This document shows, piece after piece, positions 1-64,000 of a DNA stretch of 64,000 bases. The translations under genes were made by a program, and so were the position numbers. The notes under the pieces were generated by a model. It ran no database searches. It had not been told where the DNA came from and saw nothing but the letters and a program-made list of their open reading frames with translations. Origin of the DNA: Macrostomum lignano (lineage: Eukaryota). The stretch spans positions 34,897-98,896 of the forward strand of contig NIVC01000125.1 in NCBI GenBank assembly GCA_002269645.1, written 5' to 3'. The first letter of the stretch is position 1, and every line of letters begins with the position of its first letter.

Positions 1-2061
1 AAAGATCTGTCTGTACACTGAAAATGGAGAGAGGGTCGAAATTCCTTGGCATTTAGAAGGGGGGACAGAGAAAACAGGGGCGAGTGTTAAAATTTAGCTC
101 GATTTGTTATGGGGTCTGCGCTGTGTCTGGTGAACATCGGAGGGGTGGCTGTTTTCGAACAGGGTTGAATTTGACTATGGTCCGAGTTAAAGGGTGATTC
201 AACATTCAGTATAGGGGCTTCGAGGGGTGAGGATATACCGTAAAGCAGTAGCAGTTGATAATTACCAATTAAAGGTCTTGTATCATCCACACTGTCAATA
301 TAGAAATATAAAGCACTGCTTCAACACAGTCCTGCATTTGGGGTCTGACTTGGGGAGAGGCTTGGATGACGCAACCTCCACCCCATCGCTTGGCGAGTTT
401 GTACAGGCCCGCCTCTATATGAAAGTATGTGTATTTTATAAGTGATTTTGAATAAATTATCAGCATATTCAAACCTACAGTCTCCGAGGGTGAAAATGTA
501 CATATACCTAATTTTTGGAGTATGTAGCGGATATGAGTATAGAGGCTATCGATGTACATATAGACTCCGATCAGTATTATTCAAATCTGTCTGAGAAATG
601 TACATTGGAAATATACATTTACGTTGTGAGCTACACTGTGTGTTGACTCATTTGGTAGTAGATGAGATTAGTAATTCTCGCCTCTGCGTACATGTAGTAT
701 TGTACATGTAATTTTGGTGCGCGCTCAGACCGTCTGGGGATGACACTGTAGATTAATGTAAGTGTACATATAGAATTGGGGATAGACAATTTGGGATAGG
801 GATTAATGTACATGGAATTAATGTACATATCCAATTTGAGATAGATAGGGATTATTGAACATGGAATTAATGTACATATATGAGCACATGGATTATTACA
901 ACTACATATTGCCATATCACGCTTAGGATAGCGTTTTTGTATACTACTTACTTCATTTTCAGATAGTAGTATAATTTGCGTTTTTGCGTCAAAACATCTG
1001 AAAATCAACACTTATCTGCACGATACGTAGTGGCGCTTATGGGAAAATCCGCCCTGGCAGAATCGTCGAATACACTATATCTGGATCGTCCGGGGGCGTT
1101 TGAGAAGGTGCGCAACAAAAATTTGGCCCGTGTTCTTAAATTTTGTGTGCCTGCGTTGCTCCGTTCCGGCGCAGCAAAGCAATTGTCAGGGCGGAAAATG
1201 CTTGGGACTCCTACTGTTAATGAAAGTATTAGCTACATGCATAGCATTGAAGCAGCATGCAGGTATCCGGCTGTCACATTGATTGGAAGTTTCATGTCGG
1301 TTCGGTTGCGCTGACGTTATCAGCGCATAATTACGTACAATATGTGTACTGAAAAAGTTTTTTGACGATGCCTTGCGAAATATTTAAAAAATTTTCTTGT
1401 ATTTAAAATTTGCTGACATACTCCACAAATTCTACTAATAGTACTCGTAGCAGTACAATTGAAAAAATCAACAAAGAAAGAAAATTACCATTTGGGTTGA
1501 AAATAATATATTTGTTCTCTGGGAATGTTTTTAGAATTGTAGCTGTGTAAAAAAACGTGAGAAAACAAGACAGTTAGGCTCTTTGGATTAAGAGATACTA
1601 CTAGAAGTAATACATGTTTGGTACGAGACCTGATAAACATGATAGATATCTATGAGCTGTTATAGAAAATCTGTATTGAATAAAACAAATAGTTCAATAA
1701 GTTTATTAGAGAAAACAAAACACTAATTAGGCGCTTTTTGTCATCTAACTACCATGCTATTAATAATGCCCGAATGAAATTGGGCTCAATCCAAATAAAA
1801 CATATGCGAATTGGTGCAGTTGTAAAAATACCAGTTATCCAGCTAATATAAGCCATTTATGGTGAAAACAAGCTTAGAATGCTTAAAATATTGAGTTTTT
1901 TATAAAAATTTGAAGTTTTTCTTATTAAAGTGCAAATTACCAAGACGTTGATGCTCGAACACAAACATCGAGTCAAAATATATTATAATGATCAATTTAA
2001 GTAAAAGTACAGTTTAACCGTGTCAATATAATAGCTGTAGCTATAGTTTTCAAAATAATTT

Positions 2062-4180
2062 TCATTTTTTGATCTCGCTTGGAGCATTGGCAGAGTCTGG
2101 CTGGTAGCCGGAGTTGTTGAAGTACTCGTAGTTGTACGGAGGCGGCTGCGGCTCCAACGGCTGCTGCTGCGGCACCGAGCTCGGGTTTGAGATTTGAGGA
2201 GGAGGCGGCTGCATCGAATTCGGGTAGGCGGCTGGAGCCTGCATCGGATTCGGGTAGGCGGCTGGAGCCTGCATCGGGTACGAGCCCGGAGGCGGTGGCG
2301 GATTGGCCGCGGACGCAACGGCAGCAACGGGTAATCCGCCCGCCATTTGGTTTCGGCGGGCCATCAGTCTGGAAGTTCGTTGTCGATAGATTCGATAGCC
2401 TAGAATGGAGCCGCCCACGACAAAGATTAAGGCTAGGAAAGCTGGCCAGTAGCGCCTAAAAATCAGCGTCACTTCAGAGGGATTGGCCTCGGACCACTCT
2501 TTGATGTAGAATGATAGTCTATTTGGATTGTAAAACTTGTTGGCCGGTGTGCCGCCTTTTGGAGCGGAGCACAGCTGGGCAAAGTTCGAGTAGCAGTCGG
2601 CTCGATATAACGAGCCGGTCTGGTAAAAAACGCATGGACAGTCGCTTGTTCCTGAGCAGTACGATGGAGTCTTCGGCACGTCGTACAGCCTGTGGTGGGG
2701 TTGGTGCGATATGCTCTGTAACTGATTTATTTTTATTTATAGCGAGTTGTCTTAGTGACAAGCTGAGAAAATTCGTAAAAAAATAGCGCAGTGCATGGGC
2801 TTTTGGACTAAACACACGATGAATAAAAAATTAAAGCTTTAGTTTCGGAAAATAAATTTAGAAGTGCCCCGAGACAGCTTATTTTGGAGATTGTAGCCTA
2901 GTGGTTCGAGCGTTGGACTCACGACTGAAAGGTCGGGGGTTCGATTCTCGTCCCAGTTGGAACAATTTGTGTTCTTGAGCAAGATACTTAACTCTGCATT
3001 GCTTCAGTTCACCCTTTGGCGACATCGTCCAACAACCAGCACTGACGGCAACTCTGCCCATTCCGCTGACTCATGAGCACATGCTGGTACAAAGGCGCGG
3101 ATACTGTACGCTGGCACGCACGCATTCACATTGTGTACAGCGGCCCTGACTTTCTAATCGTCAGGCATGTACACTCTCTGTAACTCGGGGGTTGGCCTTC
3201 ATGGCTGTGAATCGCACAACAACCTCCGTAAGCCAATCGCACGAGCCCCAAATGAATGAGCACGGAATCGAACCACAGAGGTCTCCGCGCGAGAGTCGAG
3301 CGCGTTTACCGATGAGCTGCCCTACCCCGCTTTTTTAGGAAGGCTTCAGTGCGATTGCCTACTAGACCTAATGTACATGCAACTTATGGTTAATCGCAAA
3401 CTTCAGATCGATCTTAACTTAGGCCGGTTTTTAAGTGCTCTCAGTGAGCCGCCACCTGCTAGATCAATCGGACACTCACGACATGTGAAAGGGCTCGCCA
3501 GTGAGGAAGTACAACTTGGTATTCTTGGAGCTGTACTCCATGACGCCGACCCAGTAGGGCCTGCTGTCGGCAACCAGAGCCTCCAGGGTGCCTGTGCTTG
3601 TAAAGTCGATGGCGAGGTTCGCCTGCAGCATGCGGCACAGCTCAAACGCCTGGTCGAAGGTGACCAAATCGTTCTTTGCCGGGTTTCCGTAGCAGACGGA
3701 GCCGCTGCTGCGCCATCCGTACGGGCAGTCACCGCTAAAGATTGGCGCCACGGACAGCAGCGCCGAAGGCTCCATCGAAGGCGGAGCATCGGAGACCAGA
3801 CGAGCCTCGAACCAGCTGCCGGATCCAACAATAAGATGCCGACAGCCAACTGTTGACGTAGATGAATTTGTCACCTTCAAAATCTGCGAACGGGTGGCGT
3901 TCCTGATGGTTAGCGAGTTCGATCCGGACAGCTGAAGGCTGTCAATAGCGACTGAGAAGCCGGTGCTGCTGCGGGTGGCGCTGAAGTTCAATGCGTGAAC
4001 GAAGCTGGAGCAGCCGCTTGTGGCATTGACAGTCAGCTGGGCTGATGTGTGAGAGGAGATTCTCAGCTGTTGATAGCTCTGGCAGCGGGTGGCAGTCGCC
4101 GTGGCAACGATGCTGAGCGCCGTTGCCAGTAGCAACGGGAACGCGACCGGTGAAAATCGAGGATTCTGAAATGCGGCCAT
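2062..4180 (-). CDS. Receptor paralog A (signal peptide, CUB-like, C-type lectin-like, TM, PPxY tail); exons 4180-3480 and 2721(or 2715)-2062; apparent 1-nt frameshift at ~2702
   Basis: Exon 1 has CPYGW..CYG..C..LQANLA..YWVG and ends TC|GTGAGT (phase 2). Exon 2 has CPCVFY..C..QLCS, TM (YWPAFLALIFVVGGSILGY) and PPPY. Joined length 1361 nt is 1 short of in-frame; paralog B has ACC AAA CCC where A has ACC AA CCC. Confidence 0.8.
2885..3014 (+). mobile_element. tRNA-derived CORE-like SINE (family 1), 3'-truncated
   Basis: A box TAGCCTAGTGG, B box GGTTCGATTCT, then GTGTTCTTGAGCAAGATACTTAACTCTGCATTGCTTCAGTTCACCC resembling the CORE domain. Related copies at 4250 and 33135. Confidence 0.75.
3015..3330 (-). 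mobile_element. tRNA-derived SINE (family 2), most complete copy, with central hairpin domain
   Basis: On the minus strand: A-box-like CAGCTCATCGG (3319-3309), B box GGTTCGATTCC (3274-3264), body with GTGTACATG-CCTGACGATTAGAAAGTCAGG-GCCGC-TGTACAC shared by at least 6 other loci in the window. Confidence 0.7.
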
Positions 4181-4249
4181 TTCTAAGTGTATAAATTGAA
4201 TGCTAACTCGAATCTATTTGAATAAACAGAAAATATAGTATACTGCTAC

Positions 4250-4392
4250 TGCCTGATGGCTTAGTCGTTAGAGCGTCGGACTCAAGACTGAAAGGTCGGG
4301 GATTCGATTCTTGACTACTCACTCGGAACAATTTGTGTCCTTGAGCAAGAAAGTTAACTCTGCATTGCTTCAGTTCATCCAACTGTAAAATG
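4250..4392 (+). mobile_element. CORE-like SINE (family 1)
   Basis: tRNA-like head followed by GTGTCCTTGAGCAAGAAAGTTAACTCTGCATTGCTTCAGTTCATCCAACTGTAAAATG. Confidence 0.75.
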
Positions 4393-5080
4393 CTAGCAAA
4401 GTGGTAGAATGTCAGACTGATTTAATAGTATTTTGGTTAACTAACTTATTTAAGACTATATATAAATAATAGACGTACTCCACGTAGTCAATAGCCTAAT
4501 AATGAAAAATTATTGCAACAAAAACTTCTTTTAATGGAGAAAAAATCGATTCATATTGAATTTTATTGCTTGGGAATGCTTAGTGTTCAGGTTATAAACT
4601 GTTGCAGATAAACGCATCCGTAAAAAATAATTTTGGGTTATAAATGACTAGAAAAAACATATTGGGTTGCAAGCCACAAACCAGTGTTGAATAATAAAAA
4701 AGTTAAGATTTACCACACAGATTTTTAAGGCAAATGAGCCTTCAAAAAAATCTGATAGGTTATAAAAAGCAATACCAATTAGGCGCTTATACAGTCCTAT
4801 AAAATACGATCTTTGAAGCCAATAGCTACTTCGGATAAAACGGCTGGTTGTTGCAAAAAAAGCGACACTTTTACGCTGGTGCAGGCGAGTGAAAAACCAT
4901 AAGCCAAACTAGAAATCTAAAAAGTAACCATGCAAGGTGCTGAAAATTTGAATAGGAAAATATGATTTATTGTGTATTGATCAGAATAAGAGCTCAGTTG
5001 CTTGTAAATAGAAACTTATCATATGTTATTTATGACAAAAAATTATGAAAAATATAGATTTTCATATTCATGAGATTGGT

Positions 5081-7140
5081 CACTCCTGATCCGCCCTACG
5101 AGAATCACTCCTGATCCGCCCTACGAGAATCACTCCTGATCCGCCCTACGAGAATCACTCGTGATCCACCCTATGAGAATCACTCCCTGATCCACTCTAT
5201 GAGAATCACTCGTGATCCACCCTATGAGAATCACTCCTGATCCACTCTATGAGAATCACTCCTGATCCACCCTATGAGAATCACTCCTGATCCACTCTAT
5301 GAGAATCACTCCTGATCCACTCTATGAGAATCACTCCTGATCCACCCTATGAGAATCACTCCTGATCCACTCTATGAGAATCACTCCTGATCCACTCTAT
5401 GAGAATCACTCCTGATCCGCCCTACGAGAATCACTCCTGATCCGCACAATGAGAATCACTCCTGATCCGCCCTACGAGAATCACTCCTGATCCGCACATG
5501 AGAATCACTCCTGATCCGCCCTACGAGAATCACTCCTGATCCGCACAATGAGAATCACTCCTGATCCACCCTATGAGAATCACTTCTAATTCGCACATGA
5601 GAATCACTCCTGATCTACCCTATGAGAATCACTCCTGATCCACCCTATGAGAATCACTCCTGATCCACCCTATGAGAATCACTTCTAATCCGCACATGAG
5701 AATCACTCCTGATCCACCCCATAAGAATCACTCCTGATCCGCACATGAGAATCACTCCTGATCCGCACCATGAGAATCACTCCTGATCCGCACATGAGAA
5801 TCACTCCTGATCCGCACAATGAGAATCACTCCTGATCCGCCCTACGAGAATCACTCCTGATCCGCACAATGAGAATCACTCCTGATCCGCCCTACGAGAA
5901 TCACTCCTGATCCGCACATGAGAATCACTCCTGATCCGCACCATGAGAATCACTCCTGATCCGCACATGAGAATCACTCCTGATCCGCACAATGAGAATC
6001 ACTCCTGATCCGCCCTACGAGAATCACTCCTGATCCGCACAATAAGAATCACTCCTGATCCGCCCTACGAGAATCACTCCTGATCCGCACATGAGAATCA
6101 CTCCTGATCCGCACATGAGAATCACTCCTGATCCGCACAATGAGAATCACTCCTGATCCGCACAATGAGAATCACTCCTGATCCGCACAATGAGAATCAC
6201 TCCTGATCCGCACATGAGAATCACTCCTGATCCGCACAATGAGAATCACTCCTGATCCGCACAATGAGAATCACTCCTGATCCGCACAATGAGAATCACT
6301 CCTGATCCGCACAATGAGAATCACTCCTGATCCGCACAATGAGAATCACTCCTGATCCGCACATGAGAATCACTCCTGATCCGCACAATGAGAATCACTC
6401 CTGATCCGCACATGAGAATCACTCCTGATCCGCACAATGAGAATCACTCCTGATCCGCCCTACGAGAATCACTCCTGATCCGCACAATGAGAATCACTCC
6501 TGATCCGCCCTACGAGAATCACTCCTGATCCGCACATGAGAATCACTCCTGATCCGCACATGAGAATCACTCCTGATCCGCACCATGAGAATCACTCCTG
6601 ATCCGCACAATGAGAATCACTCCTGATCCGCACAATGAGAATCACTCCTGATCCGCACATGAGAATCACTCCTGATCCGCACAATGAGAATCACTCCTGA
6701 TCCGCACAATGAGAATCACTCCTGATCCGCACAATGAGAATCACTCCTGATCCGCACAATGAGAATCACTCCTGATCCGCACAAAGAGAATCACTCCTGA
6801 TCCGCACATGAGAATCACTCCTGATCCGCACATGAGAATCACTCCTGATCCGCACAATGAGAATCACTCCTGATCCGCACAATGAGAATCACTTCTGATC
6901 CGCACATGAGAATCACTCCTGATCTGCACAATGAGAATCACTCCTGATCCGCACATGAGAATCACTCCTGATCCGCACATGAGAATCACTCCTGATCCGC
7001 ACATGAGAATCGCTCCTGATCCGCACATGAGAATCACTCCTAATCCGCACATGAGAATCACTCCTGATCCGCACATGAGAATCACTCCTGATCCACCCTA
7101 TGAGAATCACTCCTGATCCGCACAATGAGAATTACTCCTA
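5081..7140. repeat. Minisatellite, 21-22 bp unit (GAGAATCACTCCTGATCC + GCACAT/GCACAAT/GCCCTAC), about 95 copies
   Basis: Direct tandem repeats in the A-B spacer. Confidence 0.97.
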
Positions 7141-7365
7141 ATCCGTCGGTGAGAATTGTTTTGTCCACAATGGCCTGTTCTTTTTCACAAAGCTCCACCT
7201 TGTTTCGAAGCTGAAACAACTAAATAAAAAAGAATGATAAACCAAATACCAGATAAACATCAACAGAGGTAAATTATAGAAACAGCCATCACGGCAACAA
7301 TTGTAAAGCACTCCAATTCCGATAAAACGGTTCTGACTATTAACATTCTCGTATGTCGATGAGTT

Positions 7366-9768
7366 TCACTTCTTGTTGTCGCTCGGTTCAGCGTCACCAG
7401 CAGCGGCCGAGTCAGGCTGGTAGCCGGAGTTGTTGAAGTAACTGTACGGAGGCGGCTGAGGCTCCGGCGCCTGCGGCTGTGGCGGCACGGAGTTCGGGTA
7501 GGAGACTGGAGGAGGCGGCGGCTGCATCGGGTACGAGCCCGAAGGCGGAGGTGGTGGCGAAGTAGCCTGCGTCGGATACGAGCCCGGAGGCGGCGGCGGA
7601 TTGGCTGCGACGGTCGACACGCCGACAGGCATCTGACGCCGGCGCTCCATCATTCGAACGGCGCGCATTCGAAAAAATACGCGGAAACCGATGGCCGAGC
7701 CGGCCACCACAAGGCCGAAAACGAAGAAAGCCGGCCAGAAGCTGCTGAACCGAAGTATCCATGCGGTTGGGTTGTCGCTCGTCCGCTGTCCGATATAGAC
7801 TGAGATTAGCTGGGGATTGTAATACTTGGCCGGTCGGCCGACATTTGGAGCGGAGCACAGCTGGGCAAAGCGGGAGTCGCAGCTGGCTCGATAAAACGAG
7901 CCGCTGCGGTAGAAGACGCATTCGCAGCTGCTGGACCACGAGCAGTACGATGATGACTTCGATACCTTGGACAGCCTGCGGTGGGGTTTGGTGCGATCTC
8001 CCAGTTTGAATGTGACTATTACAGTTGCACTGATTCATATGGTGAGCTTACATGTATGCCTGTTTGCACTAAAATACAGATGGCTAAAATAACAAATCTT
8101 TGCAGGAACGGCTGTGGGCTTCCTGGCGCAATGGGCGCCCATTCTGCTGACTCCCGGGGCACATATGAGCGTAATAGCAGCAATTAGTAACATTAGTAGC
8201 TTGCTATCTGGGGGGGGTAGCTATCTAGGGATTCTTTCTATCCAGGGATGCTTGCTGTCTGAGGGACGCTTTCTATTAGGGATTCTTTCTATCCAAGGAT
8301 GCTTGCTGTCTGAGGGACGCTTTCTATCTAGGGATTCTTGCTTTCTGGGGGTGTTTGCTATTTGGGAGGAATGCCTGCTATCTTTGCAAAGGCTTTATTT
8401 TGTTGTTTCGTTTTGTTGCTTTTAGAAAAAAGAGATTCATAGCAAACAATTTTGTCCGTGACAATTTTACTCCAATAAGGCGTTTTTTAAAACTGAAAAC
8501 TGAAGGACTTGGTTCTTAAGAAAATGTGCTTTTTGAAAGGATTTGCATAAGTTTTGCTCCTTGCTTATTGGCCGCCCCAAAAGGGGCTTGTGTGCGAAAA
8601 TTAGCCTGGGGGTTGCTGTGCGATTCACAGCCATGAGAGCCAACCCCAGGGCACAGGGGGTGTACATGCCTGACGATCGGGGCTACTGTACACCCTGTGT
8701 GAGCGTGTATATGAGTGCGTGTCTGCGTACAGTATCCACGCGTTTGTACTCTTGTGTGCTCAGGAGTTTTGGAACGATGGCGTCGAATAGGCCTGTTGGC
8801 AACAGGGTGCCCGCAGACCTCCTTCAATAGCTCAGCTTCTCATCCTCTTTACCATTTCATCTTAGTCTGATTCTATCTGTCATGTCCTACGAGTATTTAA
8901 ATTGGACTCTGCACACATCAAAGACTTCTCTGTACCCGGCCATTTAAAACAATAACAGATCGAGACATTTGATGTAGTTTCCGTCACAGGAAAGCAGTGG
9001 CATATAAAGAAACGAAACTTCTACTTATGTTTGACAGAGGTGGCTGGAGAAAAAAAACACCTACGGCATATAGAAGGACTCGCCATTGAGAAAGTACAAC
9101 TTGGTACTCTTGGAGCTGTACTCCATGACGCCGACCCAGTAGGGCCTGCTATCGGCAACCAGAGCCTCCAGGGTGCCTGCGCTTGTAAAGTCGATGGCGA
9201 GGTTCGCCTGCAGCATGCGGCACAGCTCAAACGCCTGGTCGAAGGTGACCAAATCGTTCTTTGCCGGGTTTCCGTAGCAGACGGAGCCGCTGCTGCGCCA
9301 TCCGTACGGGCAGTCGCCGCTAAAGATTGGCGCCACGGACAGCAGCGCCGAAGACTCCATCGAAGGCGGAGCATCGGAGACCAGACGAGCCTCGAACCAG
9401 CTGCCGGATCGAACAATAAGATGCCGACAGCCAACTGTTGACGTAGAAAAATTTGTCACCTTCAAAATCTGCGAATGGGTGGCGTTCCTGATGGTTAGCG
9501 AGTTCGATCCGTACAGCTGAAGGCTGTCAATAGCGACTGAGAAGCCGGTGCTGCTGCGGGTGGCGCTGAAGTTCAATGCGTGAACGAAGCTGGAGCAGCC
9601 GCTTGTGGCATTGACAGTCAGCTGGGCTGATGTGTGAGAGGAGATTCTCAGCTGTTGATAGCTCTGGCAGCGGGTGGCAGTCGCCGTGGCAACGATGCTG
9701 AGCGCCGTTGCCAGTAGCAACGGGAACGCGACCGGCCCGAGTAAAGAGGGTGACAGAAAATGAAGCAT
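7366..9768 (-). CDS. Receptor paralog B; exons 9768-9065 and 8029-7366 (455 aa)
   Basis: Donor CC|GTAGGT and acceptor AATCAG|T join in phase 2. Hand translation has no stops: CECVFY..C..QLCS, TM FWPAFFVFGLVVAGSAIGF, tail with PPPY. Confidence 0.82.
8190..8590 (+). mobile_element. Partial non-autonomous Helitron-like element with GGGATGCTTGCTATCT minisatellite (relative of 62380-62884)
   Basis: Same internal repeat and same unique block (TTTTAGAAAAAAGA.ATTCATAGCAAA..TTTGTCC.TGA) as the 62.4-62.9 kb copy; terminal hairpin GCCCCAAAAGGGGC. Confidence 0.6.
8590..8766 (+). mobile_element. SINE family 2 fragment
   Basis: GTGCGATTCACAGCCATG..GCCAACCCC..GTGTACATGCCTGACGAT..TGTACACCCTGTGTGAG matches the 3015-3330 copy. 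Confidence 0.7.
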
Positions 9769-10374
9769 TGAAAGCAAATGAAAGTATAAAAATCCGAATT
9801 TATTGATTTTTGAGCAGCCATATATCTAAGCTATGCCGAGACACATCTACTCTCGATCACCTAACTGTATCCCTGACGAAGCAAAGTCGGAAGGCATACA
9901 AAATTACCAAAATTAACTGTGACGAATATATTTGTCTTCACACAGAGTTAGATGCAAATAGTTTTGAGAAATAGAAAAACAAACCATAAATATTGTTTGA
10001 AAAAATTTGTCAGGTAGAAAGATTTGATTAAACAAAAATACGCTTACACAATAAGTGCGGTGAAAAATGGCAATTTAATATCACAGTTTGCGGAAGAATT
10101 CGCTGTACGTGTGTAAATGTTTTTTAAAAATTAATTTTTTTTATAAAAATGCCTGCTATCTATATATACTACTGGCCAGGCTATCTAACATATTTAAAGA
10201 GAAATAAGGCATTTTCGCACAAAAGTAGAAAAAATACGTTGCATAAAAGGCTGTTAGACACACTCTAAATAGGACCGTTAATATGAGGCAATACGTGCGT
10301 TGCAAAAAAATCTTTTTTTTCAGCGTATAAAGTAAAAGTTCATAATATTTCATAGTTATACAATTATTTCAAAA

Positions 10375-11045
10375 AAACCTTCGGACACTACAAGACTGAC
10401 CCTTTCGGACACTGCAAGACTGACCCCTTCGGACACTACAAGACTGACCCCTTCGGACACTACAAGACTGACCATTTCGGACACTACAAGACTGACCATT
10501 TCGGACACTACAAGACTGACCATTTCGGACACTACAAGACTGACCATTTCGGACACTACAAGACTGACCATTTCGGACACTACAAGACTGACCATTTCGG
10601 ACACTGCAAGACTGACATATTCTGACACTACAAGACTGACCCATTCGGACACTACAAGACTGATCCATTCGGACACTACAAGACTGATCCATTCGGACAC
10701 TACAAGACTGATCCATTCGGACACTACAAGACTGACCCATTCGGACACTACAAGACTGATCTATTCGGACACTACAAGACTGATCCATTCGGACACTACA
10801 AGACTGATCCATTCGGACACTACAAGACTGACCCCTTCGGACACTACAAGACTGACCCCTTCGGACACTACAAGACTGACCATTTCGGACACTACAAGAC
10901 TGACCATTTCGGACACTACAAGACTGACCCCTTCGGACACTACAAGACTGACCATTTCGGACACTACAAGACTGACCATTTCGGACACTACAAGACTGAC
11001 CCCTTCGGACACTACAAGACTGACCATTTCGGACACCCGACACTG
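10375..11045. repeat. Minisatellite, 24 bp unit (TCGGACACTACAAGACTGACCATT), about 27 copies
   Basis: Direct tandem repeats in the B-C spacer. Confidence 0.97.
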
Positions 11046-11153
11046 ACCTTTTCAGGCATTCAGAATAACAATAATTTTAAGAACACAGCCAATCACATCT
11101 AAACCGCAGAAAGCCATCCAAAGATCGATGAGCACTCAACAACCGACCAAATT

Positions 11154-13318
11154 CTAAGCTTTGTCGTAGGCTGGCGGTGGATCCGAAGGCATCCTGTTGT
11201 AGGCGGGCGGTTTCGGCTCCATAGAAACGGCGCCCGGCTCGTTAGCGCCAATGCCAGGGCTGTAGGCGCCGAGGCCGTAGGATCCGGCTGGCTGGGTCGG
11301 ATAGCTGCCGGGCGGCGCCGTGCAATGCGAGTTGGCTGGCGCCGGCGCCACCGGCTGAGCGGCGCCGTCAGCGGTCATGGCGTAGTTGGCGGCAACAGGG
11401 GCACCAGACCGGGAATTGGCAACGGCTCGGCGGTACCAGAGGTATCGAATGCCAAAGCCGATCCCAGTTAAAGCGGCTGCAACAGCCAGCCCAATAATCC
11501 AGTAGTAGTTGAACGTGAAGCTGGCATCGCCGATTCCCAGGCTTTTGTCCAGCGTGCTCAAATTGTAGAATTTCGCATCCCCGCCGGGCCGGCTGCTGCA
11601 CAGGTAGCGCAGCATCTGAGCGCAATAATTCCGATAGAACGAGCCCGCGCTAAAGTACACACAGCGGCAGTTCCCGCCAAAGCAGGTGTACGTACTCGAA
11701 CCCTTGAACGTTATGGAGCTGCTGGATCTGAAATTATTGGGTTTGCAGGATGGTGTGAGCTGCAATATGGAAGATTATTCGCTGCGGGCCACCCTGGTGC
11801 AACGCCTTCCTTCGGAGACATCGTCTTATCAGCCAGCGCTGACGGCGATTCTGCCCGTTCCGCTGACTCCTGAGCACAAAACAAGCGCACCAATACTGAA
11901 CGCAGCCACGCACTCACACACGCGCTTCCACAGGGTGTACAATAGCCCTGACTTCCCAATCGTCAGGCATGAACACTCTCTGTGCCTTGGGGATTGAACC
12001 TCATGACTGTGAATCGTATTTTCACGCACAAGCACTTGCAACACAAAACGCCCAGTAGACGTCACTAAACTCCGGATAAAAACCTGCTGGTTTGTAGCAC
12101 AGAAGCTGAAGCAACCCATCCATTGTAGAAGCTGTCACTATCCAGGAAAAACAGAAGCTGAAGCAACCCACCCATTGTAGAAGCTGTCACTATCCAGGAA
12201 AAACAGAAGCTGAAGCAACCCACCCATTGTAGAAGCTGTCACTATCCAGGAAAAACAGAAGCTGAAGCAACCCACCCATAGTAGAAGCTGTCACTATCCA
12301 GGAAAAACAGAAGCTGAAGCAACCCACCCATAGTAGAAGCTGTCACTATCCAGGAAAAACAGAAGCTGAAGCAACCCACCCATAGTAGAAGCTGTCACTA
12401 TCCAGGAAAAACAGAAGCTGAAGCAACCCACCCATAGTAGAAGCTGTCACTATCCAGGAAAAACAGAAGCTGAAGCAACCCACCCATAGTAGAAGCTGTC
12501 ACTATCCAGGAAAAACAGAAGCTGAAGCAACCCACCCATAGTAGAAGCTGTCACTATCCAGGAAAAACAGAAGCTGAAGCAACCCACCCATAGTAGAAGC
12601 TGTCACTATCCAGGAAAAACACGCCTTTGGAGGTGTCGGCCACACCAACCCAGGTATCTTGACCTGTCGGCCAGGTCGTCGTGCTGGCCAGACCCAGTAC
12701 GTCGGCTGTTGAAGAGACAAAGCCCAGCGCCAAATTGGCGCGCACGTAACGGCAACCAACGGCAGCGTTGGTGAAAGTGGCCCGCGAGTTATTTGGATGC
12801 GCGGCGCCGTAGCAGAGACCGTCTCTGTACAACCAGCCAGCCGGACAGGCGCCAGTCTTGACCAGTTCAACGTCCAGCACGATGCTGTCGGGGTAATAAG
12901 AAAACGAAGAAGATAACGCACGGGTGAAAAGCTTAACGTAAAATTTGTTGCTAGGGGTGGCAAATGCCCGATAGTCAGTTTGATTATCCGTGGTAACCAA
13001 GGCCAACGGAGCCGAGCCGAACTCGGGCCCGATGCTGAATACGGACAAGCGTTTAGACAGGCTGCTGCTGAGGCGCACGTAAAAGTACATCCCGCCGACG
13101 CCGTGGAACTCGGCGTGGCAATAGCTAATGTTGACCAGGTTCAGCTCCACGCTAAATCTGGTGGTGCCGTTGTAGGCTGAAGAGTTGATGCTCACTATGG
13201 CCGGTCTGCCTGTTCTGTGGGTGCAGCCGTAGCGGTCAACAGCCTGGCTGAGCAATGGAACGGCTAGGAGCAGCGAGGACAAAACAAAAATAAGAAACTG
13301 CAGCTGCCGGTGACACAT
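11154..13318 (-). CDS. Receptor paralog C; exons 13318-12588 and 11727-11154 (434 aa)
   Basis: Signal peptide, CPAGW..CYG, donor GG|GTGGGT, acceptor TTTCAG|A in phase 2; CRCVYF..C..YLCS, TM YYWIIGLAVAAALTGIGFGI, two PPAY motifs. Confidence 0.87.
11805..12020 (-). mobile_element. SINE family 2 fragment in paralog C intron
   Basis: Plus strand TTCCGCTGACTCCTGAGCAC..CAGGGTGTACA..CCCTGACTTCCCAATCGTCAGGCATG..TCATGACTGTGAATCG aligns with 3015-3220. Confidence 0.7.
12105..12620. repeat. 52 bp tandem repeat made of the last 33 nt of exon 1 plus the first 19 nt of the intron of paralog C, about 10 copies
   Basis: Minus-strand unit GTTTTTCCTGGATAGTGACAGCTTCTACTATGG|GTGGGTTGCTTCAGCTTCT. Confidence 0.95.
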
Positions 13319-13369
13319 CGCGCTGTTCAGGCATGCATCGAATGAGTTGGTTGGCTTGGGGTTTCAGAA

Positions 13370-13485
13370 ATCCATCACACACTCAAACACACGCTCACAC
13401 AGGGTGCACACAGTGGCCCGGACTTTCTGATCGTCAGGCATGTGCACTCTCTGTGCCTTGGAGGTTGAACCTCATGACTGGGAAT
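13370..13485 (-). mobile_element. SINE family 2 fragment just upstream of paralog C
   Basis: CGCTCACACAGGGTGCACA..GACTTTCTGATCGTCAGGCATGTGCAC..CTCATGACTG. Confidence 0.65.
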
Positions 13486-13744
13486 CCCACAATCCTATAT
13501 ATCCTAGTATCAGCAAAGTATAAAAATAGCAAATAGACAAGTTGTAATGCAAAAGCATTAAGTTATTTTTCCCATTTTATTGATAGACGATAAATATGTC
13601 TTTGTAGAAATGATATTCAGGATATCAGCAGTGCAGGCTCTCATCAAAATGCTATTGAGAAAAAAAGCAAAGCGATTGACGAGGCCTAATTATTAAAATT
13701 TAACGGATTGTATAAAGCATATAAACTGTATGTCATGTGAGAAG

Positions 13745-14372
13745 GTGCAAACAGGTGAGAGGATATAACAGGTGAGAGGATAGAACAGGTGAGAGGATAG
13801 AACAGGTGAGAGGATAGAACAGGTGAGAGGGTACAACAGGTGAGAGGGTAGAACAGGTGAGAGGGTAGAACAGGTGAGAGGATAGAACAGGTGAGAGGAT
13901 AGAACAGGTGAGAGGATAGAACAGGTGAGAGGGTACAACAGGTGAGAGGGTAGAACAGGTGAGAGGGTAGAACAGGTGAGATGATAAGACAGGTGAGAGG
14001 GTAGAACAGGTGAGATGATAAGACAGGTGAGAGGGTAGAACAGGTGAGAGGATAAAACAGGTGAGAGGATAGAACAGGTGAGAGGATATAACAGGTGAGA
14101 GGATAGAACAGGTGAGAGGATATAACAGGTGAGAGGGTAGAACAGGTGAGAGGATATAACAGGTGAGAGGATAGAACAGGTGAGAGGATAGAACAGGTGA
14201 GAGGATAGAACAGGTGAGAGGATAGAACAGGTGAGAGGATATAACAGGTGAGATGATAGGATAGGTGAGATGATAGGACAGGTGAGATGATAGGACAGGT
14301 GAGATGATAGGACAGGTGAGATGATAGGACAGGTGAGATGATAGGACAGGTGAGATGATAGAACAGGTGAGA
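13745..14372. repeat. Minisatellite, 17 bp unit (ACAGGTGAGAGGATAGA), about 37 copies
   Basis: Direct tandem repeats in the C-D spacer. Confidence 0.97.
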
Positions 14373-14924
14373 TGCAGGAGTGAGAGAAATACCCGGGCTA
14401 CGTAATAAGAGAGAACCAGAGATCACTACATAAAATTATACAAATCAACAATTAATATGAAAAAACTGCAAATATTTTTGTAGACGAAAATAAAAACAAG
14501 AATGGCGGCTAACTAAGATATAAAAGGCACAAGACAAAGAGTTAAGATTTTTGTTTGCCAGAAAAATACACAATGGAATACTTAAAACATTTGATCAAGT
14601 TCAGTTAAATATAAAAGCTACTTCCAGATCGAAGACAGCAGAGAAAGTTGACACGGGTGTTAATGCTATGAAGCAATAAACCATAGCAGAGCTGTTGGCT
14701 ATCTACTGTCTTAAGAATGAGCATTGAGGGATTAAAAAGTAAATAGAAAAATAAAGATTTCGTATTTGATTAGGGAAAATATAACAATGCAATGCTTGAT
14801 AATCTACACGTGTCCAGCCTCATGGACTGATTAGTTACAGCATGTTAATCTACCATCTACCTAACTTTATCGACTTGCTTTGTTGTATTATACACGTCGT
14901 ACCTATCAATATCATCTAGCCTCT

Positions 14925-15350
14925 TTTTCTGTCTACCAATCTGTCTACCGATCTATCAATCTGTCTACCTGTCTGTCTAACTAGCTGTCTACCTGTCTAC
15001 TACCAACCTGTCTACTTATCTGTCTACCTATCTGTCTACTAATATGTCTACCAATATGTCTACCTACATGTCTACCTGTCTACTAATCTGTCTACCTGTC
15101 TACTAATCTGTCTACCTGTCTACTAATCTGTCTACCTAACTGTCTACCAATCTGTCTACCTACCTGTCTACCTGTCTACCTATCGGTCTACCTATCTGTC
15201 TACCTATCTGTCTCCCTGTCTACTTATCGGTCTACTTATCTGTCTAACTATCTACCAATCTCCTATCTACCAATCTCCTATCTACCAATCTCCTATCTAC
15301 CAATCTTCTACCAATCTCCTATCTACCAATCTCCTATCTACCAACTTCCT
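14925..15350. repeat. Degenerate (TGTCTACC/TCTACCAATC)-type simple repeat
   Basis: Low-complexity TCTAC-rich tract. Confidence 0.85.
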
Positions 15351-15402
15351 ACCTGCCCAACTGGCTATCATAGGCAGAGGCAGTGCATTCAGGCCAGCCA
15401 AG

Positions 15403-17161
15403 TCAGTCGAATTTCTGCACTCCTTTCCAATTAGCTGCCTGCTGGAAGTGCCCAGCGCCGTAAATCTCCTCAGGGGTAGGAGCCGAAGGAACGGCAGCCC
15501 CGGTGGACACAGCTTCGTTGTAGCTCGGCGGTTGCTCGTCGCAGTTGCCACCGTAATTGTATGACGGCGGCGCCAGCGGCTCCGGGTACAAGCTGTTGGA
15601 AATGACATCCGTTGTCGAGAAGCGTGGGCCATTGGCGGCGGAAATGGACCGCCGGATGGTCAGTTTCTGCTTGATCTTCGTGCCGACAGCCACCGACATA
15701 ACGAAAACAAAAATGACTGCAAACACGACACCGACAATCCAGGCCCGACTGGTCTTGTCCTCATCCTCAGAGAACAGCGAATAGAATTTGGAATCTCCGC
15801 CAACGGCGCAGCTGCATAGGTAGCTTTGCTTAGTTGAGCAGCTCTGCCGGTGGAATAAAGCAGTGCTCAGCTCTGTGTAGTGCACGCAACGACACTTGGA
15901 CGAGTCACTGGTGCAGGACTTCTTAACGCTGGAGCTGCAAAGGTTAGAGCGGATTTTGTTAGAATAGGGGTCCAGGTGGCTATCAGAGGTTTACGGTGGA
16001 TATCAGCATGTCACACCGGTTGGATATCAGCATGTCACACCGGTTGGATATCAGCATGTCACACCGGTTGGATATCAGCATGTCACACCGGTTGGATATC
16101 AGCATGTCACACCGGTTGGATATCAGCATGGCACACCGGTTGGATATCAGCATGGCACACTAGTGTACATCAGCATGACACACTAGTGTACATCAGCATG
16201 GCACACAAGTGTACATCAGCATGGCACACTAGTGTACATCAGCATGGCACACTAGTGTACATCAGCATGGCGCACTAGTGTACATCAGCATGTCACACTA
16301 GTGTACATCAGCATGGCACACTAGTGTACATCAGCATGGCACACTAGTGTACATCAGCATGGCACACTAGTGTACATCAGCATGGCACACTAGTGTACAT
16401 CAGCATGGCACACTAGTGTACATCAGCACGGCAGTGAAGCCACCAGCTTACCTGATAAATATGGTATTGTTCAAGAAGTACACAGCCTCGGGTTTGCTCT
16501 TCCAGGCGGCGCCAACCCAGACAGGCCGGCCGTCAGTCCAGCCGGCAAGTTGCAGAGCAGCGCCCAGAGTCCTGGTGACGTCAGCGAATCCCATAGCCAG
16601 ATTGGCTTGCACGTAACGACACGCGACAATGGCGGTGGAAAAGCTAGCAGCTGTGCTGTTCAATGAGGCGGGGCCGTAGCACCTGCCCGAGTGGAGAACC
16701 CATCCGTCCGGGCACGCGGTGACCAGGTGCACATTCAGCAGGACGCTGTCAACGGTGGACCGGCTGGAGAACAGTCTGCTCAGCGAGGCGTACAGCCGGT
16801 TGGACTTTGTTGCGAACGATTGGTAACGAGACTGACTGCTGGAGGAAATCGTGGCGACCCTGGATCCCGGATAGTCGGATTGGATCCTTAGTCGAGAGTA
16901 GCGAGACTCCATGGTGCTGGCTAGGCTAACGTAGAAATAGCCGCTAGAACTGGCGGAGCTCACAAGCAGAATGTGGCACAGACTGTCCGTGCTGTCTATG
17001 CTAAGTCTGACGCTAAACCGCGAAGAGTTCACTGCCACAACAGTCGGTGTGGAGTTGGTCGTGCAGTTAAATGTCTGGCCCGACGCGACGGCGGCGGCAG
17101 CCAGAATTGAAGCCGATGCTAAAAGTGCAGGCACAGCTTTGATGGCGGAGTTCGGCGACAT
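15403..17161 (-). CDS. Receptor paralog D; exons 17161-16452 and 15934-15403 (413 aa)
   Basis: Donor AG|GTAAGC, acceptor TTTGCAG|C in phase 2; CPDGW..CYG, CRCVHY..C..YLCS, TM WIVGVVFAVIFVFVMSVAVG, two PPSY motifs. Confidence 0.88.
15995..16430. repeat. Intronic minisatellite, 24 bp unit (GGATATCAGCATGTCACACCGGTT) grading into a 23 bp unit (GTACATCAGCATGGCACACTAGT)
   Basis: Direct repeats fill most of the paralog D intron. Confidence 0.95.
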
Positions 17162-17279
17162 TGCGCATTAGTCAGGCATAAATTAAGAAACCGGTTGCAG
17201 GTAGATTCAGTAATTACTGAAATTAGGCAGTATCATTGACAGCTTCTGATCGAAAACTCTAGCTAGGTTACAGGGTGAC

Positions 17280-18030
17280 CGCAACTGGGTCTGTAGCTGG
17301 GTCTGCAACTGGGTCTGCAACTGGGTCTGCAACTGGGTCTGCAATTCTGGGTCTGCAATTCTGGGTCTGCAACTGGGTCTGTAGCTGGGTCTGCAACTGG
17401 GTCTGCAATTCTGGGTCTGCAACTGGGTCTGTAGCTGGGTCTGCAACTGGGTCTGCAATTCTGGGTCTGCAACTGGGTCTGTAGCTGGGTCTGCAACTGG
17501 GTCTGCAATTCTGGGTCTGCAACTGGGTCTGTAGCTGGGTCTGCAACTGGGTCTGCAATTCTGGGTCTGCAATTCTGGGTCTGCAACTGGGTCTGTAGCT
17601 GGGTCTGCAACTGGGTCTGCAATTCTGGGTCTGCAACTGGGTCTGTAGCTGGGTCTGCAGCTGGGTCTGTAAGCTGGGTCTGTAGCTGGGTCTGCAACTG
17701 GGTCTGCAACTGGGTCTGTAGCTGGGTCTGCAACTGGGTCTGTAGCTGGGTCTGCAATTCTGGGTCTGCAACTGGGTCTGCAACTGGGACTGCAACTGGG
17801 TCTGTAGCTGGGTCTGCAACTGGGTCTGTAGCTGGGTCTGCAACTGGGTCTGTAGCTAGGTCTGCAACTGGGTCTGTAGCTGGGTCTGCAACTGGGTCTG
17901 CAACTGGGTCTGTAGCTAGGTCTGCAACTGGGTCTGTAGCTGGGTCTGCAACTGGGTCTGCAACTGGGTCTGTAGCTAGGTCTGCAACTGGGTCTGTAGC
18001 TGGGTCTGCAACTGGGTCTGCAACTGGGTC
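17280..18030. repeat. Minisatellite of 12 and 14 bp variants (CTGCAACTGGGT, CTGTAGCTGGGT, CTGCAATTCTGGGT)
   Basis: Direct tandem repeats upstream of paralog D. Confidence 0.95.
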
Positions 18031-18519
18031 TTTGCTCCCTGGTTTAAATATGAAACAAAGCTGCACTGAAAAAAATCACAGCGTTATATTTTTTATCACA
18101 AAATATGAGCTAAGAAAGGAATTTTTAAATGAAGACGGTAAATGATAGTGGATACATAAATTGTATAATAGTTTACAGACACAAAATGGTGTAAGATTCC
18201 TGAATAAATGTTCAGATGCAGTGGATATATAGGATGAAATTTACTATATTAATGTGCACCAATAATCGTTAATTAATTTTTCCCATCTTAAACAACAGCG
18301 TAAAAGTTAAAATAGATCAAATTAAAAATAATTTACGAATATTCAGTTAGCTGTTTCATGAAAAAAGTTTCGACAAAAAGTAATGCAGATAAGCCACTTT
18401 ATCAGCAACAACATAACTGACATTAGGAGGACATTATAAAAAACCACTTGCATGTACAAAAAGCAATACAAAAGCAAGGAATATTGTGCCTTTTATCTGC
18501 TTTCGGGTGTACGTAATCC

Positions 18520-21500
18520 ATCCTGTTCTTTCACTTGGGAAATAGATTAGCAATCTATCCTTTTGTTTTACTTGGGAAATAGATTAGCAATCCATTCTGT
18601 TCTTTTACTTGGGAAATAGATTAGCAATCCATCCTGTTCTTTCACTTGGGAAATAGATTAGCAATCTATCCTTTTGTTTTACTTGGGAAATAGATTAGCA
18701 ATCCATTCTGTTCTTTTACTTGGGAAATAGATTAGCAATCCATTCTGTTCTTTCACTTGGGAAATAGATTAGCAATCTATCCTTTTGTTTTACTTGGGAA
18801 ATAGATTAGCAATCCATCTTGTTCTGTCACTTGGGAAATAGATTAGCAATCTATCCTTTTGTTTTACTTGGGAAATAGATTAGCAATCCATCTTGTTCTG
18901 TCACTTGGGAAATAGATTAGCAATCCATCCTTTTGTTTTACTTGGGAAATAGATTAGCAATCCATCCTTTTGTTTCACTTGGGAAATAGATTAGCAATCC
19001 ATCCCGTTCTGTCATTTGGGAAATAGATTAGCAATCCATTCTGTTCTGTCACTTGGTAAATAGATTAGCAATCCATTCTGTTCTGTCACTTGGGAAATAG
19101 ATTAGCAATCCATCCTGTTCTTTCACTTGGGAAATAGATTAGCAATCCATTCTGTTCTGTCACTTGGGAAATAGATTAGCAATCCATTCTGTTCTGTCAC
19201 TTGGGAAATAGATTAGCAATCCATTCTGTTCTTTCACTTGGGAAATAGATTAGCAATCTATCCTTTTGTTTTACTTGGGAAATAGATTAGCAATCCATCT
19301 TGTTCTGTCACTTGGGAAATAGATTAGCAATCCATCCTTTTGTTTTACTTGGGAAATAGATTAGCAATCCATCCTTTTGTTTCACTTGGGAAATAGATTA
19401 GCAATCCATCCCGTTCTGTCATTTGGGAAATAGATTAGCAATCCATTCTGTTCTGTCACTTGGTAAATAGATTAGCAATCCATTCTGTTCTGTCACTTGG
19501 GAAATAGATTAGCAATCCATTCTGTTCTTTCACTTGGGAAATAGATTAGCAATCCATTCTGTTCTGTCACTTGGGAAATAGATTAGCAATCCATTCTGTT
19601 CTGTCACTTGGGAAATAGATTAGCAATCCATCCTGTTCTTTCACTTGGGAAATAGATTAGCAATCCATCCTTTTGTTTTACTTGGGAAATAGATTAGCAA
19701 TCCATTCTTTTCTGTCACTTGGGAAATAGATTAGCAATCCATTCTGTTCTGTCACTTGGGAAATAGATTAGCAATCCATTCTGTTCTGTCACTTGGGAAA
19801 TAGATTAGCAATCCATTCTTTTCTGTCACTTGGGAAATAGATTAGCAATCCATTCTGTTCTGTCACTTGGGAAATAGATTAGCAATCCATCCTGTTCTTT
19901 CACTTGGTAAATAGATTAGCAATCCATCCTTTTGTTTTACTTGGGAAATAGATTAGCAATCCATTCTTTTCTGTCACTTGGGAAATAGATTAGCAATCTA
20001 TTCTGTTCTGTCACTTGGTAAATAGATTAGCAATCCATTTTGTTCTGTCACTTGGGAAATAGATTAGCAATCCATTCTGTTCTGTCACTTGGTAAATAGA
20101 TTAGCAATCCATTCTGTTCTGTCACTTGGGAAATAGATTAGCAATCCATCCTGTTCTTTCACTTGGGAAATAGATTAGCAATCCATCCTTTTGTTTTACT
20201 TGGGAAATAGATTAGCAATCCATTCTGTTCTGTCACTTGGGAAATAGATTAGCAATCCATTCTGTTCTGTCACTTGGGAAATAGATTAGCAATCCATTCT
20301 GTTCTGTCACTTGGGAAATAGATTAGCAATCCATTCTTTTCTGTCACTTGGGAAATAGATTAGCAATCCATCCTGTTCTTTCACTTGGGAAATAGATTAG
20401 CAATCCATCCTTTTGTTTTACTTGGGAAATAGATTAGCAATCCATTCTTTTCTGTCACTTGGGAAATAGATTAGCAATCCATTCTGTTCTGTCACTTGGG
20501 AAATAGATTAGCAATCCATTCTGTTCTGTCACTTGGGAAATAGATTAGCAATCCATTCTGTTCTGTCACTTGGGAAATAGATTAGCAATCCATCCTGTTC
20601 TTTCACTTGGGAAATAGATTAGCAATCCATCCTTTTGTTTCACTTGGGAAATAGATTAGCAATCCATTCTTTTCTGTCACTTGGGAAATAGATTAGCAAT
20701 CCATTCTGTTCTGTCACTTGGGAAATAGATTAGCAATCCATTCTGTTCTGTCACTTGGGAAATAGATTAGCAATCCATTCTGTTCTGTCACTTGGGAAAT
20801 AGATTAGCAATCCATTCTTTTCTGTCACTTGGGAAATAGATTAGCAATCCATTCTGTTCTGTCACTTGGGAAATAGATTAGCAATCCATCCTGTTCTGTC
20901 ACTTGGGAAATAGATTAGCAATCCATTCTGTTCTGTCACTTGGGAAATAGATTAGCAATCCATTCTTTTCTGTCACTTGGGAAATAGATTAGCAATCCAT
21001 TCTGTTCTGTCACTTGGGAAATAGATTAGCAATCCATCCTGTTCTTTTACTTGGGAAATAGATTAGCAATCCATCCTTTTGTTTTACTTGGGAAATAGAT
21101 TAGCAATCCATTCTGTTCTGTCACTTGGGAAATAGATTAGCAATCCATCCTTTTGTTTCACTTGGGAAATAGATTAGCAATCCATCCTTTTGTTTCACTT
21201 GGGAAATAGATTAGCAATCCATTCTGTTCTGTCACTTGGGAAATAGATTAGCAATCCATTCTGTTCTGTCACTTGGGAAATAGATTAGCAATCCATTCTG
21301 TTCTGTCACTTGGGAAATAGATTAGCAATCCATTCTGTTCTGTCACTTGGGAAATAGATTAGCAATCCATTCTGTTCTGTCACTTGGGAAATAGATTAGC
21401 AATCCATACTGTTCTGTCACTTGGGAAATAGATTAGCAATCCATTCTTTTCTGTCACTTGGGAAATAGATTAGCAATCCATCCTGTTCTTTTACTTGGGA

Positions 21501-23050
21501 AATAGATTAGCAATCCATCCTTTTGTTTTACTTGGGAAATAGATTAGCAATCCATTCTGTTCTGTCACTTGGGAAATAGATTAGCAATCCATTCTGTTCT
21601 TTCACTTGGGAAATAGATTAGCAATCCATCCTTTTGTTTTACTTGGGAAATAGATTAGCAATCCATTCTTTTCTGTCACTTGGGAAATAGATTAGCAATC
21701 CATTCTGTTCTGTCACTTGGGAAATAGATTAGCAATCCATTCTGTTCTGTCACTTGGGAAATAGATTAGCAATCCATTCTGTTCTGTCACTTGGGAAATA
21801 GATTAGCAATCCATTCTTTTCTGTCACTTGGGAAATAGATTAGCAATCCATTCTGTTCTGTCACTTGGGAAATAGATTAGCAATCCATCCTGTTCTGTCA
21901 CTTGGGAAATAGATTAGCAATCCATTCTGTTCTGTCACTTGGGAAATAGATTAGCAATCCATTCTGTTCTGTCACTTGGGAAATAGATTAGCAATCCATT
22001 CTGTTCTGTCACTTGGGAAATAGATTAGCAATCCATCCTGTTCTTTTACTTGGGAAATAGATTAGCAATCCATTCTTTTCTGTCACTTGGGAAATAGATT
22101 AGCAATCCATCCTGTTCTTTCACTTGGGAAATAGATTAGCAATCCATCCTGTTCTTTTACTTGGGAAATAGATTAGCAATCCATCCTTTTGTTTTACTTG
22201 GGAAATAGATTAGCAATCCATTCTGTTCTGTCACTTGGGAAATAGATTAGCAATCCATCCTTTTGTTTCACTTGGGAAATAGATTAGCAATCCATTCTGT
22301 TCTGTCACTTGGGAAATAGATTAGCAATCCATTCTGTTCTGTCACTTGGGAAATAGATTAGCAATCCATTCTGTTCTGTCACTTGGGAAATAGATTAGCA
22401 ATCCATTCTGTTCTGTCACTTGGGAAATAGATTAGCAATCCATTCTGTTCTGTCACTTGGGAAATAGATTAGCAATCCATTCTGTTCTGTCACTTGGGAA
22501 ATAGATTAGCAATCCATTCTGTTCTGTCACTTGGGAAATAGATTAGCAATCCATTCTTTTCTGTCACTTGGGAAATAGATTAGCAATCCATTCTGTTCTG
22601 TCACTTGGGAAATAGATTAGCAATCCATCCTGTTCTGTCACTTGGGAAATAGATTAGCAATCCATTCTGTTCTGTCACTTGGGAAATAGATTAGCAATCC
22701 ATCATGTTTTGTCACTTGGGAAATAGATTAGCAATCCATTCTGTTCTTTCACTCGGGAAATAGATTAGCAATCCATTCTGTTTTGTCACTTGGAAAATAG
22801 ATTAGTAATCCATCCTCTTGGGAAATAGATTAGCAATCCATTCTGTTTTGTCACTTGGAAAATAGATTAGCAATCCATCCTCTTGGAAAATAGATTAGCA
22901 ATCCATCCTCTTGGAAAATAGATTAGCAATCCATCCTCTTGGGAAATAGATTAGCAATCCATCCTCTTGGGAAATAGATTAGCAATCCATCCTCTTGGGA
23001 AATAGATTAGCAATCCATCCTCTTGGGAAATAGATTAGCAATCCATCCCG
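18520..23050. repeat. Large minisatellite, 37 bp unit (CACTTGGGAAATAGATTAGCAATCCATTCTGTTCTGT), about 120 copies, ending in a shortened ~28 bp unit
   Basis: 4.5 kb of direct repeats in the D-E spacer. Confidence 0.98.
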
Positions 23051-23193
23051 TGTCCTCCTCATGGAGATCAAGCTTCATCGCTTATTAGTTTGCATCAGAG
23101 AATTAGACAAATATGAATTGTGAGTCATGTCAATGATTGTTGTGAATTTTTACACTCATTCAGTTAAACGGGTTCATACTTCAAAAGTGCCGC

Positions 23194-25246
23194 CTAGTTG
23201 TTGCCTTCGGGCGGCGGCATCGGCTGATTTGGCATCCCAGCGGCAGCTTCATACGGCGGCGGCTTGTCGCCGACGTCGGCATCGGTTGGAGCGCTGGCGG
23301 CAGTGCCGGGCGGCGGCATGTACCAGGCATTGTAGGCCGGCGGCATCGGCGCTCCCGCGGCGGCGGGATTCGGATAGTTAAAAGACGAATTGTCGTAGGC
23401 GGCCGGCTGCTGCAGCGGCGGTGGCGGCGGGTGCTGCTGCTGCACCGGGTAGCTGCCGGGCGGTGCCGGCGGCAGGTCGCTACGAGTTCCAGCGCCAGTT
23501 CCGGCCGTTTCGCGCCGTCGCTGAGCTGCCACAGCCCGATGGTAGAACGCCATCCGGGTGCCGAACACGGCGAGCACGGTGAGGCCGCCGATGATCAGGC
23601 CGATGGACCAGTAGGGAAACGAGAAAAAACTGCTCGAAGACTTTTTGCTACTCAGAGTCCGGTCAAGCGTAGTGAGGTTGTGGAATTCGCTCTCTCCGCC
23701 GATGCTGCTGCTGCACAAGTAGCGAAGATACTTCCAGCAGTTCTCGCGGTAGTACGAGTTGAATCTGTAGATCACGCAGCGGCAGCTGCCAGTTGAACAG
23801 CCGGAGCTACTGGAGCTTGAGCTGTAGAACTTGAGACTACCGCTAGAGCTGAAAAATCGGGAGCAGAGGGAGGGAGTGAGTAATAAATGTTCAGTATAGG
23901 AGCTTAGGCATTAACTACGATGCAACTAGCAATAGAGTCAATTGGTAACAAATTGAGACAAGTAGCTTGATGTTAATTAGTTCACCTGATAAGAGAGTAA
24001 GACACTGTAGAGATAATTGATGTTAATTAGTTCACCTGATAAGAACGTAAGACACTGAGAAGATAATTGATGTTAATTAGTTCACCTGATAAGAGAGTAA
24101 AACACTGTAGAGATAATTGATGCTAATTAGTTCACCTGGTAAGAGCGTAAAGCACTATAGAGATAATTGATGTTAATTAGTTCACCTGATAAGAGAGTAA
24201 GACACTGTAGAGATAATTGATGCTAATTAGTTCACCTGGTAAAAGCGTAAGACACTATAGAGATAATTGATGTTAATTAGTTCACCTGATAAGAGAGTAA
24301 GACACTGTAGAGATAATTGATGCTAATTAGTTCACCTGGTAAAAGCGTAAGACACTATAGAGATAATTGATGTTAATTAGTTCACCTGATAAGAGGGTAA
24401 GACACTGTAGAGATAATTGATGCTAATTAGTTCACCTGGTAAAAGCGTAAGACACTGTAGAGATAACTGATGATAATTAGTTCACCCGATAAGAACGTAA
24501 GACAGGAAGCTGTTGTGCTCTGCTTACCTCACGAGAAACTTATTGGCGTCCAAAAAGTACACTCCAGACGAAGAGTCGGCGGCCCCAAGCCACACCTTTG
24601 TCAAGCTAGACCAGCCTGAACTCGAAGTTGCCGATTTAAGCGCGCTGCTGGAGTCAAAGCTCAAGGCTAAATTAGCTCGCACCTGGCGGCACGCGCCGAG
24701 GGCGGTATTAAAAGTGGTCCCTGATGCGTCGGGACGCGCAGAGCCGAAGCACTTATTGTTGTAGGAGACCCACCAGGATGGACAGCCGTGAACGGCCTCA
24801 ATGTCTAGCATGATCAGCTCGTTGTAGAATGGAGACGGCAGGCTGCTGGACAAGATGGCGTACAGGCTGTTTCCAGGCGTGGCGAATGCCCGGTACACGG
24901 TATCATTGGAGGAAGTCAGGGAAGCAACGAACTCGCCTCCAGAGCCATGGTTGGTGCTCAGGCTGAGCCGCGTATACGTTGACTTCAGGCTGCCGTTGAC
25001 CCGGATGTAATAATAGGCGGATGTTAGCAGGTTGTTGCGGATAAGCACGTGGCATGTTGGTACAGCTTCGCTGATTTCTAGTCGAAGGCCAAACTGGGTT
25101 TCCGTTGGAGTGAAGTAGGCAGGGCTGGACCCATCGCTGCAGTTGTACACGGGAAACGAGGCGCTTTGGCTAGAAACGCCTGGCAACAGAATCAGCGGCA
25201 GCAGAAGCAGCTGCAGCAGGAACACTGGATGCTCGAGGCGACACAT
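23194..25246 (-). CDS. Receptor paralog E; exons 25246-24528 and 23848-23194 (457 aa)
   Basis: ATG at 25246, donor AG|GTAAGC, acceptor TTTTTCAG|C in phase 2; CPSWW..CFG, CRCVIY..C..YLCS, TM YWSIGLIIGGLTVLAVFG, PPAY and PPPY. Confidence 0.88.
23965..24505. repeat. Intronic minisatellite, 50 bp unit (AGATAATTGATGTTAATTAGTTCACCTGATAAGAGAGTAAGACACTGTAG), about 11 copies
   Basis: Fills most of the paralog E intron. Confidence 0.96.
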
Positions 25247-25314
25247 TGCCGATTGAGGCTGAAGTGGCAAAAGAAGATTGTTGCATTTATTACAATTGAT
25301 TGCTCATAAACCTA

Positions 25315-26355
25315 GGAGAGGCAGATTCAATGAGTTGAGGAAGAGCTGAGACTCTGAGAGGCACATTCAATGAGTTGAGGGGGAGCTGAGAGGCAGATTC
25401 AATGAGTTGAGGGGGAGCTGAGAGGCAGATTCAATGAGTTGAGGGGGAGCTGAGAGGCACATTCAATGAGTTGAGGGGGAGCTGAGAGGCAGATTCAATG
25501 AGTTGAGGGGGAGCTGAGAGGCACATTCAATGAGTTGAGGGGGAGCTGAGAGGCAGATTCAATGAGTTGAGGGGGAGCTGAGACTCTGAGAGGCAGATTC
25601 AATGAGTTGAGGGGGAGCTGAGAGGCACATTTAATGAGTTGAGGGGGAGCTGAGAGGCAGATTCAATGAGTTGAGGGGGAGCTGAGAGGCAGATTCAATG
25701 AGTTGAGGGGGAGCTGAGAGGCAGATTCAATGAGTTGAGGGGGAGCTGAGAGGCAGATTCAATGAGTTGAGGGGGAGCTGAGAGGCACATTCAATGAGTT
25801 GAGGGGGAGCTGAGAGGCACATTCAATGAGTTGAGGGGGAGCTGAGAGGCACATTTAATGAGTTGAGGGGGAGCTGAGAGGCACATTCAATGAGTTGAGG
25901 GGGAGCTGAGACTCTGAGAGGCAGATTCAATGAGTTGAGGGGGAGCTGAGAGGCACATTCAATGAGTTGAGGGGGAGCTGAGAGGCACATTCAATGAGTT
26001 GAGGGGGAGCTGAGAGGCAGATTCAATGAGTTGAGGGGGAGCTGAGAGGCAGATTCAATGAGTTGAGGGGGAGCTGAGAGGCAGATTCAATGAGTTGAGG
26101 GGGAGCTGAGAGGCAGATTCAATGAGTTGAGGGGGAGCTGAGAGGCAGATTCAATGAGTTGAGGGGGAGCTGAGAGGCAGATTCAATGAGTTGAGGGGGA
26201 GCTGAGAGGCAGATTCAATGAGTTGAGGGGGAGCTGAGAGGCAGATTCAATGAGTTGAGGGGGAGCTGAGAGGCAGATTCAATGAGTTGAGGGGGAGCTG
26301 AGAGGCAGATTCAATGAGTTGAGGGGGAGCTGAGAGGCACATTCAATGAGTGAGC
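25315..26355. repeat. Minisatellite, 32 bp unit (GCTGAGAGGCAGATTCAATGAGTTGAGGGGGA), about 32 copies
   Basis: Direct tandem repeats in the E-F spacer. Confidence 0.97.
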
Positions 26356-26944
26356 TTCACAAGGAACTGAGAACAAAGAAAGAAAAACAAAAATTAACAA
26401 ATAAATATACGGGTCTATCGCAATAAGCTTTACAAAGGCACATGAACAGACAATCTTTAGAGCCGCTGATCCCACTTTTACGGGTTTGAGAAAGAAAATA
26501 AGATTATGTTACAAAGATCTAAGATTAAACAGTACAATATAAACTGAGAACTTTTGATTTTTTGCAAAACATTTTTGCCAGAAAATTACGACTATTGGAC
26601 GGATGAACTAGACACAGCAGCAGTAGACATTCGCAACAATGTACTTTATAAACTAAGAAAATGTAGTCTTTGTTAAATAAATACAAGAATACTTGTATCT
26701 GAAGGTGTGAAGGAAAAAATGTAAAAAAAATTACAGGTTACACAAAAACAATGCAAAGTATGCCAGAAATATTTGGCCACATAAAATAAGCGATCACAGC
26801 GAAGCAATGCATCGAGAGTCTGCAGACCAGGGAAATAGTTTAGTCTGTCAGGTAGCTGGTGCTGCTCCATAAGGGCCAGGAATTCCGCTCATTTCAACTA
26901 ACAGATTAGCAAGATAGGCAACAAGCGATGCAACTTCGATGCCA

Positions 26945-28594
26945 TCAGGCTTCGCTGGCGCCACCGTCGTCGCCAAAGGCGGCCAGAGCGGCAGCGTAGG
27001 ACGGCGGAGGCTCCGGCTGGTTCGGGGAGTCCTCGACCGAGTCGGCTGATGCGGCGGTCAGCGCGGACGGACTCGGCGTGGCTGCGGCTGCCGCTTCAGC
27101 GTAGCTCGGAGGTCCTTCGTCATCATCTGGCGGAGCGTACAATTCAGCACCGGTGCCGGACTCTGCTGCATTGGTTTCCATGACAACCGAGTCCGAGTCT
27201 ATTGAGTTCAAAATCTCCGACACCGCAGCCGCCACATCGTAGCTCGGCGGGCCGCCGTCGGCCGAATCGTCCACTGCGACGTCAATGTTTCCAGGATCCG
27301 TAGCAACGGTTGCCGTAGCAACTGACTCAGTCTGAGAGTTTGCCACATCTTCCAGATCGGGCGTGCCGCCATCGCGCACGCCGCTGGCAGCTCGAGAACG
27401 CGTGAATCGCAGACACCTGCGCAGCCGGGACCGAATTCGGCTCAGGCAGGTGCGCAGTCGCGAGGCCGGCCTGCTGGTGGGGCAGTCATTGTCTCGCGCG
27501 AAAAACAGCCCAAACAGGACAGCGCCAAAAAGACAGCCAAAGATTAACAGCCCGCAGCTGAAGCCGGAGCAAACTTTTTCGTCATCAGAGCCAAGAGATC
27601 CGTCCAACAAGTCATCGAGGCCGTCCAAGTCGTAAACCGGTCGGACTAAACAGTCAGCGCAGCCGCTGCACAGGTAGGGCAGCTTCTTGTCGCAGTCAGC
27701 CAAGAAGTATTCGCCCTTAGCAACAAACACGCAGCGGCAAGACCAGCGCGAACAGTTCATCGAGATGCCGTGGCTGAAGTCCCGAGACTCTTCCACCCTG
27801 CAGAGAAAAAGTTTCGATTCAATCGATTTAAAAAAGATCGCAAAAATGCTCATTAACTAGTAGAAGACTCACACAAGAGGCAGCCCGAGCTCCTTGGCAC
27901 TGAGAAAGTACACCGAGTACTTGCTGGCTGCCGCCCCGATCCACACCGGCTGATCGGGTGGCCAGCCTGAGGCGGACAGGCCGCTCCTCAACTCACTGAC
28001 GGACCCGAAGTCCATCGCCAGGTTGGCTCCCACGTGACGGCACCCAGTCACCGCCTCGTCGAACGACGCAAACGAGTTCTCTACAGACGCCGCACCGTAG
28101 CAGCTGCCGTTGCTGTAGAACCAGTTCCTGGGACACTTCGTCACCAGCTCGATGTCCAGCAGCACCTCATCTGATGAGCCCGCCAGAGATGGGCTGCTCA
28201 GGCTGGCATAGATGCTCCAATACTGCACTGCGAATGCTCGGTACAAGCCCTGGTTTTTGTGCGTCACCATGGCGACCTGCGAGCCGCCGAGCTGGCGAGT
28301 GCGCAGAATCAGCACTGAGGACTGATGGCGAAGCTGGCCGATCAGTCTGACATAGAAATGCCACCTGCTGGCTCCGGTGGCGCTGCCGACAAGCAGCGAG
28401 TGGCAGGAGCGGCTGCCGCCTGCGCCGCCGATGCTCAACCGCAGCTGCAGCGACTCGCCGGGCCGGATCGACCTCGGAGCTGGCGATCCTGCGGCTGCGT
28501 TGCTGCAGTTGAGCAGCGGCCCGCCGCCCGCCACCACCAGCGGCAGCAGCAGCGGCAGCAGCAACAGCAGCGACAGAGGCAGATTGGCTTGTGA
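26945..28594 (-). CDS. Receptor paralog F; exons ~28594-27873 and 27797-26945; in-frame ATG not found
   Basis: Leu-rich signal-like stretch, CPRNW..CYG, donor GT|GTGAGT, 75-bp intron, acceptor CTCTGCAG|G in phase 2; CRCVF..C..YLCS, TM, long acidic tail with three PPSY motifs. Confidence 0.8.
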
Positions 28595-28890
28595 CTGAAA
28601 GCATAATTTACAGAATAATATTAGATGCCTTGGACTGAAGTGCCTACTACATATATATAGTAGAAGATTCGAGCCAGCGAAATTAGCAAAACTCTCTTAG
28701 ACGATGTGAAATTTCCAGATTATGAAGTTTCTAGCTTGTCTGTTTTGGTCTTAGGTCTATCAAAATTTAAATAAATCGACAAGAAAACTGCACAGTTTTT
28801 CGAGAAACAAGACAAAATGCAATGTTCTACTTTGCCGATCGGTTTAACGCTTTTTCACTTTCGTCAGAAAATGCAATTCTACGAGCCAAT

Positions 28891-31800
28891 TCACTGACTA
28901 TCGCCAGGCGCGTCCAGCACCCAGATTCTCTTCTGCATCCGGTCAGCAGACGGCGCTGGGAACAGCGCATCCCGCACGCAGGCGTCCAGTTCCTCCAGCG
29001 CCAGGCGCACCTGCACCAATGCGGCCTCGTCTCGTTCGACCGATTCGGCCAGCCGCAGAGCCCGGTGCAGCTCGGACAGACAGGCGGCCGGCAGACCGGC
29101 CAGGCTGAGGCGGTCGCAGGCGCGCACCAGCTGGCAGAGGAGGTGAGCGGCCGCCCGTCTCGGCAGCGGGTCCGGATCCGAGCGTAGCAGCGAGCAGGCG
29201 CAGCCGAGAATCTCCTGCAGCCCGACTGACGGCCTGTCCAGGCACCACCAGCGCTGACGGCCGCACAGTTCGGCGAGGCAGCTGACGGCGCTGGCACGCA
29301 GCTGCGGCTCCGGGTCGCGGGCACCTAGCAGAAGCGGCCCAACTATGCGACTGGTCTGGCTGGGAAGCAGCTCGTTCAAATAGCGGCTGCAGCGGACCAT
29401 TGACTGCGGTGGCGGTGGCGGGTTCGTTTGCACTAGCCAAGCATGAGGAATGCAGCTTGTGAATATTGAGGCTGTGGGAATGCAGCTTGTGAAGAATGAG
29501 GCTGTGGGAATGCAGCTTGTGAAGAATGAGGCTGTGGAAATGCAGCTTGTGAAGATTGAGGCTGTGGGAATGCAGCTTGTGAAGAATGAGGCTGTGGGAA
29601 TGCAGCTTGTGAAGATTAAGGCTGTGGGAATACAGCTTGTGAAGATTGAGGCTGTGGGAATGCAGCTTGTGAAGATTGAGGCTGTGGCAATGCAGCTTGT
29701 GAAGATTGAGGCTGTGGGAATGCAGCTTGTGAAGAATGAGGCTGTGGGAATGCAGCTTGTGAAGAATGAGGCTGTGGGAATGCAGCTTGTGAAGATTGAG
29801 GCTGTGAATGAAGCTTGTGAAGAATGAGGCTGTGGGAATGCAGCTTGTGAAGATTGACGCTGTGGGAATGCAGCTTGTGAAGATTGAGGCTGTGGCAATG
29901 CAGCATGTGAAGATTGAGGCTGTGAGAATGCAGCTTGTGAAGATTGAGGCTGTGGGAATGCAGCTTGTGAAGATTAAGGCTGTGGGAATACAGCTTGTGA
30001 AGATTGAGGCTGTGGCAATGCAGCTTGTGAAGATTGAGGCTGTGGCAATGCAGCTTGTGAAGATTGAGGCTGTGGGAATGCAGCATGTGAAGATTGAGGC
30101 TGTGAATGAAGCTTGTGAAGAATGAGGCTGTGGGAATACAGCTTGTGAAGAATGAGGCTGTGGGAATACAGCTTGTGAAGAATGAGGCTGTGGGAATGCA
30201 GCTTGTGAATATTGAGGCTGTGGGAATGCAGCTTGTGAAGATTGAGGCTGTGGGAATGCAGCTTGTGAAGATTGAGGCTGTGGGAATGCAGCTTGTGAAG
30301 ATTGAGGCTGTGGGAATGCAGCTTGTGAAGATTGAGGCTGTGGGAATGCAGCTTGTGAAGAATGAGGCTGTGGGAATGCAGCTTGTGAAGATTGAGGCTG
30401 TGGGAATGCAGCTTGTGAAGATTGAGGCTGTGGGAATGCAGCTTGTGAAGATTGAGGCTGTGGGAATACAGCTTGTGAAGATTGAGGCTGTGGGAATGCA
30501 GCTTGTGAAGATTGAGGCTGTGGGAATGCAGCTTGTGAAGATTGAGGCTGTGGGAATGCAGCTTGTGAAGATTGAGGCTGTGGGAATGCAGCTTGTGAAG
30601 ATTGAGGCTGTGGGAATGCAGCTTGTGAAAATTGAGGCTGTGGGAATGCAGCTTGTGAAGATTGAGGCTGTGGGAATGCAGCTTGTGAAGATTGAGGCTA
30701 TGGGAATGCAGCTTGTGAAGATTGAGGCTGTGGGAATGCAGCTTGTGAAAATTGAGGCTGTGGGAATGCAGCTTGTGAAGATTGAGGCTGTGGGAATGCA
30801 GCTTGTGAAGATTGAGGCTGTGGGAATGCAGCTTGTGAAGATTGAGGCTGTGGGAATGCAGCTTGTGAAGAATGAGGCTGTGGGAATGCAGCTTGTGAAG
30901 ATTGAGGCTGTGGGAATGCAGCTTGTGAAGATTGAGGCTGTGGGAATGCAGCTTAGGAACTGCGGGAATGCAGTTGAAGAGAGCAAACCCCTGACAGCAG
31001 ATGATCGACATGAAGCTTCCTAAATCACCTCGCCAATTCGTAGCCGCAGCTCTGTGGATCGCCGTCGCCCTCCGGCGCCGCCTGGTCCGTCGCCGGGCCC
31101 GAAGAGGCCGGCCAGCAGTGGCAGCAGGCGGTCGGGCAGCTGGCAGGCCAGCACAGCCAGTGCCTCGGCGGCGGGCAGGTGCACATAGCTGTCAGGATGA
31201 TCGGCGCACATCTGCAACAGCCGGGCGCAGGCGTCGGCTAGGCGGGGACCGCGCGGAGCGCCGGCGCGCAGCTGTTGCGTCAGCGCCAAAATGCCGGCGC
31301 CCATTCGCGGCGGCTCGCCAGACTGGATGTCGGCGAAGACGGCACGGTAGGCGGCTGGCGCCTAAGAGGAACCAGGACACCGTTTGAGGTCATTTAAAAT
31401 AGAATTGAGGGACAAAAGTACAGAGTAGAATGTACTTAGTTATTTGTTAATCAAGGCGACAGTCGACCCGCAGCCAGCCAGAAGGCAAGCAGTCGTCATG
31501 CCCATTTTTCTGACCTCTGAGCAGGCACACGCACCCGCTCACACAGGGTGTACAACGGTCCTTGAATTTCTTATCGTCAGGCATGTAAACACACAGGGGG
31601 TTGACACAAGCACCGGGCAAATATTTGTGCACGAGCCCCAAATTAATTATAGGCCGCGAACATATTGATCCCTGGACAGTTGTTCCAATCCAGTGACCCA
31701 ATTATCGAATATGAAAACCATAACAGTATGGATCTAAGTCTCTATGACCGTAATGTTATGAATCAGGGCGTCAAATCACGGAAACTTGAGGGTCTGGGGG

Positions 31801-34800
31801 GGAGGGAGAGACGATAAATACTTACAGGAAGTTAATATCAAAGGCAGCATCAATCAATTATCAAAGTCACCAATCAATCATCAAAGATATCAATCAATTA
31901 TCAGACATTAATCAATCATCAAAATCAATTATTAATTAATAAGGATAACCAATCATCTAACGCATCAATAAATCATCAAACGGATCCATCAATCATTAAA
32001 TGCAATAATCAATCATGAAATGCATCCATCAATCATTAAATGCAATAATCAATCATGAAATGCATCAATCAATCATGAAATGCATCAATCAATCAATCAT
32101 GAAATGCAATAATCAATCATGAAATGCATCAATCAATCATGAAATGCATCAATCAATCATCAAATGCATCAATCAATCATGAAATGCATCAATCAATCAT
32201 CAAATGCATCCATCAATCATTAAATGCAATAATCAATCATGAAATGCGCCCACCTCTCCTTCCTCGTCTTCGACTTCCTTCTCCGTCTTCTCCTCGTAGC
32301 CGGGATTCAACAGAGCCGACCCCGACAGTAGAAGGTCCGACACTGCCGTGGGCCGCGTCCGACACGCCTCGTCGATGTCATCGCCGACGCTCACCCGGCC
32401 GAGGGTGGCCGTCCGCACAGCCAAGCTGCGGGCCAGCTGACGTGTTGCCTCCGGAAGGTCGGCCCGGCCGGCCGCCTCCAGTAGCGTCGGTGTCAGCGCT
32501 GCGACCTCGGCGTTGCCGCCGGCCGAGTGCAAGCCGAGCGTCACGGCCGACACGATCGACAGGGCGAGTTCGAGCGATTCTCGCCGCTGTTCGTCCAGCT
32601 CGGCTGACGAAGCCGCCGATGGCAGCATGGTGTGCCGCAGCAGCGACTGGCACAGGCTGGCCAAGTCGGCCGGCTGGGCGGTTGAGAAAACTCGCTCGGC
32701 CAGCCGCGGCTCCTGGCACAGGCGGACAAGCGCGGACAGCTGGCCGAGGCCCATGCAGCCGCCGTTGGTTGAGAACGAATCGGCCAGATCTTTGAGCAGC
32801 CGGCCGAACAACCTGCCGGACAGGCCCGGACGACCGAAACTGTCGCTGGTTGAGTCGAGCAGCGCCAAAACAACATCCGCAGCGGTCAGGCGCAGCGCCG
32901 GATCGCCGACATCCGGGAGCTGGACGCGGCGCGGACGAACTAGGATCGAATCTTAATGAGATAGGCAGCGTTTGAAATTGTGCACAGATTTTTTTTGATA
33001 TACAAAATAATATCCAGATACTTATATTTTACTATTAGTAGTTCACATAACTCATTTTTGAGTAACCTTTTTCTTGACTTTTTACTTACTAAAGTAGGCT
33101 AGTTCGACTTTCATAGCTTCAGTTTCTTCATAGATCTGAAGGCTGCGTACGGCTGTTCAGTCCAAGGACTGGGGGGTCGCCACACACACACCCCCTCAAT
33201 TACTCAGTTAATGCTGGCACCCATTTTACAGCTGGGTGAACTGAAGCAATACAGAGTTAAGTGTCTTACTCAAGGACACAAATTGTTCCGAGTGAGTCGG
33301 GAATCGAACCGCCAACCTTCAAGTCGTGAGTCCGACGCTGTTGACTCAATCTCCGTGTTTCTTATCTGATTATATTGAATTGAGCAATGCCAGAGAGCTA
33401 GAATAATGTACCTGGCAAGGAGAATTCCACGCCAGGCAGGTGACCGCCGTTCACCGGCTCACTCAGCAGGCGGTGCAGCAGACCGGTCCCCAGCTCCATA
33501 GGGTAGACCGCAGGAAATACAGACAGACAGGCTGTGAGGCGATCGCAGAGTTGAGAAAGACCGCCATCACACTGTTGCTGCTTCTGCGGCTGCTGTTTCC
33601 GCTGCTGCAGTTCCGCAGTTGCTGCAACTAGAAGGTAGAACAAAGGATCAATCAGGCCGGCAAGTCGACGCAAGAAATCTGAGTCGGTCTGCTTGACGCA
33701 GGAGAGCAGGATGCTCAACCGGCTGAGCGGCTCCGCCAGATTCACAACGTCTTCTGGTGCAGATCCAGCATGGCATGAAGACCTAATGACGTCATCTTCT
33801 GGATCAATAGGCTCAGCAGAGTCGATGACGTCATTATTTGAAGCTGCGTGTCTTTTGGGTGAGATGACGTCATCTTTTGAATCAACAGACTTCAACGATG
33901 TGGTGACGTCATTTTTTGAATCAGCAGACTTAGACGAAGTGATTACGCCATCTATTGAATCATCAGGCTTAGACGAAGTGATGACATCATCTTTTGAATC
34001 ATCAGGCTTAGACGAAGTGATGACGTCATCTTTTGAATCAAAAGACCTAGACGAAGTGGTGACGTCATCGTTTGAAACTGCAAGTTTAGACGCGTCGGCG
34101 TTGGCAGCGGCGGTAGCAGGCCGCCTGGCGGCCAGACAGTTAAAGTCGGCCAGCACGCAGTCGCGAAGCAGCTGGTCGAGAGTCGCCGCCGCCAGGCTGT
34201 TGGCGCCGCCGCACCAGCAGACGATGACGTGACAGCAGGCCGATTGCAACCGCTTATCCGCAGGGCCGAGGCGTCGATAAACTTGAAAAAGCTGCTTCGC
34301 TAGACTGTCCGAAAATTTGGCCGGACAAGCGCTTAGCAGGCCGGTCACGCTGGTCACTTTCTCGGACACCGAGTGTCGACTGTCTCCGGCGCCAGCGGCC
34401 GCCGCGTCGTCAAATACGGCGCCCAGTAGGCCGAGAACGCCGTCAGGTCGTTGAAGGAGCTGCTCGGACAGAAGGTGGGAGGCAGCTCGGACCAGCCACT
34501 TGGCTGCAGAGTCGGGCAGTCTAAAGGGAGGGGTTGGCATCGGGAACAACTGCATGAAAGATGAGCTTGCAGTAATCTTCAAGACTTAGTGGCTTAAATC
34601 ATGGAATTCGTTCGGTTTCCAGGGAACGGTTAAACTTTAATTTCAAGAAATAACTCAGATCAGTTTCGACATGAAATTCAAGTCAGTTTCGGGATGGAAT
34701 TCGGGCCAGTTTCGCGATTGAATTCGGGCCAGTTTTGGGATGGAATTCGGGCAGTTTCGGAATGGAATTCAGGTTGAAGGATGGAATTCAGGCCAGTTTC

Positions 34801-36933
34801 GGGGTGGAATTCGGGCCAGTTTTAAGATGGAATTCGGGCCAGTTTCGGCATGGAATTCGGGTTAATTTCGGTCTGCCAACCCGCTGGCCTCACCCGGCCC
34901 TCCTGTGCAGGCAGAGCAGCTCTCGCATGGCGGTCGCGCAGGGCAGGTGGCTCAGCAGGCCGTGCAGCCGCCGCCTGGCCGCCGTCCGCTCCGCCAGCCC
35001 GTCCGGCGCGGCGGCCTCCGGGCCGAAGGACAGCTGCAGCAGCACCGCCAGCCTGTCCGCCAAGAATCGACCAGCCGCTACAGCCACCGCGCCGTCACCC
35101 TCTGTCCACCGGCCGAGAGTTTCGGTCAGCCAGGCCAGCCGACGCCGTCGTTCGGACGCGTCCGATGGAGGCCGGACACGCAGGAGGTCGGCGCCGGCCG
35201 GGCCGCTGGCCAACCGGTCGGAGAGAGGCGGACCGACGCCCGGCGCCAGACAGGGCCGAATGCCGAGGCCGGCCAGGAACTCCAGGCCAGCCTGGGCCAG
35301 GGACACGTCGCCAATAGCAACCTGGATTGGAGCGAAAAACAAATGCCGTTTCCAATATTGAAAGCGGCACTTTAATTTGGACAATGTCCCCTCAATATTG
35401 AAAATGGCACTTTAACTTGGACAATGTCCCATCAATACTCAAAGCAGCACTTTAACTTGGACAATGTCCCATCAGTACTCAAAGCGACACTTTAACTTGG
35501 ACAATGTCCCATCAATACTCAAAGCGGCACTTTAACTTGGACAATGTCCCATCAGTACTCAAAGCGACACTTTAACTTGGACAATGTCCCATCAATACTC
35601 AAAGCGGCACTTTAACTTGGACAATGTCCCATCAATACTCAAAGCAGCACTTTAACTTGGACAATGTCCCATCAATATTGAAAATGGCACTTTAACTTGG
35701 ACAATGTCCCATCAATACTGAAAGCGACACTTTAACTTGGACAATGTCCCATCAATACTCAAAGCGGCACTTTAACTTGGACAATGTCCCATCAATACTC
35801 AAAGCGGCACTTTAACTTGGACAACGGCACCGCAATATTGAAAGTAGCACCTTTATGTTACAAGTGGCGCCCCTCAACACTTCAATTTTGAAAACTGACC
35901 CCTCTAGTGGCGGCCTCTATGCAACAAAAGCAATTTGTGCCAGACCTTGTCGACGTTGCCAGGCTCCTGAGCGGCCTCAGCCAGCCAGTCGATGCCAGCC
36001 GCCACAGCCCGCAGGTAGCGCCAGTAGAGCAGCGGCTCAGCGGCGGCCTCAGCCACGGCGGCCGTCCAAGCTGACGGCGAGATGGTGCCGGCTCTGGCAG
36101 ACGCCTCGGCAAGGAATGCTTCAGTCTTGGCAGCAACAGCGAGGTCCAGCTGCGAGTGACTGGAGCCTCCGCCACTGCTGCAGCTTCCAGCATCAGCCTG
36201 TTCGCCAGTGCTCCATCTGAGCAGTTGGTGGAGAGCAGATCGAGCTGCTGACAAATTTTCTGACTGAAAAATTATTTATGCAGAGCCAATAAAAGTACTT
36301 TGTCAAAGTGGTATCTTGCTCGTTCTCTCCATAAAGTATCTAGGATTATCTTTACTGATAAGTAGCATATTTAAAACTGTTTTTAGTATAGATTTAGGTT
36401 TAAATTTTTGATTCAGGTTTAAGTTTAAACTATATTAACCTATATACCTATGGTTGTAGTGTCATTATCAACTTTAAAAAGTCATTTTAAAAACAACTTT
36501 GAGATATTAATAACAATAAATTATAATTATAATCACACCTATTAATTTTGTATTCATTCAACAAAACTATGAGTATACTTATGCAATATACATAGAAATG
36601 TTTTTCATGAAATTTGCATTATTTCTGGAATATAAAAATGGCTAAATAACCTAAATTCCTTTTTTCTTTTTTTCTGGGAATATATTTCAAAGAAACAACA
36701 AGGTAGTAACTCAATTCTAAGGACAAATAAGGACAAAAGAGCTATAGAAAGAATCAAGTATATGTTAAATTACAAGATAACATTATATCTGCTACTTATA
36801 AGCATTCAACCAAATAAAATATTTCTAGTATACATGTCTCTAAAATGATCCTAATATAGAATTAAACTATTTTTAAAAACTATACTAGTAGACATTGAAA
36901 AATATCTACCTTAATCGAGGCCCAGTGAGCCAT
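28891..36933 (-). CDS. TANGO6: Transport and Golgi organization protein 6 homolog; exons 36933-36910 (tentative), 36263-35946, 35321-34894, 34520-33412, 32939-32254, 31361-31029, 29403-28891 (about 1136 aa)
   Basis: Recognised motifs GLGIRPCLAPGVGPPL, LLSEQLLQRPDGV, LRLRIGE, GARDPEPQLRASAVSCLAELC. All junctions are GT-AG and phase-consistent (total 3411 nt). First exon is the least certain. Confidence 0.88.
29447..30955. repeat. Intronic minisatellite, 30 bp unit (GAATGCAGCTTGTGAAGATTGAGGCTGTGG), about 50 copies
   Basis: Fills the last TANGO6 intron; two deleted units about 300 bp apart indicate block duplication. Confidence 0.97.
31515..31635 (-). mobile_element. SINE family 2 fragment in TANGO6 intron
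   Basis: CGCTCACACAGGGTGTACA..AATTTCTTATCGTCAGGCATGTAAAC..GCACGAGCCCCAAAT. Confidence 0.65.
31850..32245. repeat. Degenerate AATC/ATGC simple repeat (AATCAATCATGAAATGC)
   Basis: Low-complexity tract next to the TANGO6 donor at 32253. Confidence 0.85.
33135..33345 (-). mobile_element. CORE-like SINE (family 1), longest copy including 3' tail
   Basis: Minus strand CGTCGGACTCACGAC..GGTTCGATTCCCG..GTGTCCTTGAGTAAGACACTTAACTCTGTATTGCTTCAGTTCACCCAGCTGTAAAATGGG. Confidence 0.75.
33780..34075 (-). repeat. 39 bp repeat in frame inside a TANGO6 exon (about 8 x DDVITSSKPDDSK)
   Basis: GATGACGTCATC motif recurs every 39 nt; reading frame stays open. Confidence 0.85.
34640..34870. repeat. Intronic minisatellite, 22-23 bp unit (GGAATTCGGGCCAGTTTCGGGAT)
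   Basis: Degenerate direct repeats in a TANGO6 intron. Confidence 0.85.
35355..35850. repeat. Intronic minisatellite, 40 bp unit (CACTTTAACTTGGACAATGTCCCATCAATACTCAAAGCGG), about 12 copies
   Basis: Direct repeats in a TANGO6 intron. Confidence 0.95.
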
Positions 36934-38013
36934 TTCTCTCCAATCACAATTGCAATTACAAGTAATGCAACTAGCATCGCCATCCTGTGGTTGTAGTTAT
37001 GGGAAACGATATTTTAGAATAGAATAGGGTAGATACTTTTAATGTCTACTAGCCTAGTATATAAGCAATATTATAAAATATGCTTTATATATTGTTCATT
37101 TATTTTCTTCTGAGTTGCACTTTGAGTTTGAGGCTCTACCCCTGCTTTTTTGAAAAGTAAAAATAAAAGTTCCCTGAAAAGATCTTTCAAACAGATTTTT
37201 TCATGCTAGACTATATACCAGGCAAAGTAGGCCTAGGCAAATGCACATTGGAAATTATGATTTGCACGCAACCTTCCTAAGTAAATATATAGTAGCCAGG
37301 GAAATTAAAAGGAGTTAATAATAAATTGAACATACTAATTCAAACCTGTGTTGCAAAGTCTCTTTTTGATTAAATATTATAATACGTTTTGCAGCTACAG
37401 GCAGCTTTTAAAGGTTTAGCACTTAATTAGCACTTAGTATTATAATATTTTCAGTTTTCAAATTAAGTTTCAGCAAACTTTTGAAGTAAAGAAAAATGCT
37501 AATATTCATATAAGGCACTTGAATAAATTTTAAATTCATAATTTAATGATTCAATAACTTGTAATTTCGTCAAACTAAAACGTGATGTATCAATTGTTTT
37601 AAACAGATTTTATAACCCTTTTAGAATTTATGAAGCGTATGAAAAAACACTTAAAAAGTAGGCCACGATGCTCAATCTTTTCTTCGACTTTAAGTTTACT
37701 ACGTACTGTTTTTAAATTATTGCACAATTGAACAAATCGATCATATTCATATTTGTGCATTTCCAATGTAAATAAGCGTTCTATGAAATGGAATGTTAAA
37801 CAAAAAATAAGTACGTATACAAGTTCTGATCTCTGAAATTTGTAATTAAAATTGAAAAAAAGAGAAAATTAATGCAAAATTGCATGCATTTAATTCCTAA
37901 ATTAGAGATTGATCGCTGCGTTTTAACGGCCTGTGGTATAATTTTTTTTCAATGTGAACTGTGAATGTACAGTATATTATGCGTATTTCGGTCTTCCGTG
38001 CAGAAAATACATG

Positions 38014-38382
38014 GAGCCTCTTCATATCACCGGTTCGAAAAACAGAACCGGTTCGACGCTCTTCATATTGATGGTTCGAAAAACAGAATCAGTTCCGCAA
38101 CATGGTTCTGGTTCTAGAATATGGTTCGAGAAATTTTCTCGAACCGTTGTCATGTTTACACTTTAACAGTAAAATATATTTGAAATCGTAAATTTTTTAT
38201 TATTGCTATATAATTATTCCTTTTTTGTCATATCCAAGAGAAAACAAAGTCAAAGAACTACAAAATTAAATTGTAAAGACTGTCAAACATAAAATGGGTT
38301 CGAAGCTCCTCATTTCACACTGGTTCTTGTTCTAGAACTCGAATTTATTCTGGTTCTAGAACCGATTGCCGTGAAGAGGCTC
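38014..38382. mobile_element. MITE, 369 bp, PIF/Harbinger-like
   Basis: Perfect 11-bp TIRs GAGCCTCTTCA (38014-38024) and TGAAGAGGCTC (38372-38382), 3-bp direct flank ATG on both sides, internal GGTTC/GAACC palindromes. Superfamily inferred from TSD length. Confidence 0.7.
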
Positions 38383-38519
38383 ATGATGAGTAATGACTTT
38401 CAGACACAGATATGATGTGACGGCTCATGAGCTCCTCACCCTGTACTGTACTTTTGCCAGTAGAAATGGCATTTTCTTCTTCCCTGTTTCTTCTCCTTAT
38501 ATGCGCTTGCCTGGGGCGC

Positions 38520-38860
38520 ATTCCGCACCGTTTTGTCCTTTACAATGCTGAAACGTGGACACCGGACCGGCCCGCATGAGCGGCGACTCGACGCGACTCG
38601 ACGCCGCTCACGCTGGACTTCTGCGAGCCGCCTTCGGTGTCCACTATTTGCCTTCGCCGACCGCCACCACCAACACTACTGGCAATGACGAGCTATACCG
38701 ACGGACCCAGCTCTCCCCACCCCAGCCAGCTGCTGCCCATCTGGCGCCTACAGCTGGCCGGCCACATTATTCGAGCAGAGCAGTACTGCCCTGAGCCGCT
38801 GCAGGACATGCTGCTGCTATCCCTTCAAGGGCCGCGGCGTCTCCGGTCAGGCGTTGAGAT
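38520..38860 (+). mobile_element. 5'-truncated, frameshifted non-LTR retrotransposon remnant (RTE-like ORF2 C-terminus)
   Basis: Piecewise translation VLYNAETW..ERRLDAAHAGLLRAAFGV..NDELYRRTQL..LQLAGHIIR..QGPRR matches the typical post-RT region of RTE-type elements. Confidence 0.7.
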
Positions 38861-40457
38861 GTCTGCGTTTCGTCGACCTTTTTTGTAAAGAGACGTTGTG
38901 ATTTCTGAGCCTCGCGGACTCGCTGTTCTGCGCAACTTTGTGCTTGCGCGCGCTTTTTGACAGCAACTCAGCTTGGCTTTGTCCAAGGCTGCTCTAGTTT
39001 GTTGTTGTTGTTCTCTTTCCTATATCTGTTTTTCTTTTTTTGTCTCCCTTATTACATGTACAAGTGCTTGTCTCTTGCTATCTTCTCTTAGCTAAGGGAC
39101 CCAAGCTACTTGCCACACCTATGTTACCTTGGGGCTGACCAGCTGACAGGAGCTGTAGGCCTAAGCACTAAGTGATTAATTTCTATGCCCTAAGGCCCGA
39201 CAATCCTCTGATCAAGGGCTTATTAAGAAAGGCCGAATCCATCATGCAGTACAAGATTGGCTTTGCCAGCAAGGAAATGTAATCAATGGAACTGATGTTT
39301 TTCGATTTTCGCACTATGCTCTTACAGTTATCAATTTTTGAGTAGCTAAGAGACTGAAAACATTCGATTGAAGCAATTTTGGAAACTCGAAAGTATTTAT
39401 TGTAGCCACGTAACTGCATTAACCCCCGATCCCGAACTGAAGGACAGCTCAAAGAAGATTGCGAAAAAATCCGGGCGTTTCTCGTACGCGTATTTCTTGG
39501 ATTAGATTACGCGTTGCCATGCATCTTCTAGTTGATAGATTAATACAGGTAAACTAGCAAAATCATTCATCAAGCTCTGTATTGATCTTTAGCCACTGAA
39601 TTTTGCGCAATGTGATCGAGTCTCAACTCGGATTCGATTTCATTTGAGCAAGCAGAAAGCAGCAGCAGGTACTCGTAGATGTTTATTGATTGTCATATCC
39701 AGCTTTGCTTTACTTTTTCGGTGCAAAATCTTTTTTCAACGGAACTTTAGCCTAATTCCCTAAAGTTGTTTCTTTTATTGAACATCAATACGCTGCCTGA
39801 TATCGATTGATCGATCTTGTATAAACATATGTACCTTTGATTCATTTGAGTTTTATATACTTTTCTTACAATACAAGCTGTTTTACAGCGTGCATCAAAT
39901 TACATCAGCTTAGGCTTCTGAGTCAAGGTTGTTTAACAGATGTAGCTCGCATAGCTATGAGTTGGTTGCAGAACAGAGTTTTTTTAAAAAATACAAGTTA
40001 TATATCTTCCCTGTCAAGTAGCATGCTTTAGAAGCTGGATAAAAGACACGATTGAGGCTTGCGTCCTTAGTTTTTTGTCCGCGATCGGTGATCTGAGAAG
40101 GTTCAGCAATGCTAGCTAACTGTTTTTGCAACATAGGATAAGATTTCTGGGTTTTTTTACCCAAATGTTGGGGTATAAAAGTGCTAGCAGAAATTTGTTT
40201 TGCTTGCAAATTTGTCTGTTAGTTGCAGTAAGACTTTCAGCGCTTGTTCCGAGACCCAGATCCAAATGTTGGTAAGAAATTCTATTCAAACATCTTATCT
40301 ACTGCAGTAGCCGCGTGCCTTTTAATCAGAAAAAGCTCGTATAGTTTTTAATTTAGCTGTTTCTTGTTTCTTGTTTAGTCTTTTCACAGTCCATTGGCAT
40401 CAAAAATGACAATTTGAGCTAACAAAAGTTTCTACACAAACATAACAAACAGTTTGT

Positions 40458-43400
40458 ATGTTTATGCCAAAACAGAAACTTCCCTCGATACCGCTGCTGC
40501 TGGCGCTGGTGCTACTTGGCGTACTTCCCGGCGCCCGATGCCTGAACTTCACAATCGCAGTTGTGTCCGAGGCTGGTTTGATTAACAGCTCCCTAATTGA
40601 TGCCACATTTAATCGCTACCTGAACTACAATTGGCGTTTGCTGCCCGGCCACTCCGTGCGCTACCGGGAGTTTGTGGTGGATCCGACGGCCGGCTCTGCT
40701 ATACAGGCTGTACAGCAGAGTGCGTTGCTTCTGTAGCAGTGACTGGTTGGCTGAGGCCGGAAGTTAATTGGCATGAGTTAGCCTGTGGTTGGTTCAGTCA
40801 GAAGCGTGCTTTTCCGGGAGTTGTTTGGCTCGTTCGATCGAGAGTAGCTTGGTTTAGTCAGTTGTTTGGCTCGTTCGATCGAGAGTACCAGGTAGCTTGG
40901 TTTAGTCAGGAGTTGTTTGGCTCATTCGATCGAGAGTAGCTTGGTTTAGTCAGGAGTTGTTTGGCTCATTCGATCGAGAGTAGCTTGGTTTAGTCAGTTG
41001 TTTGGCTCGTTCGATCGAGAGTAGCTTGGTTTAGTCAGGAGTTGTCTGGCTCATTCGATCGAGAGTAGCTTGGTTTAGTCAGGAGTTGTCTGGCTCATTC
41101 GATCGAGAGTAGCTTGGTTTAGTCAGGAGATGCAATTGGCTCATTCGATCGAGAGTAGCTTGGTTTAGTCAGGAGTTGTTTGGCTCATTCGATCGAGAGT
41201 AGCTTGGTTTAGTCAGTTGTTTGGCTCGTTCGATCGAGAGTAGCTTGGTTTAGTCAGGAGTTGTTTGGCTCATTCGATCGAGAGTAGCTTGGTTTAGTCA
41301 GTTGTTTGGCTCGTTCGATCGAGAATAGCTTGGTTTAGTCAGGAGTTGTCTGGCTCATTCGATCGAGAGTAGCTTGGTTTAGTCAGGAGTTGTCTGGCTC
41401 ATTCGATCGAGAGTAGCTTGGTTTAGTCAGGAGATGCAATTGGCTCATTCGATCGAGAGTAGCTTGGTTTAGTCAGGAGTAGTCAGGAGGATTAAAACTG
41501 AAGATGTCAGGCTCTCATTAGCTTCAGTGAGAACGTTTTAGTATATATCTAGCAATCGTATATCAAACTACGAGTGTCCCATATACTAAAAATATTTATC
41601 TTAAAATCTTCTGCATCTTTGGATCCCAACAGTCTGCGGCGGGGCCTCCCCACCCGACAGCTTATCCGGGCTGATCGCTGTGGGCGGGTGTCAGCTTGTG
41701 CGCGAATCCAGCGCTCTGGCTGCCACCATGCAACTGCCGTTCGTTGGCGTCCCAGTCGGTCTGTGTGGCAGCCCGCTTGCCAACGGTAAGTGAGGGGCGC
41801 CAGAAAGACTGGGTTGTCGCAGGTGTTATATTAGGCCTAATTGAGACTAAAAAACAATAATTTTAACTCTAGAAAATGATGGCGTTGTGGCTTGGAACCG
41901 TCCGGACGACAGTTGGTCCGCTGCCATTGCTGTACTGCAGCACACCAAAGCAACAAGTGCGGCCATCATCTACGACAGCGCGCAAGGTAAGCTAGCCGTG
42001 TTGCGCCTGATAATCCACGGGAGAGCGACCCTAAACCATGCCTTAGACCGGAAGGGTAGCGGCCTTGAAAGACCGGAAGGTTAGCGGCCTTGAAAGACCT
42101 GAAGGGTAGCGCATTCTTTGAGCTCCAGAGTGAGCTAAATATTGAGCTAAGCAATGAGCTAAGCAACTAAATATTTCTTCTTCCACATCTGTACATGTAG
42201 ACCTCTCCCAGCTCCAGTCGCTGCAGTCGAATTTGTCTTCCCGCGGCATCAGCACGCTGCCATTTCAATTTGACTCGGCCGACCGCTCGCTGTCTGGACA
42301 CCTGACTCGGCTGGTGAAGCGTCGCGTCTATCGACTGGTGGTGGCGTCCCGGCCAGCCTCCGCAATGGCATTATTGGCAGCTGCTGCCGAGGCGCAAGTG
42401 CTACAGCAGAACTACCTCTGGCTGCTGGTGGACACCGGCTACACTCAGGCGCAGCTGGTGAAGGCCGCTCTGGACAACAGCAACATCCTGCTGCTGCGCG
42501 GCGGTGGGATGGCCACAGCTGCCGGGTGTCCGACAACTCTGGCCAGCTTTCTGCCGGGCTGTCAAGCAGCTTGGCTGAGGGTACGAGAGAGGGCGGATTG
42601 CAACTGTACAGCTCTACTCTGTACATCCCTACTCTGTACATCCCTACTCTGTACATCCCTACTCTGTACATCCCTACTCTGTACATCCTTACTCTGTACA
42701 TCCTTACTCTGTACATCCTTACTCTGTAATCCTTACTTTGTACACCCTTACTCTGTACCATCTACTCTGTACATCCCTACTCTGTACATCCCTGCTCTGT
42801 ACACCCCTACTCTGTTACACCCCTACTCTGAACACCGGTCCTATACCACCCGCACATCAGGTCAGCGATATTCGCTTTGTGGACGCAGCCGAGTCGCTAG
42901 TGTTGGCCATCGGCGACCAGCTGGCCAGTGGCGGCCTGTTGCCAAGCAACGCCACGTGTCTACCAACGAAACTGCAGGCTTGGACATCCGGGGAGGCCGT
43001 GAAACTGCGTTTGCTCAATGTACGAATTGATGAAGCTACATTATGGCACCCAAATTGTCGTGTTTTTTATCACTGACTCACAAAACAAAAACATTTAAGA
43101 AGCACTGACCTACAAAACCAAAAATAAGTGCACTGTCACGAAGGGCCTTAAAGAAAACATTCCAAGGTGGCGTGCAAGGCTATGGATGAAAAAACGAACC
43201 CAAAAAACTTAAGCAAAACTCTTTGTTAAAACTCACTCTGACCAAAAAACTACGACCATCCAATTACACGCAACCCGACATCCCGCAGATGAGCAGTCGC
43301 ACCACTGGCCGGGGATTAATCTCCTACAGTCCCGACAGCCGACATTTCACAGCCTACGGCATTGAGCTGATCGGCACCTTCAATGCGCGATTCAACGACC

Positions 43401-46400
43401 CTTTGACAATGCTGATATCTGGCAGCTACCTGCCGGACACAGACTCTCTGGCTCTGACCCACCGAGAGAAGGATCGCACCCTGGCATTCCCGAACCAGTT
43501 CACCGGGTTCAAGAATGCCACCCTGATTCTCTGCTCTCCGCCGGTTCGCGAACAATCCTTGCTACAATTGTGACATGTGGATTTATTGCAGGGGATTGCT
43601 AAGACGTCAAGGCTCACGGGAATTGCTAGAATGCTGTGACTCTTGGAGTGAATTGCTGAGATGTCAAGGCTTACGGGGGAATTGCTGAGATGTCAAGAGT
43701 TACGAGGGAATCGTTGAGATGGCTGATGGTGTTAAGGCTGAGAGCTCCGAAGCTATACTCAACAACATTAAAAAGTCGAAAGACACTGCTCACTGGGGCA
43801 AAGGGTGGCGACTTTTCAATGTTGCTGAGTATACATGTAGTCTTTTTCAGAAATTTTGATTTTTATCTTTGTTGGCTTCCCAATGGGGGCGCTGATTGCT
43901 AGTCCATATACTAAATTTGGTGCAAAATTGGAATGTCGGCTTGGCTCTGCTCGTGGAATTAACGCACTTGAGGGCCAACCCCAAGGCACAGTGAAGTGTA
44001 CATGACTAACGATAAAAAAATTAGCGTCGCTGTACACTTCTGTGTGAGTGTGGGCCTGTGCGTATGACTGCGTACGTATCCGCGCGCTTGTGTGCCTGCT
44101 CAGGGGAGTCGGCGGAATGGGCAGTAATGCCTCTCGCCGGTTGTGTGACAATGTCGCTTAAAGTGCACCAGGATGCACACAGCCTCCTGCCTCTAATAAA
44201 ATGATGTACATTTAGCCAGGACACGGGGGTCCTGGTCATTTTACTTGTAAACATTGCATAATCAATTGCAGATTTGCATGTCACTACGATCGAAACATTA
44301 ACGAACACTTTTACGCTTTCCAGTTTCCGCCATTCATTGACATCGCCTCAACTGGGCCAAATTTAACCTACGTTGGTGTTGGCATTGCTAAGGACATCTA
44401 CGATATCCTTGGTGCTCAACTGGATTTCAGGCAAGCTGGGAAGTTTACTTGCAGTTGTTGATTGTTCAGAAACTTGAAGGTCTGTTCCCAATTCAACTTG
44501 ACTTTCAGATTCGTCTACAAGCTGCCGGTGGATGGCCAGTGGGGAGGAGTGATTCCCGGCAGTCCGTACATGTCTGGCTGCGTAGGCGAAGTCCAGAAGG
44601 GGGTGAGCTGACGACTGCTCTTCATGGGTTAGATGCTCAGTTAAACTCGCTCAGCCTCACCCAAATCTTCATCCCACTCTCAACCAGCCCAGCCTCCGAG
44701 TGTCCCATCCAGATCATCATCCTGCTCTCAAACAGCCCAGCCTCCCAATGCATCATCCAGATCTTCATCCTCCTCTCAACCAGCCCAGCCTCCCAATGCA
44801 TCATCCAGATCTTCATCCTGCTCTCAACCAGCCCAGCCTTTCATTGCCTCATCCAGATCTTCATCCTGCTCTCAACCAGCGCAGCCTCTCAGATCCCCAT
44901 TTTCCCCGCCTCACCCAGATCTCGGACATGGGTGGCAACGCATTCGCCATAGTCAGCAAGCGTCAAGAAGTGGCTGACTACTCGGTGCCGCTCTACGAAG
45001 AGAAGACGGCCATCATGCTGCCCCGGCCCCAGCCGCCGCCAAAGCTATGGAACGTGATCAGGCCGCTGCAGCTCCAGGTGTGGCTGACAGTCCTCGGGGC
45101 TCTAGTCGTATCGGCCCTCACCACCTGGGCATTTGCCTGCTTTAGCCCATTGTCGATGTGGAACCTCGGCGTAGAATACGCCATTGCCGACGAGGTGTGG
45201 CTGCAGGAGTACATCTGGAGCGCTATTGGCAGCTTCCTCCAGCAGGGACAGGATTTTTATCCCACCTGCATGTCGTCGCGCATCGCGATGGTGTTCTGGT
45301 GGTGCTTCACTGTTATAATCTACGCTTCTTACACAGGTGCGTAAGCGCTAACTCGTATGTCTGGCTTTTATTAAGCCATGTGTACACCCTGTGTGAGTGC
45401 GTGCCTGCGTACGTAGCTTTTGTCCCCCATGTAAAATCAAGCTATAGCAAGCAGGTGAAAAGCAGCTCACATGCTGGGAAGAAATCCAGAGTTGAGTTCA
45501 ATTCTAGGATTGCAACACTTCAATCGAGTCAATTGCAACAATTCCCATTTAACTATGGGAATGGAGTGTGGGACTGCGATCCCAATCGTACTTGAGATGA
45601 CTTGCTTGTACTTGACTCAGCTGTAGGGAGTTCCGGGCATCCGGATACAGCGGGGAGGCGTCGACGACCACCCCATTCTGCTGGTGCTGCGGTGTGGTTC
45701 AGGGAGATCCGGTGTCTGCAGCAGCGCGGTCCCCCTCCAGAGAGTGCAGGAGGTGGATTGTCGCTCGCCTGGTAGCCCTTCTAGGTAGCGGACGAGCTGG
45801 CAGAAACTCTCGGGCATGAAAACGTCAGAGAGATTCTAGAGTTTGGGCCGAGGTGGGTGAGTCTGTCCTGGGTTAAAGGCGGGGCAGTCACAGATGAAGT
45901 GCTCCGCATTCTTGACACCGGAGAGCCAGAGAGGCCAGCTTCTGAGTCTACATGTACACTCTCCGTCAGCTGGTCTTAACCCCTGAGCCAGGACCTTGCA
46001 TGTGCACACAGGCGTTCAAGGTTGGATCGAAATACCAGTGTGCAATCTACTCCCAGGTGACCTGACCTCGGCTCTGACAGTCTCCGTGGAGACGGTCACC
46101 ATCAACAGCCTGGAGGACCTGGTCTCGCAGTCTGCCGTTCCATTCGTTGTACCGGCCGGCACCAACTGGGAGCTGCTGTTTCGAGACTCGGATTTTCCGA
46201 CCTACAAGCTGGCGGCCCAGAAGATGCGAACCGTGCCCGGCATTGTCGAGTGTGGCGACGCGGTGAGTCCAAGGACCTTTAAAATTTGTTTGATCGTACC
46301 TGGACTGGAAAAAAGCAGGGAAAACTTTTTACTTGTTTCTATCTACGAGCTATTCCCAGATCCCAGATCGCAGATCCCAGATCGCAGATCCCAGATCGCA

Positions 46401-47687
46401 GATCGCAGATCGCAGATCCCAGATCGCAGATCCCAGATCGCAGATCCCAGATCGCAGATCCCAGATCGCAGATCAAATTATTTTTTTAATTGAGTCAACC
46501 TCCATGCTTTAAAATCCCCAAAAAGGTGTACGCGGACAAGGTTGCCTGCATCTCGGACTACGCATTCCTGCTTAACATTGCCAATAAGAACTGCTCGCAG
46601 GTTTACCTGGCTCAGGACACCTTCAATACGGCCTACAATGGCTTTGTGTTGCCGTACGATGCCTATTATGGAGAGCTGTTTAACTACCAGTGAGGCTCTG
46701 ACTGGCTTATTTTGATTGAAATTTGGGATTGAAGCTGGTGACTAAATATGTAAATAGTGTGTCCCAAATGATCATTGTGTCTACCAAACAAATAGTGTGT
46801 CCCAAATGATCATTGTGTCTACCAAACAAATAGTGTGTCCCAAATGATCATTGTGTCTACCAAACAAATAGTGTGTCCCAAATGATCATTGTGTCTACCA
46901 AACAAATAGTGTGTTTGGTAGACACAATGTCTACCAAATGAGAGTTACAGGTAGACATTGTGTCCCACATGAGAGCTACAGGTAGACATTGTGTCCCACA
47001 TGAGAGCTACAGGTAGACATTGTGTCCCACATGAGAGCTACAGGTAGACATTGTGTCCCACATGAGAGCTACAGGTAGACATTGTGTCCCACATGAGAGC
47101 TACAGGTAGACATTTTGTGCCACATGAGAGCTACAGGTAGACATTGTGTCCCACATGAGAGCTACAGGTAGACATTGTGTCCCACATGAGAGCTACAGGT
47201 AGACATTTTGTGCCACATGAGAGCTACAGGTAGACATTGTGTCCCACATGAGAGCTACAGGTAGACATTGTGTCCCACATGAGAGCTACGGGTAGACATT
47301 GTGTCCCACATGAGAGCTACAGGTAGACATTGTGTCCCACATGAGAGCTACAGGTAGACATTGTGTCCCACATGAGAGCTACAGGTAGACATTGTGTCGC
47401 ACGTGAGAACCGTATCGAAATGAACACTAAAACCCGGCCAAAATTACAGTCTGCAGAAGCTGAAGCAGAGCGGCGTTGTGCAGGGCATCTTCAACAAATA
47501 CTATGGCAACAGCGACTGCGTGAACAGCCTGACCCCTAGCGAAGCCGATTCAATCAACCTGGAGGGCACGGGAGGTGCCATTATTTTGCTGGCCTGCTTC
47601 TACCTGACTGGCATCATCATTCTTATCCTCGAGCTGTTTTGGAGTCGAATTTTAAAGAAGCAACCGCTGGATCTTGTCTGCTATTGA
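40458..47687 (+). CDS. Divergent ionotropic glutamate receptor-family subunit with ATD; exons 40458-40719, 41633-41785, 41873-41986, 42201-42580, 42861-43019, 43289-43543, 44324-44430, 44509-44602, 44919-45336, 46057-46262, 46526-46689, 47450-47687 (849 aa)
   Basis: Signal peptide, S1 (FPPF..GIAKDIYDIL..DGQWG..KRQEVADYSVP), M1, pore SFLQQG, M3 SYTGDLTSALT, S2, M4. Junction phases are consistent (2550 nt). Confidence 0.9.
40835..41485. repeat. Intronic minisatellite, 41/44 bp unit (GAGTAGCTTGGTTTAGTCAGGAGTTGTTTGGCTCATTCGATCGA), about 15 copies
   Basis: Direct repeats in iGluR intron 1. Confidence 0.96.
42605..42830. repeat. Intronic 15 bp repeat (ACTCTGTACATCCCT)
   Basis: Direct repeats in iGluR intron 4. 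Confidence 0.92.
43960..44160 (+). mobile_element. Diverged SINE family 2 copy in iGluR intron 6
   Basis: GGCCAACCCC..GTGTACATGACTAACGAT..TGTACAC..TGTGTGAG..GGGGAGTCGGCGGAATGGGCAG. Confidence 0.65.
44665..44895. repeat. Intronic ~48 bp repeat containing CCAG|ATC acceptor-like copies
   Basis: About 5 units directly upstream of the true acceptor CACCCAG|ATC at 44918/44919. Confidence 0.85.
46365..46475. repeat. (GATCCCA/GATCGCA)n simple repeat
   Basis: 7/14 bp period in iGluR intron 10. Confidence 0.92.
46752..47405. repeat. Compound array: 38 bp unit x4, then a 17-bp hairpin, then 31 bp unit x15
   Basis: Units AATAGTGTGTCCCAAATGATCATTGTGTCTACCAAACA and GGTAGACATTGTGTCCCACATGAGAGCTACA in iGluR intron 11. 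Confidence 0.93.
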
Positions 47688-48139
47688 GAATTTGAGACTT
47701 GCATACCGCTGCACCCCGTGCAAAACCAGAGTGAATATCATTAGCCCTGGTAACTCCAGTAAAAGAAGTTAAGGTCAAATTGCAAAGGAGCTGGTCTTCT
47801 TGCAGCAAGTTTAACATAGAAAGCGCACTTGGCAATGAAACTAAACTCTACTGAATACGAGCGTATTTACTGGGATCCAGTGTGGCGATAAGATTCGTTT
47901 TTAAAGCTTTTTAGCGCATACCACTATGAGTAGTATAGTTATTTTTTTCATCTGAATATCAAAAGCACATTTGATATATATTATATCACTGAAAATGCAA
48001 CTAGGCCGTCACGAAATACAGAATGCCATGCCACTAAAGCTGTTATTTTATGACTAAAATATAAGCACCCAAAATGTCACCAAATATACAAGTTACCCAA
48101 TTTTTATTGCCCAGAAATTCTGGGTTTTTTTAAACACAC

Positions 48140-49435
48140 AACTATAGTCTAACAGATGAGTACAGCTACAGTATAACAGATGAGTACAGCTACAGTATAA
48201 CAGATGAGTACAGCTACAGTATAACAGATGAGTACAGCTAAAGTCTAACAGATGAGTACAGCTATAGTCTAACAGATGAGTACAGCTACAGTCTAACAGA
48301 TGAGTACAGCTACAGTCTAGCAGATGAGTACAGCTATAGTCTAACAGATGAGTACAGCTACAGTCTAACAGATGAGTACAGCTACAGTCTAACAGATGAG
48401 TACAGCTATAGTCTAACAGATGAGTACAGCTATAGTCTAACAGATGAGTACAGCTACAGTCTAACAGATGAGTACAGCTAAAGTCTAACAGATGAGTACA
48501 GCTATAGTCTAACAGATGAGTACAGCTACAGTCTAACAGATGAGTACAGCTACAGTTTAACAGATGAGTACAGCTACAGTATAACAGATGAGTACAGCTA
48601 AAGTCTAACAGATGAGTACAGCTATAGTCTAACAGATGAGTACAGCTATAGTCTAACAGATGAGTACAGCTACAGTCTAACAGATGAGTACAGCTATAGT
48701 CTAACAGATGAGTACAGCTATAGTCTAACAGATGAGTACAGCTATAGTCTAACAGATGAGTACAGCTACAGTCTAACAGATGAGTACAGCTATAGTCTAA
48801 CAGATGAGTACAGCTATAGTCTAACAGATGAGTACAGCTACAGTCTAACAGATGAGTACAGCTACAGTATAACAGATGAGTACAGCTACAGTATAACAGA
48901 TGAGTACAGCTAAAGTCTAACAGATGAGTACAGCTATAGTCTAACAGATGAGTACAGCTACAGTCTAACAGATGAGTACAGCTACAGTCTAGCAGATGAG
49001 TACAGCTATAGTCTAACAGATGAGTACAGCTACAGTCTAACAGATGAGTACAGCTACAGTCTAACAGATGAGTACAGCTATAGTCTAACAGATGAGTACA
49101 GCTATAGTCTAACAGATGAGTACAGCTATAGTCTAACAGATGAGTACAGCTATAGTCTAACAGATGAGTACAGCTATAGTCTAACAGATGAGTACAGCTA
49201 CAGTCTAACAGATGAGTACAGCTAAAGTCTAACAGACGAGTACAGCTATAGTCTAACAGATGAGTACAGCTATAGTCTAACAGATGAGTACAGCTAAAGT
49301 CTAACAGACGAGTACAGCTATAGTCTAACAGATGAGTACAGCTATAGTCTAACAGATGAGTACAGCTACAGTCTAACAGACGAGTACAGCTATAGTCTAA
49401 CAGATGAGTACAGCTATAGTCTAACACGAGTACAG
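48140..49435. repeat. Minisatellite, 24 bp unit (GTCTAACAGATGAGTACAGCTATA), about 54 copies
   Basis: Direct tandem repeats. Confidence 0.97.
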
Positions 49436-50319
49436 CCACTCACTGTTTACACACTGTGTTGTACAATTTATCAGTAGTACAGGATAATAAAAATTCTATA
49501 TTATTAGGCAACCGCAAATTTTGTATGTGCTTACTATCATACCAAGACTACAATTAATTATCCCATAGGTGGGAACGCCAGGAAGTGGCGTCGCGTAGCA
49601 TAGGACAGCTAGTTAGCGGGAACAGACGGAAAGGGAAACAGGAGGGGTTGGGGATTTTATGTTCTGGGCCTGGTTCCGCGCAAGTCCCCCCCCCAGGCCG
49701 TTCAGGCCTTCCATCTGCCGCAGAATGAAAACCATACAGCCAGTCTGAAGCTGCGCGCTCCGCTTTGCACCCCTGCTACGCTGTCTCCCCCTCCCATTCT
49801 CCCCCACTAGCTACAGCTATCCCAAATCAATCCCCCAATGGGGCATCGAGGAGGGGAAGGGCCTCGCCCAATTCCCCTCCCCACAGCTCCCCTGGCGACC
49901 TACCCACTGTAGCAGTTTATAACGACCGCGCGCACTGCCGCTCTGGGCCTCTACTCCTGCCCTCACCCACCCATTCTTCTGTACTGCCGCTGAGCTCCCC
50001 ACGGCAGCTTAAGCCACAGTTACCCGACTAAAGCATTCCATCGCAACCAGTCCTACTACTCATATATAAATAAAAACTCAAAGGAAAAAAGCAAACCCAC
50101 TCTTCCACCGTTGCGAAATTCAACAAAGCAAGTCAAAGGTGAGATTTTACGTGCGGTCTCTTGAGCTCTTTTCTAACTGAATGCAGCGTCCTGCGTCACG
50201 GATGCAGCCGTATTCATCTCGAGAATGGATCAATAGTATCATATTTTTTATTAACTCTTCTCAATAAACTATTGCAGTGATTGGGTCACTTCTTTTTCTT
50301 ATCCTTATTTTTTTCAATG

Positions 50320-51330
50320 CTGGCTAGATTAGCAATCCATTCTATCTCTGCATCCATGATGTTGGCTAGATTAGCAATCCATTCCATTCCTTCATCCTTG
50401 ATGTAGGCAAGATTAGCAATCCATTCCATTCCTGCATCCATGATGTAGGCTAGATTAGCAATCCATTCTATTCCTGCATCCGTGATGTTGGCTAGATTAG
50501 CAATCCATTCTATTCCTGCATCCATGATGTAGGCTAGATTAGCAATCCATTCTATTCCTGTATCCATGATGTAGGCTAGATTAGCAATCCATTCTATTCC
50601 TGCATCCGTGATGTTGGCTAGATTAGCAATCCATTCTATTCCTGCATCCATGGTGTAGGCTAGATTAGCAATCCATTCTATTCCTGAATCCATGATGTTG
50701 GCTAGATTAGCAATCCATTCTATTCCTGCATCCGTGATGTTGGCTAGATTAGCAATCCATTCTATTCCTGCATCCATGGTGTAGGCTAGATTAGCAATCC
50801 ATTCTATTCCTGCATCCGTGATGTTGGCTAGATTAGCAATCCATTCTATTCCTGCATCCATGGTGTAGGCTAGATTAGCAATCCATTCTATTCCTGCATC
50901 CGTGATGTTGGCTAGATTAGCAATCCATTCTATTCCTGCATCCATGGTGTAGGCTAGATTAGCAATCCATTCTATTCCTGAATCCATGATGTTGGCTAGA
51001 TTAGCAATCCATTCTATTCCTGCATCCATGATGTAGGCTAGATTAGCAATCCATTCTATTCCTGCATCCATGATGTAGGCTAGATTAGCAATCCATTCCA
51101 TTCCTTCATCCATGATGTAGGCTAGATTAGCAATCTATTCTATTCCTGCATCCATGATGTAGGCTAGATTAGCAATCCATTCTATTCCTGCATCCATGAT
51201 GTAGGCTAGATTAGCAATCCATTCCATTCCTTCATCCATGATGTAGGCTAGATTAGCAATCTATTCTATTCCTTCATCCATGATGTAGGCTAGATTAGCA
51301 ATCTATTCTATTCCTGCATCCATGATGTAG
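50320..51330 (+). repeat. Minisatellite, 42 bp unit (GATGTAGGCTAGATTAGCAATCCATTCTATTCCTGCATCCAT), about 24 copies
   Basis: Direct repeats; shares core AGATTAGCAATCCATTCT with the 37-bp array. Confidence 0.97.
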
Positions 51331-51814
51331 GCATCAGTTCCCTGTGCACAGGAAGTCTCCAGAAAAGCCAGATAGGGGCAGCAGCAGCAGCAGTTATTAT
51401 AATCTGCATGAGTTGTCCCCTAAGAGTGGCAGAGGCGCCAACTCTTTGAAGCGCGTGAAAGTTGTGAGCGACCGTCGACAGTTGAGGCTTGGGCTAAAAG
51501 TGCACGCCAATTTTCTGCACGCAGTTGCTTCCCGGTTTTTCTGCGAAAGAAGGGGGTCCGGGAGACACTTTGCCGCCTTTCTCAATCCGTCATTCTTCAT
51601 CAGATTTCCCATAGGGAGGCTGAACCGCGACGATGGCAGAAAAATTTGGTGCAGCCAGCCTGTTTGATAAATTTAACTGAAAACTGACAGCTGCTAATTG
51701 CCGGCAGACATTTCCACAATTACAGGTTATAAATTGCTGCTGTTTACTTACTCTAAAATCTTGAAATTTCGCAGTTCTTCAAATGATAAATAACAGACTC
51801 GTGAATACACATGA

Positions 51815-52815
51815 ATTTACAGACACAATCACTACAGACAGCTCTATACAGGACACTGAACTTACAGACACAAGCACTACAGACTGCTCTATACAGGACA
51901 CTGAACTTACAGACACAATCACTACAGACAGCTCTATACAGGACACTGAACTTCCAGACACAATCACTACAGACTGCTCTATACAGGACACTGAACTTAC
52001 AGACACAATCACTACAGACTGCTCTATACAGGACACTGAACTTCCAGACACAATCACTACAGACTGCTCTATACAGGACACTGAACTTACAGACACAATC
52101 ACTACAGACTGCTCTATACAGGACACTGAACTTACAGACACAATCACTACAGACTGCTCTATACAGGACACTGAACTTACAGACACAATCACTACAGACA
52201 GCTCTATACAGGACACTGAACTTACAGACACAATCACTACAGACTTCTCTATACAGGACACTGAACTTACAGACACAATCACTACAGACTGCTCTATACA
52301 GGACACTGAACTTCCAGACACAATCACTACAGACTGCTCTATACAGGACACTGAACTTACAGACACAATCACTACAGACTGCTCTATACAGGACACTGAA
52401 CTTACAGACACAAGCACTACAGACAGCTCTATACAGGACACTAAACTTACAGACACAATCACTACAGACTGCTCTATACAGGACACTGAACTTACAGACA
52501 CAATCACTACAGACAGCTCTATACAGGACACTGAACTTACAGACACAATCACTACAGACTGCTCTATACAGGACACTGAACTTACAGACACAAGCACTAC
52601 AGACAGCTCTATACAGGACACTGAACTTCCAGACACAATCACTACAGACTGCTCTATACAGGACACTGAACTTACAGACACAATCACTACAGACTGCTCT
52701 ATACAGGACACTGAACTTACAGACACAAGCACTACAGACAGCTCTATACAGGACACTGAACTTCCAGACACAATCACTACAGACTGCTCTATACAGGACA
52801 CTGAACTTCCAGACA
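51815..52815. repeat. Minisatellite, 45 bp unit (CTGAACTTACAGACACAATCACTACAGACTGCTCTATACAGGACA), about 22 copies
   Basis: Direct tandem repeats. Confidence 0.97.
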
Positions 52816-53304
52816 CAATCAGACACAATTCCAGACACAATTCCAGACACTGAACAGGATACAGGACGCTAAATGCTAGCGAATGGGTCCAAAAAAACTG
52901 GGGAAATTGATCCCACTGCTGCATGCCAGCCTTCGTCCCTCTGTGTAACCATGTGCACTACCGCAGTTTGGTTTGGTACTGCATCGGCCGGTTGTAGGGA
53001 TTAACGATCCTCTTACCCTTCCAGTGTCACTTTCTTCCCCCTTTTTCATCTTCTTTTCTCCTTAAGCGTCCTCTCACTCTCTCCGCTCCCTCCTCTTCAC
53101 TAGCATAGCGAACAGCATACGCTTAACTACAGCGCGCGCAATGCAAGGGGCCGGCAATTCTAGATTGCTTCGTTGACAAGCCAATAAAAGAGGTTCGGAA
53201 GCTGCTAGGGCAGTGATGTTCAGCTAAAGGAGCTGTTAGCGATCCCCCCTTTTCAGGAATGATGGCTTTTTATGGGCAGAGATCCTTAACAGCAGGGCAG
53301 TAGG

Positions 53305-53430
53305 GGGGCATCGTCTCACAGCCAGCACTGACGGCCATTCCGCTGAGTCCTGAGCACACGTACGAGCTACAAGCGCGCCAGTACTGTACGCTGGAACAAG
53401 CTCATACACACGCTCACACAGGGTGTACAT
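53305..53430 (-). mobile_element. SINE family 2 3'-portion fragment
   Basis: CATCGTC..CAGCACTGACGG..CCATTCCGCTGAGTCCTGAGCAC..CGCTCACACAGGGTGTACA. Confidence 0.65.
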
Positions 53431-55774
53431 CGGAGGTTGGTCCTCAGAAAGGGGTGTGAATCGCCCGACAAGTCCGAAATGAATTGTGGCCGTCCACAAG
53501 AAATCGAGCGCCAAGGGGCCGGTCCCACAGTTCGTATTCCATAACTGCATTGCAATTTACAAGCAGCACAGGGCACAGTGAAGTGAAAATCGGGTTATTC
53601 ACTAACCGGGAGGCTCTAGGCTCTTATATTGGCGAGCTTATCGACAAACTGGCGAGTGCTTAAGTGCTTTCTGTCGTCACATCCTGCTGGCCGGGCAGCT
53701 GCAGCAGCTGATTACTGAAGGATTTTCAATCTAGAATAGCAAAAGTGCAAGCGGATAAGCGCGCAGATGATGAGGCTCACCAAGTTTTCTGAGGGCCAGG
53801 AGAGGGGGGGGGTAAGGAAAACTCCGGACACGAGCCGCACCTGTCGCCGCCCCAGCCAATTGCCGTCTCAGTCAGACTTAGTTGCCAGGGGAAATGCTCG
53901 GCTCACAATCGAGACATAGCCAGTCCGCCCCGGGCCTGTCCTCGATATCGCCTCCCATCTGAACTCGAGCCGCAGTATCGCTGTTGCCACGCGCACAATA
54001 TCCATCCCCTTCCCTGTTTTGGCCTATCCGAGACGCACACTCGCTTTCTCGTTTATCTCCGGGTTCGATTCTTTTTGAAAGGCGGCGATGCTTTACCAGA
54101 GAAGCATCGGGGGCAACAGCATTGCTGCTTACTTCTGAGCTGAGACTCGGGATGGGGGGGAGAGTGAAGGGGCCGGGACTGAAAATCAACTTCCAGAACA
54201 GACAGCCGCGAGCTTCTGGGGGGGGGTGAGGAGAGGAGAGGTTGGCAAACATTCAGCAGGATGAGGCAGGCCAGCTTCCTTCCTGGCATCTGCGGCGGCA
54301 TCTTGCTTAGGCTGGCTGCGTAGTAAGATCATCTAGTCTCTAGTCAGGAACTAGAGTCAAATTATAAAGCACTTTGTAAACTCTAGTCTATTATGCTTTC
54401 GAGGCTAAGGGACGAATTCCCGAGGGGAGGGTTGGGGACAATTCAAAGTCTGCGATCGCGTGCGCTCGCACGAGCCTCTCTCCTTTTCTCCCCATTCCTC
54501 ACCCAATTAGACTGAAGTGACGAGGGCTTGGCCATGGAATTCTTAAAACTGTGCAAATCTGTAACGGATTGCAACCGGGCAATTGAGTCCTGGAATCTGA
54601 CGTAGAAACTGGATGGGAAACTAACGGGTGCATTGGAAACTGTGGAGTCTATGGAGATCTGAGTGTAGATTCTGGAGAGGAAACTGCGGGATTTCCATCT
54701 ATGGAGATCTGAGTGTAGATTCTGGAGTGGAAAATTCTAACTAGCTACCAGGGGATTGAGAAAACCGCAGTTTGCAAACTCGAAAAGGCAGATTCCAACC
54801 CAGAGTACACGTCGAGAGGATGCAGAGGCTTCACCTCATCTCTGAATTCCAAAGCTCGGCGATTGAGAAGAGCGCAGCTAGCGTCTCCCCCTTTCTCTCC
54901 CCCCCCCCGATGTTGTTCAAGCTTGATGGAATCTGCTCGCTCCCCGGGACACGACCGGCGATCAATAGTTAATAGATATGGAAAAGATGTATTGGGAAGC
55001 TGCGCACGAAATTGAGGGAAGTGGCTAGCCTGGGCCGCCCAGCCTCCTCTGTATGAATAATAAATTATTGCTGTTTTCGGGAGCAAGCCAAAGAAGCTTC
55101 TGCTGTTCCTATCTCTCTCTCTTGAGCAAAGAATTCCTTGCGCTGGTCAAGAATCGATCCTGCGCATCCCAAAAATATCCCTATAGCTTATATTGCGGAG
55201 TGAGGAGAGAAAAGTGCTCATTATTCGGCAGTAGTTCTCCATGATAAATGATGAGGCACACACCGCAGCAAGCTTCGTGTCTGCTGATCATGCTCCATGC
55301 CCTTAGACTATATTAGAGAAGGAAAAGCAGAAATGTCAACATATGCAGTCTAAATAATTGATACTCGAAATCAAATACTCGGTGCTGAGTCCAGGCAGAC
55401 GAGGGGGTAGGTAGGACCGGGCTGGCGGCAGAATTTAATTAGACATGAGCAGCTTCTGAGTTCTCCCTCCCTTTCTCTCCGTCCCGATGCATCTGCATCA
55501 GTTGCTCGCCTCATCAAACAGATCCCTTACTGAGTCCGATGCGCCAACGGTCGCGTCAACAGCTGAGAGGATCAAAATTAGTTTCTGTGCCGTCCCATTG
55601 GGCCACCAGGCACTACTGTGCACTGAGAAGGCAGACAAAAGCTTTGGTGACTCGAAATGAGATGGTCACGCGGGAATTAATCTGTTTTAGCTGGTGATTC
55701 GGCTGCCTTCTGTGTATGGGGCTGAGGAACTAAACTGCAAACATTCAATGCCTTAAAATAGTATGCGCGTAGAT

Positions 55775-56130
55775 TAGGTTAGCAATCCATTATATTCTTC
55801 ACACCCGTAGGACTTGAGATAAGCAATCCATTCTATTCCTTACATCCGCACGATGTAGATTAGCAATCCATTATATTCTTCACACCCGTAGGACTTGAGA
55901 TAAGCAATCCATTCTATTCCTTACATCCGCACGATGTAGATTAGCAATCCATTATATTCTTCACACCCGTAGGACTTGAGATAAGCAATCCATTCTATTC
56001 CTTACATCCGCACGATGTAGATTAGCAATCCATTCTATTCATTATATCCTCATGATGTAGATTAGCAATCCATTCTATTCCTTACATCCGCATGATGTAG
56101 ATTAACAATCCATTCTATTCCTTATATAGC
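55775..56130 (+). repeat. Minisatellite of alternating ~40/41 bp units (81 bp dimer) with GAT(T/A)AGCAATCCATT core
   Basis: Period of 81 bp; ends about 25 bp upstream of the USP ATG. Confidence 0.92.
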
Positions 56131-56161
56131 AATCCAACGAATAATCCCCGCAGTTGCAGCG

Positions 56162-56842
56162 ATGGCGGAGGCCGCAGCAGCCAGTACCGCCAGCGGCAGC
56201 TCAGACGGCAAGACAGCCCAGGAGCAGGCGGATTATCGCAAGGCCAGCATCACCTCGGAGATGAGCATGCTCAAGCTGGCCGACCAGACCGCGCCTCGCC
56301 GCGTCCTCCTGCCAGTGGACGGCTCGCAGCACAGCGAGCGCGCATTCCACTGGTTCCTAGGCAACCTGTACCGGAACGGCGACATCGCTGTGCTGGCCTT
56401 CGTGCTGGACCCGCCGCAGTACTCGCCGGCTGACGGTCAGAGCGGCTCCTCGTTCGTGCAAGAGGGCAACAAGGCCTACAATGACGGCTTGAAAGAGGCC
56501 AACCGACTCAAAGCGAAGTTCTTCGGCCAGCTGAAACAGCTGGGCTTGCCGGCCTCGGCCGCGCAGTTCCAGGAGCTGATCGGCACGAAACCGGGCGAGA
56601 CTCTGGTGAAATTCATTCACGAGTCCGACATCAACTGCGTAGTGATTGGGTCTCGCGGCCTTGGCAAGATTAAGCGCACATTCCTTGGCTCTGTTAGCGA
56701 CCACTTGCTGCACAACGCCAATTGTCCAGTGATCATCTGTCCGAACAAGAAGGACAAGGACAAGGACAAGGACAAGAAGGACAAGGACAAGGAGAAGAAG
56801 GACAAGGACAAGAAAGATAAGAAGGACAAGGAGAGCGGTTGA
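56162..56842 (+). CDS. Universal stress protein (UspA-like domain) with Lys/Asp-rich tail, coding region intronless
   Basis: RRVLLPVDGSQHSERAFHW and VVIGSRGLGKIKRTFLGSVSDHLLHNANCPVII, including the G-x2-G-x9-G-S nucleotide-binding motif. Confidence 0.93.
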   Translation: MAEAAAASTASGSSDGKTAQEQADYRKASITSEMSMLKLADQTAPRRVLLPVDGSQHSERAFHWFLGNLYRNGDIAVLAFVLDPPQYSPADGQSGSSFVQEGNKAYNDGLKEANRLKAKFFGQLKQLGLPASAAQFQELIGTKPGETLVKFIHESDINCVVIGSRGLGKIKRTFLGSVSDHLLHNANCPVIICPNKKDKDKDKDKKDKDKEKKDKDKKDKKDKESG

Positions 56843-57459
56843 GAGCAGGGACAAATGGCTAGGGACTATATTCTAATGATAATATTTGATTAAATTGATA
56901 CTGAACTGACCTGATATCATATCCACCCTCCGTTAATGGCTCGCTTGACCAAATCTCGCAGACAAAATTTACGATTATTTTGCTTGCCGAACAGCAAACA
57001 AATAAAATTCAGCACCATGAAACCAAGCGGTACTTCACTGGAAATCATGCAGCAGAGAGGCAGAACTGCTTAACGAAGCTTACACCAAGTTTATAAACTT
57101 TTACTGCAGAGATACAATTGTACAGAGCTCGTGAAAGCGCTGCAGTCTCGTTAAGAACACTACAACAGCTATAGGTAGGTCATTTTATCTTTCCTCTTTT
57201 TTGAAACAGCTTTACCCCAAGATAATTGTGCTAGTCAATACTGCCTAGGCAAATAATGTTGCTTTTTGTGTAACAAACTGAATGTACTTTGGAATAAAGT
57301 CTGTTTCCGCTTGCGGCACCTTGGAAAACAAGGTCTGCTTTACTCTCTCTTTCTGACATTCAATGCTGCATCAGCTGCGCGCAGAGACTCGTCGTTCCAA
57401 GTTACACCAACATTGCATTTGCCTCTTTTAAAGATATCTGTTATTTATGCTCGTATTAT

Positions 57460-57900
57460 CGGAATGTTGCATCCTTAAAGTCTGTGCCAAGATTTTGCAT
57501 CCTCGAAATATCAGTCTCGAAATGTTGCATTCTCAAAATCTCAGACTCGAAATGTTGCATCCTCAAAATCTCAGACTCGAAATGTTGCATCCTCGAAATC
57601 TCAGACTCGAAATGTTGCATCCTCGAAATCTCAGACTCGAAATGTTGCATCCTCAAAATCTGACCTGAGATGTTGCATCCTCAAAATCTGACCTGAGATG
57701 TTGCATTCTCAAAATCTGTCTCGAAATGTTGCATCCTCGAAATCTCAGACTCGAGATGTTGTATCCTCGAAATCTCAGAGTCGAAATGTTGCATCCTCGA
57801 AATCTGAGACTCGAGATGTTGTATCCTCGAAATCTCAGACTCGAGATGTTGTATCCTCAAAATCTCATACTCGAAATGTTGCGACCTCAAATTATTGTGC
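57460..57900. repeat. Minisatellite, 30 bp unit (GAAATGTTGCATCCTCGAAATCTCAGACTC)
   Basis: Degenerate direct repeats. Confidence 0.92.
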
Positions 57901-58499
57901 CAAATTTTGTATTCTCAAAATCTGAGTGACAAAACGCCGGTCTCGAAATTAAGAGAGAAAGTGGATTAGCTATGGACTCCTCATCCGCAAAACCGAATCT
58001 AGCAAGAGAGAAATCCCAACTACCGAGAGCTTCGCTTGGCTGACAAACTGAACTACAAGAATTATATGCAATCAAATTTTACTTTAGCTCAGTGTTAGAT
58101 ATAGATTTACCCGGCCTCAAGAATGGTAGCAAAACACAATTAGCAAGCCGATACAATGGCGCCAAGTTGGCTCGCTGGATTCAATTAGGATAGAAATAAG
58201 CCGGGCGAAAGAAGACAGCAGTGGCGGGAATCGCATGCAAAGCAGGCAGAAAGTTGGCTGGGAGCTGAGCAAACACAAAATGAGAGACTGAGGGCGCAGC
58301 TTCCGTCCAGTCAGTTCCTCATTATCTAAGATTTTCCAAGCCGACGGACTTTTCAAATACCCCTATCAGAGTCGACACGTGGAATGATTGCAGACCGGCG
58401 AGGCGGACGGGTAAAGGGTGCGCTGTTGCCATGGAGATTTCTGGTCAAGCATTTGGATGGCGGAACAAAATGATTTGAGAGTCTAGCCAAAATAGGGGG

Positions 58500-58810
58500 A
58501 TCCAATCTAGCCTACATCATTGATGAAGGAATAGAATGGATTGCTAATCTAGCCTGCATCATAGATGCAGGAACAGAATGGATTGCTAATCTAGCCTACA
58601 TCATGGATGCAGGAACAGAATGGATTGCTAATCTAGCCTACATCATGGATGCAGGGATTGGATGGATTGCTAATCTAGCCTACATCACGGATGAAGGAAT
58701 AGAATGGATTGCTAATCTAGCCAACATCATGGATGCAGAGATAGGATGGATTGCTAATCTAGCCTACATCACGGATGAAGGAATAGAATGGATTGCTAAT
58801 CAAGCTAAAC
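58500..58810 (-). repeat. Inverted copy of the 42 bp minisatellite at 50320-51330, about 7 copies
   Basis: Unit GATGCAGGAATAGAATGGATTGCTAATCTAGCCTACATCATG is the reverse complement. Confidence 0.95.
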
Positions 58811-59324
58811 ACATGTAAGAAATAGTAAAGGTAGATAAAAGACGCCCATAAAAAAGATACTGTCAAAAAGAGCACTACCAATAATGCAATTATTAGTGAG
58901 TTAAAAGTATGCCAGAAGTAAAAAGAAGCAAATTCATGCGGCAAAACTAGCCTCAATTTTGTGCTAGTTTATTTGCAAATAACAAAGGAGAGCAGAGTGG
59001 AAAGCTTGACCAGCGCGGCTCTCTAAAAAGCATCGCTGATTGCCAACAAAAACTGCTCAAATGTTTTAAAAGAAAAAATCAATCGCTTCTCAAAGGCGGA
59101 TATGTCTGAGCTCCCAAACTGCAGGGCGAACTGCATGACTCACGATAGTACAGGATCACCTGGCCCCAATCGTGACAGTAGCAAAAAGAGAGAATCGCAG
59201 AATTGCATTACAAAACTACGAGTACTAAATAATCAAGCGCACTTCTCGTAATACTTGTCAGTAGTGTGATAAGTAAAAGGTTTGTTGCATGAATCGCGGG
59301 CGAGGTCTAAAGAGAGGATCAGGG

Positions 59325-59465
59325 ATAAAATCCTAACCTGAGGATTTGGTATGAATCCTAATCTGAGGATCTGGGATTAAATCCCAATCTGAGGATCTAG
59401 GATAAAATACCAATCTGAGGATCTGAGATGAAATCCCGATCTGAGGATCTGGGATTAAATCCCAA
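59325..59465. repeat. Short degenerate repeat (ATCTGAGGATCTGGGATTAAATCCC) just 3' of ANKRD46
   Basis: 4-5 imperfect units. Confidence 0.8.
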
Positions 59466-59469
59466 AATT

Positions 59470-60648
59470 TCATAAATAGTCGACATCGGCATCGAATGGT
59501 AGCAGTTCGTCGGCGAAGTCCCCTTGATCCTCCAGCTGGGTGAGCGACTCGGAAGAGTTGGCCAACAGGAAGGCGGTCAGACCGGACAGCAGAAGCAACA
59601 GGGCGGCAAGAAAAACGAGGCGAACTGGGCCGAGGGTGGCGCCAAAACGACGCCATTCGGAGCCTCCGCTGACGCCGGCGCTATCGTCCACAGCGGCCGT
59701 CGCTTTGTTCAGCCGGTCGAGCACCTCGTCTGGCAGGCCTTTGCGCCTGGGGAGCGAGTAGACAATACCCACATGTACTGTGAATAGCATATCATACCGA
59801 CGACCATGGGAACAACTGACAGGCACCGATCCTACCATAGCAACCAGACACTCACTCTACCATAGCAACCACTACACTACCATAGAAACCACCCACTCTA
59901 CCATAGCAACCAGACACTCACTCTACCATAGAAACCACTCACTACCATAGCAACCACTTACTCTACCATAGTAACGGCTCACTCTACCATAGCAACCACT
60001 ACACTACCATAGAAACCACCCACTCTACCATAGCAACCAGACACTCACTCTACCATAGCAACCAGACACTCACTCTACCATAGAAACCACTCACTACCAG
60101 AGCAACCAGACACTCACTCTACCATAGAAACCACTCACTCTACCATAGTAACGGCTCACTCTACCATAGCAACCACTCACTCTACCATAGTAACGGCTCA
60201 CTCTACCATAGCAACCACTCAGTCTACCATAGTAACGGCTCACTCTACCATAGCAACCAGACACTCAGTCTACCATAGTAACCAGACACTCACTACCATA
60301 GCAACCAGACTCAATCTACCATAGCAACCAGACACTCACTCCACCATAGCAACCAGACACTACCATAGCAACCAAAAACCTCACCATAGCAACCAACCTG
60401 GCAAGATCGATGGGCCTATCGCCGAAGCAGTTAACAGCGGTGGGCGGCAGGCCGCAGTCGAGCAGATAATCGATAACGTCAAGGTGCCCGGAGCAGTGCA
60501 GCAGGCTGTTGCCGTGGCTGTCGGTGGCCTGTCTGAGGGCCTCAAGACGGCCGCCAGTTAGCCGGCGCAAAGCCGCCAGGTTGCCGGCTACCGCAGCCCG
60601 ACGAATTCGTTCGGCGTCGCCGGCCTCGCTATGGCCCGGCGTTGGCAT
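59470..60648 (-). CDS. ANKRD46: Ankyrin repeat domain-containing protein 46 homolog; exons 60648-60398 and 59746-59470 (175 aa)
   Basis: Spliced product TDSHGNSLLHCSGHLDVIDYLLDCGL..PIDLARRKGLPDEVLDRL plus C-terminal TM WRRFGATLGPVRLVFLAALLLLLSGLTAFLL closely recalls ANKRD46. AG|GTTGGT and CTCCCCAG|G join in phase 2. Confidence 0.85.
59830..60395. repeat. Intronic degenerate 17-26 bp repeat (CTACCATAGCAACCAGACACTCACT)
   Basis: Begins at the ANKRD46 donor and fills most of the intron. Confidence 0.92.
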
Positions 60649-61108
60649 GCAGGAATGTTTGGTGTGCCAATATGATAATTGTATGCCAAAGAGACGGCCA
60701 GTGCCACCTCTATTAGCCTATCAAGATCTGGTGCACCAGCTTAGGCAGACATGTAGCAAACAGTTAAAACAATCCAACCATGGTCTAGAGCAGTATATGA
60801 TTAAGGTTGACTAACTTTGGTTTAATCAGCCATTGCTTCAATGCTTGCAAGCCTGACCAGCACTTCACTATCTGAAGAACTATACTAACACCGATGAGGC
60901 CATTGCTGTGATCTAACACATTGTGAAGTAGCTTCACTGGCAGATAAACCAGCCAGAACATATATGCTTATTTTTGTCCCTCATTTAAAAGTTTTTAATA
61001 TTTCTTTATAGGATAATTTTTGATTTTTATATGTAGAGATTATGGCCCTCCCTAGCCTTCCACTCCACAATATGTTTATTGTAACCCCTTGGTTTATTAG
61101 TGCACACT

Positions 61109-61287
61109 CAGGGGTGGCAGAGCCTAATATTTTTGGGGGGCACCAGGCACAGGGCAAGGGGGGCACAGGTACCTTTATAACTGCTAATTAGGGCCTAAAA
61201 TCAGAAAAGCACTAAAAATTACTGCGTGGACTCATTTTCTGGGGGGGGGGGCATGTGCCCCAGTGCCGCAAGCTCCCGCCGACCATG
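61109..61287. mobile_element. MITE, 179 bp, hAT-like, with 8-bp TSD
   Basis: TGCACACT is duplicated at 61101-61108 and 61288-61295; imperfect TIRs CAGGGGTGGCAG and CCGCCGACCATG. Confidence 0.72.
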
Positions 61288-61934
61288 TGCACACTATGGA
61301 TTTGTTCTAACCTTCCTGCATGTAGCATATAGCCTAGTATAGCATATAGCCTACTATAGTAAAAGATAGGCTAACCAGTGCTTAGAATAATACTTAGACC
61401 TATAATATGCTTAGATAAATACTTAGACAAATTCAGTTCTATTAGACCTAGTATTACAAGTTTTTATACGAAAGTATAGTTTTTTTTAAATAAAAAAGAT
61501 TAGGCCTATAAGTCTTCAAAATTTACTATGACTTATAAGTCTATGTATTTGCATTTTGAAAAAAACCAAATAATGATTACACTTAAACAATGATTACCTA
61601 AAAATGTTTGACTTTGGCTTTGGGTTTTTCCTTTAAAGGTCCCAAAGTTTAATAATTTTGCTTGATATAAATTTTTTAATATGTTATTTTATTGCAAAAA
61701 GTGACAATTTAACAATTTAACAATTTTAAAAAAGAATTAAATATGACATCAAAATTAGTATTTTGGTTGTTTTTTGTTTGTTATTTAATTTACTTTCTTA
61801 TTTCAAAAGTTTGATTTTCTGCATTTGCATTTGTTTTGTTTTCTTGGTGTTTTTATATCTGGAAGTATATTTAGAAATATTTAGATTAGAAAAAAATTAT
61901 AAATTCAAAACATAATGCTAACAATATACTAAAA

Positions 61935-62060
61935 ATGAGTTGTTTGTTTGTTTGTACGCAATCTATTAGAGAAAAAATGGCTGGACCGATTTTCTTCAAA
62001 CTTGCACTGTTCGATCAGAAATTTTCCCGTGATGGTACATGCATCTTGGCTAAGAAATTG
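61935..62060 (+). mobile_element. Possible Helitron/Helentron-type 5' fragment
   Basis: (GTTT)n-GTACGC..AAAATGGCTGGACCGATTTTCTTCAAACTT resembles ends of non-autonomous rolling-circle elements; termini not defined. Confidence 0.35.
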
Positions 62061-62379
62061 CTCCATGTTAAAGGGATTAAATATTCTTTCTCGCTCTTTC
62101 TTGCTATCTACCATCTATTGCCAGGACCTGCACTGGAGCGGTTACGAAAATTAGATTTCTCGGTAGTTGCTTGTACTCTTTTGCACTACTTGAGTAGTCT
62201 GATTTTTGTTCGGCATGGCTGGTTCCAGCAGGTAGTTCCTCTGGATAAAAGCGCTTACCGCGCCCATTGGCTTTCCAGCTGCCTTAATCGTTTCCGGTGA
62301 TCTTGTGTGCATGCATTCAGCTTGATTGGCTGCAGCAAGCAAGCTCGAAAGAGCTCACTTTGCTCGCTCTTTCTCATTA

Positions 62380-62383
62380 TCTA

Positions 62384-62415
<32 letters not shown>

Positions 62416-62884
62416 GCTATCAAGGGATGCTTGCTTTCGGGGGGATGCTTGCTATCTGGGGGATGCTTGCTATCTGGGGGATGCTTGCTATCAGGGGATG
62501 CTTGCTATTGGGGGGATGCTTGCTATCAGGGGATGCTTGCTATTGGGGGGATGCTTGCTATCTGGGGGATGCTTTTTATCGCTGGGATGCTTGCTATTGG
62601 GGGGATGCTTGCTATCATCTGGCGGATGCTTGCTATCTGGTGGATGCTTGCTATCTAGTGGATGCTTTCTATCTGGGGTGATGCTTGCTGTCTAGGGGGG
62701 AGGCTTGCCATCTAGATAATGGCTGCTACTTTTTGTGAAGGTTTTTTTTCTTGTGTACTTTTGTTAGTTTTAGAAAAAAAGATATTCATAGCAAATATCT
62801 TTGTCCATGATATTTTTACTCAAATGGGGTGATTGTATGTCCCTTTCTTATCGGCTGCCCCAAAGGAGGGCACAACATTGCTAG
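62380..62884 (+). mobile_element. Non-autonomous Helitron-like element, 505 bp, with (CTAT)n and an internal ~18-19 bp minisatellite
   Basis: A|TC at 5', CTAG|T at 3', no TSD, TGCCC-CAAAGGA-GGGCA hairpin 8 nt before CTAG; second copy at 8190-8590. Confidence 0.68.
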
Positions 62885-64000
62885 TCTTATATACTATAAA
62901 TTTTAGCTATACACTATTATAGGTGAGAACGGATGCTGGCAGGGCTTTAAATAGTATTGTTGCTTGCTCTTATCATCATGTGGTTCAAGGGGTCACATTG
63001 GACAACAGCTCCGAGCTCGAGTATTGACAAAGTTTTCCATGTTTAAAATAACTGCCAGAATTTCTACAAAGTTAAAGCGAATTCAAACAAATTGGGATAC
63101 AAAGGAGAACTCTTTAGCCATGCTAAATTCCTCAAGCCCAGGGGGAAGATAGCCATGGTCTTGGTTGAATGGTCTATGTTGATACTGTTTTTTTAGAATT
63201 TTGGGCACATAGGGTAGATTCTAGCCAATGAAACTTGAACAATTTGTTGTAAATTGAATACTGTCTTGCTTTGCAAATTTAAATACTACTACGAAATCAA
63301 CCTGATCAATCAAATAAGCAACAAACAATCAACAACAGCTTTTATCAGCCTGCAGTTAGGGGACCACCTCGAGTTTAAGAAAATGGAAATTGATTCCAAT
63401 TGCAACATAGGCCAACATAGGCAACGTAGACTCCTAAATAGACTATATTCTATGATCATTTATGTATTTACTAAGTGTGTTAGTTAAATAATCTATATTA
63501 GATTAAACTTTAAAGTGTCAGTATCAAAGTCTATAGGCCTAGGTATAAAAAATATATAGTTTTTTGTTGCCATACCTAAATTTGTCATGATTCGACATGA
63601 ACTGATCAAATAAGATGATGCTAATGAACTATGTATTTACACTTATTTGTTGAATCATTGTCATAGAAAAGGGCAACAAATTTGCATCAATTTATTTAGG
63701 ATAACAATCAGACAATTTATTTGTTTGGTTAAACTATAAATTAATAGCAGCCAATTGAATACCTATAACTGTAACATTTAGAAACCATTAACAAAACTTT
63801 GTATTTTTTAATCTAATATTCTAATTAATGTATCATGCAAATAGAATATACTACAACCATTTCTTCATTTATTTGTCTATCATAAGTCTACTGATTATAT
63901 GTAGTTAAATCAATAAGATTAAGATAGATGTTACAGAATACTTACAATTGATGAAATTATTCAATAATATACAGGAACATTTTATTTTAATATTTTAATT

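Follow-up and report, generated by a model that had tools for sequence, protein, structure and literature searches.

Six candidate CUB-like/C-type lectin-like receptor genes with PPxY tails in tandem in Macrostomum lignano, and their uncharacterised bivalve homologs

One of the main ways in which animals recognise non-self and other cells is through receptors with a C-type lectin-like domain (CTLD), and lineage-specific expansions of CTLD genes are common in invertebrates. To our knowledge, almost all mechanistic insight into such receptors stems from vertebrate type II proteins. Among type I proteins, layilin, chondrolectin, CD302 and CD93/CLEC14A (group XIV) combine an N-terminal CTLD for protein recognition with a short signalling or trafficking tail, and the neuropilins, DCBLD2, CDCP1 and LRP3/12 are single-pass receptors using CUB domains for protein recognition. 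We know of none among these with a CUB directly before a CTLD and a PPxY tail, and none gave a full-length match in an exhaustive HMMER search using a profile of the flatworm proteins described below. PPxY is a generic class I WW ligand. In CYYR1, Commissureless, WBP1 and yeast Rcr1 a transmembrane (TM) helix is followed by a Pro/Tyr-rich PPxY tail, as in the flatworm proteins, and the multi-pass Ndfip works similarly to such single-pass PY-motif partners of Nedd4-family ligases. These proteins differ from the flatworm ones in having no large folded ectodomain; the likeness is one of working mode, with no evidence for common descent.

Six two-exon paralogs (genes A to F, 413 to 514 aa) are located on the minus strand between positions 2062 and 28600 of the window, i.e. 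the whole 64,000-nt stretch of Macrostomum lignano DNA analysed, in which no seventh copy was found. All six same-strand genes of the original prediction were recovered, now with resolved coordinates. Gene A (442 aa, 2062–4180) comprises exon 1 (3480–4180), an intron (2690–3479) and exon 2 (2062–2689), with the CUB-like domain at 3728–4084, the CTLD at 2566–3727 (across the intron), the TM helix at 2386–2460 and a PPPY motif at 2134–2145. Gene B (437 aa, 7366–9768; exon 1 9065–9768, intron 7976–9064, exon 2 7366–7975) has its TM helix at 7672–7746 and PPPY at 7444–7455. Gene C (434 aa, 11154–13318; exon 1 12588–13318, intron 11728–12587, exon 2 11154–11727) encodes a TM helix at 11442–11510 and PPAY at 11199–11210 and 11166–11177, and gene D (413 aa, 15403–17161; exon 1 16452–17161, intron 15935–16451, exon 2 15403–15934) a TM helix at 15676–15747 and PPSY at 15559–15570 and 15520–15531. 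Gene E (457 aa, 23194–25246; exon 1 24528–25246, intron 23849–24527, exon 2 23194–23848) carries its TM helix at 23554–23625, PPAY at 23332–23343 and PPPY at 23251–23262. For gene F (at least 514 aa, 26945–28595; exon 1 27873–28564, intron 27798–27872, exon 2 26945–27797) the TM helix is found at 27494–27568 and PPSY at 27239–27250, 27101–27112 and 26996–27007; its exon 1 runs on to a TTTCAG acceptor at about 28595 and has no in-frame ATG, which corrects the earlier description. All six introns (790, 1089, 860, 517, 679 and 75 nt from A to F) are of the GT..AG type, in phase 2 and at the same alignment position inside the CTLD, about 10 residues past its 'YFL' strand. Paralogy is well above chance (tblastn between paralogs, E 1e-20 to 1e-28); identity amounts to 77% between A and B and to 23–40% in all other pairs. 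The predicted order of signal peptide, CUB-like domain, CTLD, TM helix and PPxY tail was borne out by structural models, profiles and a motif scan, with signal peptides and TM helices called from hydropathy only.

The array genes are already present in databases as hypothetical proteins. Gene E is identical (100%) to GenBank BOX15_Mlig002897g3, the spliced product of gene C to UniProt A0A1I8IW30, and the exon junction of gene F recurs in the UniProt model A0A1I8GPA1 (P0003). A merged C+D+E model is labelled 'CUB domain-containing protein' in UniProt. The GenBank gene models of this assembly derive from a StringTie/TACO transcriptome, i.e. from RNA-seq (PMC5730564), and with moderate confidence we regard the six genes as transcribed paralogs arrayed in tandem, which arose by lineage-specific expansion within an uncharacterised family shared with pteriomorph bivalves. 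The gene IDs of the array are absent from the supplements of three M. lignano papers, and a full-text literature search for the architecture returned a lysosome-trafficking review, unrelated, as its sole match.

A duplicate locus (L001) contains D', C', B' and A' as called genes, A' being the homeolog of A. Gene B and its copy there share 99% nucleotide identity, and the model of the copy (BOX15_Mlig019758g1, P0004) shows 8 amino-acid differences from B over 426 aa. The splice donor of gene C sits within a tandem repeat (12099–12621; 52-bp unit, 10 copies, 99% matches) copying the last 34 nt of exon 1 plus the donor, a further correction of the earlier description; in the L001 copy the gene C intron is 104 nt (two repeat units) shorter. 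Within the array, positions 3472–4150 (minus strand) of gene A are 97–98% identical to exon 1 of gene B (9057–9735), and dS between A and B is 0.07 in exon 1 versus 0.76 in exon 2. This tract stems from gene conversion and ends at the splice donor; the conversion preserves the similarity of the A and B ectodomains, while the tails differ. The array had been proposed to diversify rapidly, which is only partly borne out. A replacement excess is seen in the CUB part only and with tiny counts; overall, omega (NG86) is about 0.5, it is 0.24 for the tails of A and B, and exon 1 of these two genes is homogenised, not diversified.

The CTLD motif of the original prediction (CPxGW..CYG..C..ANLA..WVG..YFL and CxCV..C..YLCS) is found in all six proteins, with CPxGW..C, C, W-x-G, C-x-C-V, C and L-C invariant. 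Pfam Lectin_C matched the six window proteins below threshold (best 21.5 bits versus a cut-off of 22.6) with full profile coverage, and of 13 family members 12 gave a match (best E 3.2e-7). A family profile searched against the PDB gave 57 matches, all of them CTLDs, with a mannose-receptor (MRC1) CTLD on top (E 4.9e-7). For the AlphaFold model of gene E (pTM 0.78), Foldseek returned LOX-1, CD69, NKR-P1 and LLT1 (TMt 0.69–0.79, E about 2e-5). The second domain is a CTLD with the long-form cysteine framework (C0-C0', C1-C4, C2-C3) and a WIGL-type motif. As had been predicted, a motif scan found no EPN, QPD or WND in any of the six ectodomains; the WND position is filled by (F/Y)-Y/F-R-x, and a loop rich in Ser, modelled at pLDDT below 50, stands in the EPN region. 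The proteins were therefore rejected as Ca2+-dependent, carbohydrate-recognising C-type lectins, which are defined by EPN/QPD together with WND (Ca2+ site 2). Since this site is missing, the CTLD is nearer to the protein-binding NK-receptor/LOX-1 type than to a lectin. Members of the LOX-1, CD69, NKR-P1, LLT1 and Dectin-1 group, the best structural matches, likewise lack the residues of the Ca2+/sugar site, pointing to proteins or particles as ligands of the flatworm proteins as well. They differ, however, in being vertebrate type II proteins with a neck and without CUB or PPxY, and share only 15–20% identity with the flatworm domain.

The N-terminal domain is divergent. Its predicted motif (C..CH..FYV..YRAFA..LDVELV) was found as quoted in C to F, and Pfam CUB (PF00431) gave no match at E ≤ 1 in any Macrostomum member. 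The AlphaFold model of the domain (pLDDT 84.4) has its best TM-scores with spermadhesin (1spp; TMq/TMt 0.63/0.70), the enteropeptidase CUB (TMq 0.64–0.66) and the CUBs of C1r, neuropilin-1 and meteorin (TM 0.55–0.62). Bacterial collagen-binding and enterotoxin domains had lower E-values, but TM values of just 0.35–0.54, mostly 0.44–0.50. In hhalign alignments the domain is collinear with the bivalve CUB, for which the Pfam match is significant. From the modelled fold, we conclude that it is a divergent, degenerate CUB, which has the CUB jelly-roll but neither a Pfam match nor four cysteines: the first disulfide pair alone is kept (C39/C68 in P0001 numbering, invariant in the family), and the second is present in the bivalve homologs.

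On the cytoplasmic side, the Pro/Tyr-rich tails contain 1, 1, 2, 2, 2 and 3 PPxY motifs in A to F and 4–8 tyrosines each, in agreement with the one to three PPxY motifs and several tyrosines reported before. All six tails close with a PPxY followed by acidic or Ala residues; judging by composition, the chance of a random PPxY in such a Pro-rich tail is roughly 0.3 per single motif. The family members Mlig018025, Mlig028623 and Mlig026538 have short tails without PPxY. A stalk motif, GG(D/E/T)xxF(Y/H)xL/V, precedes the TM helix in C, D, E and other M. lignano paralogs. The A to F products are best described as type I membrane glycoproteins (signal peptide, degenerate CUB, CTLD, short stalk, TM helix, PPxY tail). 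We infer a type I recognition receptor with a tail recruiting WW-domain proteins, probably Nedd4-type ligases, and this reading as a whole has in our view an even chance of being correct. The CUB-CTLD ectodomain would bind an extracellular protein or particle, the conserved terminal PPxY would dock WW domains of Nedd4-family HECT ligases, and ubiquitin-dependent endocytosis and endosomal sorting would set the surface level and the fate of the bound ligand or of neighbouring proteins; diversification of the paralogs would broaden the ligand range. An immune, allorecognition, gamete or chemosensory role and a link to ubiquitin, as suggested originally, would be conceivable.

The tails contain only 0–5 lysines (none in F), so ubiquitin may be attached to something other than the receptor. 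This, the three PPxY motifs of gene F and several tail matches would fit PY-motif adaptors or decoys, rather than cargo receptors, in the manner of Ndfip, Commissureless, CYYR1 and Rcr1. Such proteins would deliver a Nedd4-family ligase to further proteins of the membrane or titrate it, with the partner selected in cis by the ectodomain. The TM helix and tail of gene D resemble Pfam CYYR1 (PF10873; E 5.4e-5, 24.1 bits versus a cut-off of 31) and RCR (E 0.048), and the scallop homolog tail weakly resembles Comm and WBP-1. However, every one of these Pfam matches is sub-threshold and partly compositional, CYYR1 did not match the remaining five tails, and known adaptors have tiny ectodomains or none, whereas about 280 folded, N-glycosylated residues are kept here from flatworm to bivalve; an adaptor function is rather unlikely. 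Even less probable is a cell-contact sensor for growth or polarity pathways, with PPxY binding Yorkie/YAP, Kibra, WWOX or MAGI-type proteins: conservation of PPxY across phyla and its generic nature as WW ligand would allow it, but the sequence favours no particular WW partner, and the tails showed neither coiled-coil nor PDZ or FERM-binding motifs. To a similarly small degree we credit a phosphotyrosine receptor, in which the tail tyrosines (PPSY-D/E-E, NSGYQPD, YPxQ) serve as kinase substrates for SH2/PTB docking and the PPxY context is incidental. The number of tyrosines and the acidic residues past the terminal one (YDEA, YEES), which recall Src-family SH2 preferences, are in line with this, but no ITAM, hemITAM, ITIM or YxxPhi is conserved across the family tails, and the two prolines ahead of the tyrosine are conserved equally with it.

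Outside the array, at least six further paralog types are found at other M. lignano loci, and full-length homologs, all uncharacterised, occur in pectinid and mytilid bivalves: Mizuhopecten yessoensis (LOC110453411/A0A210QHE6), Pecten maximus (LOC117338375), Argopecten, Ylistrum and Mytilus (LOC127700880). Protein P0147 has the same layout. CUB, CTLD, TM helix and PPxY are found in a marine JGI metatranscriptome protein (Ga0307400_10115839), which is collinear with the flatworm proteins. The known range is patchy, with one flatworm genus, two bivalve orders and one environmental transcript. The bivalve homologs and the metatranscriptome protein are of similar length to the flatworm proteins (about 400–450 aa) and have the same part order, with one CUB, a CTLD without EPN/WND, a stalk (G-x-TT-V/F-Y-x-V/I-P), one TM helix and PPSY(D/E) at the tail end. 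Alignments with hhalign (99.7%, E 3.2e-25) span 361 columns from the CUB through the terminal PPxY and include the common stalk motif (TTVYxVP/GGTxxFYxVP) and the shared C-terminal PPSY(D/E). Among the matches of up to 700 aa listed in the exhaustive search, stalk motif and PPxY occur together only in family proteins. In six bivalve proteins the A, P, P and Y of 'APPSY' are invariant and the tails are not Pro-rich elsewhere, unlike the Pro/Gln/Tyr-rich flatworm tails with their additional PPxY motifs. Further differences are the canonical bivalve CUB (Pfam-significant, both disulfides), at least six coding exons in the one scallop gene examined versus two in the flatworm, and one matching protein per bivalve species versus six array genes and further loci in M. 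lignano. The scallop CTLD intron interrupts the Lys of LGDK|MD in phase 2, and the flatworm intron, also in phase 2, lies two aligned residues upstream, with an uncertain loop alignment; this intron may be old and widespread among CTLD genes. That both groups gained this layout independently, the flatworm genes being Macrostomum-specific, is improbable: the patchy range, a single non-Macrostomum protein with both domains (E 7e-4) in the exhaustive HMMER search and the frequent shuffling of the common CUB and CTLD domains would suit it, but the collinear alignment takes in the non-domain stalk and terminal PPxY, and the same-phase introns are at most two residues apart, though this may be generic to CTLD genes.

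The family had been called undescribed, which holds in that no named or characterised family with this architecture, and no full-length orthology to one, was found; given the bivalve homologs and the deposited hypothetical proteins, it is neither flatworm-only nor new to databases. Tentatively, and with low confidence, the proteins could represent an ancient spiralian surface-recognition module, CUB-CTLD outside and PPSY(D/E) inside, coupling the binding of external proteins or particles to WW machinery (Nedd4-type ubiquitination or Yorkie/Hippo), with at least a dozen diverging paralogs in M. lignano in which exon-scale conversion shuffles ectodomains against tails. If true, this is what one would expect to see in receptors for immunity, self/non-self discrimination or gamete recognition. 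The six-gene array resolves no long-standing question. It defines, in flatworms and bivalves, a type I family with a CUB directly before a CTLD devoid of the Ca2+ site, a conserved stalk and a terminal PPxY, for which diagnostic motifs are now given. As M. lignano is described as currently the sole flatworm with stable transgenesis and RNAi is in use there, the proposed link from a lectin-fold ectodomain to WW/Nedd4 machinery is directly testable in this animal.

Inspection of the ORF listing for the minus strand between 2062 and 28600 yielded six gene units (A to F), each consisting of an exon 1 of approximately 700 nt and an exon 2 of 530–850 nt, separated by a GT..AG phase-2 intron. The intron always interrupts the second extracellular domain at the same site, about ten residues past its 'YFL' strand. 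Splicing gives proteins of 442 (A), 437 (B), 434 (C), 413 (D), 457 (E) and at least 514 (F) amino acids. When the six proteins were searched against the window (tblastn), these six loci and no others were retrieved, with cross-paralog E-values of 1e-20 to 1e-28. A and B share 77% identity and the other pairs 23–40%. The acceptor of gene C (TTTCAG/A at 11727/11728) results in a spliced protein exactly matching UniProt entry A0A1I8IW30; an alternative acceptor at 11759/11760 was discarded as out of frame.

GenBank lists a Macrostomum lignano 'hypothetical protein BOX15_Mlig002897g3' with 100% identity to gene E, and the GenBank annotation of the assembly was built from a genome-guided RNA-seq transcriptome (PMC5730564). 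Large duplicated blocks of ≥95% identity are present in this assembly (PMC5730564). On the duplicate locus L001 (NIVC01001008.1), four genes are called (D', C', B' and A'), their order being that of the window. For P0009, a 414-aa relative, RNA-type contigs of 1.5 kb in two sequencing runs contain the ORF without interruption. Together with the database identity of E and C, the RNA-seq-based annotation, the gene calls at L001 and the P0009 contigs speak against the possibility, raised along with the original prediction, that no spliced transcripts join the two exons. The identifiers Mlig002897, Mlig004342, Mlig023989, Mlig019758 and Mlig031472 were absent from a full-text literature search and from the supplements of PMC5816591, PMC12896417 and PMC7336406, which were consulted for expression. 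Between D (15403–15560) and D' (L001, 3590–3690), a 1-nt indel was observed near codon 382, so that the C-terminus of D' differs after the second PPSY (called product of 462 aa versus 413 aa). This is either a real difference between alleles or paralogs or an assembly error.

Nearly all introns and spacers contain long minisatellites whose units measure 12–52 bp and which reach 118 copies and 4.3 kb (5080–7145, 10380–11036, 13750–14372, 16002–16433, 17281–18031, 18515–22878, 23967–24504, 25354–26351 and 29447–30954), from which most long spurious ORFs of the region arise. The unit of a 52-bp tandem repeat at 12099–12621 (10 copies, 99% matches) is composed of the 34 nt at the 3' end of gene C exon 1 and the splice donor that follows; seven copies thus carry an identical donor context. 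The counterpart in L001 is two units shorter. Rfam and tRNA scans of the window gave no matches.

An in-frame ATG is absent from gene F (28560–28610, minus strand), where SQANLPLSLLLLLPLLLPLV..., a start resembling a signal peptide, continues in frame from a TTTCAG acceptor at approximately 28595. Since the 35-nt spliced leader of M. lignano has an ATG at its end (PMC8629364), the start codon may be supplied by trans-splicing. An ATG at 28604 is out of frame with gene F and opens a 145-aa Ala/Arg-rich ORF. The strand of gene F also carries a HEAT-repeat/RTP1_C1-type gene (28891–35400, minus strand), whose end lies approximately 300 nt upstream of gene F. Both are joined in A0A1I8GPA1, an older UniProt model, a hint of either a polycistronic precursor or transcriptional read-through. 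Two unrelated neighbours are located on the plus strand: at 44700–45344 an exon of an ionotropic glutamate-receptor-type channel (Pfam Lig_chan, E 1e-14), and at 56162–56842 an ORF for a universal stress protein (Usp, E 1.4e-23) whose C-terminus is rich in Lys and Asp.

Hydropathy and motif scans revealed an N-terminal hydrophobic leader, one transmembrane segment and 3–6 N-glycosylation sequons in the ectodomain. In the window proteins, Pfam recognized only Lectin_C, slightly below threshold and covering the whole profile. A profile of the six ectodomains matched 57 PDB sequences, all of them C-type lectin-like domains (CTLDs), with a mannose-receptor CTLD on top (E 4.9e-7). As modelled by AlphaFold (pLDDT 75.5, pTM 0.78), the gene E ectodomain consists of a beta-sandwich (residues 1–125) followed by a CTLD. 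In Foldseek, the latter was assigned to LOX-1, CD69, NKR-P1, LLT1 and Dectin-1 and the former to CUB domains. The CTLD contains the long-form cysteine framework and W-x-G; of the motifs of the Ca2+/sugar site, EPN/QPD is absent and the WND position is occupied by (F/Y)YR. By analogy with the CTLDs nearest to it in structure, the ectodomain would recognize proteins or particles and not simple sugars.

Modelled alone (pLDDT 84.4), the N-terminal domain was best superposed on CUB domains, namely spermadhesin (TM-score 0.63/0.70) and enteropeptidase (0.64–0.66), followed by those of C1r, neuropilin-1 and meteorin (0.55–0.62). It keeps only the first CUB disulfide and has no match to Pfam CUB. Bacterial collagen-binding and enterotoxin domains gave slightly lower E-values but worse TM-scores and rmsd than CUB. 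The Foldseek entries concerned are 1nqd (ColG collagen-binding domain) and 2xh6 (C. perfringens enterotoxin C-domain); a bacterial repeat protein (P0080) was also touched by the flatworm N-domain profile. Because their TM-scores are below those for CUB, the likeness to bacterial PPC/collagen-binding-type beta-sandwiches is probably restricted to the fold level.

With the ectodomain profile, 126 hits were obtained in an exhaustive HMMER search covering 1.84 billion representatives; most were generic multi-CTLD proteins. Full-length matches were M. lignano paralogs at other loci (Mlig018025/Mlig028623; Mlig031192/029953/003925; Mlig008649; Mlig026538), two RNA-derived proteins and one scallop protein (P0117). 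P0021 and P0077 (BOX15_Mlig018025 and Mlig028623) form a second tandem pair with adjacent GenBank entries (PAA81173/81174 and PAA78495/78496), and their cytoplasmic tails are short and devoid of PPxY; this tail motif is thus not family-wide. Orthologs of P0117 were found in Pecten, Argopecten, Ylistrum and Mytilus, annotated as 'uncharacterized' and with Pfam CUB and Lectin_C in all of them. Like the flatworm family, the bivalve proteins have a stalk ('G-x-TTVYSVP') and one transmembrane segment, and the sole invariant stretch of their tails is A-P-P-x-Y near the C-terminus. The flatworm paralogs have stalk counterparts such as 'GGTSTFYTVP' and 'GGDAKFYNLS' and end on PPSYDAAV, PPSYNEAV, PPPYEAAA or PPAYDKA. 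In a profile-profile comparison, flatworm and bivalve alignments matched with 99.7% probability (E 3.2e-25); the 361 collinear columns extend from the first CUB cysteine through the terminal PPxY. A search with the combined alignment added a 412-aa JGI metatranscriptome protein of matching layout (NPTTVYVIP ... PPSYDETL). Within the listed hits that are ≤700 residues long, co-occurrence of stalk motif and PPxY is confined to these flatworm, bivalve and metatranscriptome proteins. Alternatively, the CUB-CTLD-PPxY architecture could be convergent and not inherited. In this regard, the scallop gene, whose exons were mapped from the ORF list, is interrupted by a phase-2 intron at the Lys of 'LGDK/MD', two aligned positions away from the intron of the flatworm genes (likewise phase 2), which is suggestive of shared ancestry, although a general CTLD intron is possible.

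The combination of CUB, C-type lectin, transmembrane segment and PPxY retrieved an unrelated lysosome review as the sole literature match, and none of the papers in the library searched describes the architecture. Public databases already contain the sequences as hypothetical proteins, and both the building blocks and tandem expansion of CTLD receptors are familiar. Mlig-tuf2 (Mlig020807.g2-5), the sole 'CLECT'-domain gene of M. lignano with a knock-down, is intestine-enriched and shows an RNAi fasting phenotype (PMC12732829). It was rejected as a characterised relative, its transcript encoding an N-terminal CTLD and then Ig domains without CUB, transmembrane segment or PPxY, and belongs to a different family.

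Exon 1 of A and B (3472–4150 and 9057–9735, minus strand; corresponding to 9968–10671 and 15860–16563 in L001) is 97–98% identical at the DNA level (dS 0.07), whereas exon 2 is 69% identical (dS 0.76) and introns and 5' flanks are unalignable. Furthermore, exon 1 of A matches that of B and B' at 98% but that of its L001 duplicate A' at 95.7%. This reads as gene conversion limited to exon 1, under which the CUB domain and the first CTLD half would remain similar, in contrast to the remaining CTLD, transmembrane segment and tail. For dN/dS, only A/A' and A/B were usable, since the window and L001 copies of B, C and D are 99–100% identical, leaving too small counts, and the C–F paralogs are saturated. 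Omega was approximately 0.5 overall, 0.24 in the tail and 0.2–0.6 in the CTLD. The few differences in the CUB part are mostly replacements (10.5 N versus 2.5 S; 5.5 N versus 0.5 S), but not statistically meaningful. A pseudogene or artefact was dismissed in view of six intact frames across a conserved splice, RNA-seq-derived models and purifying selection on tail and CTLD.

The cytoplasmic tails comprise 91–183 residues with 1–3 PPxY motifs and 4–8 Tyr (motif scan). Pfam searches with the tails alone gave sub-threshold, largely compositional matches only. The transmembrane segment and tail of gene D resemble CYYR1 (E 5.4e-5, below threshold) and RCR, which is partly compositional and would fit a likeness in the tail's mode of action. 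Docking to Nedd4-family ligases has to be weighed against the low Lys content of the tails (zero in F) and the absence of PPxY from three family members. The proteins could instead act purely as ligase adaptors, engage different WW partners (for instance Yorkie) or signal through phosphotyrosine. The proteins have a type I layout with a folded CUB-CTLD ectodomain lacking a Ca2+/sugar site, and PPxY is the sole deeply conserved element of the tail. PPxY would dock to WW domains, most likely those of Nedd4-family ligases, and docking may govern how the receptor, its ligand or neighbouring proteins are endocytosed and sorted.
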